Shown here piece after piece: positions 1 through 64,000 of a stretch of DNA of 64,000 nt. Positions within the stretch are counted from its first letter, which is position 1; each line of letters begins with the position of its first letter. Position numbers and translations under genes: made by a program. The stretch lies in the NCBI GenBank assembly GCA_965287045.1, contig OZ336876.1, positions 3,410,001-3,474,000 on the forward strand, written 5' to 3'. This stretch comes from Carcharhinus amblyrhynchos (lineage: Eukaryota). The notes beneath the pieces are model-generated. The model worked only from the letters and a program-made list of their open reading frames with translations, had not been told where the DNA came from and searched no databases.

Positions 1-463
1 GAAACTGGCATAGCAGCAACTTTTGCAACTGAAATCGAAACTAATTCTTGCATATTATGTGGACACAATTTGAATCATCGTTTAAAATAGATGTAAACAA
101 CTTTTAGGCTTGTAAGTATAGCCAGAGGCTGAAGTTGAATTAGGAACTGAGAAGCGCTGATTCATGCTCAAGTTGAAATCCACTCTCTGCAGAGATCGTA
201 TTTTACATCTAGGTCCTGAACATTTAAGGATATTTTGTGACCACGTTTTAAATGAGATCAGTTCTGCTGCCACGACCATTATTTGTGAATCAACTGCTAT
301 CCAATTTTCTGAATAAAAACCTCCTCACTGTCACACTCCCTGTTTCACTGAAAATTACAATCTGTCAGTGGCATCAGATTTTCTTTTATTTCACTTCTCT
401 CCCGCTGCAGATCATGGAAAGAGTGTCAGATATGACGTTGGTAGTAGTGGACGCGTTCGCCCT

Positions 464-630
464 TTATGAATGCAGGAGACTGCATTTCATTTGGCACTGA
501 AATATTTTTGCCTCAGATATTTTAACTTTGAACACTTGAGTTCTCAAACCTTCTGTCCACACTTTACAAAGAGTTGGCAGCCTTAAAGCATCGGCTGACA
601 TAATGCTACCATTTCGACTACCTTTAGCTT
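464..630 (-). CDS. Candidate gene B terminal exon without TM (EAKGSRNG...QCQMKCSLLHS*)
   Basis: Pyrimidine-rich acceptor tcttctgtttgttcccacttgactcaatag, phase 1 in frame, open for 55 codons, AATAAA at 385-390 (minus). Confidence 0.35.
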
Positions 631-3600
631 CTATTGAGTCAAGTGGGAACAAACAGAAGAAATGATTTCAACTTTTGTCCATGGTGTAATGTATGAGTTG
701 TGTCAAAATATCAGACCAATGTTCACCAGATAACTTTTTCTTTCACTTGCCGATAACGATTTTTTTGGAGAGGACATTAAAATGGAGACCAACTAATGTT
801 TTGCCTATTTCACACTTTTCATGATAATTTGTCTCTTGTAATTGTGTATGGTACACCTTTGTCAACAAGTCTGAAAAACTGTGGCTTATGAAATATGGAG
901 TGTGAATGAACAACATGGTCCGGTGATTATGTTACATTATTTTATTTAGTATATCATTGGATTGAGGCACCGCTATCAAGAGCAGCATGTATTGCCCACC
1001 CGAATTGCTCTGGAAACGAAAACGTTTCAGAGAGCTTTTTTTAATGATACATATTATTGTGGCTCTTCAGTCACGATTACGCCAGGCCAAGTGAGGACAG
1101 GAATTTTTCGATTACTGGACCAAATATTTATTTTTCATGCAATAATGGGTGGGTTTAAATAATCACCATTACTGAGAATATATTTCAGTGTCTATGGCAT
1201 GGATGGGAATTATAGAGTCTGTCATGGGTGGTTTTGAACTGCTATCCCCAGAATTTAAACTTGGGTTTCTTGAAGACGATTCTCTGTCAGTACCGTGAAC
1301 GTCCATCTATCCAGAAATGCTCTATTATCATCACCATACAATGGTGTAACAGTCAGTCATCGACTGTATGAAACTCCCACATCATGCTTGTTTAAATATA
1401 ATTTGTGCAATACTTCTTAATATATAGTGTTGCTGCACGTACCCTTGACGGAAATTGATACCTCATCACTCTTCTTTTTCAATGTATAACGCCGAGAATT
1501 TGCTTCACAGTGATAGATCCCAGAGTCACTCAAGGAAGCCACAACTTCGTATTTATAGCTGGGAACGGAATTATAATTTAATTGTCTGCTGTCCTTGTAA
1601 AATGAGTATTGAAGCCGCTCATACTTCTGCCTTGTTTGCACAGCACAAATAAGTTTTAATGGCTGTCCCTCCAATATTTCATTTATTGGATCAATCTTCA
1701 GTGTTGGCTTGGAGAAGAGTTCTGCAATGACATGAATGGAATTTACACTTGGCTATTGCCATCTCTTAGTTAAATGCTTACTTGGCGCTGAGATTAAGTG
1801 CAGGGTAAAGCAAATGAATCCCAGAATATTTATTACAACATTAAGACGATTCTGATCAACCTGCTTTTCAGGCATTGCAATCTTTCTGTTCTTGAATTCA
1901 CGTACAGTGAGTTGTGCTGCCGAATGTCCATGGATAGATCAAGATTATTCTAATATTTGGCATACCATCCTTTTCATCATAGATGCAGAGATACTGCAGC
2001 TGATGTCTATCGGTCAAAGGTATGTGCAGCAAATATTGCCACTTACCTCTTTGAGCATAACCCTTTTCGGTTGTGATCCCCTAACGTATACCGAAGGTAG
2101 ATAGAATTTATGTAAAACGATTCAATGAAAATATTTCCATTTGATACGTTGAGAGAGTTAGGTCTCTTCTCCCGAGCGCGGCGGAGATTGAGACGCGACC
2201 TGATAGAGTTTTATAAGATGTTGAGAGGTACAGATAGGGTGGATTCTCGGAGGCTATTTCCCAGGGCTGAAATGGTCACTACGAGACGACACAGGTTTAA
2301 GGTGCTGGGGAGCAGGTACAGAGGAGATTTCAGGGGTAAGTTTTTCACTCAGAGGGTGGTGAGTGAGTGGAATCGGCTGCCGTCGGTGGGGCATTTTAAG
2401 AGACTTCTGGATGAGTACATAGGATTAATGGGATTGAGAGTTATAGATAGTCCTGATAAGTATGAATATGATCGTCACAACTTGTGGGCCGAAGGCCCTG
2501 TTTGTGTTGTAGTGTTCTATGTTCTATGCTCTAAGGCATGGTGATGGAAATAACTTCATTGAATCGTTTTACATGAGTTCAATCTACCTGCGGTATATGT
2601 TGGGGGATCACAACCGAAAAGGGTTATGCTCAATGAGGTAAGTGGCAATATTTGCTGCACATACCTTTGACAGATAGACATCAGCTGCAGTGCCTCTGCA
2701 TCTATGACGAAAAGGGTGGTATGCTAAATATTAGAATAACCTTACTCTATCCATGGACATTCGGCAGCACAATTCACTCTACGTGAATTCAAGAACAAAA
2801 AGATTGGAATGTCTGAAAAGCAGATTGATCAGAATCGTCATCAACATCGCTTTGATGACAGGGACAGCAAAGGATAGCCTCCGTCAAATTATTTGCAGGA
2901 GCTGAGATTAAAGACACCCCAACCAGCTATTAAAAATGACAAGAATGGAGACGGCTCACCCCACCTCCCAAAAAAACATGAAGAGGAAGCAGCACTCTGT
3001 TGAAGGGACTTGAGTGCGGTCAATTCTATTATACCGGCTTAGATGTTTTTGAGACGAGGTTAAAATCAATATGTTGTTTCGTGTGACAAAACAAAACAAT
3101 CAGAAGAAGCTTGGAATGCTGGTTTCGTAATGAAGGAGGGTGAACAGTAATAGTGAGGGTCGAAAAGGATGTGTGAATAAATCTATTTTGGGGAATTTTG
3201 GAGAAAATCATCCCGCCTTAAAATAAATATAAATGTTAGTATTTGTGACCAACACCTGACGATGTAAAGACAGAAAACTATTTTCCAATCATACAAACTT
3301 GCGCAAATTTACATCATGTATCTATATATTTCTCGGAATCCGTCCTACCTGACAAAGGAACTGCACTCTAAAACTAATGGTTTTTGCTACCAAATAAACC
3401 TGTTGAACTTTAACCTGGTGTTGTGAGACGTCTTACTGTGTTCACCCCAGTCCAACGCCGGCATCTCNNNNNNNNNNNNNNNNNNNNNNNNNNNNNNNNN
3501 NNNNNNNNNNNNNNNNNNNNNNNNNNNNNNNNNNNNNNNNNNNNNNNNNNNNNNNNNNNNNNNNNNNNNNNNNNNNNNNNNNNNNNNNNNNNNNNNNNNN

Positions 3601-6600
3601 NNNNNNNNNNNNNNNNNNNNNNNNNNNNNNNNNNNNNNNNNNNNNNNNNNNNNNNNNNNNNNNNNNNNNNNNNNNNNNNNNNNNNNNNNNNNNNNAAATG
3701 TCGGTCTGTTTGTCTCTGTTCATCAATCTATCTTTCTGACTAACTCCCTGTCGCTTTGTTTGCCTTTCTATCTGTCTATTGGGCTATGTGTCAATCTGGT
3801 TACCCGTCCATCAATCTGTCTACCTTCCTATCTGTCTATCTGTTTATCTGTTTGTCTGTCTGCCTACCTATCGATATATTTGTCTGTCTGCCCGTTAGAC
3901 TATCTGTCAGCCTATCAGGCTGTTTATCATTTGTATGCAACATATTGACTTTCAGACCAGTAAGAAAGCTTACTATTCAAGAGTGATGTCAGGGAATGAA
4001 GCTATATATGGTACCTTGAACCTGAACGTTAACACGTTCTGATTTTTTATTGTCTGCAGCACAATGGTACAATCCGCTGTCCTTTGGACTATTGACTTTA
4101 ATGTTGTACCCTTTTCCCGACTGTTCCATCTGCTCTGAAGGAATCTGTATGCCATCTTTGTAAAATGCTTCGTGTTTCTTCGATATACTTTTGTATTTAC
4201 ACTGGAGATTCAGGCTACTTCCTTCGAAAATTGGAGGCTCGCTCACCACTAATTTTACAGCTGATGATGGAAACACAATTTAGCGGTTAGAGTATTTTTT
4301 TCCCCCTTCAACAAAAGATCTGCGTTAAAATGCCCCAGCACATTTCTTACATTATTATTTCCATTCCTCGAGCTGCACATGCATTTCCAAATTCTTGCAA
4401 GATAGAACGAAATACGTGGCTCGCTGGTGATGTATTTATGCAGTTATCATCTGTAACATCATCTATGTTTATATTAATTTGTAAAAGGAATGTGGAGTTA
4501 TATTCAAATTTACAATAACGAGGAGAATGTTGAAGTCGGCCATTAGGTGAAAGGTACCCTCAAATGACAGGCACAGACTGGGCGGGCTGAATGAGTGTAT
4601 AGTATTTTCTTCGTTGAAAAAAACATAGAAAACTTGGCGGAGTGGACAGAGAGGTGCAAGTTGACATGAACTGTGGAGAAGTTTGGTGTTGTTTACTTTA
4701 GTGGTAGGGATAGAGAGAGATTAAGTGAAATAGTAGATAAAATGTATAATTTGGTGCAGTAGTTGAGGGGCCTTGGTCTTTTGTGCGTAAGTCATTAAAG
4801 GTGGAAGGGAAAGCGGGTAAAACAGTTAATAGCTTATGTTGTATCCTAGGCTGCATTAATATTTGCTTAGTGTGCATTAGCAGGAAGGTTATGCTGAACC
4901 TTCGTAAGTTAGATCTCAACAGCAATATTGCGTGTACTTCTCGGCATCAGGATGTGAACCCACTGGAGAAAATGTGGAAGTTATTTACAAGAATGGTTCC
5001 CGCGATGAGAAACTGCAGTTATGACGATGGATGGGAATGGTTGGGACTGTTTTACTTGGAGGAAAATAGCGACGAAGAGAGTTTTATTTTTCAAAATCTG
5101 GTAACAGTTGATTGGGAGAAATTGTTGCCTCACGTAAAATTGATCAGCATCGAGTGGAGACATATATAAATTGATTTTCAAAAGAAACAAATATGATACG
5201 AGAATATAAAACATATTTTCACACAGCGAGAGATTCGGGTCTGGATGCAGTGCCTGGAATTGCGATGTAGACACATTCGTTCGAGGCATTCAGGAGGACA
5301 TTCTGTTATTGCGTGAATAAGAAAAAAAGATGCAAGATGAAATGGAAAACAGCAGGGGACAGCCACTAAACCAGATGGAGAGCCATTCTGAACGTTATAG
5401 TCCCAATGGTCTCTTTTCTGCACCATAACAGTTCTGTGTTTCTGTAATTATCAGAAGGTTATAATCTTTGGCTGGTATGGACAAATGAAGTAATGCCACG
5501 TTTGGATCTATCACTGCAATTTATTCTACATGAGCAAAGGGTTCTGATTGGTTGGCTAGCCTATTCGCCATTGGTGGAAACCTGAAAATGGTAAAAAAAA
5601 AAGCCAGTGGGGACTACAGCGTCTAGCTAATTGAACATGTGGATCAGGGTTAAATATATCTGTTATGTTTGAAAGTGTAAATAAACCACAAAGGGATTTT
5701 AATTCACCATGTTAAATAATTGCTAACTTAACTTTGCCAGAAAAGAAGAATGTTTAGCAAGTGTTACCTCATAGCAGAATCATACTTATATTAGAAGTTT
5801 ACTGAATTATAAACTTTTAAGTTAGTAAAATCTGACAAAGGCAAGGAAGACATTTGAAATGGTTACAGTGTTGTGGCTCTCTCTTTCGGACTCTCTCTTG
5901 TCTCTCTCTCTGTCTCTTTCTCTAGCTCTCTCNNNNNNNNNNNNNNNNNNNNNNNNNNNNNNNNNNNNNNNNNNNNNNNNNNNNNNNNNNNNNNNNNNNN
6001 NNNNNNNNNNNNNNNNNNNNNNNNNNNNNNNNNNNNNNNNNNNNNNNNNNNNNNNNNNNNTCTGTCTCTGTCTCTGTCTCTTACACTCATTCTGTCACTC
6101 TCTCTCTCTCTCCCTCTGCCTCTCTCTCTGTCTCTCTGTTTGCCTCTCTCTTTCTCTCTCANNNNNNNNNNNNNNNNNNNNNNNNNNNNNNNNNNNNNNN
6201 NNNNNNNNNNNNNNNNNNNNNNNNNNNNNNNNNNNNNNNNNNNNNNNNNNNNNNNNNNNNNNNNNNNNNNNNNNNNNNNNNNNNNNNNNNNNNNNNNNNN
6301 NNNNNNNNNNNNNNNNNNNNNNNNNNNNNNNNNNNNNNNNNNNNNNNNNNNNNNNNNNNNNNNNNNNNNNNNNAAACGCCAGATTCGTGGAAATCGTTAC
6401 GTCAAAACAAACATTTTCTGTATTGCACAGACTGAATCTCTAACGAGAGGTGCAGCTGGGATCAAATCGCTCACTTTCCGCAAAAAAAAAGAACCGTTTG
6501 TGATTAGCTTTAAAACGTGCTTAGTTTGCTACAGACTCCATTCTGCCGAAGGATACATCGGTGCCTTTGTAGAGAGGAAGGCAAACATTTTCGAAAAGTG

Positions 6601-9600
6601 CAAAAGATGTTCTGTAAAAGAGCTAAGCTTATTTGATTAACTGCCAGCTTATACCCTTGTTTTCGGAGCAGAACACATTGATTCATTTTTTGTGTTGCGC
6701 TAACCACAACATTTCACTTCTCTTTCGATAAAGATTTGCACCTCTGGTCTAAAGAACTACATATATCGCACCGTCTGATACATTTGTTGAAAATTAGGAG
6801 GCCAGAAATGTGATGACAGCAGCAGAGTCAGAGAAAAATTCCTGGTTCAGAATATTTTCAAGACAACTAAACGGAAACAACTTAAAAGCATGCTGGATAA
6901 ACATAGATAATAATGGGGAGCAAGTGTTTTTTTGTTGATGGAAAATGGCGTATGGCTTGTTTTTTTGTTTGGATGAGGTAACAAGAACTGTGTATGCAAC
7001 TGTTGCTGTTCAGATGATGCTAAAAATAACATCATAAAACGCCAGTCAATCAATACGCTACACAACGTATATGGATAGGACACATAAATGGGAATCAAGA
7101 TGGTGTAATAAACATGAATTTCAAAAAATATGATATGATGCAGCATCTTTGGGCTGCTAAATAAATAAGAGCCCAAAGTATTGGGAATGTTAACTTACAC
7201 CAGAAAGAGGATTCGGGAATTGGTCGAAGACAAAGCGTTGAGATAAGAGGAAGATGTTTAGAATGGATGGCAGTAACTGGAGGGATGCCACAGAGATCAG
7301 TGTTCAAGCCACAATATATGAATGACTTGGCAAGGGAAATAAATGTCTGTTCATTCGTAATTGGGTGGCAGGAAAAATCGGTGTGAAGGCAAGTGCAGAG
7401 TGTGGCAGAAACTACAGAGATATGCATAAAGATCAGTTGAGTAGGCCAAAATTTGGCATACGTAATCTATTGAAGGGAAATTATGTATTACGCACTTTGG
7501 TAGGAAGTATGAAAGCTTGAAAATTATTAAAATGCAGGAAAAAAAACGCAAGAAAGATGCAGCAAAGAGCAGTTTAGCATTTCTTGTGCGTAAGCCACAA
7601 AAAAAGTGAACATGCACTTTCAGTGGGTAATAGAGAAAGTAACTGAAATGTCGACCTACAGTTCAAAAGTGAAGACAAAAAAAGGGTAGCGTTGCATTTC
7701 ATTATCGTTTCATCTTAGCACCGTGTTCTCATGCCCAGCAGGCGTTCCTAGGCCTGCTGGATTTTCCACTGAAACCCAAAGCAAACTCGAAGAATAACGC
7801 CTCATTTTCTGATTCGGCTCGTTAGAGGCATCTGTACTCACCACTGAGATCAACAACTCTGATAAGTACCCCCAACCCCACCCCCACCCCCCCTCCCGCA
7901 CCTCATTCCATTTAAAATAACTGCTCCGCCTACCCCCATTTGTAGACAATGTAGTTTGCTATTGATTATTTTTCAGCTCGCTGGCCTGTTCCAACTCCAG
8001 CCCGCTCCACCCCTCATGAACATATAACCCTTGCAATTCAAAAGCTTCCATAAACATATTTTGCTCTATCCCTTTTGCCACTATTAGCTATCTTATTTTC
8101 CCAATGGCACCATTAATCATTCCCTTTACCTTGCCACCATGCGGTGGCGCTGATGCCTTTCATTGTTAGCGACCTGTGTTTAATTCCCACCTCTGGTGAT
8201 TGACTCTGTGCAGTTTGCATATGTCCCCTTGTCTGCGTGGGCTTCCTCTGAGTGCGCGGGTTTCCGCCCACACTCCAAAGATGGGCAGGAAAGCATTTCC
8301 TCATGACACCAGTCAACTATTTTGGAACTGTATTCATTCCTATTTTGCAAAATAAGAGGTGAACCTATTGAGACATGTTGTACTCTCGGACAGTTTGAAG
8401 CAGTAGACGCCGAGAGATTGTTTTCCCTTTGTGAAAGTCTATAATCCCAGAGTGAATTTTCGTTTGTATGAGAAAGAAATGAGGTAGAAATGCTTCTCCT
8501 TGGGGGAGTGGGGGGGGGGGGAGGGAGTTGGTCAAGGAAAATATAAACTATCAGGTTTGAAAAACAAGGCAGCAATGGGATATGTAGGGTAGGCGGGGTA
8601 TGGATGGTATCGTGGCAATCTGATTGGGATTTATTGAGAATGTTGGGGATTATCCTCTCCCAATAATACAAACAATGTAGGAACATTTCATGGGTATCCT
8701 CTGGTGCTCGGTCGTTATCCCATTGTCCAAAGATGTGCAAATTAGGACGGTTGTCCATGCTAAATTGCCCTGTAGTGACCTAAGATGTATAGGTTAGATT
8801 GATTAGCTGTGGGAAAAGTGTGGGTTTGCGTGCATAAAGTGGAGGGGAGGGCCTTTGAAGGAACCTCTGTCAGGGAGTCGGTGCAGACTCGATGGATTGA
8901 ATTTCATCACCTGTCCTGTAGGAATCCTGTGACCAAGGAATTGTCCAATTTGGGCCTCAGAACTTTTCATTCGTGGTATAAATTCTTATCTAATCTTTCT
9001 TTGCCTACATCTCCGCATTAATCCCAGTCAAGTATCCGTCATGCCGCCCCCTCCACCAACATACCCATTCGCTTCCGTGAATAGTTTCAGTGACAGAGTT
9101 TCTGCTCAGAATGCCAAAAACAAATTACTATCTGAGATAAGACTTGCTGTGCCCTCTCTGTATGGGACGAGAAGGCATAACTTTTAAATCTAATCCCCCT
9201 GTTTCTAAATAAATAAAAGGTCCTCTGAGCATTTAATTGACTAAGTTGTCTTAGCTTTGTGTCAACCCTGTATTTTGAATTCGTAATCTTGCTCAATTTA
9301 AATCAAAGCATATAGAATAAAAGAACACCTACGGTGCAGAAAGAGGTCATTCGGCCCAACAAGTCTGCACAGACTCCCTGACAGTAAGTCCCACCGAGGC
9401 CCTTTTCCCAGAACTCCGCATATTTACCGCACTAATCTCCCTGACCTACACATATTGGGACAATAAGGGATAATTTTCGATGGCTAATCCAGCTAATCTG
9501 CACATTTCCTACCACACTGTGGGAGGAAACAGGAGCGCCCTGAGGAAACCCACACAGACACAGGTAGAAGGGCAAACATTACAGTCACACAAGCTGTAAT

Positions 9601-12600
9601 CTGGCGCGGTGAAGCAGCCATTGTGCCACTGTGATATCTACTTCTTTCCTTCCAAATAAAGCGGACAGACTTTCATTTGCACATATTATTAGTTAGCTTA
9701 CATTTTGGCTCCATCTACTTAACCTATCCAAATCTCATTGTGGGCACACTGTGTGCTTCCCATAATTTTCCATCCTACTTTTTTTTGCATCATCAAACTT
9801 TGAGATTGTACATGTGGCCCATTCTTTCAGATCAACAGATGGAGAATTTAAATTGCAAATAAATAAGCTTCTGACACGGATCTTACTGGGCCCATATTAG
9901 TCAGAATATCAACTTGAAAAAGAGTTTTTATCTTTTTTGGTTCATGTTAATTACTGCATCCTCTATCCTTGCTAATGTGGAACATCGAACATCAATAATT
10001 TATCTGGGAAGGTATTATGTGGTATCCATTTCATTTGGAAATTCAGATTCCCTGCAAATAATGAGTCCTCTTTATCAAATATGTTTCTACCGTTTCCAAA
10101 GAAGTCTAATAAAATTGTCAAGCGTGATCAAACCTTCTGAAAAACTAAGTTCATTCTGCATTATGATTCTCTAAATATTCCACGAACGCTTCAAAAAAGA
10201 ATCCCACAATTTTCCCAACCAGGCTTGTCGGAATAACTGGTCGAAAGGTTCATATATTTTGCCTTCATTTGTTCTTGAGTGCCAATCCGCTACTAACATT
10301 CAATAACCCAAGGAGTGTTGAAGGATCATTATTAATGCAACAGCTAACTTCCACCATATGTTACAGAGTTTGAATGTCTATGGTTGTCAGTCAACGTGTT
10401 CAAGCGCCATGGAAGGCGTCAGTCTAGATTTAACCAAGAAATTGTTTCTCTAATTAAAGTAATTGTTTTTTTTTTGCGCCCGCACTTTTCCACGTGATCT
10501 TCTATTTCTGTTAGTCTTGCAATAATTGTTGTGAAGGTTGATCCAAAATATTTGTTTAATATTGCTGTTGTTTCCAAATTTAACACGTAATTATTTATTT
10601 CACTTGGATCACCTCACGGAATGTGGCATTCTCTGTCAATTTGTTCTACGTTCCTAATTGTTCCTGAACTGATTGACCTGTAAGGCAATTTCAGAGGGCA
10701 GTGCAGAGACAATAATATTGCTGTGTATGCTGAGCTAGGTAAGGATGCCAGATTTCCTGACATCCTTACCTAGTGACATAACGGTTTGATTTTCTTTTGA
10801 TGTGTTCATGCTGATTTTTGATATTTAATTTATGTTTACACCTAGCTTACAGGGAGGACGTAATTTCCCTGGAGACAGGGCAGATGAAGTTTACACGATT
10901 TTTTTTCACCTCTACAAAGCGCAGCTATGACGAAAATGTTGGTTGGGTATTTTGTTTTATTTGGAACAAAGAGTGCAAAATTATGCTTGGAAGAGACAGA
11001 GTGGAAAGGAGAAGCTTGTTTCCTTTGGTGAGGATTCAAGAACCAGGCGACATAAATTTAAGATAAGTGGCGGGAGAGTGCACATGAGAAGTACATTTAA
11101 CACAAATTATGCTGGATGTCTGGAATTCGCTGCCAGAGTTGGTGGTGGAGGCAAAGATCCGAGACCCGTTTTTAAATAGTACCTGGATCTGCACCTTACG
11201 TGTTGTAAGATACAGGGCTATTGACCGAATGCTAGAAGATGGGCACCTGGGTGTCCTTTGTCTGACATGGACAAGATAGGCCGAATAGCATCCTTCTGTG
11301 TTGTACCTTTCCTATGGTTCTGCTATTCTTCGTTAGTGTTCATTGTTCGTTTCCTGTTCCAGATTTAATTTTATTTAATCTCATTTTACATAGAGGAAAC
11401 ATTCATCATAGATTCCAAAAGCTTGCAGGTTGTTCCCCAGGTAACATTGAAGGCCATGAGGAAATTTGATAGAGAGGTTTTACTTGTTTTGTGGCAAACT
11501 GTTTCCAATGGCCTAAGAGCCCAAAGCAAAATACCACTAATATAACACGATTGACAAAGACACAGAGACTACATGGGAAATGGACAAACTGGTTGGCTCG
11601 ATTTCCTACCCCAAAGCAAAACTATAAAATATGTTTCTTTTCATCCAACAACGACAATAAAAACGGTAACCACCATTATTGCAACTGGCCTGCAACTCCA
11701 GTTTACATTGGATAATTTGAAATTTCATCAAATGTTACACTGGTGCTTGAACTCCGGTCACCAGAGCATCCGTCCACTGCTAACACCTCTACACCATCTC
11801 TGCGGAAATTTGAGAATATCAAACTGCAATGGAGACATGTTGAATTGAGCTTCTCTCTTTTTTTTCAAGTATCCTGATAAGCAATGTTTTTTTTTGTTGT
11901 TGCTTCAGTTAATTATACTCCCGTATTCTAATTTCCACTTTATATTCTACCATATGCGGAATACGATTTTGATGTTCTTCTTATTTTCAACAATGAATTG
12001 GATAAATCGTCGAGAGAGAAGAAAGTAAATGAAGGCGGGGGGGCGGGGGGGGGGGGGAGAGAGAGTGGGGGTGGCAATAAGAAGTTAACGTATTGAATTT
12101 TAAACATGTCCTTACTAATACAGGGTGGTCAATTGTGCTTGAAAACCTGTGGTATCTTTTTGATTATTCTTTTCTAATTTAGTTATCTAGATGCACCAAA
12201 GCTTTTGATCAGCATATGGAAAATTGAAGACGTGATTTGAAATAAGTAATTTATTTTCTCTTCTGGTCACCCAAGGACCTTCAACTAGTCTGCAAAATTA
12301 AAGCTCGTGGGATTGCAGGTGATATATTTGCATTGTTCCAAAATTGGTTAGCAAGTAGTAACCAGAAATTAGGAATACGTCGTCTTTTTTGAAGTGGCAG
12401 GCAGCAAATAGTGAGCGCCTACTCGGATTGTGGCAAGGCAAATGACATGTTACCCACCATTGCAAGATGATTTGAGTGCCGGAGCAAGGATGTTTACCAA
12501 GGCTGTGTGAAACCACGACTGGAGTATTGCGCAGTTTTGGTGTCTTTTCCGACATGTCAAAGAGGGTAGTTCCATGAGAATAATTCATGAAATGGTGGCA

Positions 12601-14942
12601 TTGCCGTTATAAAATGAGATTGTGTCGAACGGAGTTAAATCCAATGGAAGATGATAAAGTGCACCATGGGCCCTTTGTATTGTTTTTATAAAGGCTGTTC
12701 ATCTTCCAATTCATGTATTTAGTCATTTACCAGTCATAAAGAGTCGGTTACCAAAATCGTTACTCTTCCATATATCCTCAGCTGAAAGCTGTCGTGCATT
12801 GAATATATTGTGATCGAGTAAATGAGTAGCTTTGAAGCAGATCACTAAGGTTCTAATTAGCTGAGCAGATTAAATATATCCCAATCTTTGCGATGTCTTG
12901 TTCAATTGAAACGTTAACTAGACTTCCAATGTTCTTTGGTTTATAGGCCAACTCTGTTTTTGGACTCTGGGTGGCCCAGTTAAAATGTTACAGATTTGAG
13001 GATACAGCATGGTTATAGATCGCAACAGACCGTTCAATAAATGTAATTATTGTCAGAGATGCAAACGATGTTCACATACCTCCGAAGATCCATTGTTGTG
13101 TGATTGGCACTAAAAGAGGGGAGAAATGAACAATATTATTATCTATGACCACATAGAATACTGTGTAAATTGCAGAAGGCTGATAGCTGGAGGGACTAAT
13201 AAAAAGTAGTTTGTAATTCTCTGAAGAGACAAAGAAAACTGTGTGTCGTTTGATATCATGTTATACTACCCACTAGATATTCCGTTCCATTATATGCGAA
13301 CATATAGGAATTGACAGGCATTAATGGCTCCCGCCCCGCCCCTGCGTCCGGAAAAGAAACACAAATATCACTGAAACCCCAAACAAATTTCATGCAAAAC
13401 ACAAGTGTACTCCTCAGAGACAATCGACGATGTAATGTATTCCACATAATGATTTTCTCACGAAATTTTAAGTGGAGCATTTTTTTTTGTGAGGTGAAGA
13501 CGGTACCATCAATGGTCACGCTAGTTGGACAAATTATCAAATTTGTGTCTATAAAGTTAATTGAAATATATTTATCTTAAACAATGCTTTATTTCGTTTT
13601 GGTCTAAAGGGAACTGCCAGATCAAAGGAGGCTCATAAAGGATGAAAGTATTCTTTGGTAGAAATAATCAGAGTTTTTTTTGTTTCTGTCTTGAAATTAA
13701 CGCTTGAAATCAGTAATACTCGGTTGAGGAGGAAAACTCTGAAGTACACTTCCACTTTTTTTAAACGCGGAAATTTTCAAGCAAAATTGAACATTCTGGG
13801 CTCTGTGGTCATGTGTAGTATTAATCACTCAGATTAACGCATTGCCGATGTATAATGTATCAAAAATTAGCCGCAAGCCAGCATAAGGGTACGAATAAAA
13901 TGTTTATTTCAATGGAAATGAATGTTAGAGGCATTGAATGACATACAATGAGGATTGTGGTTTACGTTTTCAACTCTTGCAACTGAAAACAGAGTGCAGC
14001 CATGCTTTTTTTTCAAAGCCTAGCTACCGGATGTAACGCACCTGCTGCAAAATGTAAAGATATGGTGATCGAAAGTAGTCAATGAATAATACATTTCATT
14101 CCTTTATGTATTATATAGTAGATCTTCCAATATTAACCACTCTAATTATCTGCTGTAACTAAACGTGGACAATATACGTTTTCAAACAGTGGACAATGGG
14201 TCATGTAAAACGCATACATTGAATCCGAGAAAAAAAAAGTGCACACCGACATTTGAAATCTGTTCTTTTTTTAAATTATGTGTAGATACTACGTTTCCAA
14301 AAATATCACCTGCACTATTCCATCTGGCAGATCGTTTCTGCATCTCTATGACCAGGGTTTCTCACTTCCTTGTCTCAATTTGATTAATTAACGTCGTCAC
14401 TTTCTTGCTCTCTCTCTCTCTCTCTCTCCCATCTCTGTCACATATCTCTCACTCATTCAGTCTCCCGTCACCTCCCTCCATCCCTCTGTCTCTGGTTCTC
14501 CCATTGTTTATCCACATTAGTCTCTGTTACTGTTTCTCACTCTCCCACTAAGTCTCCCACTCTTTCCTTAAGTCAGTGCCCCTGTATCACACTGAATAAC
14601 AGATACATCAACAAAGAGGAAGCAGTTTCGAAGAAGTTTTATGGGTGATGCATCCAGTATTTGTGAAATGAACACCCCTTAGTTCAGCAGCAAAATCTTT
14701 AAATTCTAATTTTCTACATAATTATAAACAGGTTGGAAATAAATGAACGGTAATTCCATTGAATGCATCATCTTAGAAACCCACGCGAGGGATTCAGAAT
14801 GATACTCGCTCTGGCAGAACCTGCCTTCTTCTCAGTGCTAAAAATACGCGTGAAATGGAACTGAACTTCAAACATTTAAAGTACCAGACGTTCACTTACA
14901 GAATATTAAAAGGAGGAAGAATGAAATGTGTCTCTGCAACAT
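464..14942 (-). CDS. Gene B: FCRL-like paralog with signal peptide and 2 Ig domains; 3' end uncertain
   Basis: S1 14900-14942, S2 13080-13109, Ig exons 4015-4260 and 1443-1721, all phase 1; candidate terminal exon 464-630. Confidence 0.7.
1443..1721 (-). CDS. Gene B Ig exon (FCRL D3-type)
   Basis: ELFSKPTLKIDP...EGQPLKLIC...LQYSFYKD...DSGIYHCEA...KKKSDEVSISVK; the ELF-x-x-P-x-L start is typical of FcR/FCRL D3; 279 nt, like gene A D3. Confidence 0.92.
1845..2839. repeat. Inverted duplication, arms 1845-2140 and 2544-2839, CR1 3' fragment as spacer
   Basis: The arms align as reverse complements over ~296 bp with about 24 mismatches by hand count. Confidence 0.95.
2148..2530 (+). mobile_element. 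CR1/HER1 LINE 3' end fragment
   Basis: LGLFS..RRRLRRDLIEFYK...TRRHRFKV...KFFTQRVV and a (TTCTATG)n tail. Confidence 0.9.
3345..3467 (+). mobile_element. Penelope-like pseudo-LTR fragment (degenerate hammerhead), abutting an N gap
   Basis: Similar to the copies at 19476-19570 and 51516-51610 (aataaacctgttgaactttaacctggtgttgtgag...cccagtccaacgccggcatctc). Confidence 0.8.
3468..3695. other. Assembly gap (N); further gaps at 5933-6060, 6162-6373 and 32808-32938
   Basis: Runs of n. Confidence 1.
3696..3930. repeat. Degenerate (TCTG/TCTA)n microsatellite
   Basis: Tetranucleotide repeats visible directly. Confidence 0.85.
4015..4260 (-). CDS. Gene B Ig exon (D1/D2-type)
   Basis: AVKLVVSEPPIFEGSSLNLQC...FYKDG...DSGLYHC...SERVNVQVQ; 246 nt, phase 1-1. 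Confidence 0.9.
4620..5440 (+). mobile_element. Decayed CR1 LINE 3' portion
   Basis: Remnant motifs LEKMWKLFTRMVP, LGLFYLE. Confidence 0.75.
5875..6161. repeat. (TC)n microsatellite flanking N gaps
   Basis: Direct; further (TC)n runs at ~14408, ~35784 and ~55507. Confidence 0.9.
6880..7690 (+). mobile_element. Highly decayed CR1 RT fragment
   Basis: Remnants of GMPQRSVF (GVPQGSVL) and surrounding RT motifs. Confidence 0.6.
7715..7865 (+). mobile_element. Penelope-like GIY-YIG C-terminal fragment
   Basis: Resembles the KLEEQHLIFRLG..QPSGLNIEFNN end of elasmobranch PLE ORFs. Confidence 0.55.
8140..8930 (+). mobile_element. HE1-like SINE pieces interleaved with a CR1 fragment
   Basis: ctgtgcagtttgcatatgtccc...gggtttcc...tccaaagatg; catgctaaattgccc...gtcggtgcagactcgatgg. 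Confidence 0.65.
9310..9635 (-). mobile_element. HE1-like tRNA-derived SINE
   Basis: gtgggaggaaacaggagcgccctgaggaaacccacacagacac and cattcggccc tail on the reverse strand. Confidence 0.75.
10845..11320 (+). mobile_element. Decayed CR1 3' fragment
   Basis: SRTRRHKFKI motif and tail cctatggttct. Confidence 0.7.
13080..13109 (-). CDS. Gene B exon S2, 30-nt mini-exon (LPITQQWIFG)
   Basis: Acceptor ttctcccctcttttag, donor GAG|gtatgt, phase 1-1. Confidence 0.78.
14900..14942 (-). CDS. Gene B exon S1 (MLQRHISFFLLLIF)
   Basis: ATG, hydrophobic core, donor T|GTAAGT, phase 1. Confidence 0.78.
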
Positions 14943-16904
14943 TATGGTCAGTGTAACTCTCTTCGAGCGTACGCCTCTTTGGATGAACTCTTTATTTTCC
15001 CTGCACCTGAAATGCACAAGGAGATAAACAGGCAGTGCTCCACATTGACAAATCAACTCTTCGACAACATTATGACAGATTTAAACTATTGGGCTCACTT
15101 CCCTATCTTTGGGCGGAGACTTGCTCTTTGTTTTATCAAATCGAAGCTATGAATACAACATCCATTCCATCAAACGTATTAAAGTTATTCTCAATTAAAT
15201 CTGCGCCTCTGTTCACTACATCAGTATCTCACCTACATTCAAATACTTATCTTAGATTTTCTCCTGAAGAGCTTGTATGCATAGAAAACAGATATAGCAA
15301 ATAGATTCTGAATGCGGAGTCGGGAAGTAGAGGCCGCAGTCTGCAACTGCCGAACTCACGCATGCGGGAAGCGAATGAGCAGTACCATTGGTGTTGTATT
15401 TCGTCACACTGGTTAACAGAGTAAATTTCAGCGGACACGTTATTCAATTCTAACTTACAGCAGAACACGTATTTTTGCCCTGGCCGTTCAATAAAAAGCG
15501 GGGCCATCAGCATTAGGCCGTCGGGATGTAGAGTTGATGTGTGTCTCCAATTGTTTCACGGGTGTTTTATTCTAACCGCATCCTGTACCATGCAAACAAA
15601 GGCTCGCCTGGTGTGAAACTGCAGCCTTCTGTACTTCCGACCAAGGAAAGTAGAGCTGCGCGTGTGGCCATTGCACAATGGTAGTCACGGGGCGAAGATT
15701 GATGACTGGTTTCAGTAGGAATTTTGAAGGTTATAGTTGTTTCACTGCACTAGAGTTAACCATTAATGCACCGAATGCTTAAGCAAATTATTAATATAGG
15801 AGTGATTCAATTCACAAATTGTTGATGCACAAAACAAGGCTTAATCCAGAGTGTGGTGCAAATGTTGATTCCCATTACGTTCATCATAGCCATTCACCAT
15901 CAGTAGGTCTGCCAGAGGAGCTAACGAATTTGCCTTCCATAGCAACTTCTAAGGTCTAGGATAGTTTATGCGCTCACACACACGTGCATGGCAATGCGAC
16001 AACTTCGCTTTGCTGGAATTGTGTTGAAACAGGAATTCATGCAATTCTCCCTGATTGCCATGAAACATTCTAATAACTGAGGAAGAGTTTATAAGTGGAT
16101 TAACTCTAGCATTGATTCCATACATAAATATTGCAAGAGAAGTATTTCTCTCCCATCTGTAGAGTGCGCTCTTGGGACCTTACTGGTTGAACCTGTGACT
16201 GATGTGAGAAATCGTATTAAGGCACTTGATTATCATCGATATTGTCATGTTGGAACAGACCCTGATATGTACCCAAATATTACCTTTTTCATTCACGTCT
16301 AAGACTACCAGCGAGTCCATCCTTTTATTACATGAGTATGCTGTTATGAGTTTCACTTATTCGGTTAGATTTTCATTCATAATATTAACTAAAATGTTAC
16401 CCTTTGTGATAATTGTTGAGTTGGCTCCAACTGAAACTTTGCACCGATAATACTTGAATTATCAAGACTCGGCTCCATGATTAGCATCTGTGTTTATATA
16501 TTCCTTATTGAAAGCTCCTGATTATTTTGTATGTCATATACCTGATTCAATTCTATATCGACAAGACTGTTCTTCTTCAACTCTGTGTAATACAACAAGA
16601 TCTGCTTGTGCACAAAAATACCACTGGCAACTTAGTTGGCTTATTCCTAAATGTCATTAGTAACCTTCTCCTACAGGTACAAATCTGTGACCTTGGCATT
16701 AATAAATGGACATTTTATTTAACAATGTTTAATACCTTCTGTTTCAATGTTAGATACTTACCCCAGAATCCAATTGCAAAGAAGCTGCTTTCCTTACGCT
16801 GCCGAAATCTTTCTAGAAAAAGGCAATGGCAGATGGTGCAAGTGCTAAAGATTCCTGCTCAGCCACGTGATATAAAATATGGGAGAATCGAAGGTCATTA
16901 TCCA

Positions 16905-18232
16905 CCGACACACGCATTAAGCTGCATGGATTCATGAAGGGGAAGTTGTGTTTGATGAATTTACTGGATTTTTATGAAGATGTGACGAGTGCAGTTGACA
17001 GAGGGGAACCGATGGATGTGGTGTTTTTTGAATCCCAGAAAGTGCTCGATAAGGTGCCTCACAAAAGGTTGCTGCAGAAGGTTAGGGGACACGGAGTTGG
17101 GGGTAAAGTGTTAGCGCGGATTGAGGATTGGCTATCTAACAGGAAGCAGAGAGTTGGAATAAATGGGGTTTTTTTTCTGGTTGACAGTTGGTGACTAGTG
17201 GCGTGCCACAGGGATCGGTGCTGGGGCCTCAACTGTTTACTATATACATAGATGATTTGGAGGATGGGGCTGAGTGCAGGGTAACAAAATTTGCTGATGA
17301 CACGAAGGTGAGTGGAAAAGTGAATTGTGTGGAGGACGCAGAAGATTTGCAGACAGATTTGGATAGACTGAGTGAATGGGCGAGGACCTGGCAGATGGGG
17401 TTTAACGTTGGCAAATGTGAGGTTATCCACTTTGGAAGAAACCATAGTAGGATGGAATATTATTTAAATGGTGAAAAACTGCAGCATGCTACTGTGCAGA
17501 GGGACCTGGGGGTCCTTGTGCATGAATCACAAAATCTCAGCCTGCAGGTGCAGCAGGTGATCAAGAAGGTGAATGGAATGTCGGTCTTTATAGCGAGGGG
17601 ATAGAATATAAAAGCAGGGAGGTCTTTCTGAAACTGTACAAGGCACTGGTGAGGCCGTAACTTGAGTACTGTGGGCAGTTTTGGTCCCCTTATTTGCGAA
17701 AGGATATATTGGCCTTGGAGGGAGTACAGGGATGGTTCACCAGGCTGATACCGGAGATGAGGGGGATAGCTTATGAGGAGAGATTGAATAGACTGGACCT
17801 GTACTCGTTGGAGTTTAGAAGGCTGAGGGGGGATCTCATAGAGACTTACAAGATAATAAAGGGGCTAGATAGGGTAGAGGTGACGAGATTCTTTCCACTT
17901 AGAAAGGAAACCAGAACTAAAGGGCACAGCTTCAAAAGGGGTGGGGGGGCGGGAGGCGGCAGTTTAGAACAGAGTTGAGGAAGAACTTCTTTTCTCAGAG
18001 GGTAATGAATCTCTGGAATTCTCTGCACATTGAAGGGGTGAAGATTATCTCGTTGAATATGTTTAAGTCACGGGTCGATAGGTTTCCGATTGACAGGGGA
18101 ATTAAGGGTTATGGGGAGAAAACGGGAAAGTGGAACTGATCCACTTCAGATCAGCCATGATCTTATTGAATGGCGGGACAGGGTCGAAGGGCTAGCTGGC
18201 CTACTCCTGCTCCTATTCCCTATGTTCCGATG
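16905..18232 (+). mobile_element. CR1/HER1 LINE, 5'-truncated (RT domain plus 3' UTR), inactivated
   Basis: GVPQGSVLGP, KFADDTK, VQRDLGVLV, RRLRGDLIETYK; stops and frameshifts; tail ctattccctatgtt. Confidence 0.95.
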
Positions 18233-19428
18233 TCAATGACTGTGAAGCCACAGTAAGGTCAACAAATTTGGGTGGCGGAGGAGTTCGGCACTGGTAATGG
18301 GAAGAGACGGATAATGCCAATGAGGACTGATGGGGATGGAGGCGGTTTGGAATGGAGTCGTCTGTCCAGTCGAGTGTTTTGAATCTTATTGTGTCAACAA
18401 CATGGGAAGATGGGAAGGTGTAGATTATAGACGTAATTCCTTGTCCTTCCATGGACGCGTTTCCGTCAATGTGGAACGCAGCCGTAATGCAGAGAAATGA
18501 AAAACACTTTGTACTGAATGTCAAAGAATTACAACATTGTAACAATATACAGCATCATTTTGCTGCCTTCTCCCCATACACATTTACATTTTTTCTATAT
18601 CCAAATAAATATATATTGCGCATGTGAAAGCCTCGACTAAGCATTTTTTTTCACTAAACATTCCAGACTGAACAGCTCATTGTGTGGTAAAGGATGTTGG
18701 ACATCACTTTTGTCTCTTTTGCAAATTACTTCAAATCTGTGTCCACGCATCCTTGACATGTGTGCCAGTGGGAATAATTTCACCCTGCATACTTTTTTTT
18801 TCCATCCCTTTATGAGTTTGTACATCTCTACCAGCATCTTGTAGCATTTGAAACAAGGTAAGTGAGTTGACAGCACAAACAATTGTGAATGAGTATGATT
18901 TGGTAGCCACTACAGAGACAGAGTTACAGGATGGGCATAACTGGGAGTTAAATATCCAGGGGTATCAAAGTGATTGGAGGGATACACATGGAGGTAAGGG
19001 AGGTGGAGTAGCTCTGATATTTAAGGATGAGTCAGGACGGTAGCGAGAGATGATATAGAATCAATGAGATTTAAAAAAGGTTGAATCCATCTGAGTGCAA
19101 ATTATGAATTGCAAGGAGAAAAAAATCACTGTTAAGCAGAGTCTATAGGTAATCAAATAATAAAATCATAGAGGGGAGAGAAATGAACAAAAAAAAACCT
19201 GACGCATGTAAGGCTGGTACAGCAATTATTATGGAGAATTTTAATCCGCACATTAATTCGTGATATCTTTGTGATATCCTCCTTGAAGAGTATGTAATAG
19301 AACCTACCACGGAGCAAGCTATCCTGGTCCTGTATAATGATGTGGGTATGCCGGCGTTGGACTGGCGTAAACACAGTAAAAAGTCTGACAACACCAGGTT
19401 TTAGTCCAACTTATTTATTTGATAATAT

Positions 19429-19470
19429 ACTCACTAGCTTTCGAGGGGACTGCCTCTTCGTCAGGTGAAT
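19429..19470 (-). ncRNA. Minimal type I hammerhead ribozyme motif (reverse arm)
   Basis: Reverse complement reads attcac-CTGACGA-a-gagg cagtc cctc-GAAA-gct-a-gtgagt (CUA cleavage triplet). Confidence 0.7.
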
Positions 19471-19475
19471 TCGCC

Positions 19476-19517
19476 ATTCACCTGACGAAGAGGCAGTCCC
19501 CTCGAAAGCTTGTGAGT
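19476..19517 (+). ncRNA. Minimal type I hammerhead ribozyme motif (PLE-type)
   Basis: attcac-CTGACGA-a-gagg cagtc cctc-GAAA-gct-t-gtgagt: conserved core, stem I and stem II pairing, palindromic AGCU stem III. Confidence 0.7.
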
Positions 19518-22468
19518 ATATTATCAAATAAGTAGGTTGGACTAAAACCTGGTGTTGTCAGACTTTTTACCCTGTATAATGAAGCAGGAATAATTAATGT
19601 TCTTACAACTAGGGATCCTACTGGAAGAAGAGATCACAGCATGCTGAATTTAAAAAGCAGATTGCGCGTGAGAAGGTAAAATGTAATGCCAGTGTCCTGT
19701 GCTTATACAAAAGAGACGTTCCTATTGCCTGCAGTTCTTGTCCTTCTGGGTGGTAAAGATCACAAAGTTGGAAGGTCGTTTGAAAGACGTCTTGGTGATT
19801 TACGTAGTACATTTGGTATATGGCACACGCGTTATCCACTATACATCAACGGTGGCCGGGGTGGTGGTGGGGGGTGGGCGGAATTAAATGTTTAAAGTTG
19901 CGGATTGAATATCAGTGAAAAAGAAGTATATACAATACGTTTCTGACTTGTGTCTTGTGAATGGTGGACAGATTTTGGACAGTAAAGAAATTTGATACGC
20001 ACCACAAAATTCCCAGCCACTGAACTTTTCTTGTGGCTAGGCTACTAATACAGTTGGCCAAATTTGGTTTCGTTTCAATGGTCTCCCACATGATATCTCT
20101 TTTTTTTTCATTGTTGCAAACTTGGCCACTTTGGCGATGAACAAAAAAAGTGGCATTATGTTTGTTATTAATATCCGTAGAAGCCTTTTGTAATGGGAAC
20201 AACTGCTGGGAAACTGCGTGCATGTAAAACAGGATTGCAGTTGTTCTCTCTTCATTAGGAACTCTCTGCTTATGTTTCATGCCGACATTTGTCCTTCCTC
20301 AAAGCTTGTCAATGAGATATCTTAAGAAACTGCAACTTTGAGCATCAGATGGAGATGTTAAGCTGTATGGAATCCTCAGTGTTATATATCCGTCTGGTAA
20401 GTCATTTTCCAGTAAAGCACGTTGATATGACATCTGTCTTTTTGTCCATCTGTTGCATCATTTCATCTCAGTTAGTAGCTAATCGCTGCATCAAAGCCGT
20501 TAGCTGAAACTCAAAGCAATGTCGCCATTAAAATTGTGTTGGCTCCATTCTTATGCTAATATGAGTGCCAATTAGCTTTGCAGGAATTTCTGGAATAGTA
20601 GCTACAATAAGAATTTGTCCTGCGTGTGTCTTGAATTAACGATAGCTGAGTCCCGGAATTGAAACGATGCTCAAATATTTGGAATCCTAAATTAGCTGGT
20701 GCATCTTAAACTGTGGCATTTATTTTCACTCATCAGACTAAAGCGCCAGCCATTCATGCTGAAGCCACAGAATACTCCTTGAAACTGGGGGGAGGAGCCG
20801 AGCATTACTAATGTTATGCAGCTTTGAGGTCTTTCTGCTCTTGTTTTGACATCAACTCTGTGTATTGGCACTTAATCTGTAATTAATTGAAATAACATTT
20901 CGTATTTTCCTCAGATCATTTCCCTGTCACCTGATTCAATCAGCAACTTCCTGCTTGACTTGAACGTCACTTTCAATAGAAATGTTAACTGTTAAAACCG
21001 TTTTAATATTCATGATAAGACAATGCATTATTTACAGATTTATTATAGATCAGGAAATTTATTTGTGCATAAGAAAAACAGAAACTTCCACGATATGTAT
21101 TTTCATTACACTTTTGACTACAAACTATTATTAATTAAAAAAGATGTCTTCCACGATGCAACATCAAATATTCTGCTACACAGCCATCTTCCAAATTAGT
21201 AAATGCCAACAACAAATCCACCCAACATATTTTGTGAGCAAAGTATTGCGCTATTGTTGGGAAACGGAGATGGTGATTGTCCATTTCGTGCTCGAGGGCA
21301 ACCTTCACAACGCTTTTGTTGACACGGTCTTGGTTACCAATTCTGCAACAGTTGTGCTTGTCTCAATGAATTAGATTCACCAGTGTCGTTACCATCAATA
21401 AACCATGTTAGTCTGAGAGAAGTTATGAACATGTCCTACATCTTGCTGCCTGGAATTCTGCAATAGGTTTGTGGTTATCTATGTTACATCGACCATTGTG
21501 CTTGAGACCATACATACTATATTAATTTGTGATAAAGTTAGGAGGCTTCGGAAAAGTGTGACTTCTTTCATGCTTATAAATTTCAACAGATTAAATATCC
21601 CCTCGCAGTTCGTTTTCATGAGTAATAGCTGACTGGTAGTTGTTTAACCTGAGGGTGACCACACATCAGGACGAAGGTGGACCTTATTTAACTACCCTAT
21701 TTGATACAGGAATGAAATACACACTGTATTCCTAACCAGCTGACCAGCCAACTGAGCTAAAATTCAGCCATTGATATGCGTTTTTTCCCCTTCGTTGTAA
21801 TGCACAGGTCAGAACGATAATGATATTTCATTAGCCATCAAATGGGTACCGTCCAGCGACTTAGCTCCGTTAACAATTGAGACATTATTGTTGCAGTTCT
21901 TTCACAATTGTTCCACTCCAGGATGTTAATTAGACTCTGATGTGGAATTATATTCTGCTAGATATTGCATTACTGCTTCCATGGTTGGGAAAAGTCGTCA
22001 GGTTTGTCCAGGTTGGAACTATATCTTTCTCATTAACCTGATTTCCAAAGGTCGGATAGATAGCTGTTCAGTTAAATTAGCACCAGAAATGTATTTACAA
22101 CATGTCAATCGGTATTGACCCTATTCTATTTGAAAAGCTGGGATCGTGTGACACTGTGAGCGAATCTCTGACAGAGCATTTCTCCTGCTGGAATTAAACT
22201 GCCTTCTCCAAAACATCACGAATCAGGATGAATTGAACTGAAAGCAACTTACTGAATGTCTCGAGTTTGCTCACGCTAAAAATCAGTCAATATGATGCAA
22301 TGTCCAAAATTAACATTCAGGCAGTGCCATAATCCAGAATATTTGACTGCAAAATATACAGTAAATTTCCGAAATTGAGCATCCACTTTAGAAACAAACA
22401 GCTCGAAACTACGAAGGCCACAAATGAACAATAGCTGCAATGACGCATTAATGTTTTGTTCAATTTTG

Positions 22469-22600
22469 CTATGAATGTCGTGGAAGATTCGCGTATACAC
22501 CCCCTTCTTCATTTTCATTTTCTTGAACAGTATTTTCATTGTTCCTGTGGTTCAGTGTGGCATATGTGATGCAATAGTCTCCCTCGTCCTTCTTGTTATC
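22469..22600 (-). CDS. Gene A terminal coding exon (DNKKDEGDYCITYATLNH...EEGGVYANLPRHS*)
   Basis: Acceptor ttctttaatttcag, phase 0; ITIM ITYATL, GVYANL, TAG stop. Confidence 0.85.
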   Translation of the reverse strand, partial: DNKKDEGDYCITYATLNHRNNENTVQENENEEGGVYANLPRHS

Positions 22601-25600
22601 CTGAAATTAAAGAATATAAGGTCAAATGGGTCTCTCGAGTTTGCACGAAATGCGCTGGGGTCCATAAATGCAGCATTCATTTGAGAAGTGTCTGAGGTTA
22701 ACCAAGGCCCAACTTCACGACGCCCAATTACATGGCAAACACCGCATGAGTGTCCAAAATTATCATCTTCAAGGCAGAATGTAGGAATATGATATGGTAA
22801 AATCTAATGCCAAGAGGAGTGCAACTCCAACAGCATTCAAGAAATTCTACACCATCCCGTAAAAAAAACCCCTGCTTAGTAGCAACCCATCGGCCATCTT
22901 GAAGTTGCATTAACACCATATAGGGGTTCGCAGCGACAGCAGTTTCTATCTTTTGCATGGTGCACTGCGGAGAGTGACCGAATATTCTTCTACAGGACCT
23001 TCTAAAATTCAGAACAGTCTCCACTTGGAAGAACAAAAACGGCAGATGCATGGGAATACACCGGCCTCATGCACCCACCACCCCCACCCCCTGCTCCTGT
23101 TCTAACACCAGGGTCTCATGGACCTATATCGCCATTCATTCATAGTCGCCCTTTCAAAATTCTAGAGCACCCTCCCTAACAGTACAACGTGTGTACCTGT
23201 ACCGGATGCATGACAGTGTTTCAAAAAGGAAGCTCGCCACTACAATCAGACTTTGTGATCGGCAATAATCATCGGCCTAGACCACAAGACCCCGGACAAG
23301 ATTTGTTTTAATAAAAACACGCACAGGCTAAATGTCTTCGGCAAACAAAAACATATAAACCGATTAGTCACATTGGGAAATAAGTGGCAGGTGGATTTTC
23401 AAACTGTTAAATGTGGGGTGATACATTTTCGAAGGAGTCAGTTGCCACAGAAGTTTTCAATGAATCACAAAACACTAGGAAGTGACGAAATATGGGACCT
23501 TGGTGCGTTTGTCCATGAACCTCTGAAAATGGAAGGGCATGTTAGCAGGGTGGTGTAAAATGAATATGGGAAATTTGTCCTTATTTATTGATGAATAGGT
23601 CACAAAAAATGCAGAGGTATGGCTGGAGTTTAATAGGATTTTGGAAAGGCCAGAACTGGAGTAATGCCTACAGTTTTAGTGGTCAGATTATAGGAATGAT
23701 ATGATTACACTGAACGGCGTGGAGAGCAAACTCACCTGCATGTTGCCCGCGATGGAACATTTATGTTATGAAGAGAGGTTGGATAGACTCAGGTTGCTTT
23801 CGTTGGAGTAGACAAGACTCGGAAAGACCAGGTCAATGTGTACAACACTATGAGGAGCATGGACAGGATGTACAGCGAGTTGTTGTTCCCTGAGTTGAAG
23901 TGTTATTCGCGAGGAGACTCAAGTTCAAGGTGAGGAGTAGGGAGTTTAGGAGGGATGTGATGAAAACATTTATTTTACCAAGAGGGTGTTATGGCCTAGA
24001 ATGCACTGGCCGGGAGGGTGGTGGAGGCGCATTGCCACACATCCCTTAAAAGGTACCTAAACCAGCAACATTATAGGACATGGATCAAGTGCTAGCAAAT
24101 GAGGTTAGGTAGGTTAGGTGATACTCACATGCCAATGCAGACTCGATGAGCTGAAGGGCCTTTCCTACGTTGTGTAGGAAAGTAAGAAAGTAGGTCTACA
24201 TCGTAATGTACATGACCCATTTTGATGTTCCCCATCTGTTCAGGGAATATTTCTGAGGAAAACATTTGGAAGTGACCTTCAACATCATGGCAGCAGTTGT
24301 GCAAAATTCATGAATTGAGATGTTTAATGCTGCAAGTGTTCGTTCGAAAGCGCCTGTCTAACCAGTTACTTCGTCAGACTATTAGAACAAGGTCAAGAGC
24401 TGCAGAACAATGCTGCCGCATGTAAGTTCCTCTTCAAATCCAACCATTCACCCACCGGCATTTTATAGCCGTGCATTTTGATTCTCAGAACTCGTTGTCC
24501 ATCGGCACTTTGGGTGCGCTGGAACATGGATTGCATTTAATCAGGAAAGTTTCCTAACTTCACAATCAACAGGTCAATTAGGAACAGGTTGTAAGTATGT
24601 TCCATGAATTAATGATATGAATAATAAGCATTTCAATTTTCACGCTCAAACTATGAGAAAAACGCCTATTAAAAATAATAAAAAATGAACTTTTAAAGGG
24701 AGCCAAACCTCTTTGGATCATGAGTCTGTGCTAACTAATGACAAAGGACTTTTTTTTCACTTTGGAACGCCAGACAAGCTAACCATTTGATCCATTAGGG
24801 GCTGCGATCAATATTTGTAATTAAAGGGCGACGTTGATAACAGTGTAAGCCATGTTGCATTACTTTGATTTTTTTTCAGGTTTAAAATTGCCTTTGGCGG
24901 AATCAACCAAATTAATTTTGGCTATATTTTGTTACGTATGGAAGTTTTGAGCTCATGTAATGATCTCAAATTATTTGCACATTGAATATACTGCCGTTGT
25001 TGAAAATAATTGTCTTCATTTTTGCAAGTGGAACATACATGACTGCAGGCATTCTGCTGCTGTTGAAAACATCACAATATTTTGTTTTCCAATGTGCGGG
25101 CTGGTTGTATGTGTGTTTGTGTGTATGTGTGGGGGAGGGCGGTGGGGGGTGGGGGGGGGCGGGTAAGTGCAGGAGCGTTGCTGGTGAGGAATAATGGTTG
25201 GGCGGGTGGTTTTGGTGGGCGTGTTGTTCATTTGCGGGATAGGTTTTAGTTGGACGATTGCAAAATCTGATGCCCATGTGCTCGCCTTAAGGCCAACTGT
25301 TCAAGCTTCAACTGTGATACGTCCGTCTTTTCATCTGAATATTACTGACCTGTTTCCCTCGTGCAGTGCCGCTGCTGTTACCTGCCAGGGAGAAAAAAAC
25401 AGAAGCATTTTAAACTGGCCGCCTGGGTATGTTGGAGGGGAAGAATAAATTTTCATGGAAAGGGAATGTTTCAAATCTATCCAGCCCTTAAAAAAAATAC
25501 TGGGTTGACAAAAATGTATACTACTCCCCATTGAGGTCAGGGCAAAGTGCATTATGTTGAGGCATGATGTACACCGGGCCAGCATCACTCTTGGTTATTG

Positions 25601-28600
25601 AAATTGTGGCTTGTATTAGACTTAACCGATCATGCATCCACATCATGTGATTATAGGAAGTGTATGTTCCCTCTGTTTGTACCACATGCATCTGTTGTGT
25701 AAATAGAGTCTCAACGTTGTTGTAGATCCAGTGAAGATGCCTCAGTTCTACACAAGTACAACGACTCAATATTTGAACAATAGCACTTAAAGAATTTGTT
25801 TTTTAATTGTCTTGTCCACAATCAGTCAGTGTTAGGGGGATGGGAAAATGAGCTGTAGTCCAAAAGCCAGTGTTGAGTGTCGTGAAGTACTGAGGAAGGT
25901 ATCAAGTCACAGCAGTGTACAGACAGACAGGATGGTGGGTTGAAGTGTATCTACTTCAATGCAAGGAGCATCAGGAATAAGGTAGGTGAAGTTGGAGTGT
26001 GGATTGGTACTTGGGACTATGATGTGACCATTACGGAGACATGGTTAGAACAGGACGGGAAGGGCTGTTGGCAGTTCCGAGGTATAGATGTTTCAGTAAG
26101 AGGAGGGAAGGCGGTAAAATAGTTAGAGGAGGAGCATTGTTAATTAAGGATAGTTTAAGGGCTGCTGAAAGGTTTTTCGAGATCGATCTGTCTACTGAGG
26201 TAATATGGGCTGAAGTTAGAAATAGGAAAGGATCGGTCACATTGTTAGGAATTTTCTATAGGCCTCCAAATAGCAATAGAGATGTGAAAGAGGAAATGGC
26301 AAAGCAAATTATGGATAGGTGTGGAGGTCACAGGGTAAATATCATGGGTAACTTTAACTTTCCAAATATTGATTGGAACCTTTATAGGTCGAATAGTTCG
26401 GTTGGGAAACTTTTCGTACAGTGTGTGCACGAGGGTTTCCTGACAAAATATATGCATAAGCCGACAAGAGGTGGGACCACATTGGACTTGGTACAGGATA
26501 ATGAACCGGGCCAAGTGTTAGATTAATTTGTGGGAGAGCACTTTGGAGATAGTGACCACAAGTGTCCTTCATTATTGCAATGGGGAGTAATAGGGTCACC
26601 TGGCAGGGCAAGGTTTATAATTGATGCAGGGGTAATTATGATGCGATTAGGCAACAATTAGGGAGCACAAAATGGGAACAGTAATTGTCAGGTATGGGCA
26701 CAAACAAAAAGTGGAGCTTTTTCAAGGAACAAATACTGTGTGTCCTTGATAGGTATGTCCCTGTCAGGCAGGGAGGAAATGGCTGAGTGAGGGAACCATT
26801 GTTCACAAAAGAGGTTGAATGTCTTGTCAAGAGGAATGAGGAATCGTATGTAAGGATGAAAAAACAAGGTCCAGTTGAGTCGCTTGAGGGTTACAAGGTA
26901 ACTAGGAATGAGTTAAAAAAACGGCCTTAGGCGAGATTGGAGGGGGCATGAGAAGTCCTTGGCGGGTCGGATAAAGGAAAATGCTAAGGCTTTTTACTCT
27001 TATGTGAGAAATAAAAGAATGACCAGGGTGAAGTTAGGGCCAGTCAAGGATAGTTGTGGGAACTTGTGTCTGGAGTCAGAAGAGATAGGTGATGTGTCGA
27101 ATGAATATTTTTCTTCAGTGTTCAATAAGGAGAGGGGTCATTTTTTTGAGGATGAGCCTGTGATACAGGCTGATAGGATGGAGGAGGTAGACGTTCTGAG
27201 GGAAGATGTATTAGCAATTTTCAAAAACCTGAGGGTTGATAAGTCCCCTGGGACAGGTGGGATACATCCTAGGATTCTTTGGGAGGCAAGGGACGAGATT
27301 GTGGTGACTTTAGCTTTGATCTTCGGATTTTCACTGTCCACGGGGATTGTGCCAGAGGACTGGAGATTGGTGAATGTTGCTTTTCTCTTCAAGAAAGGTA
27401 TTAGGATTGGCCCTGGTAATTATAGGCCAGTTAGTCTTAATTTGGTGGTCGGTAAGTTAACGGAAAGGGTACTGAGGGATAGGATTTATGACCATTTGGA
27501 AAGATGCAGTTTAACCTGGGATAGTCAGCACGGCTTTGTGAGGGGTAAGTCCTGCCTCGCAAATTTGATTGAATTCTTTGAGGAGATAACTAAGTGTGTA
27601 GATGAAGGTAGGGCAGTTGATGCCGTGTACCTGGATTTTAGTGAGGCGTTTGATAAGGTTCCTCATGGTAGGCTCATGAAGAAAGTAAGGAAGTGTGGGA
27701 TAGAAGGAAATTTGGCCGAATGTATAAATAACTGACTGTTTCATCGAAGACGGAAGGTGGTGGTGGAGGAAAATGTTTCAGACTGGAGACCAGTTACCTG
27801 CGGTGTACCATAGGGATCAGTGCTGGGTCCTCTGCTATTTGTGATTTTTATCAGTGAGTTGGAAGAGGGGACTGAAAGGTGGGTTAGTAAATTTGCTGAT
27901 GACACCAAGATTGATGGAGTAGTGGATGAGGTGGAGGGCTCTTATAGGCTGCAAAGAGATATTGGTAGGATGCAGATCTGGGCCGAGAAGTGGCTGGTGG
28001 AGTTTAACCCTGATAAGGGCGAGGCGATTCATTTTGGTAAGACAAACTTGAATGCAGATTACAAGGTCAATGGCAAGATTCTGAGGAATGTGGAGGAACA
28101 GATGGAGTTTGGGGTTCATATCCACAGATGTCTGAAGGTTGTCACTCAAGTGGATAAAGCCATGAAGAACGCTCCTTTTCTGTTAGTGTTTATTAACAGG
28201 GAGTTTAAGTTTAATAGCCGAGGCATTATGCTTCAACTGTACAGAACATTGGTGAGACAATATTTGGAATATTGTGTGCAGTTCTGGTCACCGCACTATA
28301 AGAAGGATGTGGAAGCATTGCAGAGAGTGCAGAGGAGATTTGCCAGGATGTTGCCTGGTTTGGAGGATAGGTCTTATGAGGAAAGGTTAATGGAGCTGGG
28401 GGTTTTCTCTTTGGGGTGGAGGAGGATGGAAGGCAACGTAACAGAGATTTATAAGATGATGAGGGGATAGATAAAGTGAACGTTCAGAGACTATTTCCAA
28501 GGGTGGTTGTAGCTGTTACTAGGGGGCATAACTATAAGGTTCGTGGTGGGATATATAGGAGGCATATCCCAGGTAGATTATTTACTCAAAGACTGATTGG

Positions 28601-31600
28601 CGTGTGGAATGGACTGTGTGCTGTGATAGTGGAGTTGGACACTTTAGGAACGTTCAAGCGGTGATTGGATCGGCACATGGAGCACACCAGAACGACAGGG
28701 ACTGGGATAGTTTGATCTTGGATTTGGACATAGCTCGGCACAACGTCGAAGGCCAAAGAGCCTGTACTGTTCTATGTTCTATGTTATGAAGGCAGACATA
28801 ATGCAGAGTTTCAGGAGGAACACTCCAGCAGACATTTCTATGATACACCTTGACATATGTGTTCTACCCTCAATATATGCATGGAAGTTGCTGTTTTCCA
28901 ATACGGTGCCTTCTTGAATTGCAAATTCAAATTAATTTTCACTTTACCATCTGGACAGAAAACCTGCAGATACCTTTGGGGCACCCAATGTCCACTGCGC
29001 GTTGTTTTACATCTAGAGGACGTGAAATTATTCACTGCACTCCCAATCACTTTGCATAACTGTGAGATTTTTAGCGCAGTCAGCAATGTTCCAATTTTAG
29101 CTTCGTGTTCCTGAATGGACTGCAAATTTATTTTGTGGGAAGCATTCAAACTTGTGGAACTGCAAATATAATCCCACTTAACAGCGGTTGTAAAAAAAAA
29201 TAAGTTACCGGCGCTGCTTGACTTTGTGATCTTGACAACTGCATAAACCAAGCCAGCATCTGATTCTGTCGTATCTAAATAGTTGGATTCAGAGACAAAG
29301 CAAACATAAGGAAGTGGCCTTAACAAGAATCAAGAATCAATATAGTGGGCCCGATTGAGAAACAAAAGGGGAAATGGTTAAGCACATATCTCCTGCATAT
29401 ATAGATACATTGATGTTTACAAATAAAACCAAATATGCAGAGTGATTAGGATAAGTGAATAGGTGACAATAATAAACTATGATGGTACATTGCTATTCAT
29501 TTGTTTAATAGGCATGAGTAAGACATTTCATTCACTTTTATAAACAGTGGTGAACATATTTTTCCACTCTCAGTGACCATGAAGGCAACACCTATAGAAA
29601 TAAAATAATTTCTTCTTGAGCTTTTTTATGCTAATTCATTCTCAGCTTTTTTTAAGGAATTAATATAAAAATCGTTTGCTGCAACAGATGTAATTGAATC
29701 ATCACAAGAAAAAAAAATCTATTCAAACAGACTATGCTCTGGGTCCCCAGAACATATACATGCCTGCAGCTCTGATTGTATTATGTAAAATAGGCTATGT
29801 TTGCTAAATGTACACGTTATTTTCCTGCAACTACATGGATTGAATGATACCTTAAGTATATTATCGTTGCGTTGATTTAATACACCCTCGTTATCCTGAT
29901 TAATTACGCTTAAGCACATCGTAGGCCTGTAAAGCACACAGCAGGGAGACATATTTGCAGTATCTATGACAATGCTACTTGTAAAGAGGTGAAATTACCA
30001 GGAAGTAATAGGGTGCTTCATTATCAATGGTCCCTGCAATACATAACTCTAGTATGACCTGTCAGATGTCGTCTCCTGGAGTCACATGAAAGTCATGTTT
30101 TTCTTTCCCAAGTAGTTGATCACTCGTGTAAGGTATAGCAATGCATATCAAGCAGGAAACAATGAAGGTTTACCTTCTGCAGCAGGAGGCTCATTTACTG
30201 TAGAATAAGTCGGCTGGAATTTTCTTGAATCTAAAGAATTCAAAGAAAAGGGCATTGTTTAATTGAAGATCGAGGTACATAATGAAATATTTAAGTAGAA
30301 GGCATATAAAAATTCAGTACTGGAGGTTATTTATACCTGTGTTTACCAAATTAAAAATCCAATGCCTGATCCGCCTGACGGAATTAATATGTGGGCAATT
30401 CTATATTTAAAGGGACATCATCGATGTGCCTTGGATTATTAGGGCGAGATGGATCTGTATCAAAACATTTTATTCCAAGTGATGTACTCTAAAGACTGGT
30501 TGTATCGCAGTGTCATGCGTTTGGGATTCAAATATCAGGTGTTGGTCAATATTCTGCATTGCTCTTTTCCTTAATGTACTTGCAATGTCCATTTGGAAAG
30601 AGAATCAATAATCTTTAAGTGCTCAAGATATTGATTGTAATAGTTGATTATCAGCGTCCTTTACTGTGACCATGGAGGAGCATCAAGAGAGCCAGTGCAT
30701 ACTAATTTCTCATCAGGTCCAGATCACATAAAAAACGTGATCATAAAACGTGTTTCATAAAAAAACGAAGAATGATGAAATGCAACATTTTTTTGAAAAA
30801 AAAATGAGGAGAGGGACAGAGCAGCAATTTCATCTAAATGTCGGCTACAAAAACTATAGGAAACAAATTCAGCAAGTGCACACTTCATTTCTTTGTAAAT
30901 ATAACCCTACTTGTGACATGAATAAATAAACGTTAAACTTGATGCTTACTGGTATTTCGGCATTTTCTAACAACTGCATATTCAAAGTTGCTGGCCGACG
31001 TTTTCTCGCCACAATATTGATGTATATTTCCAGTTGTATCACTTTGAACGAAAGATATTCGGATATTAGCAAATAATTCATTAATACGCTCAATTGCTAT
31101 GCAGCAGAATGCAGTTGGAGCAGAAAAGAAACTTACGCGAGGGAGATAAAGGAAAGTATAAATAATTCAATGAAGAATACGCATTTGTTCAACACTAATC
31201 CATCGTGGCGCACTACTGTTAGTACCACAATGTTTATTAGCAAGCTATCTTGCTTTTTAAAACACATAGTAGCAACTTCAATCACCTATGAAATAAAAAC
31301 GCGAGAGGTTCCATCAACTCTCTAATCGAAAACCGATGTCCCCCAATTCGCCTCTATATTGCTTTCAAATACTGTCAAACTAATTCTACTATTACTGATG
31401 TACTTCCTGGAGATCACATTCTCAACCTCCTACTTCCGCGTCCTTTGCCCCCTCGACGCGTTTAACAATCTTAAAACGCTTCATTCCTGCTAATATTTAT
31501 CCTGCTGTTCCAAGGACTTCTGCCTCATTTTGTTGAAACATCCTTAAAAATGAAGTCGTTAGTTCCACATAAGATGCCAGTAAACTTCTGCTGTAACCTT

Positions 31601-34600
31601 TTGCGGCATTTAACAGCTCCCGTGATGTGCAAATGCAGAATTAACCATGATAGGCAGCAGTTGCGTACATATTTGCTCATCAAGTTATATCTTGATTGAT
31701 TTGTATTTATATTGAATGCTTGCCCTTATCGGTGAAATGATTTAAGAAGATTAGTAGCCCGACGGGCAGATCATCAGAGCAATGTTTAGGGTTAGCAAAA
31801 CTTCCCTGATAATCGTTTTTTTTCCAAATTGTATGATGCACAATTTACCATCTTTATTTCTTAGTTGCCTCAATATTCACCATTGCGTTCAGCTCCACAT
31901 TGACATCCTTCTTCCTATTCCTGTTTATGCAATCGTTATCTCTATGCGCCTTGCACCCATCTAATCTGTGATCACTCAGTATTTGCTCCTCATATATTGA
32001 AATACATTCGCATTTAATGGATTCCGGATTCACTATTTGATTCGAAAAATAAATTATCCAGGAACTGTTAATTATGCGTTTGCACATCACGGGAGCTGTC
32101 AAATGCCGCAAAAGGTTACAGCAGAAGCTTACTGGCATCTTATGTGGAGCTAGCGACTTCATTTTTAAGGATGTTTGAACAAAATGAGGCAGAAGGCCTT
32201 GGAACAGAAGGTTAAATATTAGCAGGAATGAAAAGTTTTAAGGTTGTTAAACGCCTCGAGGGGGCAAAAGACGAGGAAGTAGGAGATTGAGAATGTCGTC
32301 TCCAGCAAGAACGTCAATAATGGTAGAATTAGTTTGACAGTAGTTTGAACATGAGTGATGATCACTCATCAGGAACACCACTACAGATCTTTCGCCATTA
32401 TGTCTCCGCTGCGCTATTCAGGGGCATTCAAGGTGAATTACTGGATGAATATTTCCAACCTCTGGATTTACCACGCGGACTAGCATGACATTCACCCCTT
32501 TACAAGTTTATGATTTAAACAGCTGGATGACTTACCGTAGTTGTGGGGAATTGTTGGAGGAACTGTCTGCATAAAACAAGAAAAAAAAAGTCAGAAATTG
32601 GGGCAGTGAATACATTTGCTTGACACCTTACAAATGGTTTCTTCATCTGGTAAGTAAATATTAATCTTTTAAAAAAAAATTGAATTGTAGAACAGCTAAA
32701 GTTAAGCATTAAGGAACAGACCGACGACTGTAGGATCCATCAAACATCATGCTGGCATCACTTCAGTGACAAAAAAGCTTTGAATTTAACTGACGAATTA
32801 GCCCCCANNNNNNNNNNNNNNNNNNNNNNNNNNNNNNNNNNNNNNNNNNNNNNNNNNNNNNNNNNNNNNNNNNNNNNNNNNNNNNNNNNNNNNNNNNNNN
32901 NNNNNNNNNNNNNNNNNNNNNNNNNNNNNNNNNNNNNNATCAGGGCAAGACGTTGTGGTTCAAAAATCCGGATAAGCATGAAGTATTGATGGACGCTAAA
33001 GCAGGAATTTTGGTCGGGATACATAATTAAATGTAAGAAATGCACAGTATACATATTGACGTACTGTTTGGGGTAGGCGTGTGTGTGTGTGTTTGTGGGG
33101 GGGCGGCGGCGTGGGGAGGGGCGAGGTGGTTTGCTGGGGTGTGGTGCAAATGGACGAACTGACTATACATATAATCAAAATGCCTCCGGCAAGCAGATTC
33201 TACCCATGATATTGCTTTTATTATTCTTGCTGGCCTTATATGTTGCTAATTAGCATGTAACAGACCATTGAAAGAATATGCACCTCCAATTTCATCAAGC
33301 TATTCAGTTAACTGAAATCCTTTCTGCGTGTGTTTTAATTTATTTACATTGGTCTTAAACCCTATGTCCAGAATTGTACAACACACCCCAGTTGAGTGAG
33401 AGTCATTTTAATTTCATATTATGATTAATCAAAACATACAGAAAATGCCAATTGTTATCTTGAACTGCTAGAGTCAATGACATCTCAAATTTAAGTAATC
33501 CTTCTCTCCATTCCTGCACTCCTTTTAAACCGTACCCTTTTAATTCCGATTACTTCTTCTTGCTTATACTCCCAAGAGGTAACACAGCATGCCAATTTGC
33601 CAACAGTAAATCTGAAAGGCCAAGGCTGCATCCATTACAGTAGCCTGTAAATATCCTGTTTTGTTTTCATCACTGCATACTGAACAGCTCGGAAACATTT
33701 AGGTTAACTGTAATTTGCAAAGAAGAAATTGTTCCGTATACAATCAATATTAACCTTGTCGGTCTGCTTCAAGGAAAGCACTATTCCAATTACCAATTCT
33801 AAGATGATGTGGAACAAAATCCTCAAAATTCAAATATAATCCATGTTCTTTTTTACCCAGCTCCCTGATATAAGCGGATATTTCATTCCAAGCGTTTAAA
33901 TTTGTGGCGATTGGTTAGATTCCCTCTTGTGAAGTTCACCATATTAACTACGCAACCATAATTAATCCCTCAGTTTTCCACACGAAAAGTTAGATAAGTA
34001 TCCCTCCTCCTTAGCAAATAACTGCTCATGGTTTTTTTAATTATTTCAGACTTGAACAAGTTTTTTGGTCATAAATTCCCAGGATTATAATTTAGAAAAA
34101 AAACATTACGAACGACGACAAACTGACTGGTTTGGTTCTGCTGGCTTTACCTGAGCTTTTTCTGCTTTCCGTTTTAAAAGTGTGTAACAATTGGATTTTT
34201 TGAAACCCCTATCACCAGTCCTTCATCTAACAATGACAGAAAGGTTATGTGCAATGGTTCCACCTTTTCCTCCTGTAATCTATAGAGAGCTCATCATTGC
34301 TTCCAACTTTCCCAGTAAATTAACCATATTAAGTAATACTAGGTTTTCATTAGTAGCTGTTTCTGGATTAATTTGTGTCGGGTCAAAGTCCCAACTTCTC
34401 ATCTAGCATTGTGATTAATGATCCATGCATTCTGGAAAAGTATGACATCGATACCCTGACAGGAAAACAAAATCCTTATGTATGATTAATGCAAGTGACA
34501 AATGCACACGTGAACGGTGAACAGTGAATCAATCTGACGATGACTGTAACCATATATTCCTGTCCAGTAGCATTACACGGCAGGAAACGTAAGTTCTCTA

Positions 34601-37600
34601 ACACGCTGAGCGATTGCTATGCAATTTGTCTCCGCTATTTAATTTCGGCTTCAAAAGTAGTCCATGCGAGATTTGTCGGTTGTCGCTCGCCGCTCGCCCT
34701 GATATAAAGTTGCTGAAAGAACGAAAATTCCTAAAATGATCCCTCTACTCTTGATCGCAATTCATGAATGTATCCATTCAATAGTCGGTTGGCAGGACGG
34801 AAGTTGAACGTTGCTGAATTGAAGTAAACGTTGCCTCCATTTTAAACATTGTATTCACCAGGATAAATACAAGAATACCAGATTTCGGAAGATAAGAACA
34901 ATCTGTACGACACAAACCAAGAGTACTCTGGCAAGGCAGTTTCATTCTGTTTGGCCGGCTCATTGCTGGTCAGAACGGACATAGATACATAAATAACAAC
35001 TGGTTCCCTGAAAAGAAATAAATATTTCGAAACCATGCATTTTTTTTTAATTTCGGGCTGTTTTCTCCATCGTGACACTAGTGCCATTCAAACCAAAATT
35101 GTCAACCAATAGGTGCCCTTTATTCCTGTCGTACAAATTATTGAGTCACCTAAATTTGGGATTCGAGTGTTTGTCCGAGTGAGTGCAAAATTGGAAAGCT
35201 CAGGTGAAATGTTTCGCTGCTCAGCAACATTAAAATCATTGAAAGCAAACGGCATGTTGTTCGATCTCACAACTTTGCATTGCTATAGAAAGTCAACCTG
35301 TTAGATATATTGTGCTATCGCTGAACATTGAACGGACTGTTGAGTATGAACCCCGCCTCCACGGCATTGCTCACCTTGATTCGCCTTTCTCCGTTCGTAG
35401 CTTAAGCATGCAAGCAGGGCAATGATAAGAAGGAGTGGAATAACTGATGTGGTGATGGCAGCTGTATGGCTCTGTGCTGGATTTAAATAGGGATATTTGA
35501 TGAACAATATTATACGCCCCAGAAATCATACACTCCATCTGAAATTTAATTACTATGCATTAATGATTCACTCGCTTTCGGCTACAGTTCATCAATATTT
35601 AAATACTAATCCCTGGAGAAGCAAACTGTACAGTCACTTATTGCAAAACCATCGCTTCTGAACAGGTAAACCCCAGATGAAACATATTGTAAAAATCGTG
35701 AGGGGACCACATACCAGGAGCGCGTTAGGGCCAAGTGATATGACAACCCATTTACTAATAAGAGTACGTTGTTTATAAGGAATTCTCTCTCTCTCTCTCT
35801 CTCTTACTCTCTCACGCAGACTCTCTCTCTCTCTCTCAAATCATTGTTAACCAGAGAATGATAGAAATTACACAACAGAGAAGGGAGCCACGATTCCCTC
35901 CGTCTTGCCCGTACCGACTTCAAAACAACCGGGTGCCCTTTCTGATCTCAGTTTCCTGCATATGGCCCATAATCCTGCGAATTACGGCAGTTAAAATGCA
36001 AATCCATGTCCCTATTAAACTATTTGACTAATTAGAGCATCTGCTTCCACCACCAACTGAGGCGGCAACTTCCAGACATCAACAACTCACTTGTTAACAA
36101 AATGTTTCCTCGCGTCCCCTTCAATCCTTCTGCCACGTGGCTTAGATTTCTGATAACTCTGCAAAGAGAGACAGGTTCCGTCTCTTCAGTGTGTCTCTAA
36201 CACATTCACAGTTACTAATACCTCAATCATGTCAATGCTCAGCGCTCTCTTTTCTAAGGAAAACAACTCTCAGCTCTCCAAGGTCTCGGCTTCGCTATGT
36301 TTGTCCTACCGTGGCAACATTCCAGTAATTTGTTTCTAAACTCTGGAGTAACTCATGTAAGGTGGTGACCGGATCTACATGCCATACTCCAGTTGTGATC
36401 TCATGAGTTTCTTATGCAGTTCCGTTCTTACTTTTGTATTCTATACCTTTTGAATGATGACGATCATTCCGTGTGCATTCTTGTTCTTAAATAGAATGCT
36501 CTCCCATGCAAACCATGGAGTATTGAATTCGCTGAATGCAGAGTTTTCTTTGACATGGGGATCAAGGGTGATAGGGGAGGAATAGAAAGGTGAGGTCAGA
36601 AAACAAAAAAATCTGTCTTAAATCTGTTGAATGTCAGTGCAAACTTAAAAGTAGCCAATCTCCAAGCCCTGCTTCTAAATCTGAGGTCTGAGGTTTGCTG
36701 CGTTGTATTCGCGTTGTATCTACTCTATGCTCTCTCTCTCTCTCTCTCCCCACAACTTCTCTGTTAATTCAGATTTTGAAATTTGCTAGGTTATTGCAGA
36801 TGCAGTAATGTCTTACAAAATAAAATCCACATGAGCAATGTTACTCATTCGTGATCAAATATGATTTCCATTTTGAATTGTATGTAAAGGGGATTCATTA
36901 AGCTATGCTTCTGAAAGAAATGTGCACATTACAGTCAAATCGTCCTACTATAATTTCCGGGTACCTGATACTGTGATATCTATATAATTGCTAGTTGTGT
37001 TAAATATCTCTTCATCGGGTCCTCTGTTCATCGCTACACAGAAATATCGCCCTTTGTAGCGTATCTGGAATGAATGAATATTCAGCTGACTCCCGTCTGT
37101 GCTGAAATTATGATGTTCACTGATGTTTTCCAGCTGCTGATGGCCCAGGTACCAAAAGAACTGGGGAAATGTGCCTTCCTTCAACTGGCACTGCATAACG
37201 AGAGGATCTCCCATTGAAATTTCAGTTTTGTTCATGTTAGAATTAAGAACAGCTCCACCCACAGGAACTGAAAGAAAGCAAACAGTTTCGAAGTTAGAGA
37301 AATAAATCACCATCAACATCGGAATGAAAAAGTCATGTTGTGTGTTAAATGACGTTAAATCGTTCGAATTCATTTGAATGCAGCAGAAATGTGCAATTGG
37401 CTTATCAGTCCTGAGAATCGGGCTACTGTTCTGGGGAAGTGGGTCCAGAGCCTTTTTCTTTAATTCACTGAAGAGAATTGGGCATCACTCATTAGGTCAG
37501 AATTTATTACCCATCCCTTGTTACGCTGACAAAGATGGTGTCACTTTTTTATAATCTTACAATAGACGTCAAGATCTGAGTCAAGGTTTGTTTACAGCTC

Positions 37601-40600
37601 CCTCGTGTCAATCCGCTTTTATATGCTTCCTGAATCCTGAATCCTTCAAGGACAAGAGAATGAGATGTATGAGCAAACCACTGTTTGCAACTGGGGTGCC
37701 AAATACCGTCCCAACTTGGGACCAAGTCGGCCTTCTCGAACTGTCATTGAATCAAAAGACTTCCTGGGACCATTGCGCATGCAATTACAAGGCAGAGGCT
37801 GCAGCGGTTCGAGAAGCTCACCAGCAACTTCTCAATGGCATAAGGGAATGGACAGTAAGAAATCGGACTCATAATAATGTGGCCCACAGCATGTAAAAGT
37901 GAAAGAGGAATGTACTCACCAATCACTGCCAATGGAATGGATTCGCTGTACAGAGCATTTTCCGATGCCTGGTTTGAAACTATGCAACTGTAATTTCCTT
38001 CAGCCCTTTTACTGACATTAGCCATTTCGTAAGAAATTCTGCTGTGATTGGAGAACTCCCAGTGTATTTCGTTCGTCAAATTGTGAAAGAAAACATACTT
38101 AATCGGAAATGAACCGGTAGATACGGAGCAGGTTAATGTCACCGCCTCTCCCTGCACGATTTCTGATCGAGGTTGGAGTCCTAGATCCGGCTTTGATACT
38201 GGAATTACTGTAGGAAAGGAACACAGTTGGTGCATTGTTCTGGTAACAGTTATGTGTCATTCCAACGGCAAGCAATTCACTCGCCAAACGATTGGTTTCT
38301 GTTGTTAAATTAAATATTAATTCGAGCCTATCTCCATACTCCAATTACACGTTTCTGAAGCCTAATGATTTGTTATTAACACTGACGATGCCACTTCCTC
38401 CCCACCAAGTCTGAGAAGTGCTTGTTTCACTGTTAATATGCCTGACAACAGATTAAACTGAAAATTACACGATAATAGAATTGCAGAATAGTTTAGATGA
38501 TATAGAGAAGTGTGAGGTCATTCATTTTCCTGGAAAGGGTAGAGAGTGAGAAATATGAATTTAGTGGGACAGTTAAAAACAGTGCACCGGGACAGAGAGG
38601 CCTACGCAGCTTGGGGATCCATTCTTCAACATAGAGCAACCAGTTAAGATTATAGTGAGCCACAATAAGGCCAAGGTCAACTTCAGAAATGTTTGTATTG
38701 AGTAGGGAATAAAGGGACATTCTGATAATATATATAAACTTTTTTTTATGTCCCTGCACAGATATTGCCTAACCTGCTGAGCTTTTCCCAGTATCCTTTG
38801 GACGCTGATTTTCAGATTTCAACTATCTGTATTTTTCTGTTTTAATGAATTTACACATAGCCCTGTTCAGGACCCATGTATTGCAAGAAGCTCGGACCAG
38901 AATATTTTAAAGTATAATATGCGGGGATGCTTGGGACCTTTTACAGGAAATTTAGCATAATCGTTCCAGTGATGAGTTATTGAGGCTTAAACCTAGGGGG
39001 AAAAAAATAGGCATTCTTATTCTTGGAGCAAACGAGATTGAGCAGATTATTGATAGAGAGTAAAAAAGATGAAGAGAAGTGTTAATGCCTGGTTTAGGCA
39101 GTTTAGGTGAAAAAAAGATTGTTCTATCTAACGAGGTAAAAACGGCTTGGTAATACAGATTTTATTTACCTTTGCATAAAATATTTGGGATAATATGAAA
39201 AAATGTATCTTTGACACAGCCTGTGGTACCTTAATGGAATGCAAAGTCTCTTTACTCAGTTTTTTTTTACTAGAGTGTATCTGTTGAGAGGTGAGCATTA
39301 CCAGCTAATCCGTTTTTTGTCAATCATATTTGCAACAAAGTGATTGCATAACTCCTTTTGGAACTACAGTAAGGCGAACACGAGTCAGTGACGAGTAAGT
39401 CATCTGCGAGGTTAGCGAAATGCCAATACTTTGTAATGGAACATGCATCTCAAGAAGAACAGGCGGAGTTAACACTGTCCATAGCAGTCGCCGGAAAACT
39501 GTTTTCGTTCCGGGAGATTTGTTTTTTTTGTGAATACCTTTTTTTTAATTTCCAAAGTGTTTCAAATTGATTTCTAATTTTCATGGTGAAAATAGATCCC
39601 ACTCATTTACACTTCAGTCTAAAATTCTGGAATGTTGCATAAAGATCACAGTTCTTGCTCTGTGTTATTTTTATCTCCACCAAACATGCCGCAGTGTTGT
39701 TTATATTTCTGCACTCTCTAAGTTAGATCATATAATTTTAATATCTAGCTATTCTTTTTACCTGAAGATTAAGCAATACTGTACTACATGATTCATCCAA
39801 CTACTAGATACAGACTTTCATGATATTCATATTGTCATGTTCAATTTTAATTAAATGCAAATTATAAAATAACCTCCTACCCTCCCTTGATCAAGTAGGG
39901 TCAGTAGAGGTTACGTTTCTATCGACCACGATTTACCGGACCCGCCATCAGCCTCGTGATTTTATTCAAACCCTTATCTGTAATATTAATGGTGGCATAA
40001 ATAAGATCTACTCACGTTTAACTAAAACAGAAACCACATTACTCAGTTTCTTCTGTGTGCTTCTGGGAGTTGTTATTTCACATTGGTAATTTCCCGAATC
40101 GCCCAGCACAGCAAGTTCTCTTAAATAATAATTTTGTTCTGCCGGTAAATTGAGACGTTGTTCATTGTTGAAAAATGAGTATAACAAAGGGTAAAGGGTC
40201 TGCAATTGCCCAGCCGAACAGATAAGGTTCAACTGCTGGCCAACAAATATTTCAACTTCTGGATCAACTTTCAGCAGGGGTGGGGAACAGAGGTCTAAAC
40301 AAAAACAAATGCGTCAAGTTATTGCATTGTAAATATAGCTCCTCCATCATAGCATAATTATACTTTTTTTTGAAAACACGCATTGCGGGAAAATGCATAA
40401 AATATTACTCCAGTTCTGTTTAAGTTTCAATGCGTAGTTTGCTCCTGCAAGGCCCAGGATGAAGCTCAAATTTTAAGTGGAACATTTATTTCCCTGATGC
40501 ATTCACATAATTGGATACAACATAATAATGACTATTCTAGGTGTCTGCAATTTGTTTGGTCAGAGATGGCGCTATGGTCAGTTGAGTATAACATGAAAGT

Positions 40601-43600
40601 CAAATACTGCAAATTTTGGAAATCTAAAATAGCAAAATAAAATGAAAATGCTCGATAGCCTCAGCAACCCGGCAGCAACTGTGGAGAGAGATAACGTTAA
40701 TGTATCGAGTCCAAATGGTATTTCTACATACTTGAACAAAAAAGGAAACTGCGATGATAAGGTGCCTTTGAGAAAAGTAATTTGCCCTCTTTCTTGTGCA
40801 GGATTTGATTTTGTAGGTTGCCACATTATCGGTGTCACTTTGTCTGTACCCGGAAAACATTGTTGCTACTCTAGCGGCAGAATTGATCATAATTGTATTT
40901 TTTTTAATCTGGACTAATGCAGGATTGTTATTTGCGTGTCCCCCCACATTTTCAAAGCGGCACTTGATTCGAATTCTGACAGGAAAAGACACGTGATAGC
41001 ACTGGGCTCCGCACACAGAGACAATCCCAGTTCGTTTGCTGTTTGGGATCTGTAGAGAGAAGGAAAGACTCTCTGTCTGTCTCTTTCTCTGTGTTAATTT
41101 GAAGGCTGGGACCTGTCAGTAAAGTTGTTTTTTTCCCTCTGACGTTTTGCTGTCTGAAGATGATTTTTTCTCTCTCAAAACAGCTGCGTATGAGTCTGAA
41201 AGTTTTCTGTATGTGTCCAGAAGGGTTACGAGGTTGGAAAGTGACTATGCACGTGAGCACACCTGTGTTTGAAGCTGATTGGTTCTGACATTGCATTTAC
41301 GTCAATGGAGGTATTGCTTAAGTTGGATCTATAGCCAGGTAAAGCATGTAAGAATTACACTTTGTCATATTTAGGAACATTAATTGGTAAAATACATCCA
41401 AAGCAATTTTGTTCTATTCTAATCGTACTTTTAAACACAGTTTGTTTTACAGAAATCTACCCAGTGCGACAACAGAATCACACCTGAATTACGAGAATCG
41501 CACCATGTAAATGATTTGGAGAAAAATGTATCTGGATTGGTTAGTAAGTTTGCAGACAACACAAAGGTCGGTGGATTTGCAGTTCGTAATAAGGACCATC
41601 AGAGGATACAGCAGGATATAGATCAGTTGGAGAGTAGAGCGGAGAGATGGCAGATGAAGTTTAATCCGGACAAATGTCAAGTAATGTATTTTGGAAAATC
41701 TAAAACATCGGAAATTTACAATAAAATACAGAACCCTTAGAAGTATTGATTGGCAAAGGGATCTGGCTGTACAGGTACACAGGTCACTGAAAGTAGCAAT
41801 GCAGGTGGAAAAGGTAGTCAAGAAGGCATATGGCATGCTTCCCTTCATTCGTCGGCGTACTGAGTTTCAAAATTGGCAAGACACGTTGCAGCTTTACAGA
41901 ACCTTAGGCCGCACTTGGAATATAGCGTTCAATTCTGGTCGCCACACTACCAGAAGGACGTGGAGGCTTTGGAGAGGGTATAGAAAAGATTTACTATGGT
42001 GTTGCTTTAGCTATGAGGAGAGATTGTAGAAAATTGGTTTGTTCTCACTGGAGCGATGGAGGTCGAGGGGAGACCTGATAGGAGACCTACAAGATTATGA
42101 GAGACATGGACAGAGTGGATAGTCAGAATCTTTATCCAAGAGTGGAAGAGTCAATTACTAGGGGGCATAGATTTAAGGTGCGAGGGGCAAGGTTTAAAGT
42201 AGATGTATCAGATAGATTTTTTTTTACACAGAGAGTAGTGCGTGCCTGGAACTCGTTGACGGGGGAGATAGTGGAAGCAAATACGCTAGTGTCTTTTTAA
42301 GGGGCGTCTTGACAAGTACATTAAAAGGATGGGAATAGAGGGATATGGTCCCTGGGAGGGTAGGGAGCTTTAGGTAAGTCGGGCAGTGCGGTCGGTGCAG
42401 GCTTGGAGGGCCAAAGGGCCTGTTCTTGTGCTGTAATTGTCTTTGCTGTTTGTTCTTTGAAGCGAAATTACGCAGAAAGTAATGCACAAATCAAACCATA
42501 CTTGGGGTCTAGGTTAAATTCGTGATATATCTTGGTATTCCTATTCTGGCCCTTAAGAAAATTTAACGAGTTATGTCGTGGGAGAGGTGGATACAAGACG
42601 GGAGGCAGAAAAAAAAGAGTAGTTAGGAGAGATTGAGAAGCTGTCAAGGACATAAGCTAAAGGGGTGCGGTGGTTGTGTCATTAAGGCATGAAAACTGCT
42701 AATAGTGATCAAAGGTAAGATGGCAAAATTTGCTAATTGGAACAAAGCAGAACAACAAGGCGCGGGTGGTAATGTGGGCGAAGGGTGCGGTATAGTAGTG
42801 CAGACCAATGGAGTTGAAAAACCACAAACTATAAATGGGAAGGGAGTTTTTTAAGGTGAAGTGAAAAATTTACAATCTGAAGTTACTGAGTTCAATGTTG
42901 AGTCCAGATGGTTGGAACGTGATTGATCAGAAGGCAAACTGCTGTTGTTCCAATTTCCATTGGGCTTCATTGATGTGTTGCTGCAGGCCCCGGAGCGACA
43001 AATACACAGGAGAGCAAAGAGCACGGTTGAAATGATAAGTGATTGCAATAGTAGGCTCTTTTTTGCAGACGGGGCGAATTTGTTCCACATCACTTTTCAC
43101 CCAGCTTGCTTTAAGTCTGCCCAGCATGGGGGAGTCCGCACTAGAATCATACAGTAGATCAAGTTGGAGGAGGTTCAGTGAAATATTCCATCCCTTGTAA
43201 GTAGTGTTCAGGTCATTGTACAGTGAGTAAGAAGTAGGTAAAAGTCTGTGTTTTGTACCCTCTATGATTGCATGAAAAGGTGATGAATGAGTCGGGGAGA
43301 TGGAGCAATGGATCAGCATGACCCTGAACGTGTGTTCACAGCGGCATGAAAAAATGTGGGATAAAAGTAAAATATATTTAGTGGTTACACTACGCTGGAA
43401 TTGGCGGCAACTAGAATCATTTGAAACATTATATGGAACAAGGAATGTGGAGCCACCTTTTGATCATCACAGGTGTAAGTAGAACAATGTGGTTTGAGAT
43501 CATTGAACCTCAGCAAACGTGGTGGATATTTGATATGCAATGTATGCTTTAGGCAGAGCTGAATTCAATGAAAAATAAATATTTGATTATCTGTTCTTCA

Positions 43601-46600
43601 GGATAACTCAAACTCAGATTATAACTATTTATCACTAAATTTAGACACACACTCCAAATTTCCTAATGCTCTTAATGCAGCAGACTGGATGACCACACGT
43701 TTCGTTTAGAAATATATCTGGCTGTTGTCTGTCCCTACCAAATTGTATTAATTGTAAATAAAGAGTTGACTGTTCTTCACCGGTACCCACGTTTGGAAAA
43801 CGCCCATTCATTATCCTGACTCTTCTAATAGATGCAATGTATTATTGGTGTATCCTGATTGTGGGCAAATCGACGCCCAGGACGATTGCAAACTCAACCA
43901 TTTTCATGTCGCACTTCACATCATGCAATTTTGGGTTTGACTTTGGATGAGTCAGGGTACATGAGAACAGTGGCATGCGAAGGAGCAGAATTCACAACGG
44001 CTGCTTGATCTCCTATCACATTGTCAAAGTTACCAGAACGTGGCACAATGGTAAGCACTGCTGCCTCACATCGCCAGGTAGCCGGGCTCAATTCCAACCT
44101 TGAGTTGGGAGACTGCTTGTGCATAGTTCGCATGCTCTCCCTGTGTCTACGTGGGTTTAGAACAAAGTATAAAGAAAGTTACAGCGCAGGAACAGGCCCT
44201 TCGCCCTCCAAAGATGCACCGATCATGCTGCACCGACTGAGGAATACTCTCCTCCCTTGTGGGGACAATATCCCTCGATCCCCATCTATTCATGTATTTG
44301 TCCAGACGCCTCTTTAAAGTCACTATTGTACCTGCTTGCACGACCTCCCCCGGTTGCAGGTTCCAGGCACCCAGCACACTCTGTGTAAAACATCTGCCTT
44401 ATACATCTCCAACAGACATTTCCCCTCGCATCTTAAGCTTATGCCACATAGTAATTGGTTCTCCCTTCCTGGGAAAAAGGCTCTGAATATCCATTCTCTC
44501 CATGCCCCTCATAATCTTATAGACTTCAATCAGGGAGTCCCTTAACCTCCGTCATTCCAATGAAAACAAATCAAGTTTCTCCAACTTCTCCTCATAGCTA
44601 ACGCCCTCCACCCCAGGCAGCATCCTGGTAAATCTTTTCTGTACCTTCTCCAAAGCCTCCACACCCTTCTGGTATTGTGGCGACCAGAATTGAATACTAT
44701 GCTTCAACTGTGCCGGTTTCCTTCCAAAGATGGTTGTATTAGGTGAAATGTCCATGCTATATTGCCCCTTTGTGTGCTAACAGTGTAGAAAGTAGAATGA
44801 TAAATGGGAGAGCGTTTGGTGTAGGGTGCATTGTCGCCTGGGCAAGATGCTCTGATGGAGAATCGGTGCAGGCTCAATGGGCACAATGACCTCCATTTGC
44901 GCTGTAAGGTTTCTAAGGGTTCTATGAAATGAAATAAACACCTGTACTCCTGTCTTTAGCATACACAGGAACCGTGTCAGAAACCTTGATTGCCACAATG
45001 TCCTGACGAAAGCTATTCGCCCAGCTTTCTTGTGGTACTTGTTTTCATTTCTGTCAAAGTGAGGATTAATGTTGCTGCAACACAAACGCTACAAATTGTT
45101 TTCAATTCAATACATGTCGAATTGCCTGAGTATATTTAATGCTGAATCTGTTTGAGCAGAGTTTTCAGAAGATAAACCAAAGCGTCTGGGTGTCCAGCAT
45201 CATTGATTGTTCTACAGATAGCTTTTTTTAGAAGTACACTTCCCTTCCTATATCTCTCCAATGCCTATTCTGTTCAGTGAAGGTGCACTGATTTCACTAT
45301 GCATGACTCTTCTAGGCACTTACTAATGGGGTCCCAAGGGGACGTTTACAGTTATAATTAATATAACCTTGTCGAAATCGATTTAAAAGTAACTTTTTTC
45401 CATTACTTAGGCCGCTTGCGATAATAGACATCAGAACAAATCAGAAGGGATACAATTGACCAACCTGTTACGGTGATGTATACATCCTTGGAGATACACG
45501 TTCTATATGTTGTTTTGAATTTACAGTGATATGATCCTCCATCTGAATGCTTTGCATTTTCAATGCTAATCTGATTGTCATGCGTCTGTCGCAAAAATGT
45601 ATTATTTTGATACCATTCGAAAGTATGATCTATCCCTTCCAAAGAAGGATTCAGATATTCCAGGACAATACTGTCCCCTATCAGTGCGTGTTGCGGTGTT
45701 ATTTCCAGAGTTATAGTTGTATCATAAGCTGCAAGAGATGCGAGAAAACCAGACGTAAATACAAATTAGAATATTGCAAATGCCACTTCTCAGATATATA
45801 ACAATTAAAAAGTGAGCTTACACTGAAACAACCAGGGCAATCAGCATCATTTCGTTAGTTAACACCAAGCTATCATCTGAAAAAGTTCTATCAGCGTTTA
45901 GTGATTCAGAAAATTACCCTTTATATGGTTGTCTGGCATGAATCATAGAAGCATACAGTCCCCATAGTACAGAAAAGAGGCAACTCAGTCCATCATATCT
46001 ACACTAAGCCTTCGAAAAACAAACCAACCCAGGTTCTGCCCTTGGCTATATACCTGTCAATCTGTGTATTTTACCGTGACTTATCCATTTGATTGCACAT
46101 CGATGGACTGCAAAAGCAATAGATCATGGTAAATCCTTCTAACCTTCACATCTTTGCATGATGGGAGAAAACCCACCAGAGACGGTGAGAAAGGGCAAAT
46201 TCTACACAGACACTCATTCAGTTCCGGCATCAAACCGGCCCGTACTACTGTGTGGCAGTAACAGAATGACGTATATTGTCCTTTAGCTTATATGTAAACC
46301 AAGACCAAACGCAATCTTTTCCAAATAAACTTCGTGGGATCAAGATATCAATATTTAGATGAATGAAATAAACCAAATAATTTTTTTTCCCAGAATAGGA
46401 AATATTCACAGTTTTCCGAATTCTACTCTTTAGCCCAATTAACATAAGCTAACTGGGTGTTCTTAGCTCCTGGTGCCGGTCAAGGAAACACATGACTTTC
46501 CAGAATTCACACCACCATGGCCTTTTCTCCGGGACTGCACTAGAATCCTATTTGGTCTCTTAAGAAGATACAGCACTCCACTTCCAGTTAAATTAGGATG

Positions 46601-49600
46601 TTGGCCTCAGGAAAAGCCCCAAAACAATTTCGAGGTTTTTTTTGGCTGACATTATCTGTTAATAACACTTATCTATTTATTTCATCTGACCATTCACTGA
46701 TGTTTCAAAGATGCAACTTGCGCGCACACCACATGAAATCCCTTTTTACTGTTCTACAAAACCGCAGTTTCTTTTCCAGTTGATCTGCATCGTTGTATGA
46801 GGCTGGAGTGTATATGTTAGGCATATTACACCCTTACCACTACAAAGGAAAGGCAGTAATAAATTAGGCGTTTATTTCTTTCAGCAATGGAGTAAATGTG
46901 GAAACACGTCAAACAGAATATATAACTGAAAAATGATTTGATCTGAAGCCTAGCACTGAAAAGTAACGTCATCTCTGTGTGGTATAATTTTGCCTCAACC
47001 AAAGTCAAGTCTCCTTTAATGGATCAGCAGCTGGTTTCAAGCTTACTGCTGACATTTAAGTAATAATATAACCAACCATGATCCTGCCTCGGGCAGTTAG
47101 ATTTTAACTACTATGCTGCCTCAGTGAATAAAGAAATCAATTTCTGGCTATGCTGCAGCATCATTGAAACAAACAAAAACTCCTTCGGATTGCAAATGAA
47201 CCATATAGCAAATAGAGTGTTCATAACATTAGAAATCCTTCTAATGCTGTACTTTGGTATTAGACGACCAAAAGACACAGTGGTCTAAAATGTTGCAAGT
47301 TATTATGAATGCTTCAATGTTTCTGACAAATGAATGTCAAATCCACGTAGGACCAAATGTAAACATACCGATTTTTATCTAACAATTGGAATGTGTAACA
47401 ACTCATAAGGTTTTCGTACCGATAGTGGCCACACTTAGAGGATTACTTATCACGGAGTGTTTCCAAAACTTTACTTCGCACTGGTAAGACCCTCCAGTTT
47501 CAAAGTTTGCGATTCCTGAAATGTCTTTACGAGTAGTTTGAATTATTTTGCCACCTTTATACCAAAAGGCAAGTCTGTATTTGCTTCTATGCATACACTG
47601 CATTTTGAATTGTTCCCCTTCTTTTAGGGCTCCACCTCTGGGAAACATCATTATTACTTTGGGGCGATATGCTGCAAAAAGACAATGACAGTCATTGTTG
47701 TTTCGAATAACAGGAGATATTGTTTACACTATCCACTACAGGCAAATGTAGATGTACACCTCCACTCGTTTTTTAGAATCGAATAGAACATCGAATAGAA
47801 TCTCAATAGAACATCGAACAATCAAATGGTTCTATTTGGGGGAGGGTTTTAAAGGGATGCAATCCCGGGGTAGCGGGGAAAACCAACATGTAGGAAATAT
47901 CGAAGTACGTCGCATTGCCATCAACTATCCAGCATTTGACATCAATTTTCAACCTACAAACTGGCTTTAATGAAATGCATGGATGTCTCTTTCCTTTTGG
48001 AATCGATCTGAAAATGGTGTGCTTCATGTATGACCAACTGTCTCACCACATAAGTTTTGATAGAAACGGTCATGTAGAAGTGGGGTGCATCGTTGCCTGG
48101 TGGTTTAGAAGGAACCAGAAGACACTTCTGATACGGCGAGAAGAAAAGCGTATCTATGCCATCTTAGACTTGCCTGTTGTAGGATTAGCAATAGCTGGAA
48201 TTCGGTTATTCTGGACATACATGTGCCAATTTTGATTAGGCTTGCATCCGGAAATCAAAATTAAATCCTGACAAAACAGCCATTAATCCCACTACGACTC
48301 CAGCTGCTGGCTGTTTGGACCGTATACTGGCAGTCGAGATTAACAGTCGCCAAATATCACTGCTAATTAAGTAATTTAATAATCAGTTTTAGCTATGTCA
48401 TCCAATGAAGACACATTTTTGTCTTTTTTTTCTGTTCATTAGATGTAGACAACATATATAGTTAAGCCAACATCTGTTGCCCACCCTTGACTGTCCTTAA
48501 TATTCATTGAATTCTGAGCCTTTCGCGGTATAAATATAAGTCAGCCAAATTCCGTGAGATCTGGACTCAGTTAGGCCAGAGAGCGTAAGGACGGCAGAAC
48601 TTTCTTCACTGAGTAACATCGGTGAACCAGATTTTTTGTAGCAACAGCTGTTAGGGATGTTATTATATAAAAGATGTCATGTGGAATGTTGAATTCCCAC
48701 TTCACTGCTTAATTTTGGAGGATTTATTTTATTATTTATTGGTGGGGCATGGGCGTCGCTGGCTGGCCAACATTTATTGCCTATCTCTGTTGAGCTGCCT
48801 TCTTGGTTCTAAAAACAAGTGGAGGTGTGCATCTATATTTGCTGCTTTCTTGATTTGCTGCCGTCCCCTGTCACCAAATAACTAACCTGGGCCTCAGGAT
48901 TTATAATCTAGATACATGCACTGTTTCCCATTGTTTTTCCACCCATGGTATTCTTCTCAAATGCAATGCCTTGACACCTTGGCTTAAGCCTAATGGTCGA
49001 ATTGGTATTCTTCAAAGAAATTTCAATTTGAATTCGCATTTCTGTAACAATAGCGACAACTTTACATACGTTTTGTAAACTGTTACTGTTTCATTATCTC
49101 TACCGTTTACCTACGCACTAGCAGCGATAATGTTATCGGTAATGAGGATTATGTGGCTCGTGATTCTGCAATTCTCCCTTCTCCTACACATTCAAGTCAA
49201 GTGAAAACGTTCTTGCGGGAAATATCACTGGAAGATACGTATCATTTCCCTACTTCGATGCGAGTAAAGGTGAATATCAATGGCTCCAGCCTCCCAACTC
49301 CACCATAAATCTCCTCCCTGAAATATGCACTTACACAAACACCAAAATCACCCCCTCTCCCACAATAGCACTACCAGCAGATTAGATTCATTGATATGAA
49401 CTGAATATTGCAAAGTAATATTATAGTTTTATTATACCTTTTATGCTCTGGAGACGAGAACTTGCTACTGTAAAAGAGAATGCAAAGTCACACTGTGAGT
49501 CTCGTATTAACGATGAACTATGCACAATGCTATAAATGAGCTGCTGAACATTCAGAAAGGTGGAATTCGATAAGTCACCTGTTCCCCAAAAGCTGCCTCC

Positions 49601-52600
49601 TTCTATTGCTTTGGGGCATTCCCTTATAAAACCGAAGTTGGGCTAGCCATAATGTTCAATTCCTCCTTAGAATCAAACTGGTCTCAGAAATTTGGGCAAT
49701 GGCATGATTGGCCATCAATAAATGTATAATAAAACTGTCAATCATAGATCTTCTAGTTTAAACTCAGTGGTGGGGGAGATGTTGTAAGGAATAATCTGAA
49801 GGAAAAAACAAACAAGCAGCCAATTGGACTAAAAAGTTTAAAGTCTGTTTATTAGTCACAGCTAAGGCTTACATTAATACTGCAATGAAGTTCCTATGAA
49901 ATTTCCCTAGTCGCCACCGTCTGGTGCCTGTTCGGATCAATGCGCTTAACTAGCATGTCGTTCAGAATGTGCAAGGAAAGCGGAGCACCCGAGGGAAACC
50001 CACGCAGGCACTTAGAGAACGTGCAAAATCCATACAGTGACCCAAGCCGGAAATCAAACCAAGATGCCTGGCGCTGTAAAGCAACAGTGATAACCACTGT
50101 GCAAGAGTGCCACCCTCACCTCTGTGATACCGTGCTGTTCTCTAATAAATAAAGTTATAGAATCGTGTCAAAGACAAACAATTTCTGAATAAATTGTTCG
50201 ATTCTTTTTTTTCTTAAAATGAACAGGAGTAGGACTGACATCAATATACATAAAGTTTACACCAGGATTTCAGCAGATATTGGGAAAATCACAACAGACT
50301 TTTCGAAAACATGGAGTCCGTGGACGGAACCTGGCATAGGTACAACGTTATTATGATGCCTAAGAGCGGGGAATAAATGAGTTGATGAAATCGTGTTTCA
50401 TCTTGGACAGAAGTTTAACAGAATCGCCGAAGCTTCAACACCATAACCTCAGGGACATAAAAAATAGGTCGGCGACAGTGCGCACTGAATAAAGAAAAAA
50501 TACGAGTGTAATGAACAGCACAGAATGGGACATTTGGAATTTACAATATGTTGAAAGAAAAAAAAGGCAATCAACGCGAAATATATATTGATAAAGTTAT
50601 GATCAAACTTAATACAACTACTGGGCGGGTAGTTCCCAGAATGTAGCGTGGGGTCAAAGGGCAGCAACTTTTTTTTTAGAAAATGTGTGTAAACAGTCGC
50701 ACGACAGCCAGTTACCTTTTTAATGACAGAGAAAACCATTGGTTAAACATGCAATATTTGACTATGATACTGTTTTATTCCCAATTATCTGCACAGATGA
50801 AAAAGAAAGTAAGTGTATTTATTAGTCACAAGTAAGGCTTACATTAACACTGCGAAGAAGTTACTGTAAAATTCCCCAAGTCGTCACATTCTGGTGCCTG
50901 TTCGGCTCAAGGCACCTAACGAGCACGCCAATGTACGCCAATATTAAGGATAGCACAGGCAGCAAAATATACGTTATGTTGTAATGTTCTCAGTGAATAC
51001 AGTCACATGAAACCCGTAGGTTAATTACTGTCAGGCACACCCTGCTCTAAGTCTTAGTCATGATGTGGAGATACCGGCGTTGGACTGGGGTAAACACAGC
51101 AAGAAGTCTGACAACACCAGGTTTAAGTCCCACCTTAATGTTTAAGGTCACTGGCATTCGGCCTCTGACCTTCGGGTAAGCATTCTCCAAGACTGCCTTC
51201 ACGAAACACGACAGCGCGGAGTCGCTGAGCAAAGACTGATAGCGAAGTTCCGCACACATGAGGACGGCCTCAACAGGGATCTTGGGTTCATGTCACACTA
51301 TCTGTAACCCCCATGACTTGCCTGGGTTTGCAAAACCTCACTTACTGTGCTGTCTGGAGACAATACACATCTCTTTAACCTGTGCTCAGTGCTCCTTCCA
51401 CTCACATTGTCGGCCATTTTAAGACTTGAATAACAGGTTAGGCGTAAAGATTCGCATTCTAATCAGTAATCTGTAAACTGTGCTTTATATGATCTGTCTG
51501 AGGCCAGAACTCTTCATTCACCTGACGAAGAGGTAAACCTCGAAAGCTTGTGAGTTTACTATCAAATAAATCAGTTGGACTTAAACCTGGAGTTGTCAGA
51601 CTTCTTACTGAGTCTTAGTGGCAGATGCCAACCAATCGAAATGCTGTGGATTTCTCCACAGAGCATCCAACTAGACGATAATAGCACTGACAGCAAATTG
51701 GCCTAATTGGACTCCACTCTCAGAAAGACTTCTTTGCATCTTGTGTCATTCAATCTCTTCTCTCAGTTGCCTTCAAAAAGGATCCACTTGTAGGATTTCC
51801 AACCCCTTTTCATTCATCCTCGGCCTTAAATTACCACCTGATTTATAACTTCCACAAAATCTCCCAGGCACACAGCGCAACAATACTGTAGGCTGTAGGA
51901 TTATGACACCAATCTTGGATCTGTCTCTGCTGTCTGGTTCCTTGCTTTAAATAGAGTGATTGCAGTGCTCTGTTTAAGGGTGGCATCGTGGCAAAGTGGT
52001 TTGCATTGTTGCCTCACAGCAGTAAGTCAATTTCCGGTCGTCAGTGACCGTCTTTCTGGAGTTTGCACATTCTACTTGTGTCTGTGTGGGTTTCCTCAGG
52101 TGCCTTCTAAAACCTCTGATTACCCATATACCGTATACTTCTCACCTGGAACCTAAGCCTTCTGTACCACAATATCTCCGTCATGGGGAAAACAGATGCC
52201 ATGCCTCTGATAGTTTTTATACCCCTATCCGATTCCCCTCCCAGTCTCCTCTGCTCAGATAGCACAAATCAATCCTATCTGGTCTCCCCTCCTAGCTTAA
52301 ACTTATCATTCCAAGCAACGCCCTGGTGACTCTTATCTGCGGCATTTCCTATGAAATAACATTCTTCCAATAGTGTGGTGAACAGGGATACGCACAATAT
52401 TCCATCCGAGGCTCAACCAATGTTTCATAACGTTGTATCAAAGATTTCCTGCTCCTATATTGAATGTTCATGCTCATAAATGCAAGCAATCCATTTGCCT
52501 TCTTCACCACGCTGTCTACCTGTGATGGAACTTTCAGAGATCTTTGGGGTTGTTCACCAAGTTATCTTTCTTCATAAATAATCCCTAGACAGCTGTCGTT

Positions 52601-55600
52601 CATTGCGTATAACCTTCCTATATTAGATCTCTCAGAATGAGGATTAAATTGCATCTCCCGCGCTCTGCGCAATTTATACCAGCCTGTGTCCTCAGGCTAC
52701 TTTCCTCAATCAAAAACCAATGTTTGCATCATCTCAAAACTCACTACAAATTGTATTGTTTCAATTCACATCCAAGTGACTAATGTATATAAAAAACAAC
52801 AGGGGTCCCAGCACCCAGAGCTCTGGTCACAAACTCACAATTACAAAAGCAGCCCTCCATCATCTCCCATAGCTTCCTATTAAGAAGATTTGCTTTTTGT
52901 ATCCAGTTTGAAAAGTTGCAAAGGATGCCATGGGTTCTAATCATTTGGAGCAGCCTTCCATGTGGAAGCTTGTCAAATCCTTACTGAAGTCTATGTAAAT
53001 CGCATTAAATACTCTACCCTTATCAAGATGTTAGCTACTTTTTCAAAAGAAAAACTCACTAAGTTGTATTTTCAGGTTAGCACATGACTGTATGTTACAC
53101 ATCTTCCACTATTCAATAAAACGCAGTTCTATGAATCTGAATGTACAAACTCCATTTTTTAAAGAAAAAATATTTTTCTGGTATCCATTCCTGTCGACCT
53201 ACCTTCATGTCATTGCCGTATTTATTTCGCCAACAGACTCAGCAACCCACGCCAACAACCCCACCCCCCTTCAATTCCCTTGCTATCCATCCCCACACCC
53301 ACACATGTCTCGTTTCGTATCTTTATTCCTCTAATAGCCTTTCGTTTAATTTGACTGAATCGCCTGATTGTCTGGTACTCTCATAAAGTCAGTATATTTA
53401 TCTATTAAAGAAAAATGAACAGTCTAGCACATGAACAGACCCGTCTGCCCAGTAACCCTGAACTGACATTTGGTTCTCCAAGTTGCATATTCCTCTATTC
53501 TTTGCTTATTTATATGTCTGCCAAGACACCTATTCAACACTATTTCATCCTAGAATAAGAGAATGGATCTTTAATAATCAATACATTCGTGTTTTTTCCC
53601 CTAATCATTAACCTACTAATGTACTGAACCGAAATGTTACTGATTCTACCAATTCCTCAGGCAGTGCATTCCGGACACTTGCCATCTCTGTTTTTTTTTG
53701 CATTTCACATCTCATTTGAATTCTCATACACCTTAAATCTTTGTCCCCTAGTAATTGATATTTCCTCCCTGACAAAAACTCCAATGTCAATCTATCCACG
53801 CCTTTCATAACTTTGTAAACTTCCATCAAGTCTCCCATCAACGTACGACGTTCCAGTAAAAAAACAAATCATGATTGTCTTAACTCTCCTCATAGATAAT
53901 GCCCTCCAAACTTGGCAACTCATAGCAAACCTTTTCTGTGCATTCCCGAAAGCGTCCAATGGGACTGGGTTACGAGGAAAGGAAGGACAAATTGGGGCCG
54001 TTTTCCCTCGAAAGACGGAGACTGAGGGGAGATCTAATAGAGGTATATAAGATTATGAAAGGTATAGATAGAGTAAACAGTGGTAAGTTTTTTCCTAGAC
54101 TGGAAACAGACATTACGAGGGGCCACGGGTTTAGGATGAGGGGGCGAGGTATAATTCGAATGTTAGAGGGAGGTTTTTCACACAGAGGGTTGTGGGGGTA
54201 TGGAATGCTCTGCCAAGCAATGTGGTGGAGGCAGGCACGCTGGAATTGTTTAAGAGTTATTTAGATAGGTACATGAGCGGGATGGAGATGGAGGGATATA
54301 GGAGACTGTTTTAAATAAGGTTCGGGAGCCTTGGGACGTCCCTGAGAATCGATTGATTCCTATGGATCTTCCAACATATTTTCTGGCTCACTTGTTTTAC
54401 TTTTGAGCTTCTGGGGATTCCCTTGAATGTTTGTATAAGGATGTGCATGTTCTTGATGGTTTTCTCTTTTAATTCACAGGCACTTCTGTCCACCTTATTG
54501 TCCAACAAGGGGCATACACGCGATGGGTCGTACGAGGGCTGGTCTTGGATGTTTCGAGAGTAGCCTAGTGCTTCACGTCGTTAGTGTACGCTTAAACTGG
54601 ACCAGATGCTGGGCAACACGACAGCTCAGTAATTATCACTGTTTCCTGTGCAGATACATGGATTTGGGCCAGTGTCTGTGAGAGTTTGCACATTCTCCCC
54701 GTGCTTGCGTGGGTTTTCTCCGGGTGCTCTGGTTACCGATTGGTTTCCAGCTGACTGGTGTAACAAATTGTCCCTAAATTAGTCTCCCCTCAATCTGGTT
54801 TCTAATGTGGAATGCCATAAGCATAGACAAGGGTCATGGGTGGAGAGGGAACTCACAATGTTGAAATAGCTATGCGGGCTCGTTGGGCCGAAGGCCTGTT
54901 TCCCGTGCTGTGTTGTTCTTTGTTCTTTTGTTCTTTGTTCTTTTGGTAATGTGGCGACCAGAACTGTATGCAATATTCCAATTGTGACCTAACTAAATTT
55001 CAATGCAGCAGCAACGTGACTTGCGATTTTTTTATACTCGATGTCCCGAACGATGAAGGCAACAGTGGCATAAACCTTTTTCACCACTTTATCCGTTGCG
55101 CTGCTACTTTCGGGGAACTGAAGATCTGCACACCTCAATCCTTCTGTGTGTTAATGCCTCCAAGGGTTCTCTGTATACTTTATGGTTTACTAAGAGTTTA
55201 CTGTACACTTCTATCCTGCGTATCTCCAGTCAGGAAAAAACACCCTTCCAGCGCTATTCTCTGTCCCCGTTCAAGCCAGTTCTGTACCAGTTAAACAACT
55301 CACAACAGATCCCATGTGACTTCATCTGGTGTATCAGACTGCCATGAACAATCATTTCAAAGGCCTTGTTCAAGTGTGTCTGGGCAGTCTTCACCGCCGT
55401 GCCCTTATCAATCATCTTTATCTCTTCCTCAAAAAGCTCGAAGAACAATGTGAGGAACGATTTGCCCACATAACGCCAGCCATGTTTTGTCGGGCTAATA
55501 AGTCACCTCTCTTTCTCTCTCTCTTTCTAATGTTCTCTCTCTCTCTCTCTCTTTCTCTCTCTTTCCCTCTCCCTCTCTCTCCCCTCTCTCTCTACGTCAC

Positions 55601-57737
55601 ACACACACGGACCACAACTAACCGCCCCCCCCCCCCCACCTCAATGCTCTATCTGTCTCCGTTTCTCTCTCTCCATTTTTCTCTTTGTTTTATTTTCCTG
55701 ACTCTTATTATTTCGCCCTCTGCATACTTCCCTGTCTCTGTCTGGATGTCTGTGTTTCTGTCTCTATTTTTCCCTTTCTTCATGTATTTTCTTTCTTTTT
55801 TACGTGATAGCCTGATGGTTGCATATTTCACTTCCTTCATCTCGATACAGCTAATACCCCTTGGCCTCTTACTTTCATTCTGATGCGCATTCCCTGTCTC
55901 GTCATATGCCTGGCTAATTCTCTCCGACTGTCTCTCTACATGTCCAATGTCCCCTGATACTCTTTCCATAAGTCGAGTGACGAACAATGTTTCACCTTAT
56001 ATTTGTGTTTTTATTGGATTTTCTGTCTCTCCACTTGTTCCAATATTTCACGATTTTTTAAAAAAAGTGGCAGATTTGCAAAGGCAAGACTCTCTTTGGC
56101 ACATGTCATCATAAAGCTAATTAAAAAAATACGAGATATACATTGTTCAGAAGTAACCACAAATTGTGAAACTCAAAAGAATGTAATAAAGGGGTTATTG
56201 TTACCGTGACCATTGAGACAGGCTGACTTTCAAAGTAATGCATAAAATTGTTAACGTTATCAAATTTATAGATGACAAAAGGGCATCATTGTTTTCTCTG
56301 CCAAAGAGAACATTGATTTTGCTAATAATCATCAATCTACTTGCAGCTTGTTTTCATCCTAGAATAAGGGAACGCATCTCTAATAATCAATACTTTCCTT
56401 TTTTTCCAAGGCATTAACCTGCTAGTATACTGAACCGAAATATAGCAATTATTGTGTTTTAATTATTCTATCGATTGTGGACATTGCTATCACCCACAAC
56501 TGGTCTTGTGAATGTGCTGGCCAATCACGTTGTTGCATCGTGGCGGAGGATATGCCCTTTCTTTAGTTGTCCTGTAGAATTAATTGGCTTACCACATCTG
56601 GTTGGTGATCTGGCGAGATCAAGTGGGGAAAGTATCTTTTTTTTCTTTTAATTTTTAGTTATGTGCAGATAAAAGGAGTTTCATCCAAGTAAGTGTGCAA
56701 GCGGGCATAAAATGTCAGCTGCGGCTTAACTTGGATAAATGTGAAGATATCCCCTTCAGAAAGGAAACAGAATGACAGAGTATAATTTTAACATTATTAT
56801 AATTCGTTCGAAAAATCGATATACACTACGGCATGGGTTTCCTTTACTATCAGTCGCAAAAACCAGGCATGAGCAATCAGCTAGGAAGCCAACTAGTACG
56901 CTGGCATTTTTTTTCCAAGAAAACTTCATGTACAGCAGCAAGGCTGCCTTCAAATAGATGCACAGGTTTTTGGCGCGTCCACATCTGGAGAATTGACTGC
57001 CGGTTGCTTCTCCTTATCGAAGAAAAGATATATTTTACAACGAAGGGATGCACCGAGTGTTTAACAAACTGAATTATTGGATGGCAGTACTGTCAGATGA
57101 GGAGAGCTAAAATCGGCTAAACCTTTACTCACTGGAGTTTGGGAGAGTGGCAGGCGATCTCGTTGAAACGTGCATACTTCTAAAAGGGATAGTAAGACTG
57201 GACGCAAGAATGTCAGCCATCACTATATTAAATAGCAGAGCTCACTCGGGATACCGAATGGCGTATTCTTGCCCCTACCTTTCAAAACTTTATGATCTAT
57301 GGCGTAACTTTCCAAAACATCGTAGTTCTATTATATTCCCTGAATACGTCAGTAGAGCAGGTGTGATTACAAGCACATTTGGCAGTTTCGTGATAAGGTC
57401 AACCGATGCTAATTATATTCTATTTCTAGATTTACCAATTGACCAGTTTTAAATTATCACAACTGTGACATGAACACAGAATTGTGTTCCTGTTTCTTTG
57501 CGTCAGGAAGTTTCTGATTCCGATTCCAGCGCTGTCCCCATTACAAGACACATTTTACTGAATATTCAACGTTAATATTATGTACAAATTAATTTAGCAG
57601 CATCTACAGTCAAGGACGTTACAACACTGATTATTGTCAGTTTTGAATTTCGCTAAGTATTATCATTAATTATAAAAGGATATGTTTTTCATTCACTTAC
57701 AGATTATTAGAAGTAGGCAACAATTGGTCATGTTCAT
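22469..57737 (-). CDS. Gene A: FCRL/PECAM1-like type I transmembrane receptor, 5 Ig domains, ITIM-bearing tail (14 coding exons, 1965 nt, 654 aa)
   Basis: All 14 exons have GT/AG boundaries and compatible phases (lengths 37,30,252,264,279,288,303,102,31,92,57,66,32,132). They join into one ORF: signal peptide, 5 Ig domains, TM, tail with LVYAVV and ITYATL, TAG stop. Confidence 0.85.
22730..23290 (+). mobile_element. Decayed CR1/L2-clade LINE 3' fragment; related reverse pieces near 19710-20060 and 21285-21560
   Basis: gtgcaactccaacagcattcaagaaattctacaccatcc resembles the SAAPTTLKKLDTIQ-type LINE C-terminus. Confidence 0.55.
23340..24175 (+). mobile_element. Decayed CR1 LINE 3' portion
   Basis: KWQVDF..KCGVIHF, DLGAFVH; 3' UTR gcagactcgatgagctgaagggcc. 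Confidence 0.8.
25350..25381 (-). CDS. Gene A cytoplasmic exon 5 (GNSSGTARGKQ)
   Basis: Acceptor ttttttctccctggcag, donor CAG|gtcagt; 32 nt, phase 1->0 as required by the last exon. Confidence 0.75.
25815..28788 (+). mobile_element. Near full-length CR1/HER1 ORF2 (APE endonuclease plus RT), frameshifted, antisense in a gene A intron
   Basis: CIYFNARSIRNK, YRPPNS, GNFNFPNIDW, GNYRPVSL, QHGFVRGKSC, FDKVPH, KFADDTK; tail tgttctatgttctatgtt. Confidence 0.95.
29209..29274 (-). CDS. Gene A cytoplasmic exon 4 (DTTESDAGLVYAVVKITKSSSA), ITIM
   Basis: 66 nt, phase 1-1; LVYAVV matches the ITIM consensus I/V/L/S-x-Y-x-x-L/V. Confidence 0.82.
30174..30230 (-). CDS. Gene A cytoplasmic exon 3 (NSRKFQPTYSTVNEPPAAE)
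   Basis: 57 nt, phase 1-1, acceptor ttctttag, donor AAG|gtaaac; YSTV motif. Confidence 0.75.
30950..31041 (-). CDS. Gene A cytoplasmic exon 2 (DTTGNIHQYCGEKTSASNFEYAVVRKCRNT)
   Basis: 92 nt, phase 2->1, restores frame between the flanking exons; donor gtaagc; FEYAVV Tyr motif. Confidence 0.72.
31364..32349. repeat. Inverted duplication, arms ~31364-31646 and ~32067-32349
   Basis: Arms are reverse complements, e.g. ccacataagatgccagtaaacttctgctgtaaccttttgcggcattt versus aaatgccgcaaaaggttacagcagaagcttactggcatcttatgtgg. Confidence 0.93.
32536..32566 (-). CDS. Gene A cytoplasmic exon 1 (DSSSNNSPQLR)
   Basis: Long poly-T acceptor ...ttttatgcag, donor gtaagt; 31 nt, phase 1->2. Confidence 0.75.
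35375..35476 (-). CDS. Gene A transmembrane exon
   Basis: AQSHTAAITTSVIPLLLIIALLACLSYERRKANQ: hydrophobic stretch without charged residues followed by basic stop-transfer RRK; donor gtgagc. Confidence 0.88.
35860..36490 (-). mobile_element. Decayed CR1 3' fragment
   Basis: Reverse-strand CR1 tail and RT C-terminal remnants. Confidence 0.7.
36965..37267 (-). CDS. Gene A Ig domain 5 exon
   Basis: VPVGGAVL...GDPLVMQCQLKEGTFPQFFWY...GRYFCVAMN...SNYIDITVS; 303 nt, phase 1-1. Confidence 0.92.
37920..38207 (-). CDS. Gene A Ig domain 4 exon (FCRL D4/D5- or PECAM-type)
   Basis: IPVSKPDL...GEAVTLTCSVSTGSFPIKYVFFH...EGNYSCIVSN; 288 nt, phase 1-1. Confidence 0.92.
40016..40294 (-). CDS. Gene A Ig domain 3 exon (FCRL D3-type)
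   Basis: DLCSPPLLKVDP...GQQLNLIC...LLYSFFNN...DSGNYQCE...KKLSNVVSVLVK; 279 nt, donor gtgagt. Confidence 0.92.
41505..42450 (+). mobile_element. CR1/HER1 LINE 3' fragment
   Basis: SKFADNTK, WQMKFNPDKC, QRDLAVQVHRSLK, TRGHRFKVRG. Confidence 0.92.
42870..43250 (-). mobile_element. Penelope-like element, decayed GIY-YIG endonuclease C-terminus
   Basis: ...IAITYHFN...LRGLQQHINEAQWKLEQQQFAF*..FQPSGLNIELSNF matches the PLE ORF end. Confidence 0.7.
44036..44930. mobile_element. HE1-like SINE (+) split by a CR1 3' fragment (-, ~44160-44705)
   Basis: SINE head gcacaatggtaagcactgctgcctcaca at 44043; SINE body resumes at gccggtttcc ~44712; CR1 ORF SIQFWSPQYQKGVEALEKVQKRFTRM lies between. Confidence 0.8.
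45465..45728 (-). CDS. Gene A Ig domain 2 exon (B-strand Cys replaced by Tyr)
   Basis: AYDTTITLEITPQHALIGDSIVLEY...FEWYQN...DGGSYHCKFKTTYRTCISKDVYITVT; 264 nt, phase 1-1. Confidence 0.9.
47420..47671 (-). CDS. Gene A Ig domain 1 exon
   Basis: AYRPKVIMMFPRGGALKEGEQFKMQC...FWYK...GGSYQCEV; 252 nt, phase 1-1, tttttgcag acceptor. Confidence 0.9.
49438..49467 (-). CDS. Gene A exon S2, 30-nt signal mini-exon (LASSRLQSIK)
   Basis: Acceptor ttctcttttacag, donor AAG|gtataa, phase 1-1; same length as the gene B mini-exon. Confidence 0.75.
49840..50110 (-). mobile_element. HE1-like SINE; related partial copies at ~46000-46260 and ~50810-50930
   Basis: ggaaagcggagcacccgagggaaacccacgcag...ctggcgctgtaaagcaacagtgataaccactgtgc. 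Confidence 0.75.
51059..51610 (+). mobile_element. 5'-truncated Penelope-like element: inverted partial LTR, GIY-YIG C-terminus and pseudo-LTR, 9-bp TSD agtcttagt
   Basis: HSASDLRVSILQ...AEQRLIAKFRTHEDGLNRDLGFMSHYL*; TSD at 51050-51058 and 51611-51619. Confidence 0.9.
51516..51555 (+). ncRNA. Minimal hammerhead ribozyme motif in a Penelope pseudo-LTR
   Basis: attcac-CTGACGA-a-gagg taaa cctc-GAAA-gct-t-gtgagt. Confidence 0.72.
52100..53050 (-). mobile_element. Decayed CR1 RT/3' fragment, preceded by a SINE head at ~51980-52100
   Basis: Reverse-strand remnants of DFSK.FDK.PHG and VLGP motifs. Confidence 0.7.
53420..55470. mobile_element. Nested cluster: CR1(-) split by CR1(+) ~53958-54330 and a SINE ~54605-54935
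   Basis: CR1(-) breaks after cccgaaagcgtcca (~53958) and resumes at taatgtggcgaccagaac (~54947); the CR1(+) reads RRLRGDLIEVYK. Confidence 0.8.
57701..57737 (-). CDS. Gene A exon S1 (signal peptide MNMTNCCLLLII)
   Basis: ATG with an in-frame upstream TAA, hydrophobic core, donor T|GTAAGT, phase 1; mirrors gene B S1. Confidence 0.75.
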
Positions 57738-60279
57738 TTCAATGACACTGGACTGAAATTAAATTTCCCTTCGGACGAAACGCTTTTCCAATCATCTGAT
57801 GCCTGTTCCGATTTCCTGAAAAATCAGAGAATCAGTAACCACGAGAGGAGGCCGTTCTGTCTCCGGCAAATCTGCTGGCTTGTTGTCAGATAGTTGCAAT
57901 TGGCCCCACGTGCTGCTCTTTAGTCCATTGACATTCTACTGCGCCATCTATACATACATATAAATGTACATATATTTAAATTTCAGCTGTAGGTGGCCTT
58001 ATGAAAACAACTGTCAAATATAAAATTAAACGCGGGACCATGCAGATTATGTTCTCATTGCTTCTATGCAGCTTCTGTTTCGGCTGGTGACGGCAGCAAT
58101 GCCGGGTCGCCACAGAACAAATCTACTCCGAAATCAAGTCTGAGACGCTTGGAAGTTCGGCTCCTAACAAAGGCTGCCGCGCATTGTCAGCCGCTCATGA
58201 GGCTCAGACAAAAATCTCGGAAAGAGCATTTGCAGTGACATCAGGAGATAGCAGCTGGAGAGTTCCTGGAATCGCCCATCGTGCTGAAACGTGTTGCCCA
58301 AGCGCGACATGCCTACGCAGTGACATTTGTGACACTCTATTTGCCAAACAAAGGGAACTTCCACCGGATGTAAAGATGGATTGTTCGGTATAGTGGAAAA
58401 GGGAGGTTAGACCTGTCACTTCATGTAAAACAGCCTTATCTGATCTAAACAGCTGCAAAGTGGGGTTTAAGGAAAAAAGCTTAAGTATTTTTGATTCCAA
58501 CCGCAATCTCCCCCGTGTTGAGCTGAGTTGAGGCCCAGATGGAAGCCCTTGATTAACTTACCACAAAGCCAAGCAGTGAGTCGCTTGCGTTGGTGTCAGA
58601 TTAAATATTTGATTCCCCTAGTGCGACCAACAGCACATTTTCCGGGTGTAAACGGGATTTAATTCATGGGACAATTAAATACTTAGTGGACGAGTACTTC
58701 TACCGTAGTTTGAAGGCCCAGGAATATAGCTATACATTTAAGTGAACGTTGCAGGTGTGAATCCGTACAGTCGACATGTTTGATTAGTATCCATATGACC
58801 TATTATTGCTCTAATTAGGCTATGATCAGTGGCAATTCTACCCTACTCGTCTAGGGCTATGTACTTGCTCAGGTGCTGGATTATGTTTCATACTTGTGCT
58901 GTTCTGCGAACAATATTAACAAACACTCTGAATTAGGCCTAGTATTAGGATTAGCGGTCTACTGCATCTTTTATTAGCCTATCATTAATATCTCGACTGG
59001 GCAATGACAAGGTATATAAAAATGTTACAGATTCCAGTATTGTACCTAATTGTTATATTCGACCTACAAGCTCATATTTACCATTAGTGCTTACAAGAGA
59101 CAGACGATTTTCATCATGATAGATTATGCACTGGCAGATGATTATTGTTGCACGATATTGTTTACATATACAAATTGGTAGCACGGATTATTTACTGCTG
59201 ATTATGGAATCAAACTACAACTTAAGTTCAACAGTCAGTGTCTATCTCAGATTCATGTATATTCCCTCCTACTAGTCTAGGGACAATTTATATACGCAAT
59301 CAAAACGTGATTTATAAAGTACGGTAAAAAAAAATGTTCTCACTTGAGAACGGATCAAGAACTAAAGATTGATTTGCAAAATACGCAACTGTGTTAAATT
59401 GTGAGAATAAAAACAACTTATACACAAACTGAATAGTTGTCAGAAGCAAAATGCATGGTTAGTGTAAACAGGCAAAAGAATGGCAATAAATTATGCTGCT
59501 AGTTTCCAAAAGCGATGTAGAAGATGGAGCAAATACCTCATTAATATTCAGTGATTTTGTTAATTTGTGACAGGCAACCGAAGGCATGACACACCATAGC
59601 GGGCAAATTGTGATTTGTGAATGCAAAATATGGCAAATATAGCACAGATATCTGAGAAGAACAGAATAATTTAGGGAGATAACGCAGAGCAAGGAGATTA
59701 TCATCGCATATAATTTTCCAGCACCAAAAACAGTAAATGGTCTTGCTGAATGAAGCCTGTTATTTGCGAATCCGAAATAAAGGAAAAATTGAATGTGAAT
59801 TGTTCACCTTTAGCAGAGAGGATCAGTCGGAGTTTAGTACCGGTTAGTGTTACGAAGGAACGATACAGTTATGCAGAGAGTACAAATACCTTGACATGTT
59901 TTTCTTCCCCTTAAATAATATACTTATTTGATTTACATTTCCCAAATTATGGAGCCTGCAGAGGAAAGGGGGCTGATTTATCAGAAAATGGGGAACATTT
60001 AATTCCAAGTTTGGAACATAAAGCAGAATGATACCGATGCTGAAATTCTGGAAAAATTAAATGCAGAAATTTCAGGAAATACAACTTGTTTGATGGCAAC
60101 ATAACATTTTTTTTGCTGTCCAATGTGACTCTTTTCCAATCGTTGTATACTCGTTAGGAAGCCTAGGGCAGGCTTATTGAAAGGAAACAATATGGCACAG
60201 GAAAAGAAGATCTGAATGATTGTGGATGTGGCTGGAAAGGAGGGGGGCAGATTATCTATCAAATATTGAGAGAGTGGGA

Positions 60280-61585
60280 GGTGCTGATTACTGGTTAGCA
60301 CTGTTTCCTCGCAGTGCCGGAGTCCTGCATTCAATGCTAGCATTGGGTGATTGTCTGTGTCGAATTTGCACCTTTCCTCCTCTTCTGAGTGAGTTTCTTA
60401 GCATAATCACATCTGCTCCCAGGGTCCAGAGATGTGCAGCTAAGATTCATGGCGAATTGTCCCTTAGTATTCTGATATGTGTAGATTAGGCGGATTTGAA
60501 GGATCAATGCGTGTCGTTACGGGGGAAGGCCTCTGTCAAAGAGTCGATGCAGAGTCCATGGGCCTGAAGCCCACTTTAAGGCTTCTATGATTCTTCTGTG
60601 TCTGAAGGGGTCTGTGAGTCCTTATTAACGTGTCAACGCCCGAATGTACAGGTGTAGAATGCAGTTAGAAAGGCATCTGATTGACCATCTTTTAAGACGA
60701 AAGATCTGAGTATGTGAGTATAGATGTCTGGCGGAAATTCTATTGCCTTGGTGCGACCAAGTCTGGAGTGTTGTATACAGTTTTGATGTTTTTTTTAAGG
60801 AATGACATTGTTGTCGTGGAGGAAGCGTAACAGATTGTGGGATTGTTTTATGAAGATAGAATGTGGAAACTTCCTAAATATTATCCTGTGGTTTGAAGAA
60901 TGAGAGGCCATCTTGTTCAAATTTAAAATATTTCTTCAGGGCAGAGGCCGACATGACGCATCCTCTGCTTCTGAGTGTAAGCCATGGTAAACCATCTCAT
61001 AGTAAGAGGCAGCTCATTTGACAAGGAGGTTTTTTTTTTCATGAATGCTGATGAAACTTTGGTGATTGTGAATGCTGGGAGCTGTGATTATTCGATCACT
61101 CGGCAGGAAATCATAACAGAATCATAGCATCAATACAGCGTAGAAGGAGCCCATTCGGCACATTAAACCTGCACAGACAATAATCCCACCCAGACCCTAT
61201 GCCCGTAATCCCACGTTATTTACCCTTCTTATATACTGACACTAAGGGACATTTTTGTATGGTCAATCAACGTAACCCGCAAGTCTTTGGACTGTGGGAG
61301 GAAACCGGAGCACCCGGAGGAGACTCCCATACGCACGGGGAGAACAGCGCTGATTCCACACTGTGAGGCGAGGCTAGAATTGAACCTGGGTCCCTGGCAC
61401 TGTGTCGCAGCAGTGCTAACCGCTGTTCAAGAGGGAATTCGATATATTTCTAATAGCAGCAAGAAATTTGTTGGGAGCACGGAAAATTAGCATTGTTGGA
61501 ACAGATCAACCAGAATCAAATGGAAAGACAGTGTCCAATCAACGGGCCGATTGACCTCCTCTTGCCTCTTGGTCCCTATGTTCTT
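60280..61585. mobile_element. SINE (+) ~60280-60590, CR1 (+) ~60620-61585 interrupted by SINE (-) ~61110-61425
   Basis: tggttagcactgtttcctcgcagtgcc head; ggactgtgggaggaaaccggagcacccggagg; CR1 tail ggtccctatgttctta. Confidence 0.7.
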
Positions 61586-63719
61586 ATATTCCACCTGTTG
61601 CCCTATCACTTCTTGCAGCGATATCGGACGCATCTCTTTTTTTTTCTAGATGTTTCCTAATGCTTATTCTAATCTGTATTTCCATTTTCCATGCATTTGA
61701 GTCCAGAGCTTGATGGTTCCACTTCCTCCGTCGTGGAGATACGGCGCCCCGCCACTTGTATGATGGAAGTAGAGGGGACCGCGTCACAGCAGCGATATTC
61801 ACTCAAATGGATAAATACATTTTCATCTTAATGTAACAACACAACAAAATGTTTCCTTCTGCATCTGGGATCCAATAGCGTGCTGGCATTATTCTGAAAT
61901 CTGCATCAAAAATAATTTCCACAGCTAAGGAATAGTTTCGAAATCGATCGCTGGTTTCAACATAGATTTGGCTCTTCTGTTGCCTTGAACTGTCATTGTA
62001 TCATTCTGATAACGGGCAGTAAATGTGGGATGATCTACCTTTCTATGCCCCGACAGCTGATTGATTCTGAATTGGTCTGGTAGACGCTCATACTTAACAA
62101 ACAATGGACTTCTGGGGTCACTGTGTACCTTACCTGGCAGTGTGTTAAATTATTCCTTTTGGAAAAAAATCAAATTCAAATTAAATATTGCATCAACTCG
62201 TCTAGTTTTCTGTGAGCAGACTTAGCAATTCTCCCAATCATCACAACATGTTAAACACAGAGACTATTTGACACTTTGTGGCTTATTCGCAATCACACAC
62301 ATATAATTCGAAAAGCCTGGGGCATGATCCGGGAACATTTCCAATTGAAGCGAAACAGCTAACGTCGTGTTAATCGAATTAGTTATCTGGATCAAAAACA
62401 TATTATCTGTAAATGCAACTTTGAAACTTTGTGTTCATTTTGACAAAAAGCAAAGCACAGACAATTCTTTAACTAAGGTCCAACCTGGTATGAAATCTGC
62501 TAACCTTACCTTGTTTCGTATATATATAATTCCCAGGGATTCCGTTGAATCTGCTTGACAGTTACCAACTCTCTGAATCTGACTGGCAATCGGCAGGGCA
62601 CTCAATTCCAATGGAAGTCGGAAGGGGGACAACTGATGGCCTGGCTGGTAACGCTGATTTCCCGTGAATGGATTGCTAAATGTAAACACAGCTTTATTAT
62701 GTCTTACCGCGCTCAGTGTATTTTAATTTAATTGTCGGAATTGCAGATGGGGTTACTTTATGAACGCATTGTTCCACAGACATGTGGTGCAACAGCAAAT
62801 TGTGTTTTATGCCTGTGTACCTCTTTAGCCATTTATACACTCCCACAGCGAAACAAAGCTTAACCCTTGGGGATCTGACATTCTACTTCCCTCCAGAACT
62901 GGAAAGGCCACTGATAACCACAGCACTCGAAGCTATTTTTGGTGTCTACCTTTTTGGCCCCTAATCAGTTGCATATTTACTTCGACTTCTCCTTTCCTAC
63001 TTCTGTCTTTGTAAAATGTTTGATCTCATTTTTAATGACTGTCAGTTTATTCCCGCTCCAGGTCAATAATTAGGTATTTACTATTTGCATTGAACATGGC
63101 AGTGGCTGAAAAAAGTGAACACTTGTTGCAAATCTCTGGAGCGAAATGCTTGCTCGGCAGTTTCAGAAGAAGACAAGAGTCAAACGTACTTCTGGGTAAT
63201 TGAATTCAAAGATAGATTAGGCCTAGTTAGGGTGGCAAACCTCACTTGTGAAAGGTAAACTTTTTTTTCCCCTCTTTGCAACATTCGATGACGGATACAA
63301 TATACGCATTTTTAATGACGTCGAGAAGCAAAATTATTACTTGAATTTGAATTCTGACAGCTGGCGTGAATTGATTTGAACATCTGTTCATTTCCTGTTA
63401 GCCTGATCTGCTAGGTCACATCTCAATGACATTACCACTTTATCGCCAAATTGCCCTCTTGTCCCATTCTGCATTTCTGCATTCAATCCATCACCCTGTA
63501 TGGCTCACTCTCAACTGCCATCCAAGGGCAACTTCGAATGAGCAATAAATGCTGGACAGCAAGTGATACTCATTATCCACTAATGAATAATAAAAAAAGG
63601 CATTGCTGTCTGTTTTTCTATTAAATTATGAGTATGATATCCCTCACCAGATCCTGTTCATTTTGCAAATGCTTGCATCCCCATGGCAAGCGCATGAGTT
63701 AACATTTGGATGTCCAAAT

Positions 63720-64000
63720 AACTATAGAACAATAGAAACGTTACAGCACAGAAGGAGTACATTCGGCCCGTCTTGGCCATGCCTGCCCAAAGTCACATAG
63801 ACGCCCTTTCTAATCCCACCATCCTGCACTAGGTCTATAGCCTTGTGCCTCATAGCAATGATTTGCAGATTGGGGTACTTTTTAAGAGTTACGAACTCTG
63901 TCACCTCCACCAACTCGAGCAGCGATTTCTGGACACGCACTAGCAGTTGCATAAAATAATTGCTCCTCATACTCCCACCTTCTGTCATTTATCTTGCATC
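63720..64000 (-). mobile_element. CR1 3' end running off the window
   Basis: atagaacaatagaaacgttacagcacagaagg...ttcggccc reverse tail. Confidence 0.75.

Follow-up and report, generated by a model that had tools for sequence, protein, structure and literature searches.

A shark gene for a five-immunoglobulin-domain membrane protein with an ITIM-bearing tail belongs, by domain tests, to the FcR/FCRL family

Introduction

Do sharks have Fc receptor-like (FCRL) genes, and if so, are their products receptors for shark antibodies? FCRL genes have been said to be absent from cartilaginous fish (PMC4016189, 2014; PMC13337447, a 2026 review), and the 2026 review raises the question of how sharks achieve antibody-linked phagocytosis. 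A 2024 single-cell study already uses fcrl names for bamboo-shark genes in B cells; these names are not matched to the gene described here. A study devoted to the shark FCRL family was not found in our literature search, which had thin coverage of subscription papers. One supplement of PMC3964593 gave no matches; one of the four supplements of PMC11372145 contains at least 11 matches to "Fc receptor", and both of the matches listed are from a bony fish.

Here we analyse a candidate gene in a 64,000-nucleotide stretch (the window) of contig OZ336876.1 from Carcharhinus amblyrhynchos. It had been predicted to encode an inhibitory or dual-signalling receptor that combines an FCRL-type third domain with PECAM1/MILR1-like membrane-proximal domains, and to be a candidate receptor for shark immunoglobulins.

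Gene structure

The gene was rebuilt independently from splice signals. This gave a 14-exon model on the minus strand, running from 57737 to 22469, with an open frame of 654 aa, so that the exon number, protein length and both ends of the original prediction were reproduced. Internal exons are all flanked by AG acceptors and GT donors, and all phases are compatible (1-1 from the leader through the transmembrane exon; 1-2, 2-1, 1-1, 1-1, 1-0 and 0-stop in the tail). The exons are listed below, with counts of residues identical to the orthologue from Mustelus asterias.

57701..57737, minus strand: exon 1, leader part 1 with ATG, 37 coding nt; GT donor, phase 1; 9/12 aa identical
49438..49467, minus strand: exon 2, 30-nt leader mini-exon; best acceptor of the candidates; 10/10 aa identical
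47420..47671, minus strand: exon 3, short Ig domain D1; 55/84 identical; Pfam Ig_2 match below cut-off (E 6e-5)
45465..45728, minus strand: exon 4, Ig domain D2; Pfam Ig_2 E 2e-7
40016..40294, minus strand: exon 5, Ig domain D3, FcR/FCRL D3-type; HMM 53.1 bits vs 29.0 for PECAM1 d4
37920..38207, minus strand: exon 6, Ig domain D4, intermediate (PECAM1 d6 66.9 bits, FCRL D5 55.2 bits)
36965..37267, minus strand: exon 7, Ig domain D5, non-mammalian FCRL membrane-proximal type; 67.5 vs 37.9 bits; clade support 100/97
35375..35476, minus strand: exon 8, transmembrane helix without charged residues (no D/E/K/R; mean hydropathy 2.6), 102 nt, phase 1-1; its skipping keeps the frame
32536..32566, minus strand: exon 9, tail 1, 31 nt, phase 1-2; strong splice sites; 8/10 identical
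30950..31041, minus strand: exon 10, tail 2, Y550 in FEYAVV, non-consensus ITIM-like; weak acceptor; 26/31 identical
30174..30230, minus strand: exon 11, tail 3, Y568 in PTYSTV, non-consensus, poorly conserved; 11/19 identical
29209..29274, minus strand: exon 12, tail 4, Y589 in LVYAVV, consensus ITIM; 21/22 identical
25350..25381, minus strand: exon 13, tail 5, 32 nt, phase 1-0; 9/11 identical
22469..22600, minus strand: exon 14, tail 6, Y624 in ITYATL, consensus ITIM, Y647 in YANL (YxN), stop; 34/43 identical

The orthologue is XP_078069577.1 (RefSeq; 654 aa), a predicted protein with the automatic database name "Fc receptor-like protein 2 isoform X1", on which no study was found in the literature searched. 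It aligns with the product of the window gene without gaps (550/654 identical, 84%), each exon having its counterpart with the same borders. Isoform pairs of relatives differ precisely at the modelled borders: the transmembrane exon is absent from isoforms P0006, P0014 and P0015 (its skipping is known in two other sharks), the D1 exon is absent from P0011, and P0007 and P0014 read through past the fourth tail exon. The AlphaFold model of the orthologue has five beta-rich domains, a transmembrane helix and a disordered tail.

Two alternative leader exons (54421-54392 and 49464-49438) were rejected for their poorer fit to the orthologue. An inverted repeat at 31.4-32.3 kb overlaps no exon of the model, so its reading as a duplicated exon was also rejected. 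Two mapped read runs cover introns and exons alike and show no splice joints; they are genomic reads.

Each of the domains D1-D5 is encoded by one phase 1-1 exon and the signal peptide is split over two exons (37 + 30 nt), as in FcR/FCRL genes; a stricter 30/21 nt leader rule, true of some Xenopus XFL genes only, does not hold for the window gene. Our definition of an inhibitory-class gene comes from PMC2413239. There, Xenopus XFL genes of this class have a two-exon leader (30/21 nt in some XFL genes, 37/30 in the window gene), phase-1 Ig exons and a long tail spread over several exons (the tail has six in the window gene and one to five in XFL). The exon architecture of the window gene matches this class, which argues for an inhibitory FCRL.

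Transmembrane segment and cytoplasmic tail

The transmembrane helix and tail also have the features of the inhibitory class: the helix is uncharged, and the long tail carries its YxxL/I/V motifs on separate exons, with the five tail motifs at 30989, 30213, 29254, 22573 and 22504 (all minus strand). The tail has two consensus ITIMs, 35 residues apart, and a terminal YxN. The original prediction of an FCRL-like type I receptor with a charge-free membrane segment, a six-exon tail (exons 9-14), ITIMs in LVYAVV and ITYATL and a YxN in YANL is thereby borne out. Of 20000 shuffles of the tail, 0.9% produced at least two ITIMs and 0.01% at least five YxxL/V/I motifs.

At least two ITIMs are kept in 18/19 chosen homologues. 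The combination of two ITIMs with a terminal YxN, also present in turtle and frog FCRL/XFL proteins, was found in 18/19 elasmobranch-type and 12/13 tetrapod tails and in none of four PECAM1 tails.

Placement in the FcR/FCRL family

The homologues of the window gene span sharks and rays. A profile of nine shark homologues had FCRL5, FCRL4 and Fc-gamma-RI as its top PDB matches, all collinear; the likeness to human FCRL5, FCRL3/4 and Fc-gamma-RI extends over D1-D3/D4, and ITIM-rich tails are held in common. In a BLAST panel of 15 proteins, whose selection is biased toward matches of shark queries, the top seven were FCRL-named. By both searches the closest non-shark relatives are thus FCRL/FcR proteins, with that selection bias in the panel. 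Identity to mammalian FCRL3/5 is about 24-28%. Foldseek with the AlphaFold model of the orthologue returned generic multi-Ig proteins (TM-scores <0.35 by query length), which carry no family information, and a PDB search with the D3 exon alone gave only two weak matches.

The domains were typed by class HMM scores, subsampled 10 times, and by per-domain trees, with classes labelled by eye and a non-shark FCRL panel that, being mostly recruited with shark queries, is biased toward similarity. D3 scored best with the FcR/FCRL D3-type profile in 10/10 subsamples, in agreement with the predicted FCRL-type D3. D5 scored best with the FCRL membrane-proximal type, again in 10/10 subsamples, and falls in one clade with the membrane-proximal domains of amphibian, turtle, bird and paddlefish FCRLs. 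This clade also takes in a zebrafish protein that has a C17orf99-type domain. The FcR/FCRL typing of the ectodomain is carried by D3 and D5 in the HMM scores and by D5 in the trees; D1, D2 and D4 have no firm FcR-subtype assignment. D1 forms its own long, shark-specific branch. D2 scored 33.8 bits with the D1-type and 30.7 bits with the D2-type profile, and appears weakly FcR D1-like rather than D2-type. Neither lies within the D2-type clade, so the window gene has no FcR D2-type domain and lacks the D1-D2 tandem of a classical Fc receptor.

The same D3-type and membrane-proximal types, with an uncharged transmembrane segment, are shared by caecilian XP_030043362.1, turtle XP_039369031.1, paddlefish XP_041087892.1 and XFL. 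Compared with these non-mammalian FCRL/XFL proteins, the window gene lacks a D2-type domain, and its D1, D2 and D4 lie in shark-only clades. The mammalian FCRLs that were examined do not have the membrane-proximal type.

By these domain tests, the window gene is assigned to the FcR/FCRL family; it is a real new gene and a member of a family already known.

Besides this gene, the window contains only repeats and a paralogue, which lies downstream and continues beyond the window edge:

4015..4260, minus strand: FcR D2-type Ig exon of the paralogue; 64% to Mustelus P0022; D2-type HMM best, 41.2 bits
1443..1721, minus strand: D3-type Ig exon of the paralogue; 72% to P0022; 73.7 bits with D3-type

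The P0022 domain matched by the D2-type exon sits in the D2 clade (98/95).

Proposed function and ligand

Our favoured reading, which we hold to be probable, is a type I membrane protein with five Ig domains, from an elasmobranch branch of the FcR/FCRL family, that acts as a likely inhibitory co-receptor of leukocytes, likely of B cells. Phosphorylated ITIMs recruit SHP-1/SHP-2 or SHIP, and YxN binds Grb2. Clustering with an activating receptor would let Src-family kinases phosphorylate Y589 and Y624, whereupon SHP-1/SHP-2 or SHIP would be recruited; Y647 would bind Grb2. Skipping of the transmembrane exon would yield a form without a membrane anchor.

The ligand is probably contacted through the distal domains, D1-D2, which diverge fast. 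Between the window gene and the orthologue, 29/84 sites differ in D1 against 25/290 in D3-D5 (p 4e-8), and D1 is the fastest-diverging domain of the gene.

Classical Fc receptors bind mainly via D2. Because a D2-type domain is absent, immunoglobulin binding is less likely for the window copy, and a non-immunoglobulin self or microbial molecule is the more likely ligand. That the product is an inhibitory Fc receptor proper, with shark IgM, IgW or IgNAR as ligand and comparable to Fc-gamma-RIIB or human FCRL5, is accordingly an unlikely alternative, even though the gene belongs to the right family and B cells express shark genes with fcrl names. A 1988 paper reportedly has an Fc receptor activity for shark IgM in its title. 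In PMC12757038, human FCRL5 bound IgG via D1-D3 and was the only one of six human FCRLs tested to bind IgG Fc, the other five and mouse FCRL5 being non-binding; D2 takes part in two of the three FCRL5 contacts with the first Fc. A ligand that varies, rather than a conserved Fc, would also be the better fit for a fast-changing D1. The candidacy as a shark immunoglobulin receptor is thus weakened.

Relationship to PECAM1

The locus could instead represent a separate elasmobranch family within a wider FCRL-PECAM1-MILR1-C17orf99 group, nearer to PECAM1/MILR1 and encoding an ITIM-bearing adhesion receptor. D4 scored best with PECAM1 (CD31) domain 6 in 10/10 subsamples, as did 11/11 shark D4-type domains scored, and had a weak Pfam match to Ig_C17orf99 (E 0.001, below cut-off). 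In the tree, D3 lies in one clade with PECAM1 d4 and is assigned neither to FCRL D3 nor to PECAM1 d4. Several homologues carry automatic PECAM-like names. Catfish PECAM1 (102 bits) scored above two mammalian FCRL3s (101 and 94 bits) in BLAST, and in the Atlas search with a catshark homologue FCRL-named clusters came first, with PECAM-named ones only 0.01 lower, too small a gap to discriminate. The AU test on D4 trees rejects neither grouping (p 0.056 and 0.127), and the best PDB match of D4 is FCRL5.

Against this, the D5 clade with the FCRLs excludes PECAM1 d4-d6, and D5 scored far lower with all six PECAM1 profiles. No domain of the window gene matches PECAM1 d1, d2, d3 or d5 best, so that the ordered d1-d6 series is lacking and D4 alone matches PECAM1 best. 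Paralogues have FcR D2-type domains, and the tail layout is FCRL-like, the YxN being absent from the four PECAM1 tails. We therefore regard a PECAM1/MILR1-side family as quite improbable. The prediction of PECAM1-like membrane-proximal domains is partly supported: D4 has the best score with PECAM1 d6 but is not placed by the trees, and D5 is of the non-mammalian FCRL type. The per-domain trees proposed as a check place D5 with FCRLs and do not separate D3 and D4 from PECAM1 domains. The link between FCRLs and PECAM1 extends beyond sharks; a 2002 paper is said to have it in its title already.

A substituted cysteine in D2

The first (B-strand) cysteine of D2, present in 9/9 aligned homologues and in the orthologue, is replaced by tyrosine in the window gene (codon TAT, 45657-45655), a one-base change that may reflect an allele or an error in the assembly and may impair folding of this allele. 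Among the listed variants of the two genomic read runs, position 45656 does not appear. A decaying or hypomorphic locus, with a product misfolded through loss of the D2 disulfide, is nevertheless most improbable, given the open 654-aa frame, the intact splice sites, 265/290 identity to the orthologue in D3-D5 and a spare Cys184 in D2 that is also present in Mustelus.

Implications

The single gene comes as no surprise, given an orthologue in RefSeq and the fcrl naming of shark genes in the 2024 study. Domain trees, which go beyond automatic names, give evidence of a multigene FcR/FCRL family in sharks and rays. Very probably, the ancestor of all jawed vertebrates already had a diversified FcR/FCRL family. 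More tentatively, and as a scenario that we consider doubtful, after diversification in that ancestor the elasmobranch cluster would have kept a domain that stands between FCRL and PECAM1, and would hold the Fc receptor for shark IgM or IgNAR, most plausibly a D2-bearing member such as the neighbour, with the window gene as an inhibitory partner. If the shark and ray family holds true, it would move the origin of FcR/FCRL genes back to the jawed-vertebrate ancestor, and it names concrete candidate proteins for shark IgM, IgW and IgNAR, those bearing a D2-type domain first.

Gene model and orthologue

The five tyrosine motifs quoted in the original prediction map within 30989-22484 of the minus strand. 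Splice signals gave a model of 13 exons (644 aa), which have canonical AG/GT borders and agree in phase, and addition of a 30-nt leader exon (49467-49438) resulted in a frame of 654 aa. A query with exon 7 returned four proteins among 19 candidates, all four from sharks and named Fc receptor-like. The cluster of the best match contains XP_078069577.1 from Mustelus asterias (654 aa), which aligns with the window model without gaps (550 of 654 residues identical), each small exon being matched. The 14 phase-compatible exons coding for 654 aa that had been proposed are thus reproduced by an independent splice-signal rebuild and by the orthologue. Isoform pairs from Mustelus and Scyliorhinus diverge exactly at exon borders of the model (TM exon absent, D1 exon absent, read-through past tail exon 4), so that the junctions are supported indirectly; RefSeq isoforms of this kind are usually transcript-based. 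The intron 3' of the TM exon contains an assembly gap of 131 bases (32808-32938), and the gapless orthologue alignment argues against a hidden coding exon there. The gene is real and intact; it adds a member to a known family, and its orthologue has already been predicted.

Candidate polyadenylation signals (AATAAA at 21063, 21044, and 20724, minus strand) occur 1.4-1.7 kb beyond the stop codon. An inverted repeat (31367-31645 and 32067-32345; 279-nt arms, 91% complementary, 421 nt apart), which could fold into a pre-mRNA hairpin, lies in the intron that separates tail exons 1 and 2. In two genomic runs its read depth resembles that of unique sequence, and it is thus not a high-copy element. 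Broken reverse-transcriptase-like frames on the plus strand (26023-28467 and 16871-17975), which we take to be of LINE type, include one in the intron that follows tail exon 4; high-copy repeats also occur at about 41.5-44.7 kb.

Family assignment

The best match of the orthologue in the PDB is FCRL5 (E 1.8e-55, a value inflated by repeated domains). With a profile of nine shark sequences, FCRL5, FCRL4, and Fc-gamma-RI were on top and collinear, and no PECAM-1 entry was among the best 60 matches listed. To our knowledge, PECAM-1 is represented in the PDB by fragments only; PECAM1 proteins were therefore collected and domain profiles built. A 2002 paper, judging by its title, reportedly links FCRLs to PECAM-1. 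In a BLAST panel of 15 proteins the best seven were all FCRL-named, and catfish PECAM1 scored above two mammalian FCRL3s.

Profiles for PECAM1 d1-d6 were derived from 22 mostly teleost proteins, and those for FCRLs from six domain classes labelled by eye (9-22 tetrapod domains each); 10 equal-depth subsamples were drawn, excluding a 5-member CD22-like class. D3 matched FCRL D3 better than PECAM1 d4 (53.1 vs. 29.0 bits), D4 matched PECAM1 d6 better than FCRL D5 (66.9 vs. 55.2 bits), and D5 matched the membrane-proximal class found in FCRLs of amphibians, turtles, and birds better than PECAM1 d6 (67.5 vs. 37.9 bits), each in 10/10 subsamples. D1 and D2 were ambiguous.

A tree built from 70 domains over 103 columns placed shark D5 with this membrane-proximal class and with one domain each of a paddlefish FCRL and a zebrafish protein (support 100/97). 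Shark D3, FCRL D3, and PECAM1 d4 formed one clade without internal resolution, and shark D4 a separate clade of its own; AU tests rejected neither its placement with FCRL D5 (p 0.127) nor that with PECAM1 d6 (p 0.056). A 64-domain tree joined eight shark-paralogue domains to FcR D2-type domains (98/95), with D1 and D2 of the window gene outside. Of the proposed mixture of an FCRL-type D3 with PECAM1/MILR1-like membrane-proximal domains, the D3 assignment stands by profile, D4 fits PECAM1 d6 best with the tree undecided, and D5 groups instead with the FCRL class, all as judged from short alignments and an FCRL panel found mainly with shark queries, with non-shark PECAM1 as the one family set against FCRLs. 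The D5 type may extend beyond FCRLs, because the zebrafish protein of its clade bears a C17orf99-type Pfam domain.

Protein anatomy

The gene has a leader on two exons and five Ig exons, all matched by Pfam Ig models (D1 below cut-off), and its product has nine N-glycosylation sequons. D1 differs from the orthologue at 29/84 sites, compared to 25/290 in D3-D5 (p 4e-8) and 27/136 in the tail (p 0.017); such rapid change would fit a variable ligand. The D2 B-strand Cys, conserved in 9/9 aligned homologues, is Tyr in the window (TAT, 45657-45655), which may be an allele, an error, or a fixed change. Two extra cysteines are shared with the Mustelus orthologue (Cys184) and with 6/9 aligned homologues (Cys197).

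The TM is uncharged, as originally described. The tail (about 142 aa on six exons) has five YxxL/V tyrosines, and a consensus check confirmed LVYAVV (Y589) and ITYATL (Y624) as ITIMs and YANL (Y647) as YxN; Y550 and Y568 do not fit the ITIM consensus. Two ITIMs arose in 0.9% of 20000 tail shuffles. Among 19 homologues selected for full tails (16 from named sharks and rays, three unnamed; truncated models excluded), all have at least one ITIM and a YxN, and 18 have at least two ITIMs; in three, the TM window includes a charged residue, in every case at most two positions from its edge. Isoform proteins of shark relatives (P0006, P0014, P0015, P0007) include forms skipping the TM exon (two shark genera) and forms stopping before the last ITIM and YxN, which suggests that splicing may tune the receptor.

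Distribution and neighbouring paralogue

Homologues were found in the sharks Mustelus, Scyliorhinus, Hemiscyllium, Heterodontus, Carcharodon, Chiloscyllium, Stegostoma, and Cetorhinus and in the rays Hemitrygon and Narcine, several species having more than one, with varying domain numbers and automatic names (FCRL2/3/5, PECAM-like, DSCAM-like). A further family member lies downstream in the same orientation and extends past the window edge.

Exons of the neighbouring family member
13109-13080, minus strand: likely 30-nt leader exon
4260-4015, minus strand: D2-type Ig exon, 64% identical to the Mustelus paralogue model P0022
1721-1443, minus strand: D3-type Ig exon, 72% identical to P0022

The N-terminus of P0022 matches 15655-15154 and 6853-6755 (minus strand), where stops and a frame change occur; the 5' end of this RefSeq model is thus probably wrong.

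Proposed function and significance

SHP-1/2 or SHIP are partners of ITIMs, and Grb2 of YxN motifs. Co-clustering would lead to phosphorylation of the two ITIMs, which would recruit SHP-1/2 or SHIP, and Grb2 would bind at Y647. The inhibitory Xenopus XFLs, as far as described in the available text of PMC2413239, combine an uncharged TM with a leader split over two exons and with tyrosine motifs that each sit on an exon of their own, and the window gene matches this layout. We consider an inhibitory function likely, and the reading as a whole reasonably probable.

Its weakest link is Ig binding, which from domain content appears improbable for the window protein. A 1988 paper, by its title, is said to describe Fc receptor activity for shark IgM. 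The window gene has no D2-type domain and the neighbouring paralogue has one, which would make the latter the better Ig-binding candidate by domain type. In the available text of PMC12757038, one of six human FCRLs (FCRL5, via D1-D3) bound IgG Fc, and the mouse FCRL5 failed to bind either IgG or the IgM core.

According to the accessible parts of two papers, no FCRL was found in the shark data of 2014 (PMC4016189), and this absence was restated in 2026 (PMC13337447). RefSeq names and a 2024 single-cell paper speak against these statements; neither the naming nor the accessible part of that paper contains a test of the FCRL assignment. In PMC5278576, as far as available, the relevant mention is limited to GO terms. 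Our literature search, covering few subscription journals, found no dedicated study of the shark FCRL family. The weight of the finding lies more in an evolutionary point at the level of the family than in the single window gene.
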